This document shows, in pieces, positions 1 to 64,000 of a stretch of 64,000 bases of DNA. Numbering within the stretch: the stretch's first letter is position 1; each line of letters opens with the position of its first letter. The notes under the pieces are model-generated. The model searched no databases. It saw only the letters and a list, made by a program, of their open reading frames with translations, and had not been told where the DNA came from. The stretch covers positions 5,466 to 69,465 of the forward strand of contig JAZNCH010000069.1 in NCBI GenBank assembly GCA_045587445.1, read 5' to 3'. The position numbers were made by a program, and so were the translations under genes. Source of the DNA: Eubacteriales bacterium (GTDB taxonomy: Bacteria > Bacillota > Clostridia > Oscillospirales > CAG-272).

Positions 1-801
1 ATACTGCCTATGTTTGCAAAATATCAGATAACGACTTTCTGTGCGCCTCCCACGATGCTTCGTATGCTTATCAAAGAAGATATTTCAAAATACGACCTTT
101 CTTCAATAAGACATATGACGACTGCGGGCGAAGCTTTGAACCCCGAGGTATATAAGCAATTTGAAAAGCTTACGGGACTTCAGATTATGGAAGGTTTTGG
201 ACAGACCGAGCTTACTTTGGCTATTGCAAACCTTATGGGCGGAACGCATAAAGTAGGCTCAATGGGTAAACCCACTCCGCTTTATGATATAGACATAGTT
301 GACGAAAACGGCAACTCCGTTGCAGATGGTGAGACAGGCGAAATCGTTGTAAGAATAAGTGAAAAAGTTCCCTGCGGACTTTTTGAAGGATATTACAGAA
401 ACGAAGAAAAGACAAAGGAAGTTATGCACGATGGCTTCTATCACACAGGCGATACCGCTTGGCGTGATGAAGACGGCTTTTTCTGGTATGTGGGCAGAGT
501 TGATGACGTTATCAAGTCTTCGGGCTATCGCATAGGTCCGTTTGAGATTGAAAGTGTTATTATGGAATTGCCTTACGTTCTCGAGTGCGGTGTATCTGCA
601 GTACCCGACGAGGTAAGAGGTCAGGTAGTTAAGGCGAGTATCGTTCTTGTTAAGGGTGTTGAACCGACAGAACAGCTTAAAAAGGATATTCAGGCATATG
701 TTAAGAAGAATACAGCACCTTATAAGTATCCCAGAATAGTTGAATTTAAGGACGAGTTACCCAAGACTATCAGTGGAAAGATTCAGAGAAATAAGCTTTA
801 A
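1..801 (+). CDS. AMP-forming acyl-CoA synthetase (medium-chain ACSM/MACS-like), C-terminal part; the 5' end lies outside the window
   Basis: The frame is open from base 1 (..[20 protein letters not shown]..). AMP-ligase C-terminal hallmarks are present: [36 protein letters not shown]. It is a close paralog of the C-terminus of 1211-3499. Confidence 0.9.
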
Positions 802-848
802 TATTGTATTTAGGGGTTATAATTGAAATTTTAAATACAAAAAAGTTG

Positions 849-877
849 TTGACAAAATAACAAAGTTGTGATAAGAT
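849..877 (+). promoter_or_regulatory. sigma-A type promoter for the first T-box leader
   Basis: TTGACA (849-854), 17 nt spacer, TAAGAT (872-877), lying just upstream of the leader. Confidence 0.5.
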
Positions 878-883
878 ACTTAC

Positions 884-1187
884 AATATTGATAGTAAAGG
901 CTTCGACGAAGAGGGCAGAAAGTATATTTTTACCCAGAGAGACGGCGTTTTGGTGCGAGCCGTTTAAAAAGACTTTGTGTTTGTAGCTTCCGAGCCGGAA
1001 GAAAGAAAGCTTTTTGTAAAGAGAAGCAAGTAGAATCTTCCCGTAGTTGTCGCGTCAAGACATAGGAATTGTTGGATTCCGAGAGTGGCAGTTATAATTT
1101 TGACTGCAATTTGAGTGGTACCGCGGGTGTATAGGACAATCAGCACTCGTCTCAAAGTCATTAACTTTGGGATGAGTGCTTTTCTTA
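884..1187 (+). promoter_or_regulatory. T-box riboswitch leader (candidate specifier GUA, Val) with intrinsic terminator
   Basis: Stem I AG bulge AGAGAG (936-941), distal-loop GGUG (952-955), conserved T-box sequence GAGUGGUACCGCG (1113-1125), terminator hairpin AGCACUC..GAGUGCU (1142-1180) followed by a U-run. The Stem I base GGCUUCG (899-905) pairs with CGAGCC (991-996). Confidence 0.85.
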
Positions 1188-1210
1188 TCCCGGAAACGGA
1201 GAATGATTTT

Positions 1211-3499
1211 ATGCAACAGATGACAGGTCTTGACTACAAGATCAGAGAAATGGCGGGGCGTATAAAGGAGCTTCGCGAACTTGAGGCGTTAAGCCCCGAA
1301 GATATGGCGCAAAAGACCGGCGTTACGGTTGAGGAATACTTGCTTTGTGAAAAGGGAGAAAGCGACTTAAACTTTGCATTTATTTACAGATGCGCACTTG
1401 CTTTGAACGTAAACGTAACCGATATTATCGAAGGTTATTCGCCGAGACTTAAGTCTTATACTGTAACGAGAGCGGGAACGGGACAAAAGGTATCTCAGGC
1501 GCACGGTATGACGTATTTTAATATGGCGTATTCGTTTACGAACCGTATAGCAGAGCCTTTGTTTGTTAAGAGCGTATATGACGAAGAGGCACAGTCGAGG
1601 GATATTGAGCTGACGAGCCACGAGGGGCAGGAATGTGATATTATTATCGAAGGAAATCTGCTTGTTCAGATAGGTGAACACAGAGAGATACTTGGCCCCG
1701 GAGACAGTATTTATTTTAACAGTAATACTCCTCACGGTATGATTGCGGTTAACGGCAAGGACTGCTCGTTTTATGCTATAGTTCTTAATCCGACGGGTGA
1801 GCCAATACCTGAACTTACACCGTCAAAACTTATAAAGAGCAATACTGTAGTTGAAAAAGATACCAAGGACAGAATATATAAGAAGTTTATTGACGTTACC
1901 GAAAACGAAAAGGGAACGCCTACTTCAATAAATTTCAAGAATACCGATAGATTTAATTTTGCGTTTGACCTTGTTGATGAGCTGGCGGCGAAAGATCCCG
2001 ACAAGCTTGCGATGCTCCACATATCCAAGGATATGACGGAGAGAAGATTTACTTTCAAGGATATGAAACGTGCATCGGCTCAGTGTGCAAACTACTTTAA
2101 GTCGCTCGGAATTAAAAAAGGCGACAGAGTAATGCTCGTTTTGAAGAGACATTATCAGTTCTGGTTTGCGATGCTCGGCTTAAATAAGCTTGGAGCCATA
2201 GCTATTCCTGCAACAAATCAGCTTGTTGAGCACGATTTTGAATACAGATTTAACTCTGCAGGCGTTTGCGGTGTAATATGTACTGCAGACGGAGATACTG
2301 CTAATCAGATTGAAATGGCGGCAGAAAAGAGCCCGACACTCAAGCATAAGATTATTGTAAACGGCGAACGTGAGGGCTGGAGAACTTTTGACGAGGAATA
2401 TACTCTTTACAGTTCTCACTTTGACAGAAAAGAGGATTCACCTTGCGGCGACGACTTAATGCTTATGTTCTTTACATCGGGAACGTCTGGGTATCCGAAG
2501 ATTGCCGCACATAACTATAAATATGCTTTGGGTCATTTCCATACAGCAAAGTATTGGCACAACGTTGACCCCGAGGGATTGCATTTTACCATATCCGATA
2601 CCGGTTGGGCAAAATCCATGTGGGGTAAACTGTATGGTCAGTGGCTTTGCGAGGCGGCGACGTTTGTTTATGACTTTGACAGATTTAACGCGGCTGAAAT
2701 ATTGCCTATGTTTGCAAAGCACAAGATAACGACGTTCTGCGCTCCCCCCACAATGCTTCGTATGCTTATCAAAGAAGATATTTCAAAATACGATTTTTCA
2801 TCTGTAAAGCATATGACGACTGCGGGCGAGGCATTGAATCCCGAGGTTTACAAGCAGTTTGAAAAGGCAACCGGACTTCAGATAATCGAAGGTTTCGGTC
2901 AGTCCGAAAGCACTATGATTATAGGTAATATGGTAGGCGCACCGCATAAGATTGGTTCTATGGGACGCGCGACACCCGTATATGACGTTGATATAGTAGA
3001 TGCAGACGGAAATACAGTTCCCGTCGGTGAAACGGGCGAAATTGTCGTTAACGTTAAAAACGGAGCGCCCTGCGGTTTGTTTACAGGATATTACAACGAT
3101 CCCGAAAAGACAAAGGAAGTATGGCACGACGGCTTCTATCATACGGGTGACGTTGCGTGGAAGGACGAAGATGGCTTCTTCTGGTATGTGGGCAGAGTTG
3201 ACGACGTTATCAAGTCTTCGGGCTACCGCATAGGTCCGTTCGAGATAGAAAGCGTTATTATGGAATTGCCTTACGTTCTTGAGTGCGGTGTATCAGCAGC
3301 ACCCGACGAGGTAAGAGGTCAGGTTGTTAAGGCAAGTATCGTTCTTGTAAAGGGAACAGAGCCTTCAGATGAACTCAAGAGACAGATTCAGAAGTACGTA
3401 AAAGAAAAGACCGCACCATATAAGTACCCAAGAATAGTTGAATTTAAGGACGAGTTACCCAAGACGGTAAGCGGAAAGATACAAAGAAACAAACTGTGA
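1211..3499 (+). CDS. Fusion protein: XRE-type HTH + cupin domain (N-terminal ~230 aa) joined to an AMP-forming acyl-CoA synthetase (ACSM/MACS-like)
   Basis: ATG 1211 follows GGAGAA and lies downstream of the T-box terminator; the ORF-track start 1115 sits inside the leader. HTH: LSPEDMAQKTGVTVEEYLLCEKGE. Cupin: HEGQECDIIIEG..GDSIYFNSNTPHG. Ligase: [34 protein letters not shown]. Confidence 0.9.
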   Translation: MQQMTGLDYKIREMAGRIKELRELEALSPEDMAQKTGVTVEEYLLCEKGESDLNFAFIYRCALALNVNVTDIIEGYSPRLKSYTVTRAGTGQKVSQAHGMTYFNMAYSFTNRIAEPLFVKSVYDEEAQSRDIELTSHEGQECDIIIEGNLLVQIGEHREILGPGDSIYFNSNTPHGMIAVNGKDCSFYAIVLNPTGEPIPELTPSKLIKSNTVVEKDTKDRIYKKFIDVTENEKGTPTSINFKNTDRFNFAFDLVDELAAKDPDKLAMLHISKDMTERRFTFKDMKRASAQCANYFKSLGIKKGDRVMLVLKRHYQFWFAMLGLNKLGAIAIPATNQLVEHDFEYRFNSAGVCGVICTADGDTANQIEMAAEKSPTLKHKIIVNGEREGWRTFDEEYTLYSSHFDRKEDSPCGDDLMLMFFTSGTSGYPKIAAHNYKYALGHFHTAKYWHNVDPEGLHFTISDTGWAKSMWGKLYGQWLCEAATFVYDFDRFNAAEILPMFAKHKITTFCAPPTMLRMLIKEDISKYDFSSVKHMTTAGEALNPEVYKQFEKATGLQIIEGFGQSESTMIIGNMVGAPHKIGSMGRATPVYDVDIVDADGNTVPVGETGEIVVNVKNGAPCGLFTGYYNDPEKTKEVWHDGFYHTGDVAWKDEDGFFWYVGRVDDVIKSSGYRIGPFEIESVIMELPYVLECGVSAAPDEVRGQVVKASIVLVKGTEPSDELKRQIQKYVKEKTAPYKYPRIVEFKDELPKTVSGKIQRNKL

Positions 3500-3511
3500 G
3501 GTGGATTTGGA

Positions 3512-4315
3512 GTGTCAAATAAATTAAAAGTATCTTGTATCCAAATGGATATGGCTTTTGGCTCAAGCAGTGAAAACTTTGTAAAGGCAGAAGAGCTTAT
3601 ACGAAATGCCGCAAAGGACAATCCCGACGTTATTGTGTTGCCGGAGACGTGGAATACAGGCTTTTTTCCCGAAGAGTCGATAAAGGATTATTGCGACAAG
3701 GACGGAGAGAAGACGAAGAGGGTTATCGGCGGACTTGCAAAGGAATTGAACGTTAATATTGTTGCGGGAAGCGTGGCAAACGTTAAGAATGATGAAATGC
3801 ATAACACCTCTTACGTGTTTGACAGAGAGGGCAACTGTATTGCCGAATATGACAAGACACATCTTTTCTCACCAATGAAAGAGGATAAGCATTTTGCAAA
3901 GGGAAACCGTATTTGCAAATTTACCCTTGACGGAAAGAGTTGCGGTGTTATAATATGTTATGATATAAGATTTCCCGAGTTTGTCAGAACGATGACCGTA
4001 ACGGGTCTCGACTGCTTGTTTGTGGTTACCCAGTGGCCGCATGTCAGAATAGCGCACTTGAATGCGCTTGCAAAAGCAAGGGCGATTGAAAATCAGATGT
4101 TCGTTTGTTGCTGTAATAGCTGCGGCAAGGCGGGTAGAAACGTATTTTCGGGTTGTTCTCGTATATTTGACCCTTGGGGCGAAGAGATTGCGGCGACGGG
4201 CGAAACCGAGGATATTATATCGGCAGAGCTTGATTTCGGTGTTATCGAAAACATAAGAAGCACGATAAATGTGTTTGCCGACAGACGTCCCGAGCTTTAT
4301 GACGTAAAAAAATAA
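3512..4315 (+). CDS. Carbon-nitrogen hydrolase (nitrilase superfamily, omega-amidase/Nit-like)
   Basis: The E-K-C triad contexts are intact: VIVLPETWNTGF, YDKTHLF, GVIICYDIRFPE. It starts 12 nt after the ligase stop. Confidence 0.85.
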   Translation: MSNKLKVSCIQMDMAFGSSSENFVKAEELIRNAAKDNPDVIVLPETWNTGFFPEESIKDYCDKDGEKTKRVIGGLAKELNVNIVAGSVANVKNDEMHNTSYVFDREGNCIAEYDKTHLFSPMKEDKHFAKGNRICKFTLDGKSCGVIICYDIRFPEFVRTMTVTGLDCLFVVTQWPHVRIAHLNALAKARAIENQMFVCCCNSCGKAGRNVFSGCSRIFDPWGEEIAATGETEDIISAELDFGVIENIRSTINVFADRRPELYDVKK

Positions 4316-4350
4316 TTCATACGGAAAGGAGCATTAAAAGATAATAAAAA

Positions 4351-5013
4351 ATGAAAAGAGTAACGATTTTTTCGGGACATTACGGAAGCGGAAAGACCAA
4401 TCTTGCCGTAAACTATGCTTTAATGCTTCGCGAGATGGATTACGAGGTAAGCATAGCCGACCTTGATATAGTAAATCCGTACTTTCGTACCAAGGACAGC
4501 GAGGAGTTATTTTTAAAGAATAATATAGAGCTTGTGTCTCTGCCGTTTGCAAATACAAGCGTTGATTTGCCAAGTCTTCCGTCAGCGGCTTACGGTCTGT
4601 TTGACAGAAAAGACAGACAGGTTATAATTGACCTTGGAGGCGACGACAGAGGAGCGTTGGCTCTCGGGCGTTTTGTGCCGAGACTCAAAGAAGATAACGA
4701 CTATGAGATGATTTTTACGGTAAACTTTTATAGACCGCTTACTACGACGGTTGAAGAAGCGTATGAGGTTTTTAAAGAAATTGAATACGCAGCGAAGCTG
4801 AAGTTTACGAAAATAGTAAACAACTCAAATCTTGGTGAAGAAACGACAGCAGATGACGTTATAAGAACGGTTGAATTGACTGAACGGTTGGCGAAGCTGA
4901 CAAATACTGAAGTAATGTATACGGCGGTTAAAGAGTCGATTGCCGATGAAGTATCAAAGGTTATTGGAAAGAATAAGGTTTTTCGTCTGAAATTGCAGGA
5001 AAAACTGTTTTAA
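4351..5013 (+). CDS. P-loop NTPase (MinD/ParA/CooC-like ATP-binding protein) of unknown role
   Basis: Walker A GHYGSGKTN at the N-terminus and a DLGGDD Walker-B-like motif. It sits directly upstream of the oxidoreductase genes. Confidence 0.7.
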   Translation: MKRVTIFSGHYGSGKTNLAVNYALMLREMDYEVSIADLDIVNPYFRTKDSEELFLKNNIELVSLPFANTSVDLPSLPSAAYGLFDRKDRQVIIDLGGDDRGALALGRFVPRLKEDNDYEMIFTVNFYRPLTTTVEEAYEVFKEIEYAAKLKFTKIVNNSNLGEETTADDVIRTVELTERLAKLTNTEVMYTAVKESIADEVSKVIGKNKVFRLKLQEKLF

Positions 5014-5047
5014 TAAAAATAATAATATTCAGATAGGAGCAATCTAT

Positions 5048-5254
5048 ATGAAAAAAGTTAGCTTTGCGACGGATCTTTGCAAGGGTTGCGGACTTTGTGT
5101 TGACGTATGCCCCAAGAAGATTATAGTACTTGCAAAAGACAAGATTAACAAAAAGGGACATTCTCCCGCCGAGATAACGGATCAGGAAAAGTGCATAGGC
5201 TGTGCATTCTGTGCGACCATGTGCCCCGACTGCGTTATAACGGTTGAAAAGTGA
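5048..5254 (+). CDS. 2-oxoacid:ferredoxin oxidoreductase delta subunit (2x[4Fe-4S] ferredoxin)
   Basis: Two CxxCxxCxxxCP motifs (CKGCGLCVDVCP, CIGCAFCATMCP) in a 68 aa protein. Confidence 0.9.
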   Translation: MKKVSFATDLCKGCGLCVDVCPKKIIVLAKDKINKKGHSPAEITDQEKCIGCAFCATMCPDCVITVEK

Positions 5255-5264
5255 GGTGGATTTT

Positions 5265-6326
5265 GTGGCAGATAAGGTTTTGATGAAAGGTAACGAAGCA
5301 ATAGCTGAAGCGGCAATTAAGGCAGGCTGCCGTCATTACTTCGGTTATCCTATAACACCCCAGACAGAAATTGCGGCTTATATGGCAAAGAGAATGCCCA
5401 AGATAGGCGGCGTGTTTCTTCAGGCAGAAAGTGAAATTTCCGCAATTAATATGGTATACGGCGTTGCAGGCACAGGTATGCGTGTTATGACGTCATCTTC
5501 CAGCCCGGGTGTATCCCTTAAACAAGAGGGTATTTCCTACATAGCAGGTGCAGACCTGCCCGCACTTATAGTAAACGTACAGAGAGGCGGCCCCGGTCTC
5601 GGCGGTATTCAGCCTTCACAGTCAGACTATTTTCAGGCAACAAAGGGCGGCGGTCATGGCGACTACCATTTGATAGTACTTGCTCCCGCATCCGTTCAGG
5701 AAATGGCTGATATGACTATTCTTTCTTTTGACCTTGCAGAAAAATACCGTGTTCCCGCAATGCTTCTTGCAGACGGAACTATGGGTCAGATGATGGAACC
5801 GGTTGAATTGCCGGAGGTAGATTATAAGCCTACCGAAAAGGATTGGACGGTTACAGGAACACAGATGAAGAGAAAGCACAATATAGTAAACTCTCTCTAT
5901 TTGCTCCCCGAAGAACTTGAAAAGACAAATATTGAAAGATTTGAAAGATATAAGACTATCGAAGAAAACGAAGCAAGATATGAATCCTTTATGATGGAAG
6001 ATGCAGAATATTGCGTAGTTGCATTCGGTATAGCTTCCCGTGTTTCAAAGAACGCAGTAATTGCGGCAAGAAATATGGGTATTAAGGTTGGTATGATAAG
6101 ACCTATAACCCTTTGGCCGTTCCCCAAGAAGCCTTTGGCAGAAGCGGCAGAAAAGGTAAAGGGATTCCTTAGCGTTGAATTGTCTATGGGTCAGATGATT
6201 GAAGACGTAAAACTTGCGACAGAGTGCAAGAGACCCGTTGAGCTTTGCAACCGTGTCGGCGGTATGATTCCTACTCCCGAGCAGGTTCTCGAAGCTATAA
6301 AGAAAATGGCAGGAGGCGAAAGATAA
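5265..6326 (+). CDS. 2-oxoacid:ferredoxin oxidoreductase alpha subunit (VorA/KorA type)
   Basis: N-terminus ..[37 protein letters not shown] at 5265 lies 7 nt after GAGGTGG; the ORF-track start 5244 overlaps the delta gene. Confidence 0.88.
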
Positions 6327-7078
6327 TGGTAGTATTTGAAAAGCCCAAAAGCTTGACGGATGCCGAGCTTCACTATTGCCCCGGTTGCACACACGGTATT
6401 ATTCACCGCCTTGTTGCTCAGGCTATAGATGATCTTGGTATAGAAGGAAAGACCGTAGGTGTAGCACCCGTTGGTTGTGCAGTTATGGCATATAACTATT
6501 TTGCTTGTGATATGGTAGAGGCAGCACACGGACGTGCTCCCGCTGTTGCGACCGGTTTAAAGAGAGCGATGCCTGAAAACGTTATTTTCACATATCAGGG
6601 AGACGGCGATTTGGCTTCAATCGGTATGGCAGAGACTGTACACGCAGCGACAAGAAATGAAAATATTACCGTAATTTTCGTAAATAATGCGATATATGGT
6701 ATGACGGGCGGACAGATGGCTCCTACCTCTCTTCCCGGTCAGGTAACACAGACTTCTCCTTACGGCAGAGACGTTTCGACAGCAGGTTATCCTGTAAAGG
6801 TAAGCGAAATGCTTTCTACTCTTGACGGTCCCGAATTTATTGCAAGAGTTGCGGTAAATAACGTTAAGAACGTAAAGGAAGCACAGAAAGTTATTAAGAA
6901 GGCATTTGAAAATCAGATAAACAAAAAAGGATTTTCGCTTGTTGAGGTTGTATCATCTTGTCCTACAAACTGGGGTATGACACCTGTTGACGCACTCAAG
7001 TGGGTTGACGAAAAGATGATTCCTTATTATCCTCTCGGCGTATATAAGGACAGAAGCGCAACAAAGGAGGCTGAATAA
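6326..7078 (+). CDS. 2-oxoacid:ferredoxin oxidoreductase beta subunit (TPP-binding)
   Basis: The ATG overlaps the alpha-subunit stop (TAATG). Motifs: [24 protein letters not shown].. and the TPP motif [20 protein letters not shown]. Confidence 0.9.
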
Positions 7079-7080
7079 TT

Positions 7081-7614
7081 ATGACAACAAATACACTTAT
7101 AGCAGGATTTGGCGGTCAGGGCGTTCTTTTTGCGGGTAAGTTTATGGCATACAAGGGAATGCTTGAGGGTAAAGAGATAAGTTGGTTGCCTTCATACGGC
7201 CCCGAAATGAGAGGCGGTACTGCAAACTGTAGCGTAATACTCAGCGACGAACCGATTGGTTCTCCCATTGTATCGAATCCCGACGTTCTTATTGCTATGA
7301 ACCTTCCCTCACTTGATAAGTATGAGAATACGGTTGTACCGGGTGGTATGATTTTTGTTGATTCGACCCTCATCGAAAGAAGGGTTGAGAGAACAGACGT
7401 CAAGGTGTTCTACATACCGACGACAAAACTTGCTCAGGAGATAGGTGCTCCTACGTTGGCAAATATGATAATGATGGGTAAGTTTATAAAAGAAGCCGGA
7501 GCCGTAACACACGACAATATGGAAGCCGCTTTGAAGAAAGTAGTTTCAGCCAAAAGAGCAGATATGCTTGAGATTAACCTTAAGGCAATTGATACAGGCT
7601 ACAATTTTGAATAA
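7081..7614 (+). CDS. 2-oxoacid:ferredoxin oxidoreductase gamma subunit
   Basis: [25 protein letters not shown], typical of the POR/VOR/KOR gamma family. It starts 2 nt after the beta-subunit stop. Confidence 0.9.
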
Positions 7615-7625
7615 AGATAAAGAAA

Positions 7626-7656
7626 AAGTACGGGTTTCTCCCGTGCTTTTTCTTTA
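7626..7656 (+). terminator. Rho-independent terminator ending the ligase/oxidoreductase operon
   Basis: Hairpin GUACGGG-uuuc-CCCGUGC followed by UUUUUCUUU. Confidence 0.75.
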
Positions 7657-7671
7657 TTCGACACAATATAT

Positions 7672-7700
7672 TGACAAAATGTTAATAAAGTGTTATGATT
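7672..7700 (+). promoter_or_regulatory. sigma-A type promoter
   Basis: TTGACA (7672-7677), 17 nt spacer, TATGAT (7695-7700), upstream of the 7735 gene. Confidence 0.5.
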
Positions 7701-7734
7701 AATATATAAATATATAAATAGGAGGGTTTATATT

Positions 7735-8292
7735 ATGCCACCAGGAATACAAAGTGCAATGATACTAATGTCTTTAGGAGCTATAGCATCACTAATTGTA
7801 ACTATAGTTTTGTGTTTGACTGTAGTACCGGACAAAAAGCGTGATTCTCTCAAGGGATTTGGAAGATTTTTGAACGATTTGTTTAACTTCAGAGGCTTGT
7901 TGATTGAAGCTATTGTAAAGACGCTTTACGTTTTGATAACGGTAACTTTTGTTGTGGGCGGCTTCTTTATGCTCTTTATAGTTAACACACAGGAGAACTT
8001 TTTCACCGGCGAAACATCAACTGTATGGTACGGCTGGGTAGGTCTTATTGCAATGATAGTAGGACCTATTGCTACACGTCTTGTATTTGAAGGAATGATG
8101 CTCTTTATTCTTTTGGTTAAGAACACTATTCAAATAAATAACAAACTGAAAGACCAATACAGAACTGACGAATGTCCCAAGAAAGATAAGAAGGCTCAAA
8201 AACAGGCACCTATCGCTCAGGTTCCCACAGCTCCCGCACAGCCAACACAGCCTACACAGGCGGAACAAGCTCCGACTGACCCGCAAGTATAA
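7735..8292 (+). CDS. Small membrane protein (DUF4282-like) with a Pro/Gln/Ala-rich C-terminal tail
   Basis: Three to four hydrophobic helices and a low-complexity tail QAPIAQVPTAPAQPTQPTQAEQAPTDPQ. RBS AGGAGGG lies upstream. Confidence 0.6.
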   Translation: MPPGIQSAMILMSLGAIASLIVTIVLCLTVVPDKKRDSLKGFGRFLNDLFNFRGLLIEAIVKTLYVLITVTFVVGGFFMLFIVNTQENFFTGETSTVWYGWVGLIAMIVGPIATRLVFEGMMLFILLVKNTIQINNKLKDQYRTDECPKKDKKAQKQAPIAQVPTAPAQPTQPTQAEQAPTDPQV

Positions 8293-8400
8293 ATTAGACA
8301 AATACACTAAAAGACAGTTTCTTGTAAACTGTCTTTTTTGTTGACAAAATGCTACAAAAATGATACTATAAAAATAGGACGGAAAAGGAGGCTTTGTTTT

Positions 8401-9888
8401 ATGAAAAAGTTTTTAACCCTTATAAGTGTAGTATTATGTTTTGTACTTATGTTTGCCCTTGTTTCTTGCAAGAATGAACCAGATGACAAAACTAATGAAA
8501 CCGTAAAAGAAACAGAGAATGAGACGGTTGAAGAAACCAAAGTTGAAGAAAAGCCGAAAGAACCTACTTCTGCAAAAGAGGTTTGGGCTCTCGTTGATAA
8601 GGCTATGGAAAATGCCGAATCTTATGAAGCCGATATGACCGCTTATATGGTTATGTTTATAAATGGCTTTAAAATAGAAAGCAAGGTTTCCGGTTTTGAA
8701 ATAAGTATAGGTCAAAGGGATGCACTTGATTATTACTATTACCGTTTCTTGAAAAATGAAGCTTCGTGTGATGCGATTTCGCTCAATGAAACCTCTACCG
8801 AGATTGAGGCATATAACGAGGGAATGACTTTTGTTTCGAAACTGAGCAGTGAAGCTGAGCAGAATTTTTGCTCAAAAATGACTGTCGATGAATATTTGGA
8901 ATTTAGGAGCAGTGTTCTCAGCGATGATTTTGACTTTGCTGATTGTACCAAGAGTGAGTTCTTGAAAAATGAAGACGGTAGTTGGAGTTTATCTTTTTCC
9001 GGATATACCAAAAAGGCTGTCAATACTTTTTTGAAGGACATCGGAGCAGATGAAACTCAATTAGGTTCAGACGTTATAGATATGAAGATTTCTTTAACCG
9101 CTAACGGTGAGTATCTTGTAAACGAAATGGTGTTTGAACTTGTTTTTGACGTAGAAGAAACAGATACCTCAATTCCTGTTTTCAAGGAAGTAATGAAGTA
9201 TTCAAAATACGGCGAAGCAAAGAAGACTCTTGAGGGTATTGAGCCGTCTGAATATACTGAAGTTGATGATATTACTGTTCTTGGCAAGGTAACCGATGCA
9301 ATAAAAGAATTTGCCGGTTTGTCTGAGGGCTCGTTTGACCTTGATATAACTCAGAACTTAAAGGTTGGAGCTGAATCTAATAAGTACACTGAAAAGGATT
9401 ATGTGTTTTTTGGTAAGATTAACGGTGGCTTTGTTTATACCTTGGATTCTATGATAAATGGCGTAACGGCTATGAATATGGATTATAGAAACGGAGTTCA
9501 GAAGATTACGCAAGGCACTGATACCGAAACCTATAATTTATCCGAGTCTGAAGCAAAAGAAATAGTTTATCGGCTTATTAATACTGCAGCTTATGATGAA
9601 TCTTCCGTAACCGATATTGAAAAACTAAGCGAAGGCGTTTATAAGTTTACTGTAGATGCACCCGACCTTTCCGCTTATGAAGAGTCGTTAGCTCCTATGG
9701 GGATAGTTTGCAAATCCGGAAAACAGAGCATAGTGGTTACTTTTGCAGATGATAAGCTTTCAAAAATTGAAAGCGATTTGACTGTATACGGTGAAATGAC
9801 CGTAGGTAACAAAACTGAAGCTATGGAACTGAATCAGCTTACTACTGTTACGGTAAAAGCCGTTAACGGTTCAGGCACTAATATGTAA
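8401..9888 (+). CDS. Lipoprotein of unknown function
   Basis: MKKFLTLISVVLCFVLMFALVSC contains a lipobox (LVSC). ATG 8401 is preferred over the ORF-track start 8338, which lacks a signal-peptide context. Confidence 0.7.
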   Translation: MKKFLTLISVVLCFVLMFALVSCKNEPDDKTNETVKETENETVEETKVEEKPKEPTSAKEVWALVDKAMENAESYEADMTAYMVMFINGFKIESKVSGFEISIGQRDALDYYYYRFLKNEASCDAISLNETSTEIEAYNEGMTFVSKLSSEAEQNFCSKMTVDEYLEFRSSVLSDDFDFADCTKSEFLKNEDGSWSLSFSGYTKKAVNTFLKDIGADETQLGSDVIDMKISLTANGEYLVNEMVFELVFDVEETDTSIPVFKEVMKYSKYGEAKKTLEGIEPSEYTEVDDITVLGKVTDAIKEFAGLSEGSFDLDITQNLKVGAESNKYTEKDYVFFGKINGGFVYTLDSMINGVTAMNMDYRNGVQKITQGTDTETYNLSESEAKEIVYRLINTAAYDESSVTDIEKLSEGVYKFTVDAPDLSAYEESLAPMGIVCKSGKQSIVVTFADDKLSKIESDLTVYGEMTVGNKTEAMELNQLTTVTVKAVNGSGTNM

Positions 9889-9894
9889 AACGAG

Positions 9895-9928
9895 CAATGT
9901 GTAGGCGAGGCCTACACATTGTTGTTAT
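9895..9928 (+). terminator. Rho-independent terminator
   Basis: Perfect 12-bp stem CAAUGUGUAGGC-gag-GCCUACACAUUG followed by a U-rich tract. Confidence 0.8.
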
Positions 9929-10110
9929 ATTATCAGAAAAAGCAGAGATTTGTCTTTTGGGGTAAATATTTTGTTTTTTCAAATAAACTATAAGTTTTTT
10001 GTACAAAAATAGATGAAAACTATTGTAAATAATCACGAATTATGTTATAATCTGTCCTTGTGTGTGAGTAGGCATACAAAATATAATACAGAAAAAGAGA
10101 TGAATTTATT

Positions 10111-11403
10111 TTGGCAATTTTATTATCAGTTTCAATAGCTCTTATAGCAGGGCTTCTTATGACGAGATTGTTTAAACCTTTAAAGCTTCCGTCGGTTACC
10201 GCATATCTTATAGCGGGTGTTCTTATAGGACCTTATTGCTTGGGACAGCTTGGTATACACGGTTTGGGTTTTGATACTCACAGTGCAGTAGAGCAGTTGG
10301 CTCTTATATCGGAAGTGGCGCTTGGGTTTATAGCATTTTCGATAGGAAATGAATTTAGGCTGTCAGAACTTAAGAAAACCGGAAAACAGGCATTGGTTGT
10401 CGGTATTGTTCAAGCTTTGATTGCAACCTTGTTTGTTGACCTTGCTTTGTTGGGTTTGCATTTACTTATGCCCGACAAACTTTCTGTTCCTCAGGTTATA
10501 ACGTTAGGCGCAATTGCTACGGCGACAGCTCCTGCGGCAACATTAATGGTGGTTCGTCAGTACAAGGCAGACGGTCCATTGACTCGCTTGTTGCTTCCTA
10601 TTGTTGCACTTGACGATGCTGTTGGTTTGACTGTGTTTGCAGTATCATTCGGAGTTGCAAAGACTATAATAAGCGGCTCGGTTGACCTTGTTTCCATAAT
10701 TGTAAATCCTATTATTGAAATTACTTGCTCATTAATATTAGGTGCGATTATGGGATGGGTATTGACACAACTTGAAAAGTTGTTTAATTCTAATACTAAC
10801 CGTTTAAATCTTACTATAGGCATTGTTTTTCTCACCGCATCTTTAGCTATGCTTGATTTCCACGTAGGAGCGGTACATATTCAGTTCTCTTCTTTGTTGG
10901 TGTGTATGATGCTGGGAACAGTATTTTGTAATATATGTCCTCTTTCGGAAGACCTTATGGCCGCATCGGATAAATGGACGTCTCCTTTGTTTGCTTTGTT
11001 TTTCGTTGTATCGGGAGCCGAGCTTGAGCTTGGTGTGTTTGCCGATTGGGCAATAGTAGTTGTAGGCGTAGTTTACATAATTTTCAGATGCTTGGGTAAA
11101 TATTACGGAACTTTTGTAAGTACAAAGGCAACCAAATGCTCACCTGAGATTTGTAAATATTTAGGCATAACACTTTTCCCGCAAGCAGGGGTTGCGCTTG
11201 GTATGTGTGCTACCGCAATGGCTTTGGGGGAACAGGGAAATCTTATTAGAAATATAACACTTTTTGCGGTTCTTATTTATGAACTTATTGGGCCGTTGCT
11301 CACCAGAAAGGCACTTGAGGCAGCAGGCGAAATCAAGCCTATGGCAGATGAGGTTAAGCACAGAAGAATGCACAAGCTTAATGCTGCAAAAAACGGCAAA
11401 TAA
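10111..11403 (+). CDS. Cation:proton antiporter (CPA2 / Na+/H+ exchanger family)
   Basis: About 12 TM helices; N-terminus LPSVTAYLIAGVLIGPYCLG is typical of the Na_H_Exchanger family. The start is a TTG and is uncertain. Confidence 0.8.
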   Translation: MAILLSVSIALIAGLLMTRLFKPLKLPSVTAYLIAGVLIGPYCLGQLGIHGLGFDTHSAVEQLALISEVALGFIAFSIGNEFRLSELKKTGKQALVVGIVQALIATLFVDLALLGLHLLMPDKLSVPQVITLGAIATATAPAATLMVVRQYKADGPLTRLLLPIVALDDAVGLTVFAVSFGVAKTIISGSVDLVSIIVNPIIEITCSLILGAIMGWVLTQLEKLFNSNTNRLNLTIGIVFLTASLAMLDFHVGAVHIQFSSLLVCMMLGTVFCNICPLSEDLMAASDKWTSPLFALFFVVSGAELELGVFADWAIVVVGVVYIIFRCLGKYYGTFVSTKATKCSPEICKYLGITLFPQAGVALGMCATAMALGEQGNLIRNITLFAVLIYELIGPLLTRKALEAAGEIKPMADEVKHRRMHKLNAAKNGK

Positions 11404-11430
11404 TTTAGTTGTTGGGGAGAGGGCATACCA

Positions 11431-12189
11431 ATGGCATTGTTTGATGTAATGTCTAGACTTAAGGCTATTATCGGCGGAGATAATAACTCTCCTAAAGAAA
11501 GCTTTGCTAATATTCAGACTGAACATTTTGATTCGGGTCTAAAAATTGAGACAGATTTGGATTATAAGGATAGATGCGTGTTGGTTGGCGTTGTAAGAAA
11601 TACGTATCAATTTGAGATTTTGCTCAGAGAAAAATTTTACCATATTCCCATTTCACAAGTTAATGAATGTCAGATTCCCATAAAATATATAGCGATTTAT
11701 CAGTCAAAACGATTTTTTGGAAAAAATGCAGGCATAAGATATTTCGGCGAGGTTGAAAGCTGTTCGACAGTAAAACGTTGTGAAATTAGAGAAATACCCA
11801 AGGATAGCCAAGAAAAATATCTTTACTTCAAGATTAAAAGATGGCAAATGCTTGATAATACCATTGAGGCAAAAGATATGGAATTAACCGCCTTTTCAAC
11901 CACTCTTTATCTTCTTAAGAAAAGTAATGATTCCTCGGAGCTTGTTTTAAGAAATAGAGAAGAGCACTTATTTTACAGAGAGTTGCTAAAGAAAGTAAAA
12001 ATGTTGGTTAGGCTAAGAAAGCCTAACGGCGGAGAAATAGTTTACAAGGACTATACTGTTAAGCTGAGCGGAGGTATGATTTATTTGTACTTTGCCGATA
12101 TATTGGAATATGCCATAGGTTACGATATTTTCCTTGAAAGACCGACTGATATTATAAGAGAAATTTTTGATTATTATCCTGAATTGTAA
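11431..12189 (+). CDS. Hypothetical cytoplasmic protein (252 aa)
   Basis: A long ORF with good coding character and no family I recognise. A terminator follows. Confidence 0.55.
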   Translation: MALFDVMSRLKAIIGGDNNSPKESFANIQTEHFDSGLKIETDLDYKDRCVLVGVVRNTYQFEILLREKFYHIPISQVNECQIPIKYIAIYQSKRFFGKNAGIRYFGEVESCSTVKRCEIREIPKDSQEKYLYFKIKRWQMLDNTIEAKDMELTAFSTTLYLLKKSNDSSELVLRNREEHLFYRELLKKVKMLVRLRKPNGGEIVYKDYTVKLSGGMIYLYFADILEYAIGYDIFLERPTDIIREIFDYYPEL

Positions 12190-12194
12190 AAGCA

Positions 12195-12236
12195 ACACCG
12201 AGCGTTTTTGAAATGAAACTCTCGGTGTTTTTATTT
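12195..12236 (+). terminator. Rho-independent terminator
   Basis: ACACCGAG...CUCGGUGU followed by UUUUAUUUU. Confidence 0.6.
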
Positions 12237-12515
12237 TGCGTATTGATTTGAATAGTGAAATAGTGTATAATAACACTATAGCTTTATGTTAAGAGGTTTA
12301 CTATGGAAATATATGAATTATTTATACATTGCTAAGAATCTCTCGCAAGAAAAAAATAATTCCGCAGCAAAAATGTTGAAATACTTAGGATTGTAAAAAG
12401 GCTATACATTGTTATTGAATGTTAAGATTAACATATTTAATGTTAATAAACTGATAAATTAACTATAAAATGATAAAAGAGTGCGATTATCTAATGAAAA
12501 AATCACAAAAATATG

Positions 12516-12550
12516 TTGACATTTGACCGATTTTTTTGTATTATAATATT
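12516..12550 (+). promoter_or_regulatory. sigma-A type promoter of hppA
   Basis: TTGACA at 12516-12521, with a TG-extended TATTATAAT -10 region about 17 nt downstream. Confidence 0.5.
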
Positions 12551-12575
12551 TACATAAATCTATATGGAGGTAAAT

Positions 12576-14678
12576 ATGGAGATTTTAGAAAACTTATTGC
12601 CGTTTATTACATTGGCAATTGCTTTAGCAGCTTTGCTTTTCGCATTGTTTACTGCAAAGAAGATAGTTAAGTTCCCGGAGGGAACAGACAAAATGAAAGA
12701 AATATCAAAATGGATAAGACAAGGTGCAAATGCATACCTGAAACGCCAATATAAAGTCGTTGGTATATTTTTTGTATGTATGTTTGTTGTACTTGTTGTA
12801 ATGGCGGCATTGGGATTACTTACATGGTTTGTGCCTTTTGCGTTTGTAACAGGTGGATTCTTCTCAGCTCTTTCCGGTTTTGTTGGAATGAAGATTGCAA
12901 CATTGTCAAACAGCAGAACGGCAAATGCTTGCAGAGAAAGTCTCAACAAAGGCTTGCGTGTGGCATTTTCAGCAGGTTCCGTTATGGGCTTTACAGTAGT
13001 AGGTCTGGGACTGCTTGATATATCGGTTTGGTTTATTCTTCTCAAGTTCGTATTTAAGCTTGAGGCTTCTGATATAGCAAGCGCAATGCTGACGTTTGGT
13101 ATGGGTGCATCTTCTATGGCTTTGTTTGCCAGAGTTGGCGGTGGTATCTTTACTAAAGCGGCAGACGTTGGTGCTGACCTTGTTGGTAAGGTAGAAGCAG
13201 GTATTCCTGAAGACGACCCCAGAAACCCTGCTGTTATTTCGGATAATGTTGGTGATAACGTTGGTGACGTTGCAGGTATGGGTGCTGACCTTTATGAATC
13301 TTATGTTGGTTCTATTATATCTTCAATGGCTCTCGGTGTTACAGCATTTGGTTCTATAAAAGCTATGGCTCTTCCGTTAATTTTGGCAGGATTGGGTATT
13401 ATTGCTTCGATTCTTGGTACATTTCTTGTCAGAACAGGCGAAAATACAGAACAATCTGTGCTTTTGAAGGCACTTAGTCGTGGAACGAATTTTAGTGCGA
13501 TTTTGATTGCCATTCTTGCAATTCCGGTTACATATCTTATACTTGGCGCAGAAAACCTTAAATTCTGTGTTCCGATACTTGCAGGACTTTTGGCTGGTGT
13601 GCTTATTGGTAAGGCTACTGAATATTTTACATCAGATACATATAAACCTACTAAAAAGTTGGCTGAGTCAAGTTCTACGGGTTCGGCTACAATAATTATT
13701 GAGGGCATAAGCCTTGGTATGCTTTCTACGGTTATACCGATTGTAATTATTGGAGTATGTATACTTGTTTCGTATTTTGTATGCGGTGGCGCAAAGCTTC
13801 CTGCTAACGGTCTTTACGGCATTGCTCTTGCGGCAGTAGGTATGCTTTCAACTCTTGGTATTACACTTGCTACAGATGCATACGGTCCCGTAGCAGATAA
13901 TGCAGGTGGTATTGCACAGATGGCAGGTCTTGAAGAAGACGTTCGTAAAAAGACTGACGCTCTTGACTCTCTCGGTAATACAACAGCGGCAACAGGTAAA
14001 GGTTTTGCTATAGGTTCTGCAGCGTTGACAGCTTTGGCTCTCGTTGCTTCATATATTGATAAGATTAAAGAGGTTGCACTTAAAGCCGGAGAAGAAATTG
14101 TTTCAAACTTTGACATAATGGACCCCAGAGTATTGGTTGGTTTGTTTGTAGGCGCGTGCTTGCCTTTCTTGTTTGCGGCTTTGACTATGAGCTCTGTTGG
14201 TAAGGCTGCTCAGTCTGTAGTTATTGAAGTTCGCCGTCAGTTCAAGGAAATTAAAGGCCTTATGGACGGTAACGGAACACCCGACTATGAATCATGTGTA
14301 GACCTTTGTACACGTTCCAGTCTCAGAGAAATGATTCTTCCTACCATTGTTGCGATAGTAGTTCCGTTGATTGTTGGTATAGTACTTGGTTATCAGGGCG
14401 TTGTAGGTATGCTTGCAGGAGCAACCGCAACAGGATTTTTACTTGCGATATTTATGTCGAACTCCGGTGGTACTTGGGATAACGCTAAGAAGTATATTGA
14501 AAACGGCGGAGCAGGTGGCGGCAAGGGCAGTGACGAGCATAAAGCGGCTGTTGTTGGCGACACGGTAGGGGACCCATTCAAAGATACTTCCGGTCCTTCC
14601 ATAAACATTCTTATTAAGCTTCTTTCAATGGTTTCCATTGTATTTGCAGCTTTGGTATTTAAGTTCCATATTCTTTAA
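12576..14678 (+). CDS. hppA: Membrane-integral K+-dependent-type pyrophosphate-energised cation pump (H+/Na+-PPase)
   Basis: Signatures [17 protein letters not shown] and [32 protein letters not shown] carries Ala rather than Lys, which marks the K+-dependent class. ATG 12576 follows GGAGG. Confidence 0.95.
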
Positions 14679-14690
14679 TATATAAATATA

Positions 14691-14727
14691 AAAAGCCTTC
14701 TTAACCAGAAGGCTTTTTTTCTTTTTT
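14691..14727 (+). terminator. Rho-independent terminator of hppA
   Basis: GCCUUC-uuaacca-GAAGGC followed by U7. Confidence 0.8.
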
Positions 14728-14729
14728 AA

Positions 14730-15106
14730 AAATAACAGGCAGTCAGGAGCTTCGCTCCTGAACCCTTGACAATAGGCCGCTTTTTGAAAAAAGCGCCTCT
14801 TGACTCCACCAAAAACTTTGAAAATGCGGTTTATTTTAAGGATTATTTTTTGTGCAAATAATAGTTGGTGGAACCGGAGAGGCAAGTTCTTTGCCAAGCT
14901 TTCTGCGAAAGAAAGCGGCGAAAAAAAGTCTGTACCAACAATGTTGAGTGGTACAGACCAAGAAATTCGAGGTTTCTTTGCCTATTTTCTTTTTATAAAT
15001 AATGACGGGAGGGGAGGCCCCTCCTTTACAAATATCTAATAATATCTGCACAAACCAGAGTTTTGAGGTTTCTTTGCCTACTTTCTTTCCTTAAAAGAAA
15101 GTAGGT
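14730..15106. repeat. Mosaic of intergenic palindromic repeat modules (member of a window-wide family)
   Basis: Contains ACAGGCAGUC-hairpin-GAACCCUUGACAA (14735-14773), GGCCGCTTTTTGAAAAAAGCGCC (14775-14797), GCTTTCTgcgaAAGAAAGC, GTCTGTACCA..TGGTACAGAC, and a ~100-bp unit (15005-15100) that recurs at 61113-61212. Confidence 0.85.
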
Positions 15107-16453
15107 TTATTTTTCTTTTGATTCAAAACCGTCGGTGCTTTCTTTCATAAACATAATTTTTACCGTCATAAGAAGAAGCTTTAAATCAAGTAGAAGAGAG
15201 TAATTTTGAATATACATAAGGTCAAGCTGGAGTTTGTCATATGGAGGGGTATTATATTTGCCGTAAAGCTGTGCGTATCCTGTTAAACCGCCCCTTACTT
15301 TAAGTCTGTATTGGAATTCGGGAACTTCTTTTGTGTATGCTTCAACGTGTTCTATTCTTTCGGGACGAGGGCCTACAAGGCTCATATTACCCACAAGAAT
15401 ATCGAAAAGCTGAGGGAGCTCATCAAGTCTTGAAGCGCGAAGAATTTTTCCTATAGGGGTAATTCTCGGGTCGTTATCTATAGCGGGAAGTGGAGTGCCG
15501 TCTTTTTCGGCATTGACTATCATAGTTCTGAATTTGTGGATTTCAAATACCTTACCGTTAATCGTTGCTCTTTTTTGCCTAAAGAATATCGGACCACCGT
15601 CACAAAGCTTAATTGCGAGTGCTGATATAATCATAAACGGTGAAGCAAGAATGAGCATTAGTAACGATATTACAATATCCATAGTGCGTTTAACAAAGCG
15701 TTGCTCGACTGTCATACCGTTATTTCTATAGAGTAGCAAAGGAGTATCGAAAAGGTGTATACATTCAGCTCCTCTTACCAATACGTCGGAGATTTTTGTG
15801 GTTGCGTATGCTCTTATATCATTTTCAAAACATATCTTCAAAAGCTTGTTACGCATTTCAGCGTGTATGTCATAGAGTATAACACCTTCGGCGTTTTTCA
15901 TTGATTCATCAAGTTTTTCCAGTCCTTCTGAAACATTAATTACCTGTTTTAAGGAAAATTTATCTTTTCTTAATTTGAGTTTTTCAATAAAAGTGTCGGG
16001 AGAATATTCATCGTATATAATTAAGGTTTTCTTAGCTGTGAATACTTTTCCGAATATATAGTCTGCCACGATGGTAAAAACAAATGATATTGCAATGCTT
16101 AACACGGTCAAAATAAGCAGAGGAACTACCGTAACAAATCCTGCCGAAAGCAATACGATTATTAAATATGAAAAGAATACTGTGAATAAAATTGCAAGGC
16201 ACTGCGATATGATAATATTCGATTTGCGATATCTACCGTATTTAATTCCGTCAAAGGAGTGAAGAAACGTAAGTAGGAGAAGTGCGTACAGAGTGTAAAC
16301 AAACCAGTTTCCCCTTTCGACGAATGGGAGAACTATATTATCGTTGTAATGGTTTAGCCAAATATAAGCAAATACCAGCGTTTGGCTTAATACTAAAATA
16401 CCGGTCAGAAAAAGTCTGAAAAGCCTTTTGAATTGTTCTTTGTTCCTTCTCAT
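15107..16453 (-). CDS. Polyprenyl-phosphate glycosyl-1-phosphate transferase (WbaP/EpsL-type initiating sugar transferase)
   Basis: N-terminal TM block plus the C-terminal bacterial sugar transferase domain (PFMIISALAIKLCDGGPIFFRQKR..GPRPER..RGGLTGYAQ). Confidence 0.9.
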   Translation of the reverse strand: MRRNKEQFKRLFRLFLTGILVLSQTLVFAYIWLNHYNDNIVLPFVERGNWFVYTLYALLLLTFLHSFDGIKYGRYRKSNIIISQCLAILFTVFFSYLIIVLLSAGFVTVVPLLILTVLSIAISFVFTIVADYIFGKVFTAKKTLIIYDEYSPDTFIEKLKLRKDKFSLKQVINVSEGLEKLDESMKNAEGVILYDIHAEMRNKLLKICFENDIRAYATTKISDVLVRGAECIHLFDTPLLLYRNNGMTVEQRFVKRTMDIVISLLMLILASPFMIISALAIKLCDGGPIFFRQKRATINGKVFEIHKFRTMIVNAEKDGTPLPAIDNDPRITPIGKILRASRLDELPQLFDILVGNMSLVGPRPERIEHVEAYTKEVPEFQYRLKVRGGLTGYAQLYGKYNTPPYDKLQLDLMYIQNYSLLLDLKLLLMTVKIMFMKESTDGFESKEK

Positions 16454-16877
16454 TTTTTTATCTCCATATTACAAGATTTGTGTTTGTTTTTTTGATTTTA
16501 AATAAGAATTTTATATTGTTGTGGTAAAATCCTTTTAATTTTTTGGGTTCCTTTGCTATTCTGTAAAGCCATTCTAAGTTGTGCTTTAGAAAGAATTCGG
16601 GAGCACGGGATTTGCTGCCGTGGATAACGTTAAAGCTGCCGCCATATATTTTTTCGAGATATTATTTCAAATTAATTACTTCTGAATTTGCATACTACAT
16701 ATATATACCAATTATAACATATTTCGACTGTTCAGTCAATACAATAAATGTGAACACGTTTTTCTCATATAATATATACATAAATTTTTGCCTTGGGGGA
16801 GAAAAATAATCAATTTTTGTGCACAATAGTAGTGCTGTGAGTTTACATATTAAAAATAATTAATATAGGGGTAAAAT

Positions 16878-18149
16878 ATGGAGTCGTCAAAAAAGCAATA
16901 TATGTGTATAGACCTAAAATCTTTTTTTGCTTCGGTGGAATGTGTTGAGCGTGGGCTTGACCCAATGACGACAAGGCTTATTGTGGCTGATCCCGAGAGA
17001 AATCAAACGACCGTTTGCCTTGCCGTTACCCCTGCTATGAAAAAGTTAGGGGTAAAGAACCGTTGCCGCGTATATGAAATTCCTATCCATATCGACTATA
17101 TAAAAGCCCCCCCGCGTATGAAAAAGTATATTGAATATTCTGCCGAAGTTTATGGAGTTTATCTAAAATATATCTCCAAAGACGATATTCACGTTTATTC
17201 AATAGATGAAGTGTTTATGGATATAACAAAATATTTGCCACTCTATAAAATGACTGCAAGAGAACTTGCAGAAACAATACGGCAAGACGTTTACAAAACA
17301 ACAGGTATTCCCGCCGCCTGCGGTATAGGCACAAATCTTTATCTTGCGAAAATTGCCCTTGATATAACAGCAAAGAAAAGTTCCGATTTTATGGGGATAC
17401 TTGATGAGGAAACGTATAGAGAAACACTTTGGGACCACCGTCCTATAACGGATTTTTGGCATATTGGCAAAGGAATATCAAATCGACTTGCGACATACGG
17501 CATATATACTATGAGGGACTTGGCTCATTATCCCGAAGAAACGCTTTACAAAAAACTTGGGGTTGATGCTGAAATATATATTGATCATGCGTGGGGGAGA
17601 GAGCCTACCACTATTGAGGATATAAAATCGTATAAAACAAAAAGTCATTCGTACAGTACGTCGCAGATATTACCTCGCGGGTATACTTTTAACGAGGGCT
17701 TAATTATTGCCAAAGAAATGGCGGAGCATCTTTGTATGGAGCTTTTTGACAAGGACGTAGTTGCGAGGTCGTTGACGTTGACTGTGGTATATGATGGAAA
17801 AGAGCGTGAAGGTGGTGGTGGAACACACAAGTTCAGCAGTTCTACCAATACAATAAGCGATGTTATAAGTGGAATAGAAATGCTTTATTCGAAAGTTGCC
17901 GATAGAAAAAAGCTGATAAGAAAAATAAGCATTTGTTTCAACAACGTAGAAAAACAAACCTGTGAGCAGCTTGATTTTTTCTCGGATCCGGTTGCGAAAC
18001 AAAAAGAAAACGCGCGAATGAAGGCGGTAAACAGCATACGTCGAAAATACGGCAAAAATTCTCTTCTTAAGGGGAGAGACCTCGAGGAATGCGCTACCGA
18101 AAGAGAACGTAACAGACAGATAGGAGGACACAAATCAGGTGAGAAGTGA
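16878..18149 (+). CDS. Y-family (translesion) DNA polymerase, UvrX/DinB-like
   Basis: MCIDLKSFFASVECVERGLDP..., YSIDEVFMDIT, and an HhH/little-finger region. Confidence 0.9.
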   Translation: MESSKKQYMCIDLKSFFASVECVERGLDPMTTRLIVADPERNQTTVCLAVTPAMKKLGVKNRCRVYEIPIHIDYIKAPPRMKKYIEYSAEVYGVYLKYISKDDIHVYSIDEVFMDITKYLPLYKMTARELAETIRQDVYKTTGIPAACGIGTNLYLAKIALDITAKKSSDFMGILDEETYRETLWDHRPITDFWHIGKGISNRLATYGIYTMRDLAHYPEETLYKKLGVDAEIYIDHAWGREPTTIEDIKSYKTKSHSYSTSQILPRGYTFNEGLIIAKEMAEHLCMELFDKDVVARSLTLTVVYDGKEREGGGGTHKFSSSTNTISDVISGIEMLYSKVADRKKLIRKISICFNNVEKQTCEQLDFFSDPVAKQKENARMKAVNSIRRKYGKNSLLKGRDLEECATERERNRQIGGHKSGEK

Positions 18150-18441
18150 AAGAGCGAAAATATTTGCCCCATTCAGCCCCTTGAGAGGTCTTGACGAGGC
18201 ATATAGAGCAAAAGAAAGGGTGGTTATACCCAAAGCGGAGCTTTTATGCGACAGAATAGATGAGATAAATATAAAACTGCAGTCCTTGCAGATAGGCAGT
18301 TTTATAAAAGTAACATACTACTCCGAGGGTGGATATAAAACAAAAATGGGCAAAATAAAATCTATTCTGCCTAACAAAAATATGCTTGTTATAGATACGG
18401 AGATTAAATTTTCGGATATATACGATATAGAAATATTATAG
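18139..18441 (+). CDS. YolD-like protein (accessory partner of Y-family polymerases)
   Basis: A 100 aa protein with IFAPFSPLRGLDEA.. typical of the YolD family. It overlaps the polymerase stop by 11 nt. Confidence 0.75.
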   Translation: MRSERAKIFAPFSPLRGLDEAYRAKERVVIPKAELLCDRIDEINIKLQSLQIGSFIKVTYYSEGGYKTKMGKIKSILPNKNMLVIDTEIKFSDIYDIEIL

Positions 18442-18470
18442 GCGTGTGCGAAGCACACGCCTATAATATT
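18438..18470. terminator. Bidirectional terminator between yolD-like and hemW
   Basis: tataGGCGTGTGC-gaa-GCACACGCCtata with A/T-rich flanks on both sides. Confidence 0.75.
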
Positions 18471-19655
18471 TTATTTATCAAGACCTTTTGCAATGTTTTT
18501 CGTTATATCGCTTTCATAGGTCATAAATGTCGAGAGAATGTAGTTTGATACGTACATACCCTTGGTGGTAAAATAGTAGTGTCCGTTTTTAAATTCCATA
18601 AAGCCATTGTCAATATACAGCTTTAATTCTTTTTCAAACATTTGGCTGAAATCCTTGTTAAAGCTGTATTTAAATTCGTTTACGTTAATTCCTTCCGTGA
18701 GTCTCAGCTTCAGCATAATATACTCGTCAACCCGTTCCTCTGGGGTAATAGCATAATCTTCTTCAAGTATGTTAATTCCTGCATCAACGTATTCAAGTGC
18801 GTCCATAAACATAGCGACACTTCTCTTATAAGAAAATCTGCGGTCCCCAAAATACGAATGAGCTGCAGGGCCGAGTCCAAGGTATTCTTGACAGTTCCAA
18901 TATTTCAGATTGTGTTTGCACTTAAATCCGTCTTTTGCAAAGTTGCTTATTTCGTATTGCCAATAGCCTCTGAATCTGAGGTAGTCCACAGCATATTTAT
19001 ACATTTCATATTCTGTGTCTTCGTCAGGTAATTCAAGCTTGTCTTTCTTTTCAAAAAAAGGAGTTCCCTCTTCTATTTTAAGACCGTAGAGTGAAATGTG
19101 TGTAGGTTCAAGATCGCATACTTGTTCAAGCGTATATCCCAAAGAACGTTGTGTCTGTCCGGGAATACCGTACATTATGTCAACGTTTATGTTTTCAAAA
19201 CCCGCTTGTTTTGCTATATTATAGCTGTTTACAAATTCATTAAATGAATGAATTCTTGAAAGGGAAGCGAGTTCCTCGTCAATCGCGCTCTGCATACCGA
19301 AGCTTAAACGGTTTACTCCTGCCTTATAATACTTTTTCAGCATTTTTTTGTTAACTGTGGCAGGGTTGGCTTCCATAGTAAATTCAACGTTCTCATCAAC
19401 CTTGAAATTACGGTATATGCCGTCGATAATTTCAAGCATTCTTTTTACCGGAAGAACGGTAGGCGTGCCGCCGCCGATATATATGGAGTTGACGATATAA
19501 TTTGAAGCCTTTTCCGAAAAATCTTCCATTTGAAGTAAAAGAGAATCTGTATATCTTACGTAGTCGTCAAATTTTGTTACGGAGTAAAAGTCGCAGTAAT
19601 CGCATTTGTGTTCGCAAAAAGGAATGTGTATATACAGTCCGAGTTTCTTTTCCAT
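18471..19655 (-). CDS. hemW: Radical SAM heme chaperone / oxygen-independent coproporphyrinogen oxidase-like protein
   Basis: MEKKLGLYIHIPFCEHKCDYCDFYS (CxxxCxxC). ATG 19655 is preceded by AGGAGGA; the longer ORF-track start 19826 overlaps lepA. The lepA-hemW order is a conserved synteny. Confidence 0.9.
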   Translation of the reverse strand: MEKKLGLYIHIPFCEHKCDYCDFYSVTKFDDYVRYTDSLLLQMEDFSEKASNYIVNSIYIGGGTPTVLPVKRMLEIIDGIYRNFKVDENVEFTMEANPATVNKKMLKKYYKAGVNRLSFGMQSAIDEELASLSRIHSFNEFVNSYNIAKQAGFENINVDIMYGIPGQTQRSLGYTLEQVCDLEPTHISLYGLKIEEGTPFFEKKDKLELPDEDTEYEMYKYAVDYLRFRGYWQYEISNFAKDGFKCKHNLKYWNCQEYLGLGPAAHSYFGDRRFSYKRSVAMFMDALEYVDAGINILEEDYAITPEERVDEYIMLKLRLTEGINVNEFKYSFNKDFSQMFEKELKLYIDNGFMEFKNGHYYFTTKGMYVSNYILSTFMTYESDITKNIAKGLDK

Positions 19656-19680
19656 AGTATTTCCTCCTATATAGAACTTA

Positions 19681-21501
19681 TTATTCGTCATCGAGCTTGA
19701 GTACAGCCATAAATGCTTCGGGTGTAACTTCAACCGTACCAAGCGTACGCATTTTCTTTTTACCCTCTTTCTGCTTTTCAAGCAGTTTTTTCTTACGGGT
19801 AATATCACCGCCATAGCACTTTGCAAGAACGTCTTTACGCAGAGCTTTTACCGTTTCACGAGCAATAACTCTGCCGCCGATAGCTGCCTGAATCGGAACT
19901 TCAAACAACTGCCTCGGTATATTGTCTTTAAGCTTTTCGCATATCTTCCTTCCTCTTGCGTAAGCCTTTTCTTCGTGGACTATAAACGACAATGCGTCAA
20001 CTACGTCGCCATTAAGCAATATATCGAGCTTAACGAGCTTACTCGGAACGTATTCTGCAATTTCATAGTCAAGCGATGCATAGCCTTTGCTTCGACTCTT
20101 CAAAGCATCAAAGAAGTCGTAAATAATCTCGTTCAACGGCAGTCTATAGTGCAATTCTGCTCTTGTGGTATCAATGTAGGTCATATCTATAAATATGCCT
20201 CGTCTGTCTTGGCAAAGTTCCATAATACCGCCGATATATTCGGAGGGTGTAATTATACTTGCTTTAACCATAGGTTCGTAAGCGGTTTCAATCTCGTCTA
20301 CCAAAGGATAATTTGCGGGGTTGTCAATCATAACCGTCAAGCCGTCTTTTTTGTCTATTTTATAAATAACGCTTGGTGCTGTCGTAATAAGGTCAATGTT
20401 AAATTCGCGTTCAATGCGTTCTTCGATAATCTCCATATGGAGAAGTCCCAAAAAACCGCAACGGAAACCAAAGCCGAGTGCGGCTGAAGTTTCGGGCTCA
20501 AAAGTCAAAGCGGCATCGTTAAGGCGGAGCTTTTCAAGTGCGTCGCGCAAGTCGCCGTATTTTGCGCCGTCTGCCGGGTAAATGCCCGCATAAACCATTG
20601 GAACTGCCTTTTTAAATCCGGGAAGAGGTGTATCAATTCCGTTTTCGGCACTTGTAACGGTATCGCCGACACGCGTATCGGATACGTTTTTGATACTTGC
20701 TGTAATGTAACCAACATCGCCTGCGGCAAGATAGTCGGATTTTGCAAGACCGAAAGCCGACATAGTACCTACGTCAACTACGGTAAACTTCGCCCCCGTA
20801 CCCATCATATATATTTCGTCCCCGCTCTTTATCTGACCGTCAAATACACGGATATATACAACAACACCCAAATATGAGTCATAGTATGAGTCAAAAATCA
20901 ACGCTTTAAGAGGTTTATCGACGTCGCCTGTGGGGCAGGGAATATCGCTGACAATCTTATCAAGCACCTGGTCGATATTGAGACCACTTTTAGCTGATAT
21001 AGCGGGGCAACCCTCGGCGGGTATACCGATAATGTCTTCAATTTCTTTTCTTACTCTGTCGGGGTCGGCAGCGGGTAAGTCTATTTTGTTTATAACCGGA
21101 ACAATCTCAAGGTCGGCATCAACGGCGAGATATGCATTTGCAAGTGTTTGTGCCTGAATTCCCTGAGTTGAGTCAACAACGAGCAAAGCGCCGTCGCAGG
21201 CGTTAAGGGAACGTGAAACCTCATAGTTAAAGTCAACGTGTCCGGGTGTGTCGATAAGGTTTAAAATATACTCTTGTCCGTCTGGGGCGGTATAATCTAA
21301 TTTTACCGCACGCGCCTTTATAGTTATGCCTCTTTCTTTTTCGAGGTCCATATTATCGAGCAACTGTTCTTCCATCTCACGTCTGGATACGGTTTGAGTG
21401 TGCTCCAATATTCTGTCGGCGAGGGTAGATTTACCGTGGTCGATGTGTGCCACGATTGAAAAGTTTCTTATTTTCTTTTGTCTGTCGTTAGTTATTGACA
21501 T
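19681..21501 (-). CDS. lepA: Elongation factor 4
   Basis: [31 protein letters not shown], and the C-terminal LepA-specific region. Confidence 0.97.
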
Positions 21502-21596
21502 ACAGCAATCTCCATTATAATAATACTCATAATATTATAACTAATAATTTGCTTTAAATCAAGTATATTTTTTTAATATATAGCAGCAAATAGATA

Positions 21597-22170
21597 AAAA
21601 CATTATCTTTAAATAAAACATCACCTCTATGCACTTATTACAGCTTCGCACAAACCAAGGAAGATTCCAAAGGTGGAAAACCTTTGGTCGTTTCGTGAGG
21701 ATGGGGTCAAGGGGAAGGAGCGAATCGAAACGCTCCTTCCCTTTGTGCCTTCTTTGCAATACTTTCTTGGCACCAAGAAAGTATGAGAAAAAAGAAAAAA
21801 GATAGGGTTCTTTTGGAACAATATCTCTATGATAATTGTTTGATTCATCTAAACAAATGTATCTATAAAAATTACACTCTTTTAGATTTCTTTTCGTTAC
21901 TTTCTTTCCGTAAAGAAAGTAACCAAAGAAGACGCAAAGGGGTAGGGCGGTAACACCGCAGGAGAAAACTGGTGCGTACAAGTCAATTAAGTTCTTTATT
22001 GAGTTTGAAGAACCAGAGATTCCCTCTCGCGTGGCGAGCGATTCTCCCCCTCCCTTTGAACCCTCCCTCTTAAAACGGCCAAAGAGGAGACCTCTTTGGA
22101 ATTTTCCTTTAGTCTGTGCGGAGTTGTAATAAGTACATAGGGATAATGATTTGTTTGAAGATAATGTTTA
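21597..22170. repeat. Palindrome-rich ~570-bp non-coding element, copy A, bounded by ~90-bp terminal inverted repeats
   Basis: The left end AACATTATCTTTAAATAAAACATCACCTCTATGCACTTATTACAGCTTCGCACAAACCAAGGAAGATTCCAAAGG is repeated in inverse at 22075-22170. The interior is a chain of hairpins. It is about 90% identical to the reverse complement of 40686-41240. Confidence 0.9.
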
Positions 22171-22196
22171 TTTCATAAACACTATCAAAGTTATTG

Positions 22197-22252
22197 CCAC
22201 CTTTGGAATTTTTCTTTAGTCTGTGTGAAGCTGTAATAAGTGCATAGAGGGG
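22197..22252. repeat. Solo extra copy of the terminal module of element A
   Basis: CCACCTTTGGAATTTTTCTTTAGTCTGTGTGAAGCTGTAATAAGTGCATAGAGG matches the right terminal repeat (22085-22140). Confidence 0.85.
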
Positions 22253-22280
22253 ATTTTTTGGGGAAAAACATGAAAAGCTC

Positions 22281-22309
22281 TTGACAAATTTTTAGTGCGG
22301 TGCTATACT
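22281..22309 (+). promoter_or_regulatory. sigma-A type promoter for the second T-box leader
   Basis: TTGACA (22281-22286), 17 nt spacer, TATACT (22304-22309). Confidence 0.55.
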
Positions 22310-22315
22310 AAGGCA

Positions 22316-22580
22316 TATTAAAAATGCAATGAAGGAATTATTCCCATTTATACTTCACTTCAGAGAGCTGTCGGTTGGTGTAAGACAGTGTGAAAGCATC
22401 TGGGGAGTCTCGTTCCTGAGCAGAACCGCAGAAAATAATATGAGTAAGCGGTTACGGATTGTCCCGTTATCATGGCAGAAGGCTTGTTAGAGTCTTATTG
22501 AGTTGACCGTTTTTACGGTAAACAGGGTGGTACCGCGATAACTTCGTCCCTGAAGTCAAAATTGACTTCGGGTTTTTTTA
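22316..22580 (+). promoter_or_regulatory. T-box riboswitch leader (candidate specifier CUC, Leu) with intrinsic terminator
   Basis: AGAGAG (22362-22367), distal loop GGUUGGUG (22373-22380), AGGGUGGUACCGCG (22524-22537), terminator CCCUGAAGUC-aaaauu-GACUUCGGG plus U7 (22548-22580). Confidence 0.88.
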
Positions 22581-22629
22581 TTTTATTATGCCGATAAAAT
22601 AGTAAGGCACACAGAAAGGGTGTTTTGTA

Positions 22630-24012
22630 ATGAAACAAATTAAAATTGCAGACAAGACGCTTTGCAGAAATGACAAAGCATTCAGCTTCAAAGAAAGACT
22701 TGAAATAGTAAGACAGCTCGAAAAGCTAAAGGTTGACGTAATAGAGCTTCCCGAAATTGCAAATGTAAGAACTGACATTCTTCTTGTGCGTACGGCATCG
22801 TCTTTTGTAAAAAACAGTGTTATATCCGTTGCGGCGGGAAGTAACGCACAGTCGATAGATGATGCGGCGGCGGCTTTGAGTGTTGCAAAAAAAGGAAGAA
22901 TACGTATAGAAGTACCCACATCGGCTGTCGGTATGGAATACTTTATGCACAAAAAGCCCGAAAAGATGAAAGAGTGGGTAAAGAACGCTGTAGAAAAGGC
23001 GGTATCCCTTTGCTCCGACGTTGAATTTTGTGCTTTTGATGCAACAAGAGCAGAACCCGAATTTCTAATTGAGCTTATAAAAATTGCAGTAAATGCAGGC
23101 GCAAAAACCGTTTCCGTATGCGACAGCGCGGCGGGAAAGATGCCTGACGACTTTGCAAAGTTTGGCAAAAAAATAGCCGAGGAAGCCGGTGTTGACGTTG
23201 GTGTTGACTGTTCAAACAAGAATGGGCTTGCATCAGCCGAGGCTATTATGGCTGTGAGAGAGGGCGTTTCAGTTGTTAAAACGTCAATAGGGGGAGACTG
23301 TGTTCCCTTTAAGGCTTTTGCGAGTATGATAAAGAACTGCGGAGATAATTACGGTTTCACGGCAGGAATAAGCTATACCGAAATGCACCGCATATTAAGT
23401 CAGGTAGGTTGGATATGCTCCGAGAAAAAGGCGGAAAAGAATGTTTCTGTATCTTCTGTTGAAGAAAGCGGTATAAGACTTGATGCAAAAGACGATATAA
23501 ATGCGGTAGCGGCTGCCGTAGCAAAGCTCGGATATGACCTTTCCGACGAAGATAACAAACGTGTACACGAGGAAGTATGCCGCGTTGCAGAAAAGAGAAG
23601 CGTGGGTGCAAAAGAGCTTGATGCAATCGTAGCAACGGTTGCTTTGCAGGTGCCCGATTCATACAGACTTGAAAATTACGTTATAAACAACGGAAATATA
23701 ATCAGTGCAAGTGCACAGATAACCCTCAGCAGAGAGGGTAAAATGTTACAGGGAATTGCAATCGGAGACGGACCTATTGACGCGGCTTTCGTAGCTATTG
23801 AGCAAATTATCGGTCATCGCTATGAGCTTGACGATTTCCAGATTCAGTCTATTACCGAGGGCAAGGAAGCCGTAGGCTCGGCACTTGTTAAGCTTCGTTT
23901 TGACGGTAAGCTTTATTCGGGCAACGGTATTTCCACCGACATTATAGGTGCAAGTATCAGAGCGTATATAAGCGCGGTAAACAAGATTGTTTACGAGGAA
24001 CACAGTATTTGA
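22630..24012 (+). CDS. 2-isopropylmalate/citramalate synthase homolog (HMGL-like TIM barrel + LeuA dimerisation/regulatory domain) lacking the catalytic motifs
   Basis: It is collinear with LeuA. However, DTTLRDGEQ is replaced by ADKTLCRNDK, and the HxH metal site (V-H-C-H-NDLG) by V-D-C-S-NKNG. The C-terminal LeuA_dimer-like region is well preserved (GDGPIDAAFVAIEQI..GASIRAYISAVNKI). Confidence 0.8.
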   Translation: MKQIKIADKTLCRNDKAFSFKERLEIVRQLEKLKVDVIELPEIANVRTDILLVRTASSFVKNSVISVAAGSNAQSIDDAAAALSVAKKGRIRIEVPTSAVGMEYFMHKKPEKMKEWVKNAVEKAVSLCSDVEFCAFDATRAEPEFLIELIKIAVNAGAKTVSVCDSAAGKMPDDFAKFGKKIAEEAGVDVGVDCSNKNGLASAEAIMAVREGVSVVKTSIGGDCVPFKAFASMIKNCGDNYGFTAGISYTEMHRILSQVGWICSEKKAEKNVSVSSVEESGIRLDAKDDINAVAAAVAKLGYDLSDEDNKRVHEEVCRVAEKRSVGAKELDAIVATVALQVPDSYRLENYVINNGNIISASAQITLSREGKMLQGIAIGDGPIDAAFVAIEQIIGHRYELDDFQIQSITEGKEAVGSALVKLRFDGKLYSGNGISTDIIGASIRAYISAVNKIVYEEHSI

Positions 24013-24030
24013 TGAAAGGGTAACGTAAAA

Positions 24031-26529
24031 ATGAAGCTTTCGTTTTCAACAAAGGGTTGGCACAACAGAACCTTTAATGATTTTTGTGAAATAGCCGAAT
24101 CTCTGAAATTCAAGGGGATCGAGCTTCACAATATAAATAACCGTCTTTTTACCGACAGAGACGGAGCTTTTCACGATTATTCTGCGGCATCGACATTGCG
24201 CAGTCTCTATGACAAAAAGCTTTCTATACCTTGCATTGATATAGTAAGTGATATTTCGGTTGAATCCGAAGTCGAAGAAGCAAGAAAAGAAATTGCAAGA
24301 TGCTTTGAAATAGCACAGTTTTTGCATATTCCATATATCCGTTTGAAATCGCGTACGGAAAATGCTGACGGAATTAGCGTTGCCGAGAACTTTTTAAAAG
24401 AAGTCTTACCTGAGGCAGAGGAACGCGGCATTGTACTTTTGCTTGAAACTTCGGGTCTCTTCCGCAATACTGCCGTTTTGCGTACGACTCTTGAAGGGTT
24501 CGCTTCCGACAGTCTTGGTGCATTGTGGAATTTGTCTGAGGCATATACCGAAGAAAAGAATGCCGAAATTATAATAAAGAATCTCGGAGCATACATCAAA
24601 CACGTACATTATAACGATATAACTTTTGAAAACGGCGACAAAGAATACTGTCTTGCCGGAGAGGGCGAACTGCCTATAAAAGATATTATGAACGCTTTGA
24701 GAAGCGTTAACTACGACGGCTTTATATCGCTCGTATGGGACCCTACGTGGTGCGAAGAGATAGACGATATGGAAATTATCTTTGCACAGTTCAGCCACTA
24801 TATGAAGCAGTTTTCCGATACCTCAAAAGGAGACAAGAATTTTTACTACAACAGAGTGCATACAGGCCGTTTTAGTTGGAAAAAGGACGACCTTATCGAC
24901 CTTACGTTTTCACAAGTTCTTGACAGACTTGTTGAAGATTTCCCCGACCAGTACGCTTTCAAATATACCACGCTTGACTATACGAGAACGTACAGCGAAT
25001 TCAGAGATGACGTTGACACATTTGCGAGAGCACTTATTTCCCTCGGTGTTAAAGCGGGCGACAAGGTTGCTGCTTGGGCCTCCAACGTGCCTCAATGGTT
25101 TATTGCGTTTTGGGCAACCGTAAAAATAGGTGCAGTGCTTGTTACCGTAAATACCGCATACAAGATTCACGAGGCTGAATATTTGCTTCGTCAGTCAGAT
25201 ACACATACGCTTATTATGACAGAGGGCTCAAAGGATTCGAGCTACGGACAGATAGTAGCAGAGCTTTGTCCCGAGCTTGAAACGACAAAGGCAGGTAAAC
25301 CGCTTCACAGCAAGAAGCTTCCTTTCTTGCGTAACGTTATTACTGTCGGGTTTACACAAAGGGGCTGTATGACGTGGAATGATGCTTTAAAGAGAGCAGA
25401 CGAAGTTCCCGTTGAAGAAGTTTACAGAATGGCGGCGCAGGTAGACAAAGACGACGTATGCAATATGCAGTATACTTCGGGAACAACGGGTTTCCCCAAG
25501 GGTGTTATGCTTACACATTATAACGTTGTAAACAATGGTAAGTATATCGGCGACCACATGGATTTGTCGACAGCCGACAGAATGATGATTCAGGTGCCTA
25601 TGTTCCATTGCTTCGGCATGGTGCTTTCTATGACGGCGTCTATGACTCACGGAACGACAATGTATCCGTTGCCATATTTCTCACCTAAACCCGCGTTGGC
25701 GTGTGTTCACAACGAGCATATAACCGCATTTAACGGAGTTCCTACAATGTTTATCGCTATGATGGAGCATCCCGACTTTGAAAAGACCGATTTTTCATAT
25801 ATGAGAATAGGTATTATGGCGGGTTCAAACTGCCCTGCGGACCTTATGAAAAAGGCTACGGAAATTATGAATATGAAAGAAATTGTATCTGTTTACGGAC
25901 AGACAGAGGCATCGCCCGGCTGTACTATGAGCAGTTATTACGACTCTCTTGAAGTAAGAACGGAAACTGTAGGCTCTGCATTTGCTAACGTTGAATGTAA
26001 GATAATTAACCCCGATACAGGCGAAGAGTGTGCTGACGGAGAAAACGGCGAGTTCGTCGCAAGGGGATATAATGTTATGAAGGGTTACTACAAGATGCCG
26101 GGAGCGACAGCGTCGGCTATTGATGCTGATGGTTGGTTGCATACGGGCGACCTTGCGTGCCGCACCCCCGATGGTAACTACAGAATAACGGGTAGACTGA
26201 AAGATATGATAATCCGTGGCGGTGAAAATATTTACCCCAAGGAAATTGAGGAATTTATCTACACCTGTCCTAAAGTAAGCGACGTTCAGGTTATCGGTGT
26301 TCCCGACGAGAAATACGGCGAGGAAATTATGGCTTGTATTATACTCAAAGAGGGAGAAACAATGACCGAGGACGAGATGAAGAAATATATCGCCGACCAT
26401 ATGGCAAGACATAAGGTGCCGAGATATATTGATTTCGTTGATTCGTTCCCCATGAACGCGGCAGGAAAGATACAGAAATACAAGATGCGTGAAAACGCTG
26501 TTGAAAAGTTGGGGCTTAAGAAAGAGTAA
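24031..26529 (+). CDS. Fusion protein: xylose-isomerase-like TIM barrel (sugar phosphate isomerase/epimerase family) + AMP-forming acyl-CoA ligase (FadD-like)
   Basis: The N-terminal ~260 aa reads MKLSFSTKGWHNRTF..GIELHN..LLLETSG..HVHYND.. The remainder is a ligase: YTSGTTGFPKGVMLTH, YGQTE, GWLHTGD, RLKDMIIRGGENIYPKEIE, AGKIQK. Confidence 0.88.
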   Translation: MKLSFSTKGWHNRTFNDFCEIAESLKFKGIELHNINNRLFTDRDGAFHDYSAASTLRSLYDKKLSIPCIDIVSDISVESEVEEARKEIARCFEIAQFLHIPYIRLKSRTENADGISVAENFLKEVLPEAEERGIVLLLETSGLFRNTAVLRTTLEGFASDSLGALWNLSEAYTEEKNAEIIIKNLGAYIKHVHYNDITFENGDKEYCLAGEGELPIKDIMNALRSVNYDGFISLVWDPTWCEEIDDMEIIFAQFSHYMKQFSDTSKGDKNFYYNRVHTGRFSWKKDDLIDLTFSQVLDRLVEDFPDQYAFKYTTLDYTRTYSEFRDDVDTFARALISLGVKAGDKVAAWASNVPQWFIAFWATVKIGAVLVTVNTAYKIHEAEYLLRQSDTHTLIMTEGSKDSSYGQIVAELCPELETTKAGKPLHSKKLPFLRNVITVGFTQRGCMTWNDALKRADEVPVEEVYRMAAQVDKDDVCNMQYTSGTTGFPKGVMLTHYNVVNNGKYIGDHMDLSTADRMMIQVPMFHCFGMVLSMTASMTHGTTMYPLPYFSPKPALACVHNEHITAFNGVPTMFIAMMEHPDFEKTDFSYMRIGIMAGSNCPADLMKKATEIMNMKEIVSVYGQTEASPGCTMSSYYDSLEVRTETVGSAFANVECKIINPDTGEECADGENGEFVARGYNVMKGYYKMPGATASAIDADGWLHTGDLACRTPDGNYRITGRLKDMIIRGGENIYPKEIEEFIYTCPKVSDVQVIGVPDEKYGEEIMACIILKEGETMTEDEMKKYIADHMARHKVPRYIDFVDSFPMNAAGKIQKYKMRENAVEKLGLKKE

Positions 26530-26534
26530 GGAAT

Positions 26535-27347
26535 ATGCTTGATAACAAATATTACGTAATAGACGCACATTGCCATATATATCCCGAGAAAATAGCGGCG
26601 AGGGCGGTAGCGGGAACCGACGGTTTCTACGGAGAACATTCTTTTGGAGACGGAACGGTAAGCGGTTTGCTCGAAGTGGGGGACAAAGCCGGTATAGACC
26701 ACTATATTGTGCAGTCGGTGGCGACAACACCCCATCAAGTGAAGAGTATTAACGAGTTTATTGCAGAAAGCGTGAAAAACGGAAACGGTAGATTTACAGG
26801 ACTCGGTACCCTTCACCCTGATACCGAAGACCTTGACGGAGACATTAAACACCTTATGGAAATGGGGCTTAAAGGAGTAAAGCTGCACCCCGATATACAG
26901 CGTTTTAAAATAGACGATTACAGATGCCTTAAGATATATGAAAAATGCGAAGAATTTGGGTTGCCTATATTGATGCATACGGGCGACCACAGATACGATT
27001 TTTCAAATCCTAACAGACTTTTTCCGGTTATGGAGATATATACGGGATTAACCGTTATCGGTGCTCACCTTGGCGGTTGGTCTATTTGGGAAGAGGCGGC
27101 GAAAAAGCTGTCTGGATTACCTAATCTGTATGTCGATTGCTCGTCAAGCCTATATGCTATGAGCAGTGAAACAGCCAAAAGGATAATCTATACTTACGGC
27201 GTTGATAAAGTTCTTTTTGGAACGGATTATCCTATGTGGGACCCTAAAGCAGAGCTTGAAAGATTCTTTAATATAGGATTGACCGAAGAGGAAAACAGAA
27301 AGATCTTGTCGGGAAACGCCGAAAAACTATTTGGTATTAAGAGATAA
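26535..27347 (+). CDS. Amidohydrolase-2 family metal-dependent hydrolase (TIM barrel)
   Basis: VIDAHCHIYPEKIA.., HTGDH.., FGTDYPMW. It starts 5 nt after the preceding gene. Confidence 0.8.
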   Translation: MLDNKYYVIDAHCHIYPEKIAARAVAGTDGFYGEHSFGDGTVSGLLEVGDKAGIDHYIVQSVATTPHQVKSINEFIAESVKNGNGRFTGLGTLHPDTEDLDGDIKHLMEMGLKGVKLHPDIQRFKIDDYRCLKIYEKCEEFGLPILMHTGDHRYDFSNPNRLFPVMEIYTGLTVIGAHLGGWSIWEEAAKKLSGLPNLYVDCSSSLYAMSSETAKRIIYTYGVDKVLFGTDYPMWDPKAELERFFNIGLTEEENRKILSGNAEKLFGIKR

Positions 27348-27350
27348 TAT

Positions 27351-27377
27351 AAAAAAGCACCGTTTGGTGCTTTTTTT
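27351..27377. terminator. Bidirectional Rho-independent terminator
   Basis: AAAAAAGCACC-guu-UGGUGCUUUUUUU between convergent genes. Confidence 0.8.
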
Positions 27378-28023
27378 ACTTCATCATATAACCTTTGCCT
27401 CTGATAGTGTAAATCATCTTTACACCGAGGTTATTGTCAAGTTTTTTGCGTAGATAGTTTATATATACGTTATCTGCGTTGTTTTTTGTGTCGTAGTCTT
27501 CTCCCCAAATCGTATCAATAACCTTTTGGCGTGGAACTATATGACCTTTGTTTTTATAGAGAAGCGAGAGCAGAGCAAATTCTTTTGGGGAAAATTTAAT
27601 GCTTCTTCCGTCTACAGTTACATTCTTCGTAAATGGGTCAAGCTCCATATTAACCGCAGATTTCGCGTGATTAACAGTCATTCCAACAGCTCTTTTTACG
27701 TCAAATTTGTCGCCAACAAGCTTTATAAGCTCCGTAACTCTGAACGGCCTTTCAAAAAAGGCTATTACATTTTCAAAATCAATATCTATTGCAGTTTTAC
27801 CGAACACGACAAAAGGAAGTTGAATTTTACTTACAAACGACAAGTCGCTCGAATAGTATTCGGCATCAAATACAACAAGACTTGCAGTATCTGCAATAAG
27901 CTTCAATGCGGGGGAATTGAGTGGTTCGGTAATGCTCTTTACCTTTAGCCCTATCCCGACAAATTCAAGCTCAAGCATACGCACAAATCTTTTATCACAG
28001 CTTATTAAACAAATATCGTTCAT
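27376..28023 (-). CDS. OmpR/PhoB-type winged-helix DNA-binding protein with an atypical receiver-like N-terminal domain
   Basis: The C-terminus carries the Trans_reg_C motif (LSPKEFALLSLLYKNKGHIVPRQKVIDTIWGED..VYINYLRKKL). In the N-terminus CD replaces the acidic DD pair and ERPF replaces the conserved KP. Confidence 0.8.
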   Translation of the reverse strand: MNDICLISCDKRFVRMLELEFVGIGLKVKSITEPLNSPALKLIADTASLVVFDAEYYSSDLSFVSKIQLPFVVFGKTAIDIDFENVIAFFERPFRVTELIKLVGDKFDVKRAVGMTVNHAKSAVNMELDPFTKNVTVDGRSIKFSPKEFALLSLLYKNKGHIVPRQKVIDTIWGEDYDTKNNADNVYINYLRKKLDNNLGVKMIYTIRGKGYMMK

Positions 28024-28799
28024 TTCTTGGTTTCCAAATTAAATTGTCTCCAACGAGTGTCAAGCCACTTTGCAGTAGCCCACATTACGCTATATCCTGC
28101 AACGGTTTTAATAAGCCAGCTTACGTAGGGGGTAATGAGATATACAATTTCTGTAGAGTTGAGGTCGCTTGCGCCGTATGATACTACGTCAACAATTGTA
28201 TCGATTATGCATGACGAAAGGAGAAATGCCGATATGAGTACAACTATCCAAGCAGATATGGCAATAAGGGGATTCTTTGCAGAAAAGAAAGCTTTTACCG
28301 TAATATTGGTGTTGTTTTCATCAAGATATTTGGAGCGCAGAAAACAAGCGAGGAAGAGTGCGCCGACAAGAAGCATAACGTCTACAACGGCATTAGTTAA
28401 GCAAGTAACCAAGTTGCCTACAAAAGATGCGGCGAGATTTTCCGTGACGATAGCACCTATTACGAGATAAGACGAATAAATGATAGCAATTCTCAAAAAG
28501 CAGAAGCCGATAATTTTTTTGCTTTTCTCATAGCCGAACCGAATAATCGAATTAAGCAAAACGGCATAGACAAAAAACAAACCGACGAGATTCAGAGCGG
28601 TTATAAATCCGCCTAAAAAGTTAGCTACGCCCACAAGGAGTATATCGCCCGATATAAACGACAAAATCAGCGAAAGAACAAAGTTGCTTATCAAAGGGAG
28701 TATAACGCAGCCGATAAGCGAAAGCAAATTCAAATGCTTCGTAAATAAAGACACAGCGTTATTTCCTACGGGGGTAACTCTTTTTTTATTAACAGCCAT
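28020..28799 (-). CDS. Polytopic membrane protein of unknown function (about 6 TM)
   Basis: Hydrophobic helices run throughout. Its stop overlaps the start of the downstream regulator by 4 nt (ATGA-type coupling). Confidence 0.6.
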   Translation of the reverse strand: MAVNKKRVTPVGNNAVSLFTKHLNLLSLIGCVILPLISNFVLSLILSFISGDILLVGVANFLGGFITALNLVGLFFVYAVLLNSIIRFGYEKSKKIIGFCFLRIAIIYSSYLVIGAIVTENLAASFVGNLVTCLTNAVVDVMLLVGALFLACFLRSKYLDENNTNITVKAFFSAKNPLIAISAWIVVLISAFLLSSCIIDTIVDVVSYGASDLNSTEIVYLITPYVSWLIKTVAGYSVMWATAKWLDTRWRQFNLETKK

Positions 28800-28815
28800 A
28801 GTAAATACCTCTTTT

Positions 28816-29736
28816 TTATTTTATTTCGTTCAAATCGTAAGGTGTAAGCTGATATACACAGTAGTTAAGCCAATTCGCAAAGAGCAGGTGAGCGTGACCT
28901 CTCCAAGTGTTTAACGGTTTTTTAGTGGGGTCATCATTGGGGAAGTAGTTGTAGGGAACTTGAATATCAATTCCCTTGTTTACGTCTCTGAAATATTCTT
29001 TTGAAAGAGTGTCGTAGTCATATTCAAGATGACCTGTTGCAAAGAATCTTCTCATAGACTTGTCGGCAATGAGGAAGAGTCCCGATTTGTCCGACTCTGC
29101 TAGAACTTCGAGGTTTTTATTGTTGCGTACAAGCTCTGCATCAATATCGGTATGTCTTGAATGAGGCGCGTTAAATACCTCATCGAAACCGCGAAGCAAA
29201 GGATGCGAGGGATTGTTTATCGTATGAGGGAATATGCCAAACATTTTTTGGGGTAATGGATGCTTCGGAATACCGTAATGGTAGTACAGTGCTGCCTGTG
29301 CCGCCCAACATATATGAAGAGTGGAATAAACGTGTGTTTTTGACCATTCCATTATCTTACAAAGCTCATCCCAATATCCTACCTCGGAAAAATCGAGTAT
29401 TTCAACCGGTGCACCTGTTATTATAAGTCCGTCAAACTTCTCGTTCATAACATCTGCGCAGCTTGTGTAGAAATGGTGCATATGTTCCTCGGAAGTGTGC
29501 TTTGGCTTGTGAGCCGTCGAAGGATAGAGAAGAGTAAGCTCTACCTGCAAAGACGTATTGGAAAGCAGTCTTATAAGCTGTGTTTCGGTAACTATCTTTG
29601 TAGGCATAAGATTGAGTATGGCTATTTTAAGAGGACGGATATCCTGGTGAATAGCGCGGTTTTCGTCCATAACGAATATATTTTCATTTTCAAGGATTTC
29701 TATTGCGGGAAGTCCCGATTGCACCTTGATTGGCAT
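28816..29736 (-). CDS. metA: Homoserine O-acyltransferase (MetA family)
   Basis: [53 protein letters not shown] is diagnostic of MetA. Confidence 0.95.
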
Positions 29737-29824
29737 AATATCACCTCTTTGAGTAAAAGATTTGCTATTAAACCATTATATCAGTATTTTTCAACTATAT
29801 CAAGAGTTTTCTTGAAAATAAATG

Positions 29825-29985
29825 TGTAACGATTAGTCAGGGCATCGCCCTGAAACCTGACAAAAGCCCTCTCAGTCGCCGTTCAGCGACAGCTCCCCCA
29901 ATGGTAAGGCTTTGGATTCGCACAAACCAGAGAGGTAAAGTTTTTGAAGGGATGGAAACTTTTTATCAAAAAGTTTCCATAGAAA
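29825..29985. repeat. Intergenic palindromic repeat modules (family member)
   Basis: AGTC-AGGGCatcGCCCT-GAAACCTGACAA (29835-29864), GTCGCcgttcaGCGAC, CGCACAAACCAGAGAGGTAAAGTTTTTGAAG, and the palindrome GGAAACTTTTTATCAAAAAGTTTCC (29953-29977). Confidence 0.8.
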
Positions 29986-30017
29986 AAATCCCGAGAGATT
30001 TTTAAGTCTCTCGGGAT
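29983..30017 (-). terminator. Rho-independent terminator of the E1 gene
   Basis: On the minus strand: AUCCCGAGAGAcuuaaaaaUCUCUCGGGAU followed by UUUUUU. Confidence 0.8.
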
Positions 30018-30046
30018 AAGTTTTTGTTTTATCTTAAATATTAAGA

Positions 30047-32530
30047 TTAAACACCCTTCTTATATCTTTCGATCTTTTCTACATCGCTGAAGTTATGCTT
30101 TGCAACATAGCCGGGGATAGGCATAATCTTTTCGTGAATGCAGTCAATAATTGTATCGGGATAGGGGAAGAATGCTGTTTCGAGCTCATGCGCGGGAGTG
30201 ATCCAGTTACGTGAACCGAGAGCAATTGCGGGAGCATCGAGGTAATCAAATGCGAGTTCGGAGATATTAGCAGCCATATCTTTCATAATAGAGCCGCGTT
30301 CTACAGCGTCGCCGACGATAACGATCTTACCTGTCTTCTTAACAGATTCGATAACCTTTGTGTAATCGAAAGGAACGATTGAACGTGTATCGATAACTTC
30401 TGCAGAAATACCGTACTTTTCTTCGAGAATCTTTGCAGCCTCGAGTGCGCGGTAAAGAACTGCACCGATAGTAAGAATTGTGATGTCCTTACCTTCTTTC
30501 TTAACGTCGGGATCGCCCATTGTGATTTCATAAGTGCCTTCGGGAACGCCGTCTGCGAGGAATTCTTCGCCCTTGTCGTAAATTCTCTGCGATTCAAAGA
30601 ATACAACGGGGTCAGTTCCTTCGAGAGCTGCAGTCATAAGACCCTTAGCATCTGCGGGAGTAGAGGGGAATACAACCTTAAGACCGGGAATGTGAGCAGC
30701 GAGAGCTGTCCAGTCCTGAGAGTGCTGTGCACCGTACTTCGAACCAACGGAAACACGGAGAACGATAGGCATCTTGAGGATACCTGCAGACATTGACTGC
30801 CACTTAGCCATCTGGTTAAAGATTTCGTCGCCTGCGCAACCCATAAAGTCAGCGTACATAAGTTCAACGATAGCACGGCCGCCGCACATTGCGTAACCAA
30901 CTGCCGAACCAACGATTGCAGACTCGGAAATGGGGGCGTTGAAGAATCTGTGATAAGGAATAGCTTCGGTCATCTTCTTGTATACACCGAACGCACCGCC
31001 CCAGTCTCTGTTATCTTCACCGTAAGCGATGAGAGTGGGATCGTCATAGAACTTGTCGATAATCGGCTCAGCGAGACCGTCTCTGATGTTGTACATCTTC
31101 ATCTTGGAAACGGGTTTGCCGTTTGCGTCTTTAGCGGTACGGATCTTACCCTTAATTTCCTTAACACGAGGACATTCTTCCTTGGGAACAAGCATTTCTG
31201 CTTCTCTTGAAGGATCCATGCTCTTAACCTTTTCGTTAGAGAACATAATGGAAGAAATAGCTTCGGGGTTCTTTGTAAGGTCCATACGAGGAGAAATTTC
31301 ATCGTTGATAGCGAGCTTCATGATAGCTGTCATACGGTTGATGATGTCTTCATCAATAGCTGCAAATTCAGCTTCTGTAGCAACCTTGCCCTTAATCATC
31401 TTAGCTTTGTAAGCTGCGATAGGATCTGCTGCAATCCATGCGTCGATTTCTTCCTGAGTTCTGTATGTTGAAGAGTCGGAAGGAGAGTGGCCGGAAACAC
31501 GGTATGTTACAACGTCGAGGAGTGCGGGACCCTTACCTGCGAGAAGGAGCTCTTTCTTTCTGGAAACAGCGTCAATAACTGCGAAAGGATCATAACCGTT
31601 TACTCTTTCAGCGTGCATCATATCGGGGTTGAAGCCTGCACCAAGACGTGCAGCCATATCGTAACCCATTGTTTCGCCTCTGGTCTGACCGCCCATACCA
31701 TAGCTATTGTTGAATACGTTGAAGAGGATGGGGAGTCCACCGTCGGGATACTTGCCGTCCATACCCCAGAGCTTTGTAATCTGGTCCATAGAAGCAAAGT
31801 TGAAGGATTCGAGAACGGGACCACGTCCGAGAGCACCGTCGCCGGAGTTAGCGATAACGATACCGGGCTTGTGGTTAGCTCTCTTATAAAGAGCAGCACC
31901 GAGAGCGATAGGTCCGGAACCACCAACGATAGCGTTGTTAGGCATAAGACCGAAAGGAATGAAGAATGCGTGCATAGAACCGCCGAGACCCTTATTAAAG
32001 CCTGTTGTTCTTGCGAAGATTTCAGCCAATGCACCGTAAAGAATAAAGTTCTTTGCAAGTTCCTTTATATCGGAAGTGGGCATGTGCTTTTCAACGATAG
32101 AGAGAAGTGTACCGCCAAGGAATTCCTTCATAATGTCGTAAACTTCTTTTTCATCGAGCTTGTGAATAGAAGACAAGCTCTTTGCAATGATTTCGCCGTG
32201 GCTTCTGTGAGAACCGAAGGAGAAGTCATTCATATCGAGTGCGTAAGCTTCACCAACTGCGGATGCTTCCTGACCGATGGAAAGGTGAGCAGGTCCGGGG
32301 TTGTTGTACTCAACGCCGTTGTATGCAGACTTTGTCTTAACTTCGTTAAGCATTGTCTCAAATTCACGAATAACGCGCATATCGTGATAAATACGCATCA
32401 TATCGTCTTTAGTGTAGATTTTCTTTTCTTCTGCGAGTGTTTTCTTGTACTGGCAGACGGGAATGTCCTTGAAGCTGATAAATCCGGGTTCAAAGACTTT
32501 CTTAGGGTCGACATATTGACTCTTAGGCAT
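30047..32530 (-). CDS. 2-oxoacid dehydrogenase E1 component, fused alpha+beta subunits (TPP-dependent)
   Basis: The N-terminal half has the E1-alpha TPP motif (GDGALGRGP..NNSYGMGG). The C-terminal half has the E1-beta pyrimidine-binding/transketolase-like region (FNAPISESAIVGSAVGYAMCGGRAIVELMYADF). Total length is 827 aa. Confidence 0.9.
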   Translation of the reverse strand: MPKSQYVDPKKVFEPGFISFKDIPVCQYKKTLAEEKKIYTKDDMMRIYHDMRVIREFETMLNEVKTKSAYNGVEYNNPGPAHLSIGQEASAVGEAYALDMNDFSFGSHRSHGEIIAKSLSSIHKLDEKEVYDIMKEFLGGTLLSIVEKHMPTSDIKELAKNFILYGALAEIFARTTGFNKGLGGSMHAFFIPFGLMPNNAIVGGSGPIALGAALYKRANHKPGIVIANSGDGALGRGPVLESFNFASMDQITKLWGMDGKYPDGGLPILFNVFNNSYGMGGQTRGETMGYDMAARLGAGFNPDMMHAERVNGYDPFAVIDAVSRKKELLLAGKGPALLDVVTYRVSGHSPSDSSTYRTQEEIDAWIAADPIAAYKAKMIKGKVATEAEFAAIDEDIINRMTAIMKLAINDEISPRMDLTKNPEAISSIMFSNEKVKSMDPSREAEMLVPKEECPRVKEIKGKIRTAKDANGKPVSKMKMYNIRDGLAEPIIDKFYDDPTLIAYGEDNRDWGGAFGVYKKMTEAIPYHRFFNAPISESAIVGSAVGYAMCGGRAIVELMYADFMGCAGDEIFNQMAKWQSMSAGILKMPIVLRVSVGSKYGAQHSQDWTALAAHIPGLKVVFPSTPADAKGLMTAALEGTDPVVFFESQRIYDKGEEFLADGVPEGTYEITMGDPDVKKEGKDITILTIGAVLYRALEAAKILEEKYGISAEVIDTRSIVPFDYTKVIESVKKTGKIVIVGDAVERGSIMKDMAANISELAFDYLDAPAIALGSRNWITPAHELETAFFPYPDTIIDCIHEKIMPIPGYVAKHNFSDVEKIERYKKGV

Positions 32531-32559
32531 AGTTTTTATCTCCTTTTTAGATTTTATAT

Positions 32560-32712
32560 TAATTTTAAATTTTTCTTGTTTTCGGGAGGGGAAACCCCTC
32601 CCCTACAAATTACTACACAATTTAAGTAAAGTTTTTGAAGATTTTTAAGAAACTTTTTTCAAAAAGTTTCTTAAAGCAGGGTTCGGGGCAGCAGCCCCGA
32701 CTGCCTGTAACT
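32560..32712. repeat. Intergenic palindromic repeat modules inserted between the E3 and E1 genes
   Basis: GGGAGGGGaaaCCCCTCCCCTACAAAT, GTAAAGTTTTTGAAG, the palindrome AGAAACTTTTTTCAAAAAGTTTCT (32648-32671), and CAGGGTTC-GGGGCagcaGCCCC-GACTGCCTGT (32677-32708), which is the inverse of 14735-14765. Confidence 0.85.
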
Positions 32713-32714
32713 TC

Positions 32715-34076
32715 TTATATCTGGAAGAGACCTTCTCTGATAACTTCGCAAACTGTAGGATGCGGGAATACCATCTTATGAACGTCTTCGACACGCATTT
32801 CGTTTTCTACCATCATAGCAGCACCGTAAATAATCTCGGAAGCATAAGTACCTATCATATGAACGCCGAGGATAGTGCGGTGGTTCTTGTCGATGATAAT
32901 CTTAACGATACCGTCGCCGCCTTCGTTTTCAGCAATATATCTACCGGAATAACGGAGAGTATAGCTTTCAACCTTTGCATCAAGACCCTTAGCCTTAACA
33001 GTTTCGGATGTTTCACCTACACTTGCAACTTCGGGGTTGGTGTAAATAACAGCGGGGATAGCGTTGTAGTTAACCTTGTCTTTCTTGCCGAGAATATTGT
33101 TTATGCAAACTTCGCCTTCGCGGTAAGCTGTATGAGCGAGCATTGACTTGCCGTTTATATCTCCTGCAGCCCAAACGCCGGGAACGTTAGTTTTGCCGTC
33201 TTCGCCTGTAACGATAGCACCTCTTTCGGTAAGAACGCCAATGTTTTCAAGTCCGAGACCTGCAGTAGAGGGGCGTCTGCCGATAGAAACGAGAACGCAG
33301 TCAGCCTTAACTGTCTTAGCTTCGCCGTTTATTTCATAGTTAACGCAGTCAGCACCTACTGAAGTAACCTTTGCGGAAAGGAGGAATTCAACGCCTTTCT
33401 TCTTATAATTCTTAAGAAGAAGAGCTGATATTTCGCCGTCTGTAGGACCTGCGATGTGATCGAGCATTTCGATAACCTTAACGTTTGAACCGATAGAGTT
33501 GAAGTAACTTGCCATTTCAAGACCGATAACACCGCCGCCGATTACTACAAGTTCCTTCGGAACTGTAGTCATATCGAGAATCTCGCGGTTAGTTTTTGCA
33601 AAACCGGAAGCAACTGCTTCTCTAAGACCGGGAATGGGGGGAACTGCAGCTTCAGAACCTGCACAGATGAGAAGCTGTTTACCTGTGTATTCCTTGTCGC
33701 CTGCCTTAACAACAAAGCCTTCGGCATTTTTTTCTTTTATTTCTGCAAGTTCTTTTACAACTTCAACGCCTGCTCTCTTCATAGTACCTTCGATACCGGA
33801 AACGAGAGTCTTTACAACCTTGCCTTTTCTTTCAACAACTTTTGCGTGGTCGATAGATGCACCGTCAAACTTAACGCCGTAAGCATCACTGTGCTTTGCG
33901 TAATCGTAAATCTTTGCAGAGTAGAGGAGTGTTTTTGTGGGGATACAACCCTCGTTGAGACAAACACCGCCCATTGCGCGTTTTTCTATAACGAGTGTTT
34001 TAAGACCGCCGTGAGCGGCTTTTTCGGCTGCGTTATAACCTGCGGGTCCGCCACCGATTACAATAAGATCGTACAT
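32715..34076 (-). CDS. lpd: Dihydrolipoyl dehydrogenase (E3)
   Basis: MYDLIVIGGGPAGY..GGVCLNEGCIPTK redox-active disulfide, a second GGGVIGLE NAD site, and the C-terminal HPT motif. Confidence 0.95.
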   Translation of the reverse strand: MYDLIVIGGGPAGYNAAEKAAHGGLKTLVIEKRAMGGVCLNEGCIPTKTLLYSAKIYDYAKHSDAYGVKFDGASIDHAKVVERKGKVVKTLVSGIEGTMKRAGVEVVKELAEIKEKNAEGFVVKAGDKEYTGKQLLICAGSEAAVPPIPGLREAVASGFAKTNREILDMTTVPKELVVIGGGVIGLEMASYFNSIGSNVKVIEMLDHIAGPTDGEISALLLKNYKKKGVEFLLSAKVTSVGADCVNYEINGEAKTVKADCVLVSIGRRPSTAGLGLENIGVLTERGAIVTGEDGKTNVPGVWAAGDINGKSMLAHTAYREGEVCINNILGKKDKVNYNAIPAVIYTNPEVASVGETSETVKAKGLDAKVESYTLRYSGRYIAENEGGDGIVKIIIDKNHRTILGVHMIGTYASEIIYGAAMMVENEMRVEDVHKMVFPHPTVCEVIREGLFQI

Positions 34077-34107
34077 TTATAATACTTCCTTTCTTATATA
34101 GGATAAC

Positions 34108-35418
34108 TTATTTAGCCATAAGAAGGTTAAAGTTTTCGAGGTTTGTGCAAAGTTCTTTGAGGAATCTTGCAGCGGGAGCTCCGTCAAGTGCTCTGTGGTC
34201 GAACGTGAGTGAAAGACCCATAGCGTCGTAGAATACGTCCTGACCGTTTACCTGTTTTACGCGGCGGGTAATGTTACATACGCCGAGGATACAAGTCTGG
34301 GGTGGATTGATAACGGGAGTGAAGCTTTCAACGCCCATAGCTCCGAGGTTGGTAACTGTAAATGTACCGCCGGAAAGGAGGTCGGGGCTGATAGAACCGC
34401 CCTGAGCAGCCTTGATAACTGTCTTAGCGTTTGCGGAAAGCTCGTTAAGGCTCATCTTGTCAGCGTTGAATACTGTAGGAACGAGGAGACCTCTTTCTGT
34501 GTCAACAGCGATACCGAGGTTAACGTTGTTAAAGAATCTCATCTTATCGCCGAGGAAGTGAGCGTTGCAATCTTTGTGGTTCTTCAATGTCTTTGCAACT
34601 GCAAAGAGTACCATATCGTTGAATGTGATATTGTTAAGCCCCATAGCTTCTGCATTCTTTTTAAGAAGCGCACGGTATTCCATAAGCTGTGTTGCATCGA
34701 AAGAAGCGTTGAGTGTAAGCTGAGCCATAGAAGAAAGGGACTCGTGCATAGACTTTGCAATAACCTTTCTTACGTTGGAAAGCTTCACGTCTTCGTACTC
34801 TGCAACAGGAGCGGCGGGAGCAACTGCGGTAGCAGGAGCTTCTGCAGCTTTTGCGGAAGGAGCAACACCTGTCTTCATAAATGTTTCATATTGTTCGGGT
34901 GTAAGTCTCTGACCGTTGTCGAGGAGTCTGTTTACGTCTCTTTCAATGATTCTGCCGTTGGGGCCTGTAGGAGTAGCCTGAGAAAGATCTGCGTAAGTCT
35001 TGTTTGCAAGATTCTTCGCGCGGGGGCTGATTTTCATCATGCCGTCTTTGTCAGCACTTTCGGTTGCAACAACAAATTCTTCTTTCTTAGCTTCTTCTTT
35101 CTTTTCTTCTGCGGGAGCAGCAGCTTCAGCAGGTGCAGCTTCAGCAGTAGCCTTAGGCATAAGAGCGCTTATATCTTCGCCTTCGTTACCGATAATGCAT
35201 ACGGGGTCAAGGCAAGGAACGTCATCGCCTTCTTCTGCAAAAACTTCGAGAAGAGTACCTGAAACTGTTGCGGGCTCATCAAAAGATGATTTGTCTGTTT
35301 CGTAAGAGAATAGTACGTCGCCTTCAGCAATCGCATCTCCCTTTTTCTTTTTCCATTCGGTAATGACGCAGCTTTCGACGGATTGTCCTTGGCGCGGCAT
35401 TATAACTAATGTTGCCAT
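34108..35418 (-). CDS. Dihydrolipoamide acyltransferase (E2) with one lipoyl domain
   Basis: Lipoyl-lysine context SYETDKSSFD, Ala/Pro/Glu linkers, a PSBD (ISPRAKNLA), and the catalytic DHRALDGA motif. Confidence 0.95.
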   Translation of the reverse strand: MATLVIMPRQGQSVESCVITEWKKKKGDAIAEGDVLFSYETDKSSFDEPATVSGTLLEVFAEEGDDVPCLDPVCIIGNEGEDISALMPKATAEAAPAEAAAPAEEKKEEAKKEEFVVATESADKDGMMKISPRAKNLANKTYADLSQATPTGPNGRIIERDVNRLLDNGQRLTPEQYETFMKTGVAPSAKAAEAPATAVAPAAPVAEYEDVKLSNVRKVIAKSMHESLSSMAQLTLNASFDATQLMEYRALLKKNAEAMGLNNITFNDMVLFAVAKTLKNHKDCNAHFLGDKMRFFNNVNLGIAVDTERGLLVPTVFNADKMSLNELSANAKTVIKAAQGGSISPDLLSGGTFTVTNLGAMGVESFTPVINPPQTCILGVCNITRRVKQVNGQDVFYDAMGLSLTFDHRALDGAPAARFLKELCTNLENFNLLMAK

Positions 35419-35457
35419 AAGTTTTTACCTCCAAAATATTTTATATGTTAATTAATT

Positions 35458-36222
35458 TTATGCTCGAATTATTTGTACGTCGTTTTTTGCGGCAATTTTT
35501 TCGATGTCTATAGGAAGGTTGCCGTTTGTAATAATCGCGGAAACGTTTTCCAAAGCGCAGAACGTATATGGCAAACTCTTGTCAAGTTTTGACGTGTCAA
35601 GGAGAACAATAATCTTTCTTGCCTTTTCAACTATCATCTTTTTCAATTCACATTCGCTGTAGTTACCGCAAGTAAGTCCCGTTTGCGCGTCTGCTCCCGA
35701 AGGGACAATAAACGCAATGTCGATATTAATATCTTCAAGGAAACGCAAAGCCTGTGTTCCCGAAACGGATATGTTATCTCTGTTGAGCATACCGCCTACG
35801 AGATTAACCAAGGTTTGCTTTTTGTTGAGTAACTCAATAGCGATATTGGGACCGGTAGTTGTTATGGTGAGTCTTTCTTCCGGAAGAAGAGCCGCCATTT
35901 TCATCATTGTTGTACCTGAGTCAAGGAATATGGAACGTCCCGTTTCAAGCAACTCGACAGCTTTTTTTGCAAGAGCCTCTTTTGCGGGAATGTTCTTTTG
36001 CATACGGCTGGGAAATTCCTCTTCCATAGAAGTGGTAATAAATTTCATGGAACGAGCACCGCCTCTGACTTTTATTGCCTCTCCCTGTTGTTCAAAATAG
36101 TCTATGTCGCGTCTGATTGTCATACTTGAAACGTCGGGAAAAAGCTCTATAAGCTCTTTTAAAGAAACAAAAGGCTTCGAATAAAGCATATCTTTAATCG
36201 TTTTTCTTCTTTCGGAATGCAT
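35458..36222 (-). CDS. DeoR/GlpR family transcriptional regulator
   Basis: N-terminal HTH (VSLKELIELFPDVSSMTIRRDIDYFEQQG) plus a DeoR C-terminal sensor domain. It lies 39 nt upstream of E2 on the same strand. Confidence 0.9.
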   Translation of the reverse strand: MHSERRKTIKDMLYSKPFVSLKELIELFPDVSSMTIRRDIDYFEQQGEAIKVRGGARSMKFITTSMEEEFPSRMQKNIPAKEALAKKAVELLETGRSIFLDSGTTMMKMAALLPEERLTITTTGPNIAIELLNKKQTLVNLVGGMLNRDNISVSGTQALRFLEDINIDIAFIVPSGADAQTGLTCGNYSECELKKMIVEKARKIIVLLDTSKLDKSLPYTFCALENVSAIITNGNLPIDIEKIAAKNDVQIIRA

Positions 36223-36745
36223 AGTATGTATTCTCCCTTTATCTTTTTATGAATTATGAGAAAAATTCACATCGAAGATGTTATTTTTAACATTTCGCTA
36301 TTCTAATTATATTAGAAAGTTTTCAAAATGTCAACATGATTATTGCAAAAAAACATTATTACAACTATTTTATTGCATATTTGTATCAATTTTTTTGGAG
36401 AATGTTAAAAATATACATTAGTTTAACAGTTAAATGCTGTAATAAGGGAGTTTTGGAATAGAATTTTTCTTTGTTGTTTGCATGCCGGTTAGTATAAGCT
36501 TTATGGTTTCACTTAACTTTGATATAGCGGCAGCATTTGAGTTGAAAGACTGATACGGCTAAACGTATATGATTTTGGTTCTGCCGAGCACTTCGAAGTG
36601 AAGAATATAGTAGTTCGTTTTGGGTATATCGCATTACCTCATTATTAAAAATCTCCAAAACAATTATACCATATAATATGTAAAAATTAAAAGGGGTTTT
36701 CGATAAAAATACATAAGTAACTATGAAAAATATTTATGAAAACAC

Positions 36746-36781
36746 AAAAAAGCAGTCGCTTTTTTCGAGTAACTGCTTTTA
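36746..36781. terminator. Probable terminator downstream of the carboxypeptidase gene
   Basis: AAAAGCAGU-15 nt-ACUGCUUUU, with a symmetric A/U-rich stem. Confidence 0.45.
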
Positions 36782-36796
36782 AGACTTATTAAAAAA

Positions 36797-38113
36797 TTAT
36801 CTTCTGCCGTTTTTACGGTACTTGTATCGGTATCTCTTGCTTTTTATACGGCTGTGAATCACAACGGCGAGGTAAAGAAATGTTACGCCGACGAGACAAA
36901 ATATAACCATCTTGAATTTCGGCGATTTTGTAAAATCTTTAATTTTTGCAAGTAAATACAATAGATTGTTTCTTTCAACGCTGTTTTTTGTTATAAGGTC
37001 AACCTCGGATAAAGTTTCTCCGTTAAGGGAAAGGAGAATTTTTCCCGCAACATAACCTTCGGGAACAGGTGCGTTGAGAGTTTTTGTATAAAGTTCAACC
37101 TTTCGTTCAATATCTTTTTTTATATCGACCGAAGAGGGTAAAAAATATTCTACCGTTTTTGCGGGGGAAAGTACGACATAATCGACTTGACCTGACAAAT
37201 TAACGTCAATTTCGCATATCATTTCGCCCTGATCAAGAATTTTTTTATATTCAAAGTTTTTGAAAGCCCAGTCTATCATTTCGTTAGCTGCTATGTAGCT
37301 ATATATATTTTCGTCGTCGTAGCTACCGCCCATAAGCACGAAAATATTGGTCATACCGTCTTTTTTTACGGCTGTAACAACTACATGACCGCCCTCAACG
37401 GTTGAGCCGGCGTTCATACCTTCGGCTGCTTTGTTTCTGTATTTTGTTTCTACGTTGGTTGCAATAAGATAGTTACTGTTATAAACATATCTCGTTTTCG
37501 ACATATTGGTCTCGGGGAATACGTATCTTGATACAGAACATATATCCATATAATCTTTTAGAAGATATGCATATTTCGCAAGAATGGCGGTGTCTTCGGC
37601 AGTCGTATACATATCCGATTCGGGATATCCCGAAGGATTGGTGTAGTTCGTGTTTTTCATGCCAAGCTCAACAGCTTTTTGATTCATATTGTCAAGAAAC
37701 AACTCGTGGCTTCCCGACATTTCGTATGCAAGAACGTATGCGGCATCGTTGGCTCCGCCTACGATTACGGCGTATATAAGATTTTCAACCGATACCACTT
37801 CGCCTGCTTTGAGTTTAATATTCTTTCCCTTAAAATCTCCCAATGATTCCTTGGTAACGGTAATAAGGTCGGACATATTGTCCTTGTATAACTCAACAGC
37901 CAAAATTCCTGTCATAATCTTTGCCGTTGAAGCAGGATGGATTCTGTCGGCTTCGTTCTTCTTGTAAAGTGTTTTATCGTTTTCTATATTGTAAACGAAA
38001 ACATTCTGAACTGACGACAGGTCTGGCATATCTTCTTCCGCATATACAGTAAATGCGAAAAACATCAATATTAAAATTGTAAAGCCTAAAAATAACAGTA
38101 TTCTTTTCTTCAC
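36797..38113 (-). CDS. D-alanyl-D-alanine carboxypeptidase (serine-type, PBP5/DacB-like) with a C-terminal membrane anchor
   Basis: Motifs PASTAKIMT (SxxK) and SGY/SxN, plus a PBP5 C-terminal domain. GTG 38113 gives the signal peptide VKKRILLFLGFTILILMFFAFTVYA and avoids overlap with ribF; the alternative ATG is at 38173. Confidence 0.88.
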   Translation of the reverse strand: MKKRILLFLGFTILILMFFAFTVYAEEDMPDLSSVQNVFVYNIENDKTLYKKNEADRIHPASTAKIMTGILAVELYKDNMSDLITVTKESLGDFKGKNIKLKAGEVVSVENLIYAVIVGGANDAAYVLAYEMSGSHELFLDNMNQKAVELGMKNTNYTNPSGYPESDMYTTAEDTAILAKYAYLLKDYMDICSVSRYVFPETNMSKTRYVYNSNYLIATNVETKYRNKAAEGMNAGSTVEGGHVVVTAVKKDGMTNIFVLMGGSYDDENIYSYIAANEMIDWAFKNFEYKKILDQGEMICEIDVNLSGQVDYVVLSPAKTVEYFLPSSVDIKKDIERKVELYTKTLNAPVPEGYVAGKILLSLNGETLSEVDLITKNSVERNNLLYLLAKIKDFTKSPKFKMVIFCLVGVTFLYLAVVIHSRIKSKRYRYKYRKNGRR

Positions 38114-38117
38114 TTTT

Positions 38118-39062
38118 TTAATTCCCCTGATTTTTTGAAAAATATTCTCTAACCGAAAAAATATCTTTTTCAATTGCTTCTTTTAATTCTTCCATTCCGT
38201 CGAATTTCTGTTCGTCTCGAAGTCTTTTATAAAAGCTTACTTTTACTCTTTGGTCGTAAAGACAACCATCGTAATCAATAATATGAGTTTCGCAGTTAAT
38301 ATCTTCAACATCGTTGTTTACCGTAGGACGAGACCCAACGTTTGATACCCCCATAAACGTATTTCCGTCAACCAAACAAGTGCTGGCATATATTCCGTTT
38401 TTTAGTTTTATCTTATCTGAAGGGAATGCTTGATTTATCGTCGGTATTCCAAGAGTTCTGCCTAAGTGCTTTCCGTGAACGACAGGGAGGTTTATCGAAT
38501 ATGGTCTGCCTAACATACTGTTGGCTTTTTCTATTTGTCCCGCTTTAATTGCATCTCGTATAGCTGTTGAACTGATAATGCCTTCTTGTGTGCATACGGC
38601 GTCTGTAACAATAACGTTTCGTCCTGTCTTTTTGAGTAGTTCCCCTAATATTTCAGGAGTCCCCGTTCTGTTGTTGCCGAATCTGAAATTAAAACCGCAA
38701 ACGGCTAAACGGCAGTCGAATTTTTTTGTAAGTATTATGTCAACGAACTCTTCGGGCGTATAATTTCTAACTGAGAGAAAATCCTCGTATATGGCATAGT
38801 CAAGATCGTTTTCTGTAAATATATCATTTTTTTCTTCGGTCGATGTAAGATATGCGTTCTTTTTTGGGAAAAGGGTGTTCATAGTGTGTTCTTCAAATGT
38901 CCACACCCCGACCTTTAGTCCAAGTCGTTTTCCCTCGGCGATAGCGTTTTTTATAAGCTCAAGATGACCGAGGTGGATTCCGTCAAAGTTTCCCAATATC
39001 AAACAAAGGGGAGACGAACAGTCTTTGATTTCTATTCTGTTTTTCAAATCTATTATTTTCAA
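38118..39062 (-). CDS. ribF: Bifunctional riboflavin kinase / FMN adenylyltransferase
   Basis: LILGNFDGIHLGHLELI.., and GRTLGIPTIN..GIYA..G.SNVGSRPT. TTG 39062 lies 8 nt after AAGGGGA; the ORF-track extension to 39164 has no homology context. Confidence 0.92.
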   Translation of the reverse strand: MKIIDLKNRIEIKDCSSPLCLILGNFDGIHLGHLELIKNAIAEGKRLGLKVGVWTFEEHTMNTLFPKKNAYLTSTEEKNDIFTENDLDYAIYEDFLSVRNYTPEEFVDIILTKKFDCRLAVCGFNFRFGNNRTGTPEILGELLKKTGRNVIVTDAVCTQEGIISSTAIRDAIKAGQIEKANSMLGRPYSINLPVVHGKHLGRTLGIPTINQAFPSDKIKLKNGIYASTCLVDGNTFMGVSNVGSRPTVNNDVEDINCETHIIDYDGCLYDQRVKVSFYKRLRDEQKFDGMEELKEAIEKDIFSVREYFSKNQGN

Positions 39063-39185
39063 AATGCGTCCCCTTAATTTGTTATAAATCAATAACTCTG
39101 CCCCAAAACAACCGAGATAGTCGCAAAGGAACAGAGCGTAAAAATGCGTAACAAAAAAACTCAAAAATTTTTTAAACTTAAAAAA

Positions 39186-39443
39186 TTATTTGACTCCGAG
39201 AAAATTCTTCACAAGAATGTTTAAAAGTTCGTCGCGGTCAATCTTGCGGATAAGACTGCGGGCGTTCTTGTGATTGGTGATATAAGTCGGGTCTTCCGAA
39301 AGAATATAACCAACTATCTGATTAATGGGATCGTAGCCCTTTTCGATAAGAGCGGCATACACGTTTAGAAGAATTTTTCTTGTGTCGTCGTCTTTTTCTC
39401 CGTTAAGCGAAAAGGTTAGTGTTTTGTCTTTCTCATCGTACAT
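39186..39443 (-). CDS. ireB: IreB-family regulatory phosphoprotein (UPF0297)
   Basis: An 85 aa protein; ..[47 protein letters not shown] is a UPF0297 hallmark. Confidence 0.85.
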
Positions 39444-39610
39444 TTTGTTTCAGCTCCTTGCGAGTTGCGTTTTATTTATTTTACACCTAATCCCCAATAA
39501 TATCAATAGGTTATAACTTATTTTTTTGAAATCTTTGAAAAAATTAAAGAATTATTTAAAATTGCGGCATACGGAAGGCAAAAACCGTACGCCGCGCCGC
39601 TATATAAAAG

Positions 39611-40552
39611 TTAAAAGTATGTTTCAATCAACTTATTACTTTCGTCTGGGGAGTATTTCCATGAATCAATATGTTTTATGTTGGCCTTGGGAAAGGGACT
39701 GTTTGTATTGGTTTTCTTTTCGCCCTTGTAGCTGTCGATAAGCACAAGCTTTATTTTCATTCTTTCGGGAATTATATTTTTTATGTAAACTGCGGCTGTC
39801 TGACCGACGGTTATACCTTCGCGGTATTCCGCAAGTCCCGCAAGATTAGGAGTCAGTTCTACAAATATTCCATAATCCTCAATAGAACGTACGATGCCTG
39901 CGACCGTTTGCCCAACTGAAAAAAGGTTTGCGTTTTCTTCCCACGTTCCGAGCAGTTCTTTGTGGGTTACGTATATTCTGCCAGATTCAAAATCAATGCT
40001 TTTTATTACTGTGTTGATGTACTGTCCTATGGTAAATCTGTCGGAAGGGTGGCTTATTCTTGAAACCGATATACAGTCGATAGATAAGAGCGAGATTATA
40101 CCGCAACCAATATCGACAAAAGCTCCGAAATGCTCAAGGTGGGTTACCTTTGACGGAATGACGTCGCCGGGGGAGAGGTGTGATAGATAACATTCATAAC
40201 ACTCTCTCTGAGCTTCGCGTCTTGACAGTATGCACAGAGGAGAGCCGTTTTCGTTGTACCTTATTTCTTTTATTTTAAAGCATACGGCTTTGCCCACCCT
40301 TGTTATGACGGCAATATCTTTTACTCCGTTGCCGTTGATTTCCCAAACGACCTCTTCTCTGGGGATAATGCCTCGGATACCGTTGCCGAGTTCGACGTAT
40401 AAGGACATAGCGTTGTTGCAAAGAATAGCCATTCCTTCGAGTATAACGCCCTCCTGTTTAGCTTTTTCAAGTCCCGCCAACGTAGAAAGATACTCCGTAT
40501 TTTCCGACCTTTCGAGCTTCATTCCCTCGGGATAATACATACGTTTTTCCAT
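39611..40552 (-). CDS. S1 RNA-binding domain protein (multiple S1 repeats)
   Basis: Repeated S1 motifs (GDVIPSKVTHLEHFGAFVDIG.., GQTVAGIVRSIEDYGIFVEL..). The start is uncertain: ATG 40552 or TTG 40591. Confidence 0.8.
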   Translation of the reverse strand: MEKRMYYPEGMKLERSENTEYLSTLAGLEKAKQEGVILEGMAILCNNAMSLYVELGNGIRGIIPREEVVWEINGNGVKDIAVITRVGKAVCFKIKEIRYNENGSPLCILSRREAQRECYECYLSHLSPGDVIPSKVTHLEHFGAFVDIGCGIISLLSIDCISVSRISHPSDRFTIGQYINTVIKSIDFESGRIYVTHKELLGTWEENANLFSVGQTVAGIVRSIEDYGIFVELTPNLAGLAEYREGITVGQTAAVYIKNIIPERMKIKLVLIDSYKGEKKTNTNSPFPKANIKHIDSWKYSPDESNKLIETYF

Positions 40553-40685
40553 ATAAAGTTTTCCTGCCTTTCGTCCTCTTTTTTGATGCAAGTCTTATTT
40601 TGTACAATTGTATTTACGAGGACGAAAAAATAGAACAAAATAATGTGATTGTATTTTTGTGCGGTTTGCAAAAGAAGAAACAAAA

Positions 40686-41240
40686 AACATTATCTTCAAA
40701 CAAACACCACCCCCTATGTACTTATTACAGCTCCGCACAGACCAAGGAAGATTCCAAAGGTGGAAAACCTTTGGCCGTTTTACGAGGGAGGGTTCAAAGG
40801 GAGGGGGAGAATCGCTCGCCACGCGAGAGGGAATCTCTGGTTCTTCAAACTCAATAAAGAACTTAATTGACTTGTACGCACCAGTTTTCTCCTGCGGTGT
40901 TACCGCCCTGTCCCTTTGCGTCTTCTTTGGTTACTTTCTTTACGGAAAGAAAGTAACGAAGAGAAATCTAAAAGAATGTAATTTTTTATAGATACATTTG
41001 TTGAGAAGTATCTAACAATTATCATAGAGATATTGTTCTAAAAGAACTCTATCTTTTTTCTTTTTTTCATACTTTCTTGGTGCCAAGAAAGTATTGCAAA
41101 GAAGGCACAAAGGGGCTGGGGGTTTCGATTCCCCCACCCCTTTGAACCCCATACCCCCAAAACGACCAAAGAGGAGACCTCTTTGGAATTTTCCTTTAGT
41201 CTGTGCGGAGCTGTAATAAGTGCATAGATGTGATATGTTT
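40686..41240. repeat. Palindrome-rich ~555-bp non-coding element, copy B (inverted relative to copy A)
   Basis: It has the same terminal modules as 21597-22170. The interior equals the reverse complement of copy A at about 90% identity, for example CCGTTTTACGAGGGAGGGTTCAAAGGGAGGGGGAGAATCGCTCGCCACGCGAGAGGGAATCTCTGG. Confidence 0.9.
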
Positions 41241-41343
41241 GGGTATTTTTTTATTTAAAAGCGAAAAGGGTGTTTTTTGCGTTAATTTATCATAATATAT
41301 AGAAAAATTAAGAAATCTATAATATTTCCATAATATTATCACC

Positions 41344-41372
41344 TTGACACTTGGGATTTAAAGTGCTATAAT
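41344..41372 (+). promoter_or_regulatory. sigma-A type promoter of the HD-hydrolase/rlmN/stp/prkC operon
   Basis: TTGACA (41344-41349), 17 nt spacer, TATAAT (41367-41372). Confidence 0.6.
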
Positions 41373-41414
41373 AATATGAATTATTATATTTTCGGGTAGA
41401 ATGGAGTGAAAACG

Positions 41415-42008
41415 GTGGCAGACAACAAGAAAATAAACAGCTTTTTTGCTGTCTTTTTCAGACAGAAGTATATTAACCGTTGGGGACTTATGCGAAACGT
41501 TACAAACGAAAATCTTTCTACCCACGCCGCAGAAGTCTCGTGCATCGCTCACGCACTTGCCGTTATCGGAAACACTTATTTTGGTAAGAGCTACAACGCG
41601 GACAGAGTTGCGACCTTAGCTCTCTATCACGATATGCCAGAGGTGTTTACCGGAGACCTTCCTACTCCGGTAAAATATGCAAACGACGCTTTACGTCAAT
41701 GCTATGCTCAGCTTGAGCAAAAAGCGGTAGAACAGCTTACCGAAAGACTGCCGGAAAAATTGCAGGGTGAGTACAAGGCTTTGCTTGAAATAACGCCCGA
41801 GGACGAACAGTTGAAAAAGTTGGTTAAGGGAGCAGACAAGCTATGCGCTTTGATAAAATGCATTGAAGAAGAAAAATTGGGCAACAACGATTTTTCAAGT
41901 GCAAGGCTTGCGACTGAAAAATCACTCAAGGCTATGAGTTTTGAGGAGCTTAACTATTTTATTGAACATTTTCTTCCCGCGTTTGAGGGAACGCTTGATG
42001 AAATATAA
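41415..42008 (+). CDS. HD-domain 5'-deoxynucleotidase (YfbR-like)
   Basis: RWGLMRNVTNENLSTHAAEV..LYHDMPEVFTGDLPTPVK. GTG 41415 lies 8 nt after GGAG; the alternative is GTG 41406. Confidence 0.8.
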   Translation: MADNKKINSFFAVFFRQKYINRWGLMRNVTNENLSTHAAEVSCIAHALAVIGNTYFGKSYNADRVATLALYHDMPEVFTGDLPTPVKYANDALRQCYAQLEQKAVEQLTERLPEKLQGEYKALLEITPEDEQLKKLVKGADKLCALIKCIEEEKLGNNDFSSARLATEKSLKAMSFEELNYFIEHFLPAFEGTLDEI

Positions 42009-43042
42009 TGGAAAACAAGGTTGATATATTAAGTCTTTTTCCCGAAGAATTGGGACAGGTTTTGGAAAATGAACCGAGATACAGAGTAAAACAGCTTTTC
42101 GACTGGCTTCACAAGGGTGCAACCATTGATGAAATGACCAATTTACCTAAGAAAATGCGTGAAGAGCTACAGGAAAAAACATATATTGCACTTCCCGAAA
42201 TATCAAAAAAATACGTATCTAAGATAGACGGAACTGTTAAGTATCTTTTCAGGTTGTTTGACGGACAATGTATTGAAAGTGTTGTAATGAAATACAAACA
42301 CGGGAATACAATATGTATATCAAGCCAAGCGGGCTGTAAAATGGGATGCAAGTTCTGCGCATCTACTCAAAACGGTTGGGTAAGAAACCTCACTCCCTCG
42401 GAAATGTTGGGGCAGGTACTTATCGCTCAAAAAGATACCGGACTTCGAATATCCAATATTGTTCTTATGGGAATAGGCGAACCGCTTGATAACTATGATA
42501 ACGTTATGCGTTTTCTCCGTCTCGTCAGCCTTGATGAAGGGTTGAACATTGGACTTAGACACATATCTTTGTCTACTTGCGGAGTTGTTGACAAGATATA
42601 CGCATTGGCAGAAGAGAGCCTACCTGTTACGCTTTCGGTTTCCTTGCATCACTCAAATGATAAGGACCGTTCGGCACTTATGCCTATAAACAAAAAATGG
42701 AATATAGACGAACTTTTGACCGCGTGCAAGGTGTTTTTTGAAAAGACCGGCAGACGAATATCATTTGAATATGCGGTTATAGCAGGTGTAAACGATAATG
42801 AAACTCAGGCAAACGCTTTAGCAGACTTGCTCTTGAAAAAGCTTCCCGGTATTCCTTTTCACGTAAATCTTATACCTGTAAATCCCGTTGAGGGAACAGG
42901 CTTTACAAGTGGAATAAAAACTGTTATGCAATTTCAAGCAACCCTTGAAAAACGCAAGGTTAATGCAACTATCAGAAGAAAACTCGGTTCGGATATTGAT
43001 GCATCTTGCGGACAGTTGCGTAGGCAAGAGATGAATATTTAA
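42008..43042 (+). CDS. rlmN: 23S rRNA/tRNA (adenine-C2)-methyltransferase, radical SAM
   Basis: YRVKQLFDWLH.., CISSQAGCKMGCKFCAST, the GIGEPLDN motif, and a late DIDASCGQL cysteine. The ATG overlaps the upstream stop. Confidence 0.95.
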   Translation: MENKVDILSLFPEELGQVLENEPRYRVKQLFDWLHKGATIDEMTNLPKKMREELQEKTYIALPEISKKYVSKIDGTVKYLFRLFDGQCIESVVMKYKHGNTICISSQAGCKMGCKFCASTQNGWVRNLTPSEMLGQVLIAQKDTGLRISNIVLMGIGEPLDNYDNVMRFLRLVSLDEGLNIGLRHISLSTCGVVDKIYALAEESLPVTLSVSLHHSNDKDRSALMPINKKWNIDELLTACKVFFEKTGRRISFEYAVIAGVNDNETQANALADLLLKKLPGIPFHVNLIPVNPVEGTGFTSGIKTVMQFQATLEKRKVNATIRRKLGSDIDASCGQLRRQEMNI

Positions 43043-43103
43043 CATATATTTACATAGACGAGAAAGATTTTTAGGTTGATTAATTACTATTTGGAGGTAG
43101 TTT

Positions 43104-43910
43104 ATGCAGTTTTTCGGAAAAAGCGACACGGGCAAAAGACGCCGTGAAAACCAAGACAGCTTTATAACCGAACAGCTATATGACAATGCCGTTTTGTGTC
43201 TTGTATGCGACGGAATGGGCGGAGCAAACGGCGGAAGTATTGCCAGCTCAATGGCGTGTCGTGAATTTACCAAGCACGTAAAGAAGAAGCTATCCGATAT
43301 AAAACAAGAGAAGCAGTTATGTTTTGATGCCAAAAACTCTGAAGCAGAAAAGCTTTTGAAAAGTGCGACGACGTTAACCAATACCGCAGTTTTCAAAAAG
43401 GCTTTGAAAGAAAAAGAGCTCGAGGGCATGGGAACGACTCTTGTTTGTGCACTTATAATTGACGGTAAGCTTTATATTACCAACATAGGAGATTCAAGAC
43501 TTTATCTTGTGAACAAAGATGAGATAAAGCGTTTGACAAGAGACCATTCTTACGTACAGACGTTGGTTGACTTAGGGCAGCTTACCCCGGAGGAAGCTGA
43601 AAAGAATCCGCACAAGAACATTATTACAAAGGCGATAGGAACTCAAAAAAAGGTTGAGCCTGATTTATTCTTCAAAGACTTATCCGAGGGAGACGTTGAG
43701 TACATTCTGATGTGCTCGGACGGACTTACAAATTTCGTTGAAGAAAAAGAAATACACAACATAATCAAGGAAAGCGAAAACATTGAAATTGCTTGTAACA
43801 CCCTTATAGATAGAGCAAACGAAAACGGCGGAGGAGATAATATTACTGCCGTATTGATAAAACTTGACATACCGACTTCGGATAATGATACCGAAGCCGA
43901 GGCAGAATGA
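43104..43910 (+). CDS. stp: PP2C-family Ser/Thr phosphatase (Stp/PrpC)
   Basis: GKRRRENQDSF..VCDGMGG..GMGTT..GDSRLY..CSDGL..NGGGDNITAVL. Confidence 0.92.
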   Translation: MQFFGKSDTGKRRRENQDSFITEQLYDNAVLCLVCDGMGGANGGSIASSMACREFTKHVKKKLSDIKQEKQLCFDAKNSEAEKLLKSATTLTNTAVFKKALKEKELEGMGTTLVCALIIDGKLYITNIGDSRLYLVNKDEIKRLTRDHSYVQTLVDLGQLTPEEAEKNPHKNIITKAIGTQKKVEPDLFFKDLSEGDVEYILMCSDGLTNFVEEKEIHNIIKESENIEIACNTLIDRANENGGGDNITAVLIKLDIPTSDNDTEAEAE

Positions 43911-43926
43911 AATGAGGTGAGATTTA

Positions 43927-46005
43927 ATGGAACTTGAGAAGTATATCGGCAGAGTCCTTGACAACAGATACAAGATAGTAAAGGTTATCGGCAAGGGCGG
44001 TATGGCTATAGTATTCGAAGCATTAGACCTCGCCATGAAGCGTGTTGTTGCTTTGAAGATATTGAAAGACGATGTTGCGAAGGATCCGCAGTCGGTTAAG
44101 AGATTCGTAAACGAATCAAAGGCTATTTCTATGCTTTCGCACCCAAATATCGTATCTATATATGATATTTCCATAAAGGGCGATTTGAAGTATATAGTAA
44201 TGGAACGCGTTGAAGGTATCACGCTGAAAAACTATATAACGCGAAAAGGCGCACTCAGCGCAAGAGAGGCCCTTGTTTATACACAGCAGATATTGAAGGC
44301 GTTGGAACACGCTCATTCAAAGGGAATTATTCACAGAGACATTAAACCTCAAAATATTATGCTCCTTAAAAACGGAGTTATAAAGGTTACCGACTTCGGT
44401 ATTGCAAAGCTTCCTAATGCAGAAACCGTTACTGTAGCGGACAAGGCGATAGGAACGGTGTATTATATAAGTCCCGAACAGGCGAGCGGAAAGACTATTG
44501 ACCCGAGAAGCGACCTTTATTCATTGGGGATAGTAATGTATGAAATGCTGACGGGAGACCTTCCTTTCAGAGCGGATACACCGGTTTCTGTGGCGTTAAA
44601 GCAGATAAATGAACAGCCCAATCCTCCGAGAGAAAAAGTTCCGAAGCTTGCAATAGGCGTTGAGCAGATTATTCTTACGGCAATGGAAAAGAATCCGGAC
44701 AAGCGTTTTCAAAGTGCTGCCGCAATGCGTAAGCACGTTGAACAGATGTTGGCTAATCCCGCATACGTTTTCAGCAGCAAAAGGATGGCGGCAATATCGG
44801 CACCTACAGGTGTGAAAGGTGTTATTTCAAAACTGAAGAGCGATAAACCCAAACCAAAAAGACAGGGAGGCTCTATGCTTCCAGTTATAGCGGGTATTTG
44901 TCTTGCGTTTGTTATAATTGTTTCGATTTTGCTTGTGAATATTGTAATTGACTTGTTTAAGGACGACCCTTCCAACAGGAAGGAAATAATTGTTCCCGAC
45001 CTTGTTAATCAGGTGTATTCGGAACAGCTTAAGGCAGACCTTGAAGCACAGGGATATAACGTTATTATCGACTATGCGGACAATCCCAACGTTGAACCGT
45101 ATACTATTCTTAAGCAAAAGCCTTTAAAGGATTCGAGAAGAGTTATTATTGAGGGTGGAAAAAAGTGTGATTTGACACTTACTATATGCCGCGATGAAAA
45201 TGCAATGACGTATGCATTGTCGAATTATACGATGTCGGATTATAGAACGGTTGAGATAAAGCTTGAAAAAATTGGTATGAAATCGACCGTGAAATTTGAA
45301 AAAGACGATATTATCCCCGAGGGAATGGTTATAAGAACCGACCCGGCGGAAGGAACAATAGTATCAAAGGATACTTTAATTACGCTTTACGTAAGTGACG
45401 GACCTGATGTTAAAATGGTGGAGATGCCGAAGCTTGTGGGGAAGACTCTTGAACAGGCAAAGCAGATTTTGGCGAATTATCAGCTTAATGACGGTAATAT
45501 TACTTATGTGGAATCGGATAGACCTAAGGGCGAGATACTTCAACAGAGCGTTGAAGAGGGTATGCAGGTTTCTTCGGGATCGGATATACATCTTGTTGTA
45601 AGTCAGGGTGTAGCTCAAACTGTTGGACCGAATATTATCAAGCTTTCAAACTATACGGGACAGCATATTGATGACGTTAGAGAAATGCTCAACGACCTTG
45701 ACCTTCGTTATACCATAATCCCCGAATATAATGATAGTTATGCTAACGGATATGTAATAAAAACTTATCCCGGTGCTGGTTCAGACGTTACTCCCAGTTC
45801 AAGTGATTCTGAAGGAACGATGATTAATATTTACGTAAGCCAAGGTGCGAAGCCGGTTGATACCGAACCTCCGGCGACCGAGCCTCCGGCGACCGAACCT
45901 CCCGCAACCGAGCCTCCGGCAACTGAGCCTCCGGCAACTGAGCCTCCGGCGACCGAGCCTCCGGCAACCGAGCCGCCGGCTACAGAATCAACACCGGACA
46001 ACTGA
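43927..46005 (+). CDS. prkC: PASTA-domain Ser/Thr protein kinase
   Basis: Hanks kinase motifs (GKGGMAIV, HRDIKPQN, DFGIA, SPEQ), one TM segment, three PASTA-like repeats, and a C-terminal (PPATE)x8 tail. Confidence 0.95.
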   Translation: MELEKYIGRVLDNRYKIVKVIGKGGMAIVFEALDLAMKRVVALKILKDDVAKDPQSVKRFVNESKAISMLSHPNIVSIYDISIKGDLKYIVMERVEGITLKNYITRKGALSAREALVYTQQILKALEHAHSKGIIHRDIKPQNIMLLKNGVIKVTDFGIAKLPNAETVTVADKAIGTVYYISPEQASGKTIDPRSDLYSLGIVMYEMLTGDLPFRADTPVSVALKQINEQPNPPREKVPKLAIGVEQIILTAMEKNPDKRFQSAAAMRKHVEQMLANPAYVFSSKRMAAISAPTGVKGVISKLKSDKPKPKRQGGSMLPVIAGICLAFVIIVSILLVNIVIDLFKDDPSNRKEIIVPDLVNQVYSEQLKADLEAQGYNVIIDYADNPNVEPYTILKQKPLKDSRRVIIEGGKKCDLTLTICRDENAMTYALSNYTMSDYRTVEIKLEKIGMKSTVKFEKDDIIPEGMVIRTDPAEGTIVSKDTLITLYVSDGPDVKMVEMPKLVGKTLEQAKQILANYQLNDGNITYVESDRPKGEILQQSVEEGMQVSSGSDIHLVVSQGVAQTVGPNIIKLSNYTGQHIDDVREMLNDLDLRYTIIPEYNDSYANGYVIKTYPGAGSDVTPSSSDSEGTMINIYVSQGAKPVDTEPPATEPPATEPPATEPPATEPPATEPPATEPPATEPPATESTPDN
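45868..45987 (+). repeat. Eight tandem 15-bp repeats (CCTCCGGCGACCGAG consensus) inside prkC encoding (PPATE)8
   Basis: Direct reading gives 8 consecutive in-frame units with only synonymous or near-synonymous variation. Confidence 0.95.
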
Positions 46006-46023
46006 CATTATATATAAAACAAG

Positions 46024-46057
46024 AAGCTCTTTCCTTTTGGAAAGGGCTTGGTTTTTT
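46024..46057 (+). terminator. Rho-independent terminator of prkC
   Basis: AGCUCUUUCC-uuuu-GGAAAGGGCUU followed by GGUUUUUU. Confidence 0.7.
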
Positions 46058-46065
46058 GCATACAA

Positions 46066-46102
46066 AAAGGGGCTGTCTCAAAAAATTAATCTGAGACAGC
46101 CC
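46066..46102 (-). terminator. Rho-independent terminator of coaW
   Basis: On the minus strand: GGGCUGUCUCAGauuaauuuuuuGAGACAGCCCC followed by UUUUU. Confidence 0.75.
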
Positions 46103-46112
46103 AAATATATTT

Positions 46113-46940
46113 TTATTTTGCCGAAAGTGCCGCGCCTATAACGGTGCTGAACTGCGCATTTTGAGGAATAACAAAATTAACGTCAAACATAGAATTAAGC
46201 GTTTGAAAAATTTCTTTGCTTTGGGGAACTCTTGTAAGATTTCCCGTAAGAACAATATCTTTTATATGATGGTTTCTCGCCGCAAACACGGCAATCATAC
46301 CGGCTACTTCAAATACCATGTTGATTATGCCAAGTGCCATATCTTCGCGTGTCGCCATGTCGCTTATTTTACCAAAGTTTGCCGCAGTCATAGTGTCGGG
46401 CAAACCTCCAAAATCTGAATTGTTTGAAATATCTTTTATGCGAAGGTCAATATTATTCAAGTTGCCGTTTTTTGCAAGGTCAACGATATGGTCAATGTCG
46501 TTCATATTAAGAATCTGCTTGCTAAGTCCCATAAGAGTCCCCCCCCCGACACCTGTACCGCCAAGGTAGGCTATCTTGTTGCCTGATTTGGCATGGACTA
46601 ATGCTGTGCCTGTTCCAAGACTGACAACTATCGTTTCTTCAAGTTTCGACAAATAAAGACCGCCGCGACCTACGCATTCAAACTCGGGAACGCTTTCGCA
46701 TTTTAAACCGTAAAGTGGCTTGGTTATAAAAGTTGAACCTACACCGGTCATCATAACTCGGCTGATATCAGTCAGTTCAATAGAGTTCTCCGATGTAAAT
46801 TTACCAAACGCTCCGTATATGGAAGTAACTTGGTCTGTCGCTCTTACAAACAGAGGATTTATGAGATTGTTGTTTTCGTCAAAGCCGACTATCTTTGTGG
46901 TGCTTCCGCCAACGTCTATTCCTATTACGTATTTTGACAT
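46113..46940 (-). CDS. coaW: Type II pantothenate kinase (ASKHA fold)
   Basis: IGIDVGGSTTKIVGF.., LGTGTA.., GGTGVGGGT.., GNLT; a 275 aa protein. Confidence 0.75.
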   Translation of the reverse strand: MSKYVIGIDVGGSTTKIVGFDENNNLINPLFVRATDQVTSIYGAFGKFTSENSIELTDISRVMMTGVGSTFITKPLYGLKCESVPEFECVGRGGLYLSKLEETIVVSLGTGTALVHAKSGNKIAYLGGTGVGGGTLMGLSKQILNMNDIDHIVDLAKNGNLNNIDLRIKDISNNSDFGGLPDTMTAANFGKISDMATREDMALGIINMVFEVAGMIAVFAARNHHIKDIVLTGNLTRVPQSKEIFQTLNSMFDVNFVIPQNAQFSTVIGAALSAK

Positions 46941-47143
46941 AGAAAAACCGCCTTTTTTATTAATACCATAGCTATGATAACACTATTGATAAGAAAATTC
47001 AAGAGTCTGCGCTAAATAATAACGATATATACTATAAATTTAGAAAAAATGTTGAAAAAATAAAAAATATCGGTTGCAAATACCGAGGAAATGTGTTAAT
47101 ATTATGGGTGTAAATAAAATTTACGAAAAAGAGGTGGTTTGCC

Positions 47144-47848
47144 GTGAGTGAAAGAAAAATAAAATTTCGCAATGCTATGGGTGGTTACAATAAGGCAGAC
47201 GTAAACGATTACATTGAATCTTTGAATACAAAAATATTTGAATCGGAGAACGAGAGCAATAAAAAAATTGCAGAGCTTGAAAAGAAAGTAAAAGAGCTCG
47301 AAAGCGAAGTCAGTCAGAAGAACGAAGAAGAGATAAAAGAAATTTATGAAAAGGTTGAAAGAGCTGACAGACTTATTGTAGAGCTGAACGGGCATATTGA
47401 CGCCCTTCGTCAGGAAAACGGCGAGCTTGAAAAGAAAAATATCGAACTTGCTTCAAAGATAGAAGAGTACGAAAAAACTGTGAGCGAAACCAGTGAATTA
47501 TATGATAAGTCCAGCAAGTATGATAAAATAAGCGAACAGATAGGTTCTATGATAGTCAGCGCAAACGCAAGAGCTGAGAGTATTGTAAGTGAAGCGGAGC
47601 TTAAAGCGAGAGTTGCGTCAAAAACTATGATAGATATGACCGTTGATAAGTTGAACGGATTGAATGAAAAATACTTAGGTGAAATTGTTGCGAAGTCTGT
47701 ACAGCTTACAGAAGCATTTCGCAGTCTTTCTCTTGAAGCGGAGGGTTTTCGTATGGGAACTAATTCCGCATTAGAAGAGGAGGGCGTTAAGCTGAAAGAA
47801 TCGCTTGAAACTACAAAAAGAGTTATAATGGAGGAGAAAAATGACTAA
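47144..47848 (+). CDS. DivIVA-domain coiled-coil protein
   Basis: The N-terminus FRNAMGGYNKADVNDYIESL matches the DivIVA F..RGY...V..FL motif, followed by long heptad-rich E/K coiled coil. The start is a GTG. Confidence 0.75.
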   Translation: MSERKIKFRNAMGGYNKADVNDYIESLNTKIFESENESNKKIAELEKKVKELESEVSQKNEEEIKEIYEKVERADRLIVELNGHIDALRQENGELEKKNIELASKIEEYEKTVSETSELYDKSSKYDKISEQIGSMIVSANARAESIVSEAELKARVASKTMIDMTVDKLNGLNEKYLGEIVAKSVQLTEAFRSLSLEAEGFRMGTNSALEEEGVKLKESLETTKRVIMEEKND

Positions 47849-48371
47849 ATCTTACAACACGGCAAACATTGCCGAATGGGCAGACAAACTTGTATGCGGA
47901 GAGGAAATATTGCTTTCGGGTGTTGTATACACTGCGAGAGATGCCGCGCACAAAAGAATTAAAGCACTTATAGACGAGGGCAAAGAATTGCCTTTTGAAC
48001 TTAAGAATGCTACTATCTACTATGCAGGACCTACACCTGAAAAGCCCGGTATGCCTATTGGCTCATGCGGACCTACAACTTCAACTAGAATGGACGTTTT
48101 TGCGCCCGAATTTATGGATCTTGGACTTAAGTGCATGGTAGGAAAAGGCAACAGAAGTCAGGCGGTTATTGACGCTATTGTTAGAAATAAGGGCGTATAT
48201 CTTTGTGCTATCGGCGGTGCGGGAGCACTTGCGGCAAACTGTGTGAAGAAGCTTGATATTATTGCTTTTGAAGACCTCGGTTGTGAGTCCGTAAAGAGAC
48301 TTGAAATCGAAAACTTCCCCTTATATGTAGGTATAGATTCGCAAGGCAGATCGCTTTTCGGCGATAAGTAA
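47841..48371 (+). CDS. Fe-S type hydro-lyase beta subunit (class I fumarate hydratase / tartrate dehydratase beta, FumA_C family)
   Basis: LSGVVYTARDAAHKR..YYAGPTP..GSCGPTTSTRMD..MVGKGNRS. It overlaps the DivIVA-like gene by 8 nt. Confidence 0.85.
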   Translation: MTKSYNTANIAEWADKLVCGEEILLSGVVYTARDAAHKRIKALIDEGKELPFELKNATIYYAGPTPEKPGMPIGSCGPTTSTRMDVFAPEFMDLGLKCMVGKGNRSQAVIDAIVRNKGVYLCAIGGAGALAANCVKKLDIIAFEDLGCESVKRLEIENFPLYVGIDSQGRSLFGDK

Positions 48372-48374
48372 TAT

Positions 48375-49178
48375 ATGAAACTTGGTGAAAAAATTCGTTC
48401 GGCAAGACTGAATGCGGGAATGACGCAGGCAGAGCTTGCCGGCGATTTTATAACAAGAAATATGCTCAGCCAGATAGAAAACGGACTGGCAATGCCTTCT
48501 CTTCAAACTGCCTTGTATATTGCCGATAAGCTTGGTGTAGATGCAGGGATACTGTTTTCCGAGCGAGACAATAAAGAGGCGTATTTTCTTACCCGAAAGC
48601 TGCCAAACCTCAAGGCTCATTTTGAAAACGGCGAATATGATAAATGTATAGAGATTTGTTCCGAAGAAGCCGAGAATTGCGATGAAGCTTGTATTATATT
48701 GGCAGAGTGTTATATAAAAAAAGCCTATGACAACTTTTACAGAGGGAAATTGCGTCAGGCTTTGAAGTACAGTGAGACTGCCGTAAAATATGCGTCAAAA
48801 TCAGTATATTCGTCAGATGGGATAAGGCTGAAAAACGAAATGCTTGAGGCTGTTATTTCTGCGATAACACCGTATTTAAAACAGACGAGGTTTAAGGCGG
48901 AAGAAAGAAAGTATCTTATTGACCGTTTTAATAACACTTCTTTAAAACGAGCGATTATTCACGAGCTGAATAAAGCCAAGAGTTATTCCGAAGAGGGAAG
49001 GTATACCGAAGCTGTTGACGTGCTTAAAGGATTGCTTAAAGAAAAAGAACTTGGTGTTCCTTTTGAATATGCCGTATATAACGAATATGAAATATGTTGC
49101 AGAGAGCTTCGGGATTATGAAAATGCTTATAAGTATGCAAACTTAGCAAAAAAACTGTTGGAAGAAATGCAACAGTGA
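48375..49178 (+). CDS. XRE-family HTH regulator with a TPR-like helical C-terminal domain
   Basis: The HTH is IRSARLNAGMTQAELAGDFITRNMLSQIENG, followed by about 200 aa of helical repeats rich in Y/A/K/E. Confidence 0.75.
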   Translation: MKLGEKIRSARLNAGMTQAELAGDFITRNMLSQIENGLAMPSLQTALYIADKLGVDAGILFSERDNKEAYFLTRKLPNLKAHFENGEYDKCIEICSEEAENCDEACIILAECYIKKAYDNFYRGKLRQALKYSETAVKYASKSVYSSDGIRLKNEMLEAVISAITPYLKQTRFKAEERKYLIDRFNNTSLKRAIIHELNKAKSYSEEGRYTEAVDVLKGLLKEKELGVPFEYAVYNEYEICCRELRDYENAYKYANLAKKLLEEMQQ

Positions 49179-49197
49179 TTTAATAAATCTATTTTTT

Positions 49198-50256
49198 ATG
49201 AGGAAAATTATGAAAAGATTACTTTTAGTTTTAATGTGTTTGGCAATGGTAGTATCCCTTGCCGCTTGCGGATTGTCCGAAATAGGAGACTATATTGAGT
49301 CCCCCGAACAGAAAAAGGCTAATTTTGAAGATTTCAGGAAATCTCTTAATCAGCAAAACGCGGTAGCTCTTGATGCTGAGCTTCTTGTTCAGGAAGGTGC
49401 TTCAAATATGCTTATTGCCGACGTAAAAAACAATACTACATTTGAATTGACCGAGATTAAGATTGCGTTTGCGGCTTGGTCAAGTTCAGGTCTTCCCGTA
49501 GCACTTGATTACGAAGACGGCAACTCATATTACGTTGTTGAAACCGATATGGAAGGTGTGGTTATTGAGGGTTCACAAAGATGGTATGCTGATATGGGGC
49601 TTGTTGTAAATTCTTCTGTTTTTACTATTGACTACGTTGAAGCTATAGTTATGTCATATAAGGCTAACGGAACTCTTTGGGAAAACCCATTGTACGAGCA
49701 GTGGGGGAAGTATTTTAACGGCGAAACACTTGAAGATTATATGAAGCTTCCCGCACCTACAGTTGATGAACTTAAAGCTGAATATGATGACCTGAAGACA
49801 CAGATAACAAAGCAGAATGCAGTTGCTACAGAGTCCAGATTGTATCCGCAAGCAGACGGCAGAATAATGCTTATTACCGACGTTAAGAATAATACAGCAT
49901 TTGAGCTTACAAACGTTGTTGTAGCATTTGCAGGATTTACTGCTGACGGTACGCCCGTTAAACTTATTGGCGAGACGGAGACAGTAGGATATTACGTTAG
50001 AGAGATAACTTTGACAGGGCTCGCAGTAGAAGCAGGCGGATATTGGGTAGGCGACCTTGGATTTGCTCTTTCTCAATCATGCTCAACTATAGAACGTGTT
50101 GAAGCTGTTGTAATGTCTTGCAACGTAAACGGAGAAGCGTGGGTAAATCCTCTTTATGCACGTTGGAAGAATACGTTCCTTGGCGAAAAGATGGAAGAAT
50201 GGATGACCGACATTTCTGCTGCCGGAGAAGAAACCGAAGCTGAAGCACAAACTTAA
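49198..50256 (+). CDS. Lipoprotein with an internally duplicated ~150-aa domain
   Basis: Lipobox LAACG. The two halves align: NAVALDAELLVQEGASNMLIADVKNNTTFELTEIKIAFAAW with NAVATESRLYPQADGRIMLITDVKNNTAFELTNVVVAFAGF, and ..VEAIVMSYKANGTLWENPLYEQW with VEAVVMSCNVNGEAWVNPLYARW. Confidence 0.7.
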   Translation: MRKIMKRLLLVLMCLAMVVSLAACGLSEIGDYIESPEQKKANFEDFRKSLNQQNAVALDAELLVQEGASNMLIADVKNNTTFELTEIKIAFAAWSSSGLPVALDYEDGNSYYVVETDMEGVVIEGSQRWYADMGLVVNSSVFTIDYVEAIVMSYKANGTLWENPLYEQWGKYFNGETLEDYMKLPAPTVDELKAEYDDLKTQITKQNAVATESRLYPQADGRIMLITDVKNNTAFELTNVVVAFAGFTADGTPVKLIGETETVGYYVREITLTGLAVEAGGYWVGDLGFALSQSCSTIERVEAVVMSCNVNGEAWVNPLYARWKNTFLGEKMEEWMTDISAAGEETEAEAQT

Positions 50257-50312
50257 TGTAAAATAAATAAACGAGAGTGTATACGGGCAGTTAGCCGTAT
50301 GCACTCGTTTTT

Positions 50313-50681
50313 TTATATAATATTGTCGAGCCGCAACTCTTGAACGTCTTTTATATATTCAAGAATATTCAGCATAGACTTTTTGGCGGCGAGATAAGTT
50401 CCGGCATCATCTGCATCAACACCGGCTTTTGCGGCGGATATTTCTCTTGAGAAATTATAGACGAAATCAAATTTTATAACAGCGGAATAGAGTTCTTTGT
50501 GCTTGTTCCAATGTTTTTCAATTTTCTCAATAGATTTAAGCGTGTCTTTGTCGGGCTCGTCGGGAAGTTTATTTGTTTGTTCAATAAGCCCTTTTAGCGA
50601 GTTATCGACGGTTACTCCAGACCAAATTACAAAAACTATTGACGCAATAAGCAATATAACAGGAATAATAATCGTTTTCAT
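50313..50681 (-). CDS. DUF4363-like small membrane-anchored protein
   Basis: A single N-terminal TM and helical remainder; 4-nt overlap with the upstream DUF421 gene, a typical pairing. Confidence 0.6.
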   Translation of the reverse strand: MKTIIIPVILLIASIVFVIWSGVTVDNSLKGLIEQTNKLPDEPDKDTLKSIEKIEKHWNKHKELYSAVIKFDFVYNFSREISAAKAGVDADDAGTYLAAKKSMLNILEYIKDVQELRLDNII

Positions 50682-51355
50682 TTTGTTTCTCCGTTTTTTA
50701 TAAGATTAATGTTACCCGCATCGTCAACAGAAAAGAGGAAGACGTCATTGAGTCGGGTTTTGCGTTTTTTTAGTTGATTTAACAGCCATTTTCTGTTGTG
50801 TCCTATGATATGAAGATTGAAATCGCTTATTTGGCCGTCGGCAATGACGGTATGAATAATGCCTTTTTCATTTTTATTTATATTCAAATCGGAAAGAGTT
50901 ACCGTTTTAGCGTGTATTTTGGGGATGACGGATATTTGTCCGTTTTCTTCAAGAATGGCATATTCAACGTCGGATATGTCGGATATATCCTTTAATCTCA
51001 ATTGAGACATAAGCTCGTCAAGGCTGAGTCTGTCTTTTGCCATTTCGTTTTTGCACAGTCTGCCTTTATTGATGATGATACTCGGACTTCCGCCGATAAG
51101 CTTTTTGACCTTGCGGTTTTTTATTGCTAAATACGATATGATTACTTCAAGGGAGATAAGAATAACGATAGGGATAAGAGAAAAAGTAAGGGGAATAGTG
51201 TTGTCAGCGATAGGGATAGAAGCAAGTTCGGAGAGGAGCATTGTTATTACAAGCTCGGATAGTTCAAGCTCACCAAGCTGTCTTTTTCCCATAAAACGCA
51301 TAGCACTGACAAGAAGGAGATAAGTTATAATAGTTCGGAAAAATAATGTGTACAT
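50678..51355 (-). CDS. DUF421 (YetF-like) membrane protein
   Basis: The N-terminus ..ITYLLLVSAMRFMGKRQLGELELSELVITMLLSE matches the DUF421/YetF_N pattern. Confidence 0.75.
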   Translation of the reverse strand: MYTLFFRTIITYLLLVSAMRFMGKRQLGELELSELVITMLLSELASIPIADNTIPLTFSLIPIVILISLEVIISYLAIKNRKVKKLIGGSPSIIINKGRLCKNEMAKDRLSLDELMSQLRLKDISDISDVEYAILEENGQISVIPKIHAKTVTLSDLNINKNEKGIIHTVIADGQISDFNLHIIGHNRKWLLNQLKKRKTRLNDVFLFSVDDAGNINLIKNGETK

Positions 51356-51429
51356 AGAAAACCTCGGCTTTTTTTGTTATTATTCCATAAAAAGCACTTA
51401 ATTAAACCTACAAAAATTACAAAAAGGTA

Positions 51430-51458
51430 TTGACAAATATAAATATGTGTGATATTAT
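51430..51458 (+). promoter_or_regulatory. sigma-A type promoter of tRNA-Lys
   Basis: TTGACA (51430-51435), 17 nt spacer, TATTAT (51453-51458). Confidence 0.55.
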
Positions 51459-51495
51459 ATTAAAGCTCGATTTGCAGAGCATAAAATAATAGTGT

Positions 51496-51571
51496 GCCCC
51501 ATTAGCTCAGAAGGTAGAGCACTTGACTTTTAATCAAGGTGTCCGGAGTTCGACTCTCCGATGGAGCACCA
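51496..51571 (+). tRNA. tRNA-Lys (anticodon UUU), CCA encoded
   Basis: Manual cloverleaf: acceptor GCCCCAU/AUGGAGC, D arm GCUC-AGAAGGUA-GAGC, anticodon arm CUUGA-CUUUUAA-UCAAG, T arm CGGAG-UUCGACU-CUCCG, then A-CCA. Confidence 0.9.
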
Positions 51572-51572
51572 A

Positions 51573-51614
51573 AAAGAAACGACAATTTTCGCCAGAAGAT
51601 TGTCGTTTCTTTTT
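51573..51614 (+). terminator. Rho-independent terminator after tRNA-Lys
   Basis: AGAAACGACAAU-12 nt-AUUGUCGUUUCU followed by UUUU. Confidence 0.8.
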
Positions 51615-51703
51615 GTACTATTCTTGACAAGTTTCTAGTTTTGCTTCGCAAAACATTGAATTGTATGTAAAACTATGATATACTTACATAGAGGTAAGGA
51701 GAT

Positions 51704-52054
51704 ATGGAAAGTCCACTTTTGAATAAGTCGCTCGAGTTTGCAACGAAAATTGTACTTTTTTATGAAGACTATTCAAACTCAAGGAGAGATACAACTGTTG
51801 CGAAGAAGCTTCTTCGGAGCGCAACTTCGGTTGGAGCAAATATTAATGAAGCAATTTATGGAAATAGTAAAGCAGATTTTATTTCAAAATTGCATATCTC
51901 GTTAAAAGAGATTAGTGAGAGAATATATTGGCTTACGCTTTTAAAAAATACCAACTTATATGAATATGATTATTCCGAACCTATTAACCTTGCTGAAGAA
52001 ATTAAACGTATGCTTATTTCTTCCATTAATACTGCAAAAAACAATCTAAAGTAA
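51704..52054 (+). CDS. Four-helix-bundle protein (23S rRNA intervening-sequence protein family)
   Basis: ..LLRSATSVGANINEA..SKADFISKLHISLKEISERIYWLTLL is the characteristic motif of this family. Confidence 0.8.
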   Translation: MESPLLNKSLEFATKIVLFYEDYSNSRRDTTVAKKLLRSATSVGANINEAIYGNSKADFISKLHISLKEISERIYWLTLLKNTNLYEYDYSEPINLAEEIKRMLISSINTAKNNLK

Positions 52055-52147
52055 AAAAATGATTATTGTATTGTTATGCTTTTCCATTTTGCTTACAAAT
52101 ATAATATGGTACAATAACAACGTAAAACAAATGAGGTGTATTTTGTT

Positions 52148-52705
52148 ATGGATATGAAAGATATGCTTTTTGAAAAGAAAATAGACGGAGAAGTAAAGTT
52201 TCTTGGAAAAATAGTAAGAATTGAGACGGATAACGTAGAGTTGGCAAACGGCAATACAGCCTATAGAGAAGTAGTCAGAAAAAACGGCGGTGTATGCATT
52301 GTACCGTTAACTGAAGAGGGCGAAGTAGTATTTGTTAATCAGTTCAGATACCCTTACGGTAAGGTAATAAAGGAAGTTCCTGCGGGAAAAATTGAAGCAA
52401 ATGAAGACCCGCTTGAGTGCGGCATTAGGGAATTATCCGAAGAAACAGGATATACGGCGGGTAAGATTATTCCTCTCGGTATTTTCTATCCTTCGCCGGG
52501 AATTATGGACGAGATTCTTTATATGTATCTTGCAACAGAGCTTAAGCAAGGCAATATTCACCTTGATGAAGATGAGTTTTTGACAAGCGAAAAGATACCT
52601 CTTGAAGATGCCGTTCAGATGATACTTGACGGAGATTTGCCTGACGGGAAAACGCAGACGGCAGTTCTTAAAACTTGGGTGCTGAAGCAAAAGGGGATTA
52701 TATAA
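52148..52705 (+). CDS. NUDIX hydrolase (ADP-ribose pyrophosphatase-like)
   Basis: The Nudix box is GKIEANEDPLECGIRELSEETGY. ATG 52148 lies 8 nt after GAGGTG. Confidence 0.85.
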   Translation: MDMKDMLFEKKIDGEVKFLGKIVRIETDNVELANGNTAYREVVRKNGGVCIVPLTEEGEVVFVNQFRYPYGKVIKEVPAGKIEANEDPLECGIRELSEETGYTAGKIIPLGIFYPSPGIMDEILYMYLATELKQGNIHLDEDEFLTSEKIPLEDAVQMILDGDLPDGKTQTAVLKTWVLKQKGII

Positions 52706-52707
52706 TC

Positions 52708-53580
52708 ATGTCGGGAAAAATAACAAAAAGCGAAGTATTATCACTGCTTCCCGAAAGAAAAAAAGAGAGCTCAAAGTACGATTATGGCAAACTCCTTGCT
52801 GTATGCGGAAGTACATTTTACAGAGGTGCTGCATATCTCAGTTGTGCGTCAGCTCTTCGTTGCGGTGCGGGAATAGTAACTTTAGCCTCGATTGAAAAAG
52901 TAATATCTACTGTGGGAGCCAATATACCCGAATGTACGTTTTTGCCTTTATCAGAAAGCGAAAACGGAACAATTTCAGCTTATAACGGTTATACTGTTTT
53001 AAAACAGGTTAAAGGTTGCACCACGCTTTTGCTTGGGTGCGGTTTGGATATAGATGATGATACACGGTCGCTTGTAAAAAGAATTATAGCTGAGGCTGAA
53101 TGTCAGCTTGTTCTTGATGCTGATGCTTTAAATATACTGTCGGAATGTCCGGAATTTATAAAGTCAGCCCAAAAACCACCTATTATAACCCCTCATCATA
53201 GTGAAATGGCACGGCTGTGCGGTAAGACTCGGAAAGAGGTTGCCGAGGCTCCCATTGTAACGGCAATGCGTTTTGCAGAGGAATATAATTGTTACGTTGT
53301 TTTGAAGTCTCATATAACCTATATTGCAACACCTGACGGCAGTTTGGCAGTTAACGACGAAGTGGGGAATGCGGGATTGGCACGTGGTGGAAGCGGCGAC
53401 GTGCTTGCGGGAATGATTTCTTCATTTTGCGCACAAGGATTGAACCCATTTGATGCGGCAAAATGCGGTGTATATCTACACGGACTGTCTGCAGATATGT
53501 GTGCAAAAAGGCTGTCAATGCAGGCAATGTTACCAAGTGATATATTGACCGATTTAAGTAAAATATTTTTAGAAAAATAA
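52708..53580 (+). CDS. nnrD: ADP-dependent NAD(P)H-hydrate dehydratase (YjeF C-terminal type)
   Basis: KYDYGKLLAVCGS..YRGAAYLS..LDADAL..TPH..E..GNAGLARGGSGDVLAGMI. Confidence 0.88.
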   Translation: MSGKITKSEVLSLLPERKKESSKYDYGKLLAVCGSTFYRGAAYLSCASALRCGAGIVTLASIEKVISTVGANIPECTFLPLSESENGTISAYNGYTVLKQVKGCTTLLLGCGLDIDDDTRSLVKRIIAEAECQLVLDADALNILSECPEFIKSAQKPPIITPHHSEMARLCGKTRKEVAEAPIVTAMRFAEEYNCYVVLKSHITYIATPDGSLAVNDEVGNAGLARGGSGDVLAGMISSFCAQGLNPFDAAKCGVYLHGLSADMCAKRLSMQAMLPSDILTDLSKIFLEK

Positions 53581-53589
53581 ACAATTATT

Positions 53590-53725
53590 TTTTGCGGAGC
53601 GTCGAGGACGTCGCTCCCTACAGGATTGTATGTGTTTGTAGTTTGCGAAAAGAGACTTTGTATTATTTAAGTTTTTTGAGGGATTCAAAGGGAACTTTTT
53701 TGAAAAAAAGTTCCCTTTGATTTAT
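53590..53725. repeat. Intergenic palindromic repeat modules (family member)
   Basis: GGAGCGTCGaggaCGTCGCTCCCTACAGG.., TTTTTTGAGGGATTC, and the perfect palindrome AAAGGGAACTTTTTTTGAAAAAAAGTTCCCTTT (53688-53720). Confidence 0.8.
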
Positions 53726-53743
53726 AAAAAGAGAACGCATAGG

Positions 53744-53772
53744 CTGACGCCTATGCGTATTTTATTTCTATT
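53744..53772. terminator. Bidirectional terminator hairpin
   Basis: ACGCAUAGGC-ugac-GCCUAUGCGU flanked by A/U runs, between nnrD and the convergent helicase gene. Confidence 0.7.
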
Positions 53773-55978
53773 CTCCTACCATTTCATCTAATCTTTTGCA
53801 AACCTCGTCGGAGCGAAGTCGGTCTTCGGCGTATGATTTTCGTAACAATTGTCCGGGAATATAGCTGTCATATTTTTCAAAAATGGGCATTTCTGTTGTA
53901 CCTACAAGCGAATAGGTATCAATGCCGTACATTTTTGCTTTTTCGTCTAACATAGTCAAAAAGCCTTTAGGGTCATTAACCTCCATTTTAAACATTATAT
54001 AACAGCTTTCGGATTCAATATTGCTTATTTTATATTCGTCTCTGTTTTGCGATATATATCTGCGCAAGGTACGCATAGAGCGAGTGCCGAGCCAAGGGAA
54101 GAGACACCAGCTATATCCGCCGAGGTGGACGAGTGAATTTTTCAGCATACCCGTATTTCTTGCAACGTTTCGTGCCGATTGAAGTCTTGATACGGAATTT
54201 TGTTGCAAATACGGATAAATTGTATCTTCGCACAAAACTTGCTTCATACGTTCAAGGATACGTGTATGAATTTCGCCGTAGTCGCCAGGCCAAGATATTT
54301 CCATTTTACCCTTTATGCATTTTACGTACACAAGACGGCGGGGAATATCAAGTTCTTCGACCTCCCACACCTTACCCGCAAGGGCAAAGCGGTCGCCAAC
54401 GGGGGGCGGAGTCGTTATCGTTCCTATTTCATCTGACTCGCATCTGACGGTAAAGTCTTCGCTGTCCTTGAAAACGGCGTAGAATTTAAAGCTATTAGTA
54501 AGCTTTTCGCCCTCGAGTCCTACAATAAGCCCCTTTTCTTCGGTCTGCTGAATATATCCGTTTTGAAGCATAGCTAAAAGAAGCGTCTTGTATTCTTCCT
54601 TTGATACTGTTTGAAAGGGTGGTAGGTCAAGCACTCTTTCGGCAAGGTCTTTGGGAGTCAGTTCTCCTGCGGCGTTAAGTATAGAAAGAGTCTGTTGGAA
54701 CAGTAGGCTAAAGGGTTTCTTTTTTACTTTTGGGGGTTCAATAAAGCGTTCTTCAATATATAGCTGGATAATAGCTATTGCTTTTATAAGCTCCCAAGGA
54801 ATAAGCTGTGGTAAGGGTGCGTTGGGCAACGGATTTTCTTCCCTGAACACCATCATCATTTCGGGGGGAGCATCACGTCTTCCCGACCTGCCAAGTCTTT
54901 GCAAAAAGCTTGAAACGGAGTTGGGGGAGTTGTTTTGAACAATGCGTTCAAGTTTGCCTATATCAATACCGAGTTCAAGGGTAACTGTAGCACAAGTTAC
55001 AGTGTGTGTATCATCATCTTTAAGCTTCATTTCTGCCTCTTCGCGAAGTGAGGCTGAGAGGTTACCGTGATGTATGGTAAAGATATCTTCTTCCTTTTTT
55101 GCATCGGCTATTTGTCTTAGAGTTGCAGTAACGTATTCCGTTTCCTCGCGCGAATTTGAGAAAACAAGGGACTTTTTATTTTTTACGCAGTTGTAAATAT
55201 ACTCATAACCGGGGTCAAACATAGCCTTTCCGTCGGTATTTTCCGTTGGGGGAACAGCTTGATTTTCGTTTTGATTTTGAATATAAAAATGTTCTAACCC
55301 AAGTCTCCAACGAAGTTTTTCTATGGGCAATTCGGGCATTTCGGTATCTCTGCTACTGCCCGTACCCAGCCAATTGGCAGCGACCTTTACGTCTCCGACG
55401 GTTGCGGAAAGCCCGATTCTTCGGGGGCTGTTACAGATTAGCCTTTGCAATCTTGAAAGCTGACAAATAATCTGATTACCTCTGTCGGTGCCGGTCAACG
55501 TGTGTATCTCGTCAATGACAATGTATCTCAAATCGTGGAAAAGCCTTACTATATCGTTTGAACGGTTCATAAGCATACTTTCAAGGGATTCGGGGGTTAT
55601 TTGCAAAATACCGCTTGGGTTTTTGAAGGCTTTTGTTTTGTGTGAGGCAGAGACGTCGCCGTGCCAATGAAATACGGATATTCCCGACAAGTCAAGTAGC
55701 TCGTCCATACGGTTAAATTGGTCGTTTATTAAGCTTTTCAGGGGTGAAATATATAGTACGCCGAACGAGGTTGAGGGGTTTTCATACAGTTCAGTAAGAA
55801 TAGGGAAAAAAACCGCTCCCGTTTTGCCCGAGGCTGTAGAAGAAGTGAGAAGCAGATTGTTGTCGGTATCAAAAATAACTCTTGCCGCTTCAAGCTGTAC
55901 AGGGCGTAGTTCTTCCCAGTTGTTTCTGTATATGAAATCTTGTATAAAAGGGGCGTACCTTTCAAAAATATTGCTCAT
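53768..55978 (-). CDS. Lhr-like superfamily-2 DEAD/DEAH-box helicase (Lhr-core type, ~736 aa)
   Basis: LRPVQLEAARVI..SSTASGKTGAVFFP (motif I), VIDEIHTL (DExH), ..SATV.., HHGNLS, QRLGRSGRR (motif VI), plus a DEAD-associated C-terminal region. ATG 55978 lies 9 nt after GAGGTG. Confidence 0.85.
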   Translation of the reverse strand: MSNIFERYAPFIQDFIYRNNWEELRPVQLEAARVIFDTDNNLLLTSSTASGKTGAVFFPILTELYENPSTSFGVLYISPLKSLINDQFNRMDELLDLSGISVFHWHGDVSASHKTKAFKNPSGILQITPESLESMLMNRSNDIVRLFHDLRYIVIDEIHTLTGTDRGNQIICQLSRLQRLICNSPRRIGLSATVGDVKVAANWLGTGSSRDTEMPELPIEKLRWRLGLEHFYIQNQNENQAVPPTENTDGKAMFDPGYEYIYNCVKNKKSLVFSNSREETEYVTATLRQIADAKKEEDIFTIHHGNLSASLREEAEMKLKDDDTHTVTCATVTLELGIDIGKLERIVQNNSPNSVSSFLQRLGRSGRRDAPPEMMMVFREENPLPNAPLPQLIPWELIKAIAIIQLYIEERFIEPPKVKKKPFSLLFQQTLSILNAAGELTPKDLAERVLDLPPFQTVSKEEYKTLLLAMLQNGYIQQTEEKGLIVGLEGEKLTNSFKFYAVFKDSEDFTVRCESDEIGTITTPPPVGDRFALAGKVWEVEELDIPRRLVYVKCIKGKMEISWPGDYGEIHTRILERMKQVLCEDTIYPYLQQNSVSRLQSARNVARNTGMLKNSLVHLGGYSWCLFPWLGTRSMRTLRRYISQNRDEYKISNIESESCYIMFKMEVNDPKGFLTMLDEKAKMYGIDTYSLVGTTEMPIFEKYDSYIPGQLLRKSYAEDRLRSDEVCKRLDEMVGE

Positions 55979-56185
55979 CACACATTCACCTCGGCTATAG
56001 TATAACATAAAAACACGGTAAGTGGGAAGTTTTTTAAAAACTTTTGCGAAAAAATGTTAGGAATACTGTTCCTGCTGACTTTATAATTTTGTTAAAACTT
56101 ATTGAAAAATATTATAATATATAGTATAATAAAGGGTACGAATGTGATTTTTTAGAAAATAATCCAACAAAAGAAAGGCGAAACG

Positions 56186-57295
56186 ATGAGGAAATATATA
56201 GACTGGGAGAAAAAAACACATTTTGTTTTTCCCATAGACGGCGACGTTTTGAACGAATATGACGGCGAAATACGCGACGGAAAATTATACGTTGAGGCAA
56301 AAGTAGATTCTGATACGCCTGTTAAAATAAACGGCATAGATGCAGTAAAAAAGAACGGTTTTTATACTGCCGAAGTATGCATTGAGGGCGAAAAAACAAC
56401 TCTCGTTGCCGAAGGCGTGAATGCAAAGGACGAAATTGCCGTATTTACGCTCAAAAAGCATATCGGTTACTATCGTCTTTCCAGCGACGACAACGTTATT
56501 TTCCTTTATGACATAAACAAGAACAAGGATAAGTATAACTCTATTTTTGATAATCCTTATCTTGCGGTATATAAGAAAGCACACGACCTTTACGGTGCTT
56601 GCGTTCACCTTAATATTTACTATGAAATGCCTGCAGAGCATAAGTATTTCAAAGATACGAGAGAATATTTTAACCTCTCAATGATGACAGACAAGTTTAA
56701 GGCTGAATGGCAGGCAAATTCTGATTGGCTTAAGCTTAACTTCCACGCAAAAGGCGATCAACCCGACAGGCCTTATGTTGATACGGATTACGATAGAATT
56801 TATAATGACTGCAAAAAGGTACAGGAAGAGATTATACGTTTTGCAGGAAAAGAAACACTTTCAAATGAAACGACTGTACATTGGGGGGCTGTTACTTACG
56901 AGGGGACAAAGGCTGTAAGAGATTTGGGAATAAAGAGTCTTGCGGGTTATTTTGTGCTTGAAGGCGGACAACCTATAGTTTCTTATTTCTACCCGAAAGA
57001 CCTTACAGATTATCTTTCACAGAGAGATTTTTGGTACGATACAGAGCTTGATATACTCTACTGTAAGATAGACAGAGTGCTTAATCTTCATACGGCTGAA
57101 GAGTGTATTGACCTTCTCAAACTTATGAACACACAGAAGACGCGTTCGGGATTTATTGAGCTTATGATGCACGAAGAATATTTCTATCCCGATTCCACAC
57201 TTTATGAGGAGGATTTTGAATCAAGAGTACTTGAGCCTTGCCGTTGGGTGTATGAACACGGATATAAAGGAATCTTCCTTGACGAAGTTAGATAA
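56186..57295 (+). CDS. Hypothetical cytoplasmic protein (369 aa), possibly a carbohydrate-deacetylase/GH57-like fold
   Basis: A long ORF with an RBS (AAAGGCGAAACG ATG) and no signal peptide. The fold guess rests only on weak motif resemblance. Confidence 0.5.
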   Translation: MRKYIDWEKKTHFVFPIDGDVLNEYDGEIRDGKLYVEAKVDSDTPVKINGIDAVKKNGFYTAEVCIEGEKTTLVAEGVNAKDEIAVFTLKKHIGYYRLSSDDNVIFLYDINKNKDKYNSIFDNPYLAVYKKAHDLYGACVHLNIYYEMPAEHKYFKDTREYFNLSMMTDKFKAEWQANSDWLKLNFHAKGDQPDRPYVDTDYDRIYNDCKKVQEEIIRFAGKETLSNETTVHWGAVTYEGTKAVRDLGIKSLAGYFVLEGGQPIVSYFYPKDLTDYLSQRDFWYDTELDILYCKIDRVLNLHTAEECIDLLKLMNTQKTRSGFIELMMHEEYFYPDSTLYEEDFESRVLEPCRWVYEHGYKGIFLDEVR

Positions 57296-57339
57296 AATTT
57301 ATTTCTTAATATAATACAAATTAACGGAGATACAAAGAT

Positions 57340-58602
57340 ATGATACAGAAACCGAGAGGTACTATGGATATACTGCCGAAGGACGTTGCGACGTGGCAGT
57401 TTATTGAATCAAAGGCGAGAGAGGTTGCGGCGAAGTTTGGTTTTTCCGAAATTCGTTTTCCCAGCTTTGAATCAACGGAGTTGTTCCACAGAGGTGTGGG
57501 TGATTCTACAGATGTTGTTCAAAAGGAAATGTATACCTTTACGGACAGAGAGGGCAGAAGCTTAACGCTTCGTCCCGAGGGTACAGCATCCGTTGCAAGA
57601 ACTCTTATTGAAAACGGTATGTGTTCTGACACTATGCCCTTGAAGCTTTACTATCTTATAAACTGCTTTAGATATGAAAAGCCGCAGGCGGGCAGAAGCC
57701 GTGAGTTTTTCCAGTTCGGCGTTGAGTTATTTGGTGCGGCAGATGCGGCGGCAGATGCTGAAATAATCGCAGTTGCACATTCGCTTATAAAAGAGCTTGG
57801 CATAAAGAATACGAAATTGCACATAAACTCAATTGGATGTCCCGAATGCAGACCTTCATACAGACAGGCATTGAAAGATTACTTTGAAGCAAACTCTGCA
57901 GAGCTTTGCGATACCTGCAAGGGTAGGCTTGAAACTAATCCTTTGCGTATTCTTGACTGCAAGAGTCCAATATGCTCAGAGATAGCTAAGAATGCACCAA
58001 AGACTGTTGACCACCTTTGCCCCGACTGTAAACAGCACATGGAAGAGCTTGAGGCTTATTTACAGGAAATGGGTATTGAGTATGAAATCGACCCGCATAT
58101 CGTAAGAGGACTTGACTATTATACAAGAACGGTATATGAATTTATTGCAACCGATATAGGTGCACAGAGCACTATCCTCGGCGGTGGAAGATACGACGGT
58201 CTTATAAAGGACCTTGGCGGTCCTGCACTTTCGGGTATAGGTTTTGCCGCAGGTATAACAAGACTTATACTTGCTATGGAAAAATCGGGTGTTAATATAG
58301 AAAGCGAAAACAGACCTGCTCTCTATATAGCAAGTATGGGCAAGGGTGCCGCAAAATACGCTATGGGCGTTATTGCCAAGCTGCGTAACGAGGGGCTTTA
58401 TGCCGAGACAGATTTGGTAGGCCGTTCCCTTAAGGCACAGATGAAATATGCCGATAAGAAGAAGGCAAAGTTTACGCTTATAATAGGTGATTCCGAACTC
58501 GAGAATAATAAGGCTCAGCTTAAGAATATGGATAACAGTCAGCAGACAGAAATAGCACTTGACGATATTAATGCGCTTAAATGTATGCTTTTGGCTGAGT
58601 AA
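57340..58602 (+). CDS. hisS: Histidine--tRNA ligase
   Basis: PRGTMDILP.., LRPEGTA.., FRYEKPQAGRSREFFQFG.., GGGRYDGL. Confidence 0.97.
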   Translation: MIQKPRGTMDILPKDVATWQFIESKAREVAAKFGFSEIRFPSFESTELFHRGVGDSTDVVQKEMYTFTDREGRSLTLRPEGTASVARTLIENGMCSDTMPLKLYYLINCFRYEKPQAGRSREFFQFGVELFGAADAAADAEIIAVAHSLIKELGIKNTKLHINSIGCPECRPSYRQALKDYFEANSAELCDTCKGRLETNPLRILDCKSPICSEIAKNAPKTVDHLCPDCKQHMEELEAYLQEMGIEYEIDPHIVRGLDYYTRTVYEFIATDIGAQSTILGGGRYDGLIKDLGGPALSGIGFAAGITRLILAMEKSGVNIESENRPALYIASMGKGAAKYAMGVIAKLRNEGLYAETDLVGRSLKAQMKYADKKKAKFTLIIGDSELENNKAQLKNMDNSQQTEIALDDINALKCMLLAE

Positions 58603-58624
58603 TCAAATAAAGGGAGTGAAAAAT

Positions 58625-60415
58625 ATGGCAGAATTACTTGCAAAATCAGATAAAAGAACAAAATATTGCGGAGAATTTACAAAGGCAGACGTGGGGCAAA
58701 CCGTATGCGTTATGGGTTGGGCACAGAAACAGAGAGACCTCGGTAAACTTATATTTATTGACCTTCGCGACAGAACGGGTATAGTTCAGCTTGCTTTTGA
58801 CAGCGACGCAGATAAAGAGGCTTTTGATAAGGCGTTTACGGTTCGTGCTGAATATGTCCTTTGTGCAAAGGGCGTTGTAAGAGCAAGAGAAGAGGGTGCA
58901 ATTAATAAGGACAGAGCAACGGGTGAAATAGAAATTGCCGTTAACGAGCTTAAGATTCTTTCCGTTTCGCAAACTCCTCCTTTTGAAATTGTTGAAAACA
59001 GTAACGTTAAGACAGAACTTAGACTTAAGCACCGTTATCTTGACCTTCGCCGTCCCGATATGATGAACAATATCTTGATGAGAAGCAAGATTGCAAAGAT
59101 TGTACGCGACTATTATGCAGAAAACGGTTTCGTTGAAATAGAGACACCGAATCTTATTAAACCTACTCCCGAAGGTGCAAGAGACTATCTCGTTCCCAGC
59201 CGTGTTCACCCCGGTAAGTTCTATGCTCTTCCTCAGTCTCCTCAGCTTTATAAGCAGATTTTGATGCTTTCTGGCTTTGACAGATACGTTCAGTTGGCAC
59301 GTTGCTACAGAGATGAAGACCTTAGAGCAGACAGACAGCCCGAGTTTACACAGATTGACCTTGAAATGTCTTTTGTAACAGAAGATGACGTTATGGCAAT
59401 TAACGAAGGTTTCCTTAAGAGAGTGTTTAAGGACTTCCTCGGTAAAGATATAGAGACTCCTATTCAGAGAATGACTTATGCAGAAGCTATGGACCGATTT
59501 GGTTCAGATAAACCCGACCTTCGTTTTGGTTTTGAACTTAAGAACCTTTCCGACGTTGTTAAGAATTGCGAGTTCAGAGTATTCAAGGGTGCAATTGAAA
59601 TGGGAGGAAGCGTAAGAGGCATCAATGTTAAGGGCGGAGCTGCAAAGTTTAGCCGTAAGGAGATTGATTCTCTCGGCGATTTTGTTAAGACTTATCGTGC
59701 AAAGGGCTTGGCTTGGTCAAAGAACGTTGATGGCGAGATTTCTTCTTCATACGCTAAATTCTTGACAGAAGAAGAGAATAACGCTATTTATAATGCCCTC
59801 GGTTTTGAAAAGGGCGACCTTGTGTTTATTGTTGCAGATAAGGATAACGTTGTGTTTGACAGTCTCGGTGCTCTTCGTTGCGAGGTTGCGAAGCGTATGG
59901 GTCTCTGTGATCCTATGGACTTCAAGCTTCTCTGGGTAACAGAATTCCCCTTGTTTGAATATGACGAGGAAGAGGGAAGATATTATGCGAAGCACCATCC
60001 CTTTACCTCTCCTATGGACGAAGACCTTCCCCTTATGGATACCGATCCCTCAAAGGTTAGAGCTAAGGCTTATGATATGGTTATTAACGGTATGGAAGCG
60101 GGCGGTGGCTCGATTCGTATCCATAACCCCGAAATTCAGTGGAAGATGTTTGACGTGCTTGGTCTTACAAAGGAAGAAGCTGAAGAGAAGTTCGGATTTT
60201 TGCTCGAAGCATTTAAGTACGGTACTCCTCCTCACGGCGGTTTGGCGTTCGGTTTCGACAGACTTTGTACTCTCCTTCTCGGACTCGACGATATTAGAAA
60301 CGTTATCGCATTCCCGAAGGTACAGAACGCTACCGAGCTTATGACAGAGTGCCCTAACTTCCCCGAAGCGAAAGCCCTCGAAGAACTTAAGATTAAAGCT
60401 TATACCGAAGAATAA
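58625..60415 (+). CDS. aspS: Aspartate--tRNA ligase
   Basis: ATG 58625 follows AGGGAG. Motifs: GWAQKQRDLGKLIFIDLRDRTG, FRDEDLRADRQPEFTQID, GGGSIRIH, GLAFGFDRL. Confidence 0.97.
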   Translation: MAELLAKSDKRTKYCGEFTKADVGQTVCVMGWAQKQRDLGKLIFIDLRDRTGIVQLAFDSDADKEAFDKAFTVRAEYVLCAKGVVRAREEGAINKDRATGEIEIAVNELKILSVSQTPPFEIVENSNVKTELRLKHRYLDLRRPDMMNNILMRSKIAKIVRDYYAENGFVEIETPNLIKPTPEGARDYLVPSRVHPGKFYALPQSPQLYKQILMLSGFDRYVQLARCYRDEDLRADRQPEFTQIDLEMSFVTEDDVMAINEGFLKRVFKDFLGKDIETPIQRMTYAEAMDRFGSDKPDLRFGFELKNLSDVVKNCEFRVFKGAIEMGGSVRGINVKGGAAKFSRKEIDSLGDFVKTYRAKGLAWSKNVDGEISSSYAKFLTEEENNAIYNALGFEKGDLVFIVADKDNVVFDSLGALRCEVAKRMGLCDPMDFKLLWVTEFPLFEYDEEEGRYYAKHHPFTSPMDEDLPLMDTDPSKVRAKAYDMVINGMEAGGGSIRIHNPEIQWKMFDVLGLTKEEAEEKFGFLLEAFKYGTPPHGGLAFGFDRLCTLLLGLDDIRNVIAFPKVQNATELMTECPNFPEAKALEELKIKAYTEE

Positions 60416-60423
60416 GATTATAA

Positions 60424-60455
60424 AAGGACTGCTGAATGGCAGTCCTTGGTTTTTT
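60424..60455 (+). terminator. Rho-independent terminator of aspS
   Basis: AAGGACUGC-ugaau-GGCAGUCCUU followed by GGUUUUUU. Confidence 0.8.
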
Positions 60456-60457
60456 GT

Positions 60458-60505
60458 GGGAACTTTTTGAAAAAAGTTCCCACACCCTCAAAAACTTTAA
60501 AATAT
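60458..60505. repeat. Intergenic palindromic repeat module (family member)
   Basis: GTGGGAACTTTTTGAAAAAAGTTCCCAC followed by CCTCAAAAACTTTAAAAT; compare 14803-14825 and 53688-53720. Confidence 0.75.
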
Positions 60506-60511
60506 GGGAAA

Positions 60512-60685
60512 TTATTTTTTCTTTGGCTTTTTTACCAATATGTAATCGGGATTTTTTAGTAATATTCCATTGGCCGTAATAACAAGTTCGACTTCTTTTT
60601 CGAGTTTGTAGAGTTGTCGCATTTCTTTTGGAATACAAAGTCTACCGAGATTATCTATTTCTTTTATTATACCTATATTACTCAT
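60512..60685 (-). CDS. AbrB/MazE/SpoVT-type DNA-binding domain protein (57 aa)
   Basis: MSNIGIIKEIDNLGRLCIPKEMRQLYKL..VELV matches the SpoVT-AbrB swapped-hairpin motif. ATG 60685 is preceded by GGAGAT. Confidence 0.7.
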   Translation of the reverse strand: MSNIGIIKEIDNLGRLCIPKEMRQLYKLEKEVELVITANGILLKNPDYILVKKPKKK

Positions 60686-60797
60686 TTTATTATCTCCAAA
60701 CCGCACTTTGTCTTATGATAGGACATAGTTTTGTTTTGGTTAGTATATCATAATAATTGTCTTATGTCAAGACAATTTATGTGGTAGGAGAAATAAT

Positions 60798-61037
60798 ATG
60801 GCTCGAATAATAGACGGAGAAAAAAAGAATTTAATAGGCGGCAAAGTAAAGGAGTATAGACTAAAAGCTAAAATGAGTCAGCAGATGTTGTCAAACAAGC
60901 TTGAATTACAAGGCGTATACGTTTGTCGCGGCTCGGTATCGCGTATAGAAGATTATTCGAGAACCGTAACAGATGTTGAATTATATGCAATATCAAAAGT
61001 TTTAGGCGTATCTGTTGCCGACCTTTTACCTGAATAA
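60798..61037 (+). CDS. XRE-family HTH transcriptional regulator (79 aa)
   Basis: IGGKVKEYRLKAKMSQQMLSNKLELQGVYVCRGSVSRIE; RBS AGGAGA lies upstream. Confidence 0.8.
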   Translation: MARIIDGEKKNLIGGKVKEYRLKAKMSQQMLSNKLELQGVYVCRGSVSRIEDYSRTVTDVELYAISKVLGVSVADLLPE

Positions 61038-61038
61038 T

Positions 61039-61077
61039 AAAACCTCGTATACAAATGCTTTTGTATACGAGGTTTTT
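61039..61077 (+). terminator. Rho-independent terminator
   Basis: AAACCUCGUAUACAA-augcuu-UUGUAUACGAGGUUU followed by UU. Confidence 0.8.
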
Positions 61078-61104
61078 ATCCATTTTGCATTATTAGAAAA
61101 AATT

Positions 61105-61275
61105 TATTTGCCAAGGGACCTCAAAAGGCTGTTCCCTACAAATAATTAATAATATTGGTACAGACCAAAGAGGTAAGGTTTCTTTGCCTACTTTCTTTCC
61201 TTAAAAGAAAGCGAGGGGGCGTTTTTTCAAAAACGTTTCCCTATGGGTTTTAGGGTGAAACCCTAAATTGCAATT
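61105..61275. repeat. Intergenic palindromic repeat modules (family member)
   Basis: GGGACCTCAAAAGGCTGTTCCCTACAAATAATTAATAATATTGGTACAGACCAAAGAGGTAAGGTTTCTTTGCCTACTTTCTTTCCTTAAAAGAAAG parallels 15005-15100. Also present: GGGCGTTTTTTCAAAAACGTTTCCC and GGGTTTTAGGGTGAAACCC. Confidence 0.85.
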
Positions 61276-61277
61276 AT

Positions 61278-61880
61278 TTATCCAATAAACATTTGTGTCC
61301 AATAATGACCGTTTGCGACGTATCCGACGCCTATTTGAGTAAAATTAGCGTTTAATATATTTGCTCTGTGGCCTGTTGAGTTCATCCAACCGTTAACGAC
61401 AGCCGACGGGGTAGTGTATCCCATAGCGATATTTTCGCCTGCGGTTTTATATGAAATATTAAAGGCTTTTATCATATCAAACGGTGAGCCGTAGGTGGGG
61501 CTTGTGTGGGAAAAGTATTTTTTATCCAACATATCTTGGGATTTATAACGAGCGACGCGAGATAACTGCCAGTTAACAGTAAGCGGTTTCAGTCCGTGAT
61601 TCTTTCTTATTTGATTGACAAGGTCAACGACCTCTTGCTCGTAACTTAATATTCCCGAATCGATTGACGGTACATTTATAATATCGCCTGGATATATCAA
61701 ATCGGGATTTTTTATTTGTGGGTTTGCGGAAATGATTTCCGAAAGACCTATTTGGTATTTTACAGCAATTTTCCATAGGCTGTCGCCCTTTACGACAGTA
61801 TATTGTGTTGCCGCTGCCGCAGAGACAGACAAGGATATAAATAATACCAAACAAATTATAAGACTGATTATTTTTTTCAT
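61278..61880 (-). CDS. Secreted LysM + CAP/SCP (YkwD-like) domain protein
   Basis: Signal peptide, the LysM motif YTVVKGDSLWKIAVKYQIGLSEIISANP, and CAP-domain motifs GENIA..W..S.GHR.NIL...F..IGVG. Confidence 0.85.
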   Translation of the reverse strand: MKKIISLIICLVLFISLSVSAAAATQYTVVKGDSLWKIAVKYQIGLSEIISANPQIKNPDLIYPGDIINVPSIDSGILSYEQEVVDLVNQIRKNHGLKPLTVNWQLSRVARYKSQDMLDKKYFSHTSPTYGSPFDMIKAFNISYKTAGENIAMGYTTPSAVVNGWMNSTGHRANILNANFTQIGVGYVANGHYWTQMFIG

Positions 61881-62100
61881 TAAAATACTCCTATTGTGTT
61901 TTTATTAGTATTTACACATAGGAGTATTATAATATATAGATTATTTTGGAAAATATTTTTTAAAAAGATAAATAGTTTACTTGATTCTATAATTATAGTA
62001 ATTTGTATACAAAAAATATTGCTATTAAATTTTACATACTAAAAAAATGCAGTTATATTGTAATTCTTTCCCCCATGAAAGGAAAAGACAGTGTTTTTGC

Positions 62101-63210
62101 TTATTTGCTGAATTTTTCAATTATGGCATCGGTTATGCGTTTGCTTGCAAATCCGTCGCCATAGGGGTTTGATTCCTTACTCATTCGTTCATATTCAGCC
62201 TTATCTGTGAGGAGACGAAGTGTTTCGTTATAGATAACTTCACTATTCGTACCAACAAGTTTGAGAGTTCCCGCATCAATTCCTTCAGGTCTTTCAGTCG
62301 TATCTCTCAAAACAAGCACAGGCTTGCCTAAAGAGGGAGCTTCTTCTTGAATGCCGCCGCTATCGGTTAAAATGATGTGGGACATATTCTGGAAGTTGTG
62401 GAAATCAAATACCTCTAAGGGCTCAATAAGTTTTACTCTGTCGCATTCGCCGAAGATTTCGTCAGCAGTCTCGCGAACCAAAGGATTTTTGTGAATAGGA
62501 TATACAATCTTTATATCAGGAATTTCATCAAGCACTTTTCTGATTCCTTTGAAGATGTTTCTCATAGGTTCGCCTAAATTTTCGCGGCGATGAGCAGTGA
62601 GAAGAATCATTTTATAATCACCAACCCAATCTAAAACGGGGTGAGTGTAATTTTCATCAACAGTAGTACTCATAGCATCAATAGCGGTGTTACCTGTAAT
62701 ATAAATTTTGCTGGCGTCAATATTTTCCTTAAGCAGATTATTACGGCTCAACTGCGTGGGTGCAAAATACATATCTGTCATACAGTCTACCATCTGACGA
62801 TTCATTTCTTCGGGGTAGGGAGAATATTTATTATAAGTACGAAGACCTGCTTCTACATGACCGATAGCAATTTGATTATAAAAAGCGGCAAGAGCACTTG
62901 CAAAGGTTGTTGAAGTATCGCCATGCACTAAAACTATATCGGGTTTTGATTCCTTTAAAACCTTGTCAACACCGGATAAAGCTCCGTTTGTAATGTCAAT
63001 AAGAGTTTGCCCTTGTTTCATAATATTTAAATCATAATCGGGCTTGATATTAAATGTTTCAAGGACTTGGTCAAGCATTTCTCTGTGTTGTGCGGTAACA
63101 CAAACGATACTTTCTATTTCTTCGCGGCTTTCAAGTTCTTTTACAAGAGGAGCCATTTTTATAGCTTCAGGTCTTGTGCCGAAAATACTCATAACCTTTA
63201 TTTTTTTCAT
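62101..63210 (-). CDS. wecB: UDP-N-acetylglucosamine 2-epimerase (non-hydrolysing)
   Basis: MKKIKVMSIFGTRPEAIKMAPL.., VHGDTSTTFA.., HVEAGLRT.., TDSGGIQEEAPSLGKPVLV. Confidence 0.95.
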   Translation of the reverse strand: MKKIKVMSIFGTRPEAIKMAPLVKELESREEIESIVCVTAQHREMLDQVLETFNIKPDYDLNIMKQGQTLIDITNGALSGVDKVLKESKPDIVLVHGDTSTTFASALAAFYNQIAIGHVEAGLRTYNKYSPYPEEMNRQMVDCMTDMYFAPTQLSRNNLLKENIDASKIYITGNTAIDAMSTTVDENYTHPVLDWVGDYKMILLTAHRRENLGEPMRNIFKGIRKVLDEIPDIKIVYPIHKNPLVRETADEIFGECDRVKLIEPLEVFDFHNFQNMSHIILTDSGGIQEEAPSLGKPVLVLRDTTERPEGIDAGTLKLVGTNSEVIYNETLRLLTDKAEYERMSKESNPYGDGFASKRITDAIIEKFSK

Positions 63211-63240
63211 CTTATTAACCCTTTCAGCAAGTTCGTTTTA

Positions 63241-63954
63241 TTATTTCAGTTCCTTTTTCAAATCAATAAAGAACTTAACGTTGTTATTTACAAAACGCTT
63301 GATTCGTTTAGGCTCTTTTGCAATTCTGTAAAGCCACTCGATATTGTGATTAATAAAAAACTGAGGAGCACGCTTTTTAGTGCCGCTGAGTACATCAAAG
63401 CTTCCGCCAACACCTACAAATATACCTTTTTCAAAATCACCAAGATGCTTATAAATAAGTTTTTCTTGAGCAGGCATACCTAATGCAACAAGAACAATAT
63501 CGGGAGCTGCCTTTTTAATTTCTTCAAAGGTTGAATCTTTATCTGAAACATAACCATTTTCTGCGCCTGCAATTCTAAGGTTGGGATATTTTTCTTTTAA
63601 AATTACAAGCATAGCATCGATAACCTCTTGTTTTGAACCGAAGAGATAAACCGAAGCCGATAATTCATTGCCGTATTCAAAAAGCTTTTGAGCAATATCA
63701 ACACCGGGAATTCTTTCGGGCAGATTAATTCCCACCATATTAGAGCCTTTTATAATTCCTATGCCGTCAGCTACAATAGTTGTTTTTTCATCCATAAGAA
63801 GAGTGTTAACTTCATTATCTTTTCTGCCAAACATAAATGCTTCGGGATTTGCGGTTACAACAAATTTTTTTTCATTATTGTTAAGTGCATTTTTGAGAAT
63901 TGAAAAAAAACTTTCGGCATTTCCCTTGTAAAGTCTGTTAAAATATTCTTTCAT
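63241..63954 (-). CDS. tagA: WecB/TagA/CpsF-family glycosyltransferase (ManNAc transferase type)
   Basis: ..VVTANPEAFM..ADGIGI..LFGSKQEV..VALGMPAQEKL..VGVGGSFDVLSG..KRAP..NIEWLYR. Confidence 0.88.
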   Translation of the reverse strand: MKEYFNRLYKGNAESFFSILKNALNNNEKKFVVTANPEAFMFGRKDNEVNTLLMDEKTTIVADGIGIIKGSNMVGINLPERIPGVDIAQKLFEYGNELSASVYLFGSKQEVIDAMLVILKEKYPNLRIAGAENGYVSDKDSTFEEIKKAAPDIVLVALGMPAQEKLIYKHLGDFEKGIFVGVGGSFDVLSGTKKRAPQFFINHNIEWLYRIAKEPKRIKRFVNNNVKFFIDLKKELK

Positions 63955-64000
63955 TTTTTAACCTCTAATGATTAAATTTCTCTATTGAAAAGTGAAATCC

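Follow-up and report, generated by a model that had tools for sequence, protein, structure and literature searches.

The DNA analysed here, a 64,000-nt stretch of a contig from an Eubacteriales bacterium (hereafter the window), carries seven same-strand genes that are preceded by a promoter and a T-box leader RNA and closed by a terminator. The features of this locus are the following.

1-801, + strand: HTH-cupin-ligase paralog, 3' part of the gene only, truncated at the window start (Pfam, NCBIfam)
849-877, + strand: sigma-A-type promoter (TTGACA, 17-nt spacer, TAAGAT, with TG 5' of the -10 hexamer)
894-1157, + strand: T-box leader RNA matching RF00230 (Stem I at about 900-995, then Stem II region, Stem III and antiterminator)
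936-941 and 952-955, + strand: Stem I distal platform motifs, AGAGAG and distal-loop GGUG (covariance-model alignment)
983-986, + strand: specifier codon GUA (983-985, Val) and the purine G986 (specifier slot of the covariance model)
1112-1154, + strand: antiterminator with the T-box sequence, bulge UGGUACC at 1116-1122 (covariance-model alignment)
1142-1187, + strand: intrinsic leader terminator, a 17-bp stem (1142-1180) followed by UUUUCUU
1211-3499, + strand: 762-aa fusion of an XRE-type HTH (residues 17-77), a cupin (132-190) and an AMP-forming acyl-CoA ligase (about 222-762; Pfam HTH_3, Cupin_2, AMP-binding, AMP-binding_C)
3512-4315, + strand: carbon-nitrogen hydrolase, Nit2/omega-amidase branch (Pfam CN_hydrolase)
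4351-5013, + strand: 220-aa divergent SIMIBI-class P-loop NTPase, Walker A GHYGSGKT (weak Pfam ParA/CbiA matches, N-terminus only)
5048-5254, + strand: OFOR (2-oxoacid:ferredoxin oxidoreductase) delta, 68-aa ferredoxin-like, two [4Fe-4S] motifs (Pfam/NCBIfam)
5265-6326, + strand: OFOR alpha, VorB-type, GTG start (Pfam POR_N, PFOR_II; NCBIfam NF005507)
6326-7078, + strand: OFOR beta, thiamine diphosphate-binding (Pfam TPP_enzyme_C), with a 1-nt overlap between its start and the alpha stop codon
7081-7614, + strand: OFOR gamma (Pfam POR)
7616-7658, + strand: operon-end terminator, a 19-bp hairpin between A- and U-runs, bidirectional in form (-26.5 kcal/mol, z = -8.8)

The gaps between the seven genes are 12, 35, 34, 10, -1 and 2 nt. 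Together with the domain content in Pfam and NCBIfam and the terminal hairpin, these gaps bear out the seven-gene operon claimed in a preliminary description of this DNA. In a species-level genome collection, 594 candidate stretches encode a relative of the ligase fusion, and 80 loci were kept for comparison; the related genomes are without exception MAGs, obtained from gut samples of ruminants, other herbivores or humans. The full-length fusion is 77-98% identical across the 80 loci. The ligase, P-loop NTPase and OFOR genes are syntenic in 52 of the 56 evaluable loci, while the other four carry the T-box-ligase unit without a nearby OFOR. A separate E1/E2/E3 2-oxoacid dehydrogenase complex is encoded in the window at 30047-35418.

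A valine-specific T-box leader

A TTGACA plus extended -10 promoter occupies the same spot, directly 3' of the upstream ligase stop codon, in most orthologous loci, and in the window the stretch from this stop (801) to the promoter (849) yielded no terminator-like site on the + strand. The leader that follows is a T-box. A scan of the whole window left it below the Rfam gathering score for T-boxes, and a permissive scan of 800-1260 gave a full-length RF00230 match (model positions 1-219) at 894-1157 with 88.4 bits and an E-value of 5.4e-20, which is 4.6 bits short of the cut-off of 93 bits. The copy in the same species (L001) scores 88.3 bits; orthologous leaders from relatives exceed the cut-off, with 96.2 and 101.6 bits. 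The T-box assignment made in the preliminary description is thus upheld by the covariance-model search, and the promoter, the leader motifs and the leader terminator all lie where they had been placed.

Conservation among the relatives points the same way. A T-box core is found 5' of the ligase gene in 80/80 related loci; 96% of the Stem I cells are paired, and the observed covariation score was reached by none of 500 shuffles. The 80 aligned leaders do not vary in AGAGA or in the G-UG of GGUG, whose second G is at least 90% conserved. The sequence GAGUGGUACCGCG is found in the leader at 1113-1125, and its core AGUGGUACCGCG is identical in all 80 loci. For a tRNA with discriminator base A, the predicted partner of the UGGU in the bulge is the 3' end ACCA. 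The antiterminator and the leader terminator are mutually exclusive, because the 3' strand of the antiterminator (1146-1154) lies within the 5' arm of the terminator (1142-1158); the folding z-score of this region (1095-1195) is -4.9.

The specifier of this leader is valine. Across the window and 80 orthologous leaders, the triplet in the specifier slot is GUA in 78/81 and GUC in 3/81, both of them Val codons, and the next base is a purine in every case (73 GUA-G, 5 GUA-A and 3 GUC-A). The specifier loop is closed by a helix of GAAG (908-911) with CUUC (987-990), which is 100% paired and shows compensatory changes in three of its four pairs, and a base helix joins GC (900-901) to GC (994-995). 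The covariance-model alignment, in which the usual AGUA/GAA S-turn letters are absent from the specifier loop of the window leader, contradicts a continuous GGCUUCG/CUUCCGAGCC pairing around the specifier. Therefore, of the preliminary reading of this region, the GUA codon stands, at an unaffected position, and the long helix adduced for it is replaced by the two separate short ones.

Encoded proteins and neighbouring T-box units

The AMP-binding and AMP-binding_C domains of the fusion protein are complete (Pfam profile positions 3-384 of 384 and 1-76 of 76). AMP-forming ligases work by activating acids, as would suit the uptake of an acid into metabolism rather than the breakdown of an amino acid. 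The top NCBIfam family of the ligase is MbcS, the branched-acid ligase of S. aureus, at 437.7 bits; identity as an MbcS equivalog was rejected, the equivalog cut-off being 850 bits. The closest solved relative of the ligase domain is MacsMa of M. acetivorans (PDB 3ETC), with 623 bits over residues 222-760 against 349 for the next best match, and MacsMa prefers 2-methylbutyrate (PMC10455477). We propose that the 762-aa fusion is an isobutyrate-CoA ligase.

The alpha subunit of the OFOR passes the cut-off of a single NCBIfam family, VorB (NF005507; 562.8 bits, cut-off 399), the next families scoring 334 and 254 bits, each below its own cut-off, and the indolepyruvate:ferredoxin oxidoreductase (IOR) alpha model reaching 80 bits only. 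Its nearest solved relative is the alpha subunit of the P. furiosus 2-keto acid:ferredoxin oxidoreductase (1yd7), and the second best is a 2-oxoglutarate synthase. None of the other three subunits (beta, gamma and delta) reaches an NCBIfam cut-off. Among their best matches are 2-oxoglutarate enzymes, namely OGOR delta for delta and 2-oxoglutarate OFOR beta for beta, both below cut-off. Sequence alone cannot give the substrate range of such an enzyme.

The P-loop NTPase belongs to the conserved core of the operon: 52 of 56 evaluable loci have it, placed between ligase and OFOR. Its AF2 model (pLDDT 83) matches only generic SRP, HypB and MinD NTPases (TM 0.5-0.6), and a search for a conserved cysteine in this protein found none. 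The Nit hydrolase, which the preliminary description had rightly placed in the operon, is not part of that core: it occurs in 5/80 loci, the closest relatives (L001, L002, L003, L062 and L069), and is an accessory gene. Its top NCBIfam family is the PRK10438 amidohydrolase (120 bits, below cut-off), and its PDB matches are 3p8k, followed by mouse Nit2 (2w1v) and yeast YLR351C (1f89).

An aminotransferase gene is absent from the operon of the window, by Pfam domains and gene content. In eight relatives, a branched-chain aminotransferase is located between the ligase and the P-loop NTPase; it was assigned by score in L066 (IlvE model NF009897, 512.6 bits with a cut-off of 307), by an Aminotran_4 match in L081, and by size and the FTDHMF...GWHD N-terminal motif in the other six (L003, L025, L059, L069, L071 and L074).

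The truncated gene at the window start has full-length counterparts in the relatives: an upstream ligase paralog, 61-72% identical, is present in 57 of 67 evaluable loci. The T-box of this paralog in relatives has the Ile specifier AUC in 58/58 loci (Rfam scores of 95.6-99.9 bits), and the paralog is proposed to be a 2-methylbutyrate-CoA ligase. Further downstream in the window lies a third unit.

22320-27347, + strand: Leu T-box with three genes (Rfam, Pfam, NCBIfam)
22320-22554, + strand: Leu T-box, specifier CUC (Rfam, 128 bits)
22630-24012, + strand: LeuA-like protein without catalytic motifs (motif check)
24031-26529, + strand: TIM-barrel::AMP-binding ligase fusion (Pfam/NCBIfam)
26535-27347, + strand: Amidohydro_2 protein (Pfam/NCBIfam)

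The specifier of this Leu T-box is CUC or CUG across loci. Downstream of OFOR gamma, the Leu T-box followed by the LeuA-like gene was found in 20 of the 22 loci inspected; the remaining two contigs stop before that point. Linkage to T-boxes for Val, Ile and Leu holds across more than 50 species-level genomes. The Val operon is the middle unit of a three-channel Ile/Val/Leu system, in which each T-box has its own ligase.

A proposed valine switch and its relation to known systems

Our results suggest, with good probability, that a transcription-attenuating Val-tRNA T-box controls an operon for salvage of the fermentation acid isobutyrate, which is turned back into valine. With charged tRNA-Val, the terminator at 1142-1187 would form and transcription would halt. 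With uncharged tRNA-Val, the anticodon would pair with GUA (983-985) and the free ACCA end with UGGU (1116-1119); the antiterminator would then form, and RNA polymerase would proceed into the operon. The ligase domain of the fusion would convert isobutyrate to isobutyryl-CoA, which the VorB-type four-subunit OFOR would carboxylate with CO2 and reduced ferredoxin to 2-oxoisovalerate; a branched-chain aminotransferase, which is encoded in the operon of some relatives and would have to lie elsewhere in the window's genome, would yield valine. We infer here both the substrates and the direction of flux, as well as any roles of the HTH-cupin module, the P-loop NTPase and the Nit hydrolase. The fit of the enzymes to an acid-to-amino-acid route, already suggested in the preliminary description, is supported by the likeness of the ligase to MacsMa and MbcS and by the VorB-type alpha subunit. 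The aminotransferase in the operons of eight relatives and the Ile and Leu T-boxes on further ligases also fit such a route. The OFOR lies behind the Val T-box only; therefore, a rise of OFOR under Ile or Leu limitation alone would be unexplained by this model. Further points against it are that the window leader scores below the Rfam cut-off and lacks the usual S-turn letters, that its operon has no aminotransferase gene, that the beta, gamma and delta subunits match no family above cut-off, and that four of the 56 evaluable loci have no nearby OFOR.

Another reading, which we regard as unlikely, is that the operon supplies primers for branched-chain fatty acids: isobutyryl-CoA would be made from outside isobutyrate, the OFOR would work oxidatively (2-oxoisovalerate to isobutyryl-CoA), and the T-box would turn salvage on when valine-derived primers run short. 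OFORs are in general reversible, the acyl-CoA made by the ligase could supply both routes, and MbcS, the top family of the ligase, is described as helping to build branched-chain fatty acids out of carboxylic acid precursors (PMC10026030; PMC11167679). Nevertheless, oxidising 2-oxoisovalerate under uncharged tRNA-Val would use up the valine precursor, and an oxidative OFOR would render the co-transcribed ligase redundant, while the E1/E2/E3 complex of the window could cover the oxidative direction. In addition, an aminotransferase within the same T-box operon suits amino-acid synthesis, and T-boxes respond to tRNA charging, not to membrane state. It is even less probable that the OFOR is broad or of the 2-oxoglutarate/pyruvate type, with a general role (glutamate as amino donor, redox balance) for which the Val T-box is one input. 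The sub-cut-off matches of delta and beta and the second-best solved relative of alpha would agree with this. However, alpha passes the VorB cut-off only, the OFOR shares its operon with a ligase of branched-acid type and, in relatives, with IlvE, and the Val/Ile/Leu T-box linkage is kept across species. Finally, that the 762-aa protein acts chiefly as a transcription factor, with the ligase-like domain as its sensor and the T-box controlling a regulator instead of a pathway enzyme, appears highly improbable: its XRE HTH and cupin are conserved full-length and bifunctional enzyme-repressors such as BirA exist, but its ligase domains are complete and match an active enzyme, the tight linkage with OFOR and IlvE suits catalysis, and a 7-mer count with visual inspection upstream of the Val and Ile leaders found no conserved palindromic operator, only promoter hexamers.

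The proposed isobutyrate-to-valine operon can be set beside several known systems. Branched-chain T-boxes of Firmicutes include the B. subtilis ilv-leu Leu T-box and the valS and ileS leaders, in which uncharged tRNA stabilises the antiterminator, switching on genes that restore that amino acid. The window leader belongs to the same RF00230 family, would follow the same logic, and has in common with them Stem I, the specifier loop, the AGAGA/GGUG platform, the UGGN bulge and the competing terminator. In contrast, the genes controlled here encode neither a tRNA synthetase nor a de novo pathway nor a transporter, but an acid-activating ligase and a ferredoxin-dependent 2-oxoacid oxidoreductase, and Ile, Val and Leu leaders stand in one locus, each 5' of its own ligase. 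In the literature searched, we found no link of a T-box to acyl-CoA ligase or OFOR genes and no description of a T-box-gated ligase-OFOR operon.

MacsMa and MbcS are short branched-chain acyl-CoA synthetases, as the window ligase domain is by sequence, although the window protein alone has the N-terminal HTH-cupin module of about 220 residues. To our knowledge, MbcS, which serves lipid synthesis, is not under T-box control, unlike the window ligase. Similarly, IOR and PaaK-like aryl-acid CoA ligases form a proposed route from arylacetates to aromatic amino acids in methanogens and other anaerobes, sharing the design of an ATP-dependent acid-CoA ligase with a carboxylating OFOR that leads to an amino-acid precursor. 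The operon described here differs from it in OFOR subfamily, ligase family and substrates, and we know of no T-box control of that route.

A counterpart in chemistry comes from rumen anaerobes, which according to work of Allison and co-workers in the 1960s-80s reportedly make Val, Ile and Leu by reductive carboxylation, starting from isobutyrate, 2-methylbutyrate and isovalerate, respectively. Likewise, 2-oxoisovalerate:ferredoxin oxidoreductase (VOR, EC 1.2.7.7) is known from methanogens and Thermococcales. The proposed sequence is the same (acid, acyl-CoA, 2-oxoacid, amino acid), as are the delta, alpha, beta and gamma subunits, with the window alpha in the NCBI VorB subfamily, and the rumen and hindgut habitat is alike. 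In contrast to the classical isolates and archaea, the organisms here are uncultured Acutalibacteraceae/Oscillospiraceae-type Clostridia, in which the steps would be joined in one operon with a dedicated ligase, and with IlvE in relatives, under tRNA-sensing control. This operon is therefore a gene-level candidate for an isobutyrate-to-valine pathway long known from rumen physiology only.

The Val T-box leader and its specifier

The leader upstream of the 762-aa HTH-cupin::acyl-CoA ligase fusion (hereafter the Val ligase) carries the T-box motifs that the preliminary description had assigned to it, namely AGAGAG at 936-941, GGUG at 952-955 and GAGUGGUACCGCG at 1113-1125. The flanking signals that it named were recovered as well: a promoter-like site at 849-877 reads TTGACA-17-TAAGAT and has a TG upstream, and a terminator-like 17-bp stem at 1142-1180 is followed by UUUUCUU. 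The 5' arm of the terminator (1142-1158) includes the 3' strand of the antiterminator (1146-1154), and therefore the two structures are mutually exclusive.

Related loci were fetched from species-level genomes using the ligase as the anchor. A relative of this ligase is encoded in 594 candidate stretches, and the best 80 of these 594 (labelled with L numbers; ligases 77-98% identical) were taken, to which a separate contig (L081) was added. Every carrier of the Val T-box-ligase locus that we found is uncultured. Dozens of species-level genomes, from the guts of livestock and humans, keep the gene set described below: the ligases, a P-loop NTPase, a 2-oxoacid:ferredoxin oxidoreductase (OFOR) and, in some, an aminotransferase.

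The comparison with the Rfam T-box model, proposed earlier as a check, gave a divided result. In a permissive scan of 800-1260, RF00230 matched 894-1157 over its full length (model positions 1-219; E 5.4e-20), but the score of 88.4 bits lies under the curated gathering score of 93 bits, and a scan of the window at that threshold missed the Val leader and reported a single T-box, at 22320-22554. The score misses the cut-off by little. At the same position, the orthologous leaders of L008 and L081 reach 101.6 and 96.2 bits, and the leader of L001, from the same species and with a 98% identical ligase, scores 88.3 bits. The covariance-model alignment contains Stem I with its specifier loop and the distal AGAGA/GGUG platform. 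Across the 80 leaders, no variation occurs in AGAGA or in the G-UG of GGUG, whose second G is conserved at a level of at least 90%. Thirteen Stem I pairs were tested on the same leaders: 96.2% of the cells were paired, both-sided changes occurred in nine of the 13 pairs, the covariation score was reached by none of 500 shuffles, and pairing fell to 22-44% of cells in controls where the 3' partners were slid. In addition, the T-box core AGUGGUACCGCG is identical upstream of the ligase in all 80 loci, at a distance of 79-185 nt in 79 of them and of 379 nt in L020. As an RNA, the Val leader is an ordinary T-box.

The specifier GUA, previously read as valine, stood up to the larger alignment. The covariance model places GUA (983-985) and G986 in the specifier slot, with the loop closed by CUUC (987-990) paired with GAAG (908-911). 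Among 81 aligned leaders (the window's own and those of the 80 loci), the slot reads GUA-G in 73, GUA-A in five and GUC-A in three; both triplets are valine codons, the next base is always a purine, and the bases 5' of the triplet vary. In the flanking helix (alignment columns 15-18 with 97-100), pairing is 100%, and three of its four pairs alternate between A-U and G-C. The other frame, UGU-A (Cys), is out, since in the three GUC-A variants the purine slot would then be occupied by a pyrimidine, and since the register is set by the closing helix. As far as sequence analysis allows, the valine assignment is settled. The antiterminator bulge is UGGU in every locus, which predicts a tRNA with discriminator base A. 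This prediction fits tRNA-Val without singling it out. The tRNA gene at 51496-51568 of the window (+ strand; 65.9 bits), with the anticodon UUU (Lys) by alignment, is unrelated to the T-boxes.

Gene content and conservation of the Val operon

Genes of the Val T-box operon (window coordinates, strand, product)
1211-3499, +, gene 1, HTH-cupin::acyl-CoA ligase fusion (Val ligase)
3512-4315, +, gene 2, Nit-type hydrolase
4351-5013, +, gene 3, P-loop protein
5048-5254, +, gene 4, OFOR delta
5265-6326, +, gene 5, OFOR alpha
6326-7078, +, gene 6, OFOR beta
7081-7614, +, gene 7, OFOR gamma

The seven genes are spaced as had been described (gaps of 12, 35, 34, 10, -1 and 2 nt, the last three joining the contiguous OFOR genes), and the terminator claimed at their end corresponds to a hairpin of 19 bp (7616-7658; -26.5 kcal/mol, z -8.8). 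The order ligase, P-loop gene, OFOR delta-alpha-beta-gamma was found in 52 of the 56 loci with enough downstream sequence. The P-loop gene invariably lies between ligase and OFOR and is therefore a core gene. The Nit gene occurs solely in L001, L002, L003, L062 and L069, the closest relatives among the 80 loci, and is thus an accessory insertion; a role as a core pathway step is ruled out by its absence from the other 75. In four loci (L040, L050, L063 and L070), the Val T-box and the fusion ligase stand alone, with no paralogous ligase upstream and no P-loop or OFOR genes downstream. In the two of these that were inspected, unrelated housekeeping genes follow the ligase: those for UDG and PolA in L040, and those for a Mur ligase and a serine dehydratase in L070. 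A search for an alternative partner enzyme beside the ligase in L040 and L070 found none. After the operon in the window, at 7671-9888 (+ strand), two genes (185 and 516 aa) without a Pfam match have their own strong promoter, TTGACA-17-TATGAT with TG; the 185-aa gene is conserved beside the operon in the closest relatives only.

The Val ligase comprises an XRE-type HTH, a cupin and complete AMP-binding and AMP-binding_C domains (PF00501, profile positions 3-384 of 384, 212 bits; PF13193, 1-76 of 76, 72.8 bits). Its best NCBIfam family is the branched-acid ligase MbcS of S. aureus (NF047394), although the 437.7 bits obtained, against an equivalog cut-off of 850, show that it is not an MbcS equivalog. 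It is closer to MacsMa of M. acetivorans (3ETC), its best solved relative with 623 bits versus 349 for the next. The preferred substrate of MacsMa is 2-methylbutyrate (PMC10455477). The HTH-cupin module could bring in a second level of regulation that responds to a ligand, or allosteric feedback. A search for an HTH operator near the Val and Ile promoters, by 7-mer counts and visual inspection, returned the promoter hexamers only and no shared palindrome. Fusions of HTH domains with metabolic enzymes seem to recur in this lineage: in L070, a gene at 8446-9885 (- strand) joins an XRE-type HTH to serine dehydratase alpha and beta domains.

Gene 2 encodes a complete CN_hydrolase domain. Its best NCBIfam family is PRK10438 (120.5 bits vs. 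a cut-off of 249), and its PDB matches are, in order, 3p8k, mouse Nit2 (2w1v) and yeast YLR351C (1f89). If this hydrolase were an omega-amidase, it might, speculatively, pull glutamine-dependent transamination forward.

The 220-aa P-loop protein is publicly annotated as hypothetical, MinD/ParA-family or P-loop NTPase. Families of the MinD/Mrp type match its Walker A region only, and sequence and profile searches of the PDB likewise matched this region alone. Its predicted model is confident (pLDDT 83), with fold matches at TM 0.5-0.6 to generic SIMIBI NTPases only, including SRP GTPases, ATPase-type HypB and MipZ. No conserved cysteine was found among 71 orthologues. The idea of a NifH-like, ATP-driven donor of low-potential electrons for the uphill carboxylation was rejected because of this lack of a conserved cysteine, the generic SIMIBI fold and the confinement of PDB matches to Walker A. 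By analogy with other SIMIBI proteins, the NTPase may help to assemble or mature the OFOR.

Genes 4-7 all have Pfam matches to a four-subunit OFOR: delta has two [4Fe-4S] motifs, alpha POR_N and PFOR_II, beta the TPP-binding domain and gamma POR. The alpha subunit passes the NCBI VorB model NF005507 (562.8 bits vs. 399), a subfamily model whose name is no proof of substrate, and the next families score under their own cut-offs. The beta, gamma and delta subunits are below every NCBIfam cut-off, with best matches that are generic or of the 2-oxoglutarate type, so that the assignment to 2-oxoisovalerate:ferredoxin oxidoreductase (VOR, EC 1.2.7.7) rests on alpha and the genomic context. The nearest solved alpha subunits are those of the P. 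furiosus 2-keto acid OFOR and then of 2-oxoglutarate synthase; together with the subunit scores, this indicates that the substrate specificity of the OFOR is not derivable from sequence alone.

The operon in the window has no aminotransferase gene, though ligase and OFOR are both there. Seven of the 80 loci have an additional gene, about 1.1 kb long, between the ligase (or Nit) gene and the P-loop gene; its products have 354-366 aa and share the N-terminus ...KLGF[GA]..FTDHMF...GWHD. The L066 copy, the one scored against the models of the branched-chain aminotransferase IlvE, passes two equivalog models (512.6 bits vs. 307 and 429.4 vs. 250). In L081 the order is the same, and a Pfam Aminotran_4 gene overlaps the start of the P-loop gene. 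The Val-gated operons of eight relatives thus appear to carry genes for the complete path from acid to amino acid, all three steps included.

The Ile and Leu units of the locus

At 1-801, the window opens inside a gene paralogous to the fusion ligase (ligase 1; the Val ligase being ligase 2); in the relatives this gene is full length and 61-72% identical. It is present in 57 of 67 evaluable loci, and its unit has its own promoter and its own T-box, with the specifier AUC (Ile) in all 58 leaders read. In L047, L049, L054, L055, L060, L067, L068 and L076 (positions ~2430-2740, - strand), the opposite strand carries a further T-box core motif a short way upstream of the Ile unit, which points to a putative fourth T-box-controlled gene diverging from the locus in some species.

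Features of the Leu unit (window coordinates, strand, feature)
22320-22554, +, Leu T-box (RF00230, 128 bits; CUC then G in the specifier slot)
22630-24012, +, LeuA-like protein (HMGL-like and LeuA_dimer domains)
24031-27347, +, TIM barrel-ligase fusion (832 aa) and Amidohydro_2 protein, behind the Leu T-box

The Leu T-box precedes the genes for the LeuA-like protein, the ligase fusion (ligase 3) and the Amidohydro_2 protein. About 15 kb of other genes separate it from OFOR gamma in the window. The Leu T-box and the LeuA-like gene follow OFOR gamma in 20 of the 22 loci inspected, the contig ending first in the other two. Read by eye, the 22 Leu leaders mostly have CUC, with CUG in three (L004, L013 and L030). 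Canonical isopropylmalate synthases have the motif DTTLRDGEQ and an H-x-H metal site; the LeuA-like protein reads DKTLCRND at the former and has no H-x-H motif. As an isopropylmalate synthase homologue it is probably catalytically dead, though it has kept the regulatory domain that binds leucine. The 832-aa protein joins a xylose-isomerase-like TIM barrel (AP_endonuc_2) to an AMP-binding ligase of another subfamily (PRK12583-like; 671 bits, below the cut-off), and in L081 the same fusion (817 aa) adjoins the Ile and Val ligases.

The order of the locus is thus Ile T-box-ligase 1; Val T-box-ligase 2-(IlvE)-NTPase-OFOR; Leu T-box-LeuA-like-ligase 3-amidohydrolase. One acid-CoA ligase behind each of the Ile, Val and Leu T-boxes suggests the three branched-chain acids as ligase substrates, and three T-box/ligase pairs would be hard to explain otherwise.

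A candidate route from branched-chain acids to amino acids

In the proposed mechanism, uncharged tRNA-Val would allow read-through past the leader; the Val ligase would convert isobutyrate to isobutyryl-CoA, the OFOR would carboxylate this to 2-oxoisovalerate with reduced ferredoxin, and a branched-chain aminotransferase would form valine. The assimilatory direction is suggested by the logic of the T-box, which induces the genes when valine is short, by the AMP-forming ligase, which is ATP-consuming and activating, and by the aminotransferase in some operons. On a wider scale, the locus may be a three-channel system for the assimilation of branched-chain fermentation acids, common to an entire lineage of uncultured Clostridia from gut and rumen, a proposal to which we give slightly less than an even chance. 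Each of the Ile, Val and Leu T-boxes would turn on its own acid-CoA ligase, and each ligase would have a ligand-sensor module, the HTH-cupin fusion for Ile and Val and, for Leu, the dead LeuA homologue keeping its leucine-binding domain; all would feed one shared VOR, with a new SIMIBI NTPase as accessory factor, and one IlvE.

The OFOR is placed behind the Val T-box only. On the + strand, no terminator-like site was found in the stretch from the ligase 1 stop codon (801) to the Val promoter (849), so Ile-induced transcripts would halt at the Val leader unless tRNA-Val were also uncharged. Under limitation for Ile or Leu alone, OFOR could possibly be supplied by basal read-through, by an OFOR encoded elsewhere, or co-limitation could be routine. 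Elsewhere in the window, a 2-oxoacid dehydrogenase complex (fused E1 alpha-beta of 827 aa, E3 of 453 aa, E2 of 436 aa) lies beside a DeoR-type regulator at 30047-36222 (- strand) and could be an oxidative counterpart for 2-oxoacids. A membrane H+-translocating pyrophosphatase (912 bits) is encoded at 12564-14678 (+ strand), and may matter because the three AMP-forming ligases nearby release pyrophosphate.

It has been known for some sixty years from ruminant nutrition that isobutyrate, 2-methylbutyrate and isovalerate are required by, or beneficial to, cellulolytic gut bacteria, which carboxylate these acids to Val, Ile and Leu. To our knowledge, and in the literature searched, the genes for this carboxylation and their control in these bacteria have not been defined so far. 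With this locus, a physiological question sixty years old can be put to a direct test on named genes: three ligases, each marked with its amino acid by its T-box specifier, one VorB-type OFOR, the conserved NTPase and, in some relatives, a branched-chain aminotransferase. If the three-channel proposal is true, it would give the genetic basis of the 'isoacid' requirement and stimulation of fibre-degrading gut bacteria. These would also be the first T-boxes governing amino-acid salvage from fermentation acids, extending the T-box regulon beyond synthetases, de novo synthesis and transport. The pairing of T-box specifier and ligase would then be a sequence marker predicting isoacid use in uncultured gut bacteria, with a bearing on feed supplementation and models of gut cross-feeding.

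The arrangement is undescribed in the full-text literature searched, which mostly leaves out subscription journals, so that this absence is no proof; the leaders may also figure, uncommented, in large T-box catalogues. The chemistry proposed for the operon is the same as that of isoacid reductive carboxylation in the rumen. VOR enzymes are known from archaea, and the chemistry proposed for the OFOR matches theirs. MbcS and MacsMa both resemble the Val ligase. The novelty lies in how these elements are combined: a route of acid salvage is placed under a tRNA-sensing switch, a single locus holds three channels that are each specific to one amino acid, ligases are fused to sensor domains, and a conserved NTPase of a new kind accompanies them.

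Follow-up and report, generated by a model that had tools for sequence, protein, structure and literature searches.

The window analysed here, a 64,000-nucleotide stretch of contig JAZNCH010000069.1 from a Eubacteriales bacterium, contains a block of genes bracketed by two copies of a hairpin-rich repeat in opposite orientation, 18.5 kb apart (Table 1). The plus strand of the block carries a T-box leader, an HMGL/LeuA-like gene, a fusion of AP_endonuc_2 and AMP-binding domains and an amidohydrolase gene, and the minus strand carries a regulator, HTS (metA), E1/E3/E2, DeoR, dac, ribF, ireB and an S1-domain gene. This inventory mostly bears out the gene content listed in the original prediction (T-box leader, metA-type HTS, E1/E2/E3, dac, ribF, ireB and S1). 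Copy A is 574 bp long and copy B 555 bp; A and reverse-complemented B are 89.3% identical over 553 nt (BLASTN), in agreement with the approximately 90% identity first proposed.

Table 1. Coordinates of the repeat copies, their modules and the neighbouring features in the window
Feature	Position	Strand	Remarks
lepA promoter-like site	21534..21562	-	TTGATT-17-TATAAT; outside copy A
Copy A, ~560-bp mosaic repeat	21597..22170	+	Between divergent lepA and T-box promoters
T module, left terminal repeat of A	21621..21676	+	CTCTATGCACTTATTACAGCTTCGCACAAACCAAGGAAGATTCCAAAGG; nhmmer 63 bits
Asymmetric core of A, chain of hairpin cassettes	21728..22038	+	Hairpins 21759-21784, 21790-21814 and 21896-21923, plus imperfect ones
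98% tract between A and B	21867..22084	+	Matches 40769-40986 as reverse complement; contains exact run 21944-22069
T module, right terminal repeat of A	22091..22146	-	nhmmer 59.9 bits
Linker from right T module to solo T module	22150..22197		Small 'GATA' hairpin
Segment between the copies, 18.5 kb	22171..40685		Genes as given in the text
Solo third T module, adjoining copy A	22198..22259	-	Profile search, pairing, predicted fold
T-box operon promoter-like site	22281..22309	+	TTGACA-17-TATACT with TG; outside copy A and the solo T module; kept in relatives
Copy B, reverse complement of A	40686..41240	-	Between divergent S1-domain gene and YfbR promoter
T module of copy B, S1 side	40710..40763	+	nhmmer 63.3 bits
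T module of copy B, YfbR side	41178..41233	-	Profile search; diverged outer extension
YfbR/rlmN promoter-like site	41344..41372	+	TTGACA-17-TATAAT, 12 of 12; outside copy B

Modules, hairpins and coding capacity

Both ends of both copies match a profile of the T module (nhmmer, 60-63 bits), whose 26-nt core CTATGYACTTATTACAGCTYCGCACA occurs five times in the window against an expectation of zero. The T module is not palindromic by itself. Terminal inverted repeats of about 90 bp had been described for each copy, and they are indeed present in both, but those of A comprise 84 nt at 75% identity (21593-21676 / 22091-22174) and those of B just 50 nt at 80% (40714-40763 / 41178-41227), because the outer end of B, on the YfbR side, has diverged. 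The solo third T module pairs with the left end of A at 82-87%, better than the right end of A itself does, and closes the outermost stem in the predicted fold. It is reached through a linker with a perfect 'GATA' stem-loop, TGTTTATTTCATAAACA, at 22165-22181, and the same T-hairpin-T layout recurs in the related contigs L099 and L001.

Perfect-stem hairpins of at least 7 bp number seven in A, where one (21667-21687) begins within the left T module, and six in B, in keeping with the six or more that had been anticipated. The whole 669-nt stretch has a predicted fold of -145.9 kcal/mol, with z = -12.7 relative to shuffled sequences. The two open reading frames annotated here span different halves of the element and had no match in a Pfam search, and A and B have no open reading frame longer than 33 aa in common, so the view that no gene lies inside still stands. 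The motif grammar is common to other hairpin-chain intergenic stretches of the window (14700-15110 and 61100-61280); together with the terminal repeats, the hairpins and the lack of coding capacity, this upholds the proposed likeness to MITEs built from the same modules as the shorter intergenic repeats. Base composition is another matter: the GC content of the element is 39-41%, that of the window 40% and that of intergenic DNA 33%, and the element lacks the AT-richness expected of a MITE.

Alternatively, the elements could be functional and not mobile, preserved by selection as structured RNAs (a small RNA) or as signals acting in cis on the DNA, such as terminators or insulators placed between divergent promoters. 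Some stems are kept despite changes on both arms, as in GGGAAGGAGCG..CGCTCCTTCCC of A versus GGGGTGGGGG..CCCCCAGCCCC of B, and further variants occur in metagenome contigs, but palindrome stems can also persist through templated repair without any function. At gathering thresholds, Rfam returned only a T-box leader and a tRNA, and nothing in the element reached them. A permissive search gave a weak yet recurrent match in both copies to Clostridiales-2 RNA, covering the inner half of the T module and the G-rich module; at 23 bits (E about 0.006-0.009) against a gathering threshold of 58.6, we rejected this identity. The T module and a portion of the core are represented in contigs from one transcriptome-labelled run, but these contigs are not assignable to this locus and may contain DNA. 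A tract of 139 nt is also 100% identical across strains with diverged flanks; however, close relatives have intact flanking genes but show, at these very sites, no element, a truncated one or one in either orientation. We therefore regard a selected, immobile function as very improbable.

The two copies as a mosaic

Identity between A and B is unevenly distributed. In a repeat search of the window, the inverted arms comprised the 218-nt tract of Table 1 at 98%, the pair 21788-21871 / 40983-41066 at 93% and the pair 21682-21799 / 41054-41171 at 82%. The longest exact run measures 126 nt (BLASTN), and further runs measure 49 and 48 nt. The termini (about 80%) thus diverge more than the core (98%), the opposite of what a freshly transposed MITE pair would show. 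The 98% tract may represent a gene-conversion tract or a recent copy. Other segments have different nearest kin: the left side of A is 99-100% identical to copies in ERZ27227494 yet 82% identical to B, and the core of A, at 98% to B, is only 84-90% identical to that of L098. Within each terminal repeat, a patch of approximately 35 nt is related directly, not inversely, between A and B. The direct patch, the lower likeness of the termini and the solo third T module are all additions to the original prediction.

Orientation of the 18.5-kb block

It had been proposed that the pair serves as a recombination substrate and that either orientation of the block could be found within populations or from strain to strain, altering the orientation of its genes relative to replication. 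The substrate is there, in the form of the exact runs that the inverted copies have in common. The 126-nt run is longer than the minimal efficient processing segment of RecA-type recombination. For other bacteria, there are published cases of large inversions between inverted repeats (PMC6778178, PMC8743559). The contrast between a core at 98% and flanks at roughly 82% also suggests that A and B underwent gene conversion in the past, and in relatives with 83-87% protein identity other inversions have reshuffled the neighbourhood. None of those rearrangements, however, has these breakpoints, and the relatives concerned are without T modules.

The junctions point the other way. The lepA|T-box junction has the window's arrangement in L089, L090, L092 and a 3.2-kb contig of run X2, as does the YfbR|S1 junction in L101, L102 and L106, and among these junction-spanning relatives only the window's orientation of the segment was seen. 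The synteny comparison that had been suggested as a check therefore speaks against inversion at both ends. Coding-strand GC3 skew is -0.30 for the minus-strand genes of the block, -0.25 for minus-strand genes outside it and +0.11 for plus-strand genes. Frequent flipping would give an intermediate value; since the block instead resembles other minus-strand, lagging-strand genes, it has probably long been oriented as it is now. The predicted exchange of flanking promoters also falls away: each promoter match (lepA, T-box and YfbR) is located outside the repeat copies, adjoins its own gene and would travel with it, so inversion would not swap promoters. An inversion polymorphism of the block thus appears quite unlikely. 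RecA-type exchange between A and B is nevertheless possible, given the 126-nt exact run and the homogenised-looking core, and may on rare occasions invert the block within a population. The pair is a latent inversion substrate of this type and not a demonstrated switch, and the segment appears fixed in the ancestral orientation.

Allelic states and signs of mobility in relatives

The sites themselves are highly variable. At site A (lepA|T-box), L089, L090 and L092 are empty, with a gap of 494 bp against 1128 bp in the window; in run X2, a contig spanning lepA to T-box has a T stub and a solo T module; runs X9 and X3 have a short T-TTTCCGC-T form; and in L093 the element's other end faces the T-box, at a different insertion point. 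This site therefore has at least four allelic states. At site B (S1|YfbR), L101 and L102 retain a truncated T module only, and L098 and L099 carry elements with other module combinations. A third locus, downstream of rpsU in MAG RGIG7296 (L001), holds a family member of approximately 250 bp, which brings the distinct loci with an element to three.

Positions 21648-21786 of the window are identical to L093 at 139 of 139 nt, whereas identity falls to 88.5% in the neighbouring T-box and gene DNA, which indicates that the element is likely to be younger than the divergence of its hosts. T-module contigs have depths of 300-350 in X2 (single copy 15-18), 90-115 in X4 (6-7) and 160-195 in X9 and X15 (about 7.5), or about 15-20 times single copy, although depth in metagenome contigs mixes strains. 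When 185,579 species-representative genomes were scanned for the exact pattern, just one had the canonical T module, and no JGI metagenome contig had it, so the copy-number estimate rests on this strain-mixing depth. The allelic variants, the 139-nt identity and the excess depth are signs of mobility.

Filled and empty alleles of site A differ by a replacement of approximately 36-60 bp with no clean insertion, and site B offers the truncated T module; no clean target-site duplication could be defined from them, the sole candidate being a 5-bp TTATT at a deletion or insertion boundary in X2. Neither the window nor about 200 kb of related loci yielded a transposase or recombinase with matching ends, and plasmid and phage collections contained no match to the element.

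Alternatively, each element might itself be invertible, in the manner of Correia elements or invertons, with the core of about 310 nt flipping between terminal inverted repeats of about 130 bp and possibly altering local transcription. Inversion of Correia elements has been reported, as cited in PMC10969869. In ERZ27227494, the left-side interior faces the block genes in both L093 (T-box side) and L099 (S1 side), and in the window it is the right-side interior that does so. The direct patch amid inverted flanks is also what two terminal-repeat inversions with different crossover points would be expected to leave. Opposite orientation between strains is, however, equally explained by independent insertions, as the differing insertion point in L093 illustrates, and the two core orientations were seen only between strains, with no single sample showing both at one locus. 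The core contains no promoter-like site of at least 10/12, and no recombinase gene was found nearby. We consider an invertible core unlikely. As to the inverton class, the inverted repeats are present, but there is neither a good internal promoter nor a recombinase in the open reading frames tested or the related loci.

Discussion

Our findings make it probable that both sequences represent a single mosaic repeat of the MITE/BIME kind, non-autonomous and without genes, and that they form an inverted pair that is latent around a block fixed in its ancestral orientation. The family is previously undescribed; the kind of element is ordinary.

When measured against the MITE definition of PMC3049150 and PMC10969869, the element resembles Correia/CREE of Neisseria and RUP of Streptococcus pneumoniae in being under about 600 bp, lacking a transposase and having terminal inverted repeats, as well as in its strong base-paired folds, its intergenic location and its variable presence between strains. 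It differs from them in that no target-site duplication is shown, no IS with matching ends was found and it is not AT-rich, in having no similarity to plasmid or phage records, and in its unusually long terminal repeats (about 55-130 nt), which also occur solo or in tandem. Modularity links it to the BOX elements of S. pneumoniae, in which boxA and boxC ends enclose a variable number of internal cassettes (67-637 bp; PMC3049150), and to BIMEs, whose units alternate in orientation with linker motifs. Here, T modules, 'GATA', CCAAAGG and G-rich AATCGAAA-loop hairpins recombine into forms of about 120 to 670 bp, and metagenome contigs contain T-loop-T doublets resembling REPINs. The module sequences nevertheless differ from those of BOX and BIMEs, and the T module is not a palindrome, whereas the REP of BIMEs is a short, imperfectly palindromic unit that a RAYT transposase moves. 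The RecA-dependent inversions of S. aureus (PMC6778178) and of E. coli O157 prophages (PMC8743559) likewise involve inverted homologous repeats flanking a chromosomal segment, but there the repeats are of kilobase size and long reads show both orientations, whereas here they measure 0.56 kb at 89% identity and one orientation is seen.

In the mosaic-repeat reading, the building blocks would be a T module of approximately 55 nt (CTCTATGYACTTATTACAGCTYCGCACARACY-AAGGAARATTCCAAAGG), short perfect hairpins and an asymmetric core of about 310 nt made of hairpin cassettes, and these would be assembled into solo T modules, T-loop-T hairpins of short length, arrays of T modules in tandem and the 560-bp long form; the hosts would be a narrow clade of uncultured Clostridia from ruminants and the gut. 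Copies would come to rest downstream of genes or, where promoters diverge, in the promoter-free gap between them. Insertion, deletion across hairpins and recombination with other family members may account for the turnover from strain to strain. In this genome, two long copies would have come to lie inverted, 18.5 kb apart, by chance, and the homogenised core suggests that they have exchanged sequence.

A more specific mechanism can be envisaged, in which a dedicated, putative system for recombination or transposition acts at the T modules and inserts, inverts and exchanges hairpin cassettes, both among copies and across species; at low frequency, the inverted pair would then flip the 18.5-kb block as well. 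Such a system would explain the chimeric T modules, the presence of both core orientations at the same loci and the 139-nt identity against 88% flanks, and its exchange points would be concentrated at two conserved motifs, GCACARAC and CCAAAGG. We think it improbable.

There is no support for a chromosomal segment of 18.5 kb that switches; if true, such a switch would bear on whether about 13 kb of housekeeping genes are transcribed head-on or co-directionally. The repeats do have a practical consequence. Contigs L093, L098 and L099 start inside the element, and L100 starts inside the S1-proximal T module. Because the repeats break short-read assemblies at these sites, the orientation of segments flanked by inverted pairs is untrustworthy in short-read MAGs. 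More broadly, these results document a new mosaic MITE-like repeat family in uncultured ruminant and gut Clostridia, the turnover of which is faster than the divergence of its host genomes.

Organization of the inverted pair

The two copies of the ~560-bp hairpin-rich repeat (the element), copy A at 21597-22170 between lepA and the T-box operon and copy B at 40686-41240 between the S1 gene and YfbR, bracket an 18.5-kb block. An inverted-repeat search covering 20.5-42.5 kb of the window recovered them as three collinear inverted arm pairs (see table), and pairwise alignment and BLASTN gave 89.3% identity over 553 nt, with 126, 49 and 48 nt as the longest exact runs; the inverted pair thus exists as the original prediction described it. 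The terminal inverted repeats that it claimed are present at the ends of both copies, extending over 84 nt (75%) in copy A and over 50 nt (80%) in copy B, where divergence of the outer YfbR-side portion has shortened the pairing. We counted five occurrences of a 26-nt core of this terminal repeat in the window and none in 100 shuffles; the fifth is a solo copy of the ~55-nt terminal unit (T module) at 22198-22259, which follows copy A on the right after ~50 nt. Counting perfect stems of at least 7 bp, we found seven internal hairpins in copy A and six in copy B, in agreement with the predicted minimum of six each. Folded as single-stranded DNA, 21597-22265 (669 nt) reached -145.9 kcal/mol against -69 for shuffled sequence (z = -12.7), and the outermost stem of the predicted fold pairs the left T module of copy A with the solo module.

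The expectation that no gene lies inside also held: neither of the two track ORFs, which fall on different halves of the element, has a Pfam match, and no ORF longer than 33 aa is common to both copies. Across the window, Rfam at gathering thresholds recognised just two RNAs, the T-box leader (22320-22554, 128 bits) and a tRNA-Lys, and no family for the element; permissive searching added hairpin noise of the microRNA type and a Clostridiales-2 match below threshold. The Clostridiales-2 match is repeated, at 22049-22113 (-) and 40740-40804 (+), scoring 23 bits where the gathering threshold is 58.6. It covers the inner half of the T module and the adjoining G-rich module, which have in common with Clostridiales-2 a hairpin followed by CCGUnUUAnGAGGG..UCRAAGGGA. 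Clostridiales-2, an orphan motif, may be a repeat family related to this one.

The operon under control of the T-box leader (22320-27347) is unusual and is conserved in all relatives examined. Its genes encode an HMGL-like/LeuA_dimer protein scoring below the NCBIfam cut-offs for 2-isopropylmalate synthase, an 832-aa protein in which an AP_endonuc_2 TIM barrel is fused to an AMP-binding ligase, and an amidohydrolase_2; the operon is thus not one for canonical leucine biosynthesis. Elsewhere in the window, the PASTA Ser/Thr kinase gene (43927-46005) carries at its 3' end nine tandem 15-bp units (ACCGAGCCTCCGGCG and variants; 45832-46011) that encode a TEPPA-like repeat, likely a length-variable linker or tail, and a direct repeat (10-801 / 2699-3499, 77-84% identity, 2698-bp spacing) reflects tandemly arranged paralogues of an HTH + cupin + AMP-binding enzyme, the first cut by the window edge.

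Modular structure

The T module reads CTCTATGYACTTATTACAGCTYCGCACARACY-AAGGAARATTCCAAAGG and leads into a small hairpin with a perfect stem, whose sequence is CCAAAGG-TGGAAAA-CCTTTGG or CCAAAGAGG-NNN-CCTCTTTGG; next comes a G-rich module ending in GAATCG. Because T module, hairpin and G-rich module recur at each end, inverted symmetry reaches ~130 nt inward from both (direct-repeat families D4 and D6), and between the ends lies an asymmetric core of ~310 nt of further hairpins (21728-22038). The outer AAACATTATCTT, originally taken as the terminus, proved to be half of another small hairpin, the 'GATA' hairpin, which joins T modules in tandem or inverted arrays here (22150-22197) and likewise in relatives.

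A profile built from the five T modules found no additional copy within the 64-kb window and, over the related loci, found copies at the two orthologous sites and at one more locus only. Hairpin chains also occur in intergenic DNA downstream of genes at 14700-15110 and 61100-61280, which have a 75-nt repeat in common (85%). They carry motifs in common with the element, such as GYACAGACCA and TTTCTTTGC..ACTTTCTT, or resembling parts of it, such as TTTCTTTGCCTACTTTCTTTCC..GAAAG, but have no alignable similarity to it, and such hairpin cassettes may perhaps form a wider superfamily.

Differences falling on both arms keep the G-rich hairpin closed across copies, a compensatory pattern indicating that stems are maintained. 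Such maintenance is compatible with a structure needed for mobility and also with templated repair of palindromes; that the element is instead a selected RNA or DNA signal strikes us as highly improbable.

Allelic states at the two sites

Flanking DNA of the relatives compared at the lepA/T-box gap (site A) and the S1/YfbR gap (site B) is 85-90% identical to the window, and their many allelic states (see table) show that both intergenic regions are hypervariable for this repeat family. Of the insertions at site A, at least two were independent. The layout of T module, GATA hairpin and T module that the window has at site A is found at site B in L099.

Inverted arms and promoter-like sites of the window, and allelic states at sites A and B in related loci or contigs (L-numbers) and in sequencing runs with assembled metagenome contigs (X-numbers)
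Feature or source	Position or site	Description
Inverted arm pair 1	21867-22084 / 40769-40986	218 nt, 98%
Inverted arm pair 2	21788-21871 / 40983-41066	84 nt, 93%
Inverted arm pair 3	21682-21799 / 41054-41171	118 nt, 82%
lepA promoter-like site	21534-21562	Outside elements
T-box operon promoter-like site	22281-22309	Outside elements; conserved in relatives
YfbR promoter-like site	41344-41372	Outside elements
L089, L090, L092	Site A	No T module; gap 494 bp vs 1128 bp in window; 60-bp unrelated hairpin sequence where window has element
X2 contig, 3.2 kb	Site A, lepA through T-box operon	20-nt T stub only, joined at 5-bp TTATT to solo T module
X9 and X3 contigs	Site A, from lepA side	Short T-TTTCCGC-T hairpin without core
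X4	Site A	Tandem T modules
L093 (sample ERZ27227494)	Site A	Long element at different insertion point; 60-bp sequence kept
L101, L102 (RGIG7296 lineage)	Site B	Outer half of one T module only, where window's S1-proximal T sits
L098, L099	Site B	Contigs start within an element
L100	Site B	Contig starts within S1-proximal T module

Mosaicism and age

Likeness between copies A and B is ~80% at the termini and 98% in the core. A ~35-nt patch (ACC/ACT-AAGG through the first hairpin) exists as two variants, p and q, of which p stands at the left end and q at the right end of both copies on the plus strand. The patch accordingly stands in direct relation between A and B (94-96% over 67-69 nt), whereas the sequence outside and inside it stands in inverted relation.

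Window positions 21648-21786 are identical to L093 at 139 of 139 sites and 99% identical to L099, while the adjoining DNA reaches 88.5% (T-box and gene) and 87% (S1 gene region); at 88.5% per-site identity, the calculated probability of 139 unchanged sites is ~4e-8. On this comparison, the element postdates the divergence of its hosts. In copy B, the corresponding left-side region matches the L093 and L099 sequences at only 82-87%, and the right-side core of copy A is 98% identical to B but 84-90% to L098. With a left side near-identical to copies in other strains and a core near-identical to B, copy A therefore looks like a recombinant, its left side apparently from a lineage shared with another species. 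The simplest reading of the mosaic pattern would be gene conversion or exchange between A and B.

The same data bear on whether the core flips in place between the terminal repeats, a behaviour reported for Correia elements (cited in PMC10969869). Both copies in sample ERZ27227494 show a core orientation opposite to that of the window, the L093 element turning its left-side interior toward the T-box operon, and the exchanged p and q patches are the trace expected of two inversions between terminal repeats. Both observations are explained as well by independent insertions together with ordinary recombination, and we consider core flipping unlikely, though it is the most interesting loose end.

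Orientation of the 18.5-kb block

The original prediction held that the pair might invert the block within a population or between strains. At 126 nt, the longest exact run is above the minimal efficient processing segment for RecA-type recombination, so the repeats are long enough, and A and B seem already to have exchanged sequence. Against this, every relative crossing the respective junction has lepA beside the T-box operon (L089, L090, L092 and the X2 contig) or YfbR beside S1 (L101, L102 and the more distant L106), as in the window; this makes the assembled orientation the ancestral one rather than an artefact of assembly. Judged by the synteny comparison that the prediction itself had proposed, the inversion reading fails for related genomes.

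At window level the gene-strand effect dominates GC skew, which alone therefore carried no information, and skew was measured on the coding strand at third codon positions, gene by gene. Outside the block it was +0.11 for plus-strand and -0.25 for minus-strand genes. The block's ten minus-strand genes, at -0.30, show the full lagging-strand signature, where recent or frequent flipping would look leading-like or intermediate; its three plus-strand genes, at -0.03, lie inside the spread of other plus-strand genes. Nor would inversion swap promoters, as had been proposed: since the promoter-like sites of lepA, the T-box operon and YfbR all lie outside the elements, exchange within them would carry each gene with its own promoter.

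On either side of the block, short-read metagenome and MAG contigs of related strains break at the repeat (L093, L098 and L099 in the element, L100 in the S1-proximal T module), so those assemblies do not carry gene order across it. 'Opposite strands' joints in metagenome contigs were rejected as evidence of inversion, their mapping being ambiguous because T modules are inverted repeats of one another. Short-read contigs cannot reveal heterogeneity within a population, and run X25 holds the identical strain at only ~3x depth, with contigs that stop at the element edges. Among the sequencing runs searched, none with long reads of this strain turned up, PacBio included.

Other rearrangements do occur nearby in relatives at 83-87% protein identity. 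In L106 (GCA_045645205.1; S1 protein 84% identical), 3967-14645 corresponds to window 36797-46940, with PrkC-PP2C-RlmN-YfbR/S1-IreB-RibF-Dac inverted relative to the flanks DeoR-E2-E3-E1 and BcrAD..DUF421, and no inverted repeats were found at the breakpoints of this inversion. The S1..Dac unit comes after YolD in L103/L105, and the T-box operon has other upstream neighbours in L094 and L107. None of these rearrangements lies at the proposed breakpoints, and those genomes are without T modules. On this evidence, flipping of the block within a population is distinctly improbable.

Carriers and copy number

Related proteins come from MAGs and carry the labels Clostridia, Ruminococcaceae or Oscillospiraceae, and the runs having words in common with the window are metagenomes from bovine, sheep and other guts, the highest word share in any run being at most 31%. 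An exact look-up of the LepA sequence encoded in the window gave no record, and the genome to which the window belongs is absent from the collections searched. An exact-pattern scan of 185,579 species-representative genomes found the canonical T module in one, 'Clostridia bacterium RGIG7296' (L001), a MAG from water-buffalo caecum and a close relative (S1 protein 94% identical). Its family member, which is ~250 bp long and lies downstream of rpsU, has a T module at one end and a diverged one at the other, with two GATA hairpins and an internal T-like unit as its further parts. In the metagenome and viral collections, scanning with the T-module core gave chance matches: among the JGI metagenome matches listed, none reaches past the 18-nt pattern, and all four in the viral collection were chance. 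BLASTN of the element against plasmid and phage collections gave no match.

Depth over the T module was 300-350 in X2 against 15-18 in flanking single-copy contigs, 90-115 against 6-7 in X4, and 160-195 against ~7.5 in X9 and X15; core cassettes in metagenome contigs stood at about 4-7x single copy. These depths mark a multi-copy family and give no per-genome number, because strains and species are mixed in them.

Nature of the element

The element has no coding capacity, is bounded by terminal inverted repeats and folds into strong secondary structure; it occurs at several loci, with several allelic states per locus, and is near-identical across diverged hosts. No target-site duplication could be made out from the alleles compared, and no parent IS turned up in the window or in about 200 kb of related loci. 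A CRISPR array, IS200/IS605 ends or omega-RNA, and a tRNA-derived or riboswitch element were each rejected, as no supporting structure or Rfam hit was found and the ends are true inverted repeats. The MITE-like reading first put forward is supported, and it is extended because the element shows signs of mobility. Textbook MITEs are AT-rich, whereas this element is not, and its terminal units behave like free-standing modules, nearer to BOX elements or BIMEs (PMC3049150). The best-supported reading is that of a non-autonomous mosaic repeat of the MITE/BIME kind. Such a repeat would be mobilised in trans by a putative enzyme, deletion across hairpins would yield the short forms and stubs, and recombination among copies would produce chimeric ends and a homogenised core. 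It represents a new repeat family within an established class of elements.
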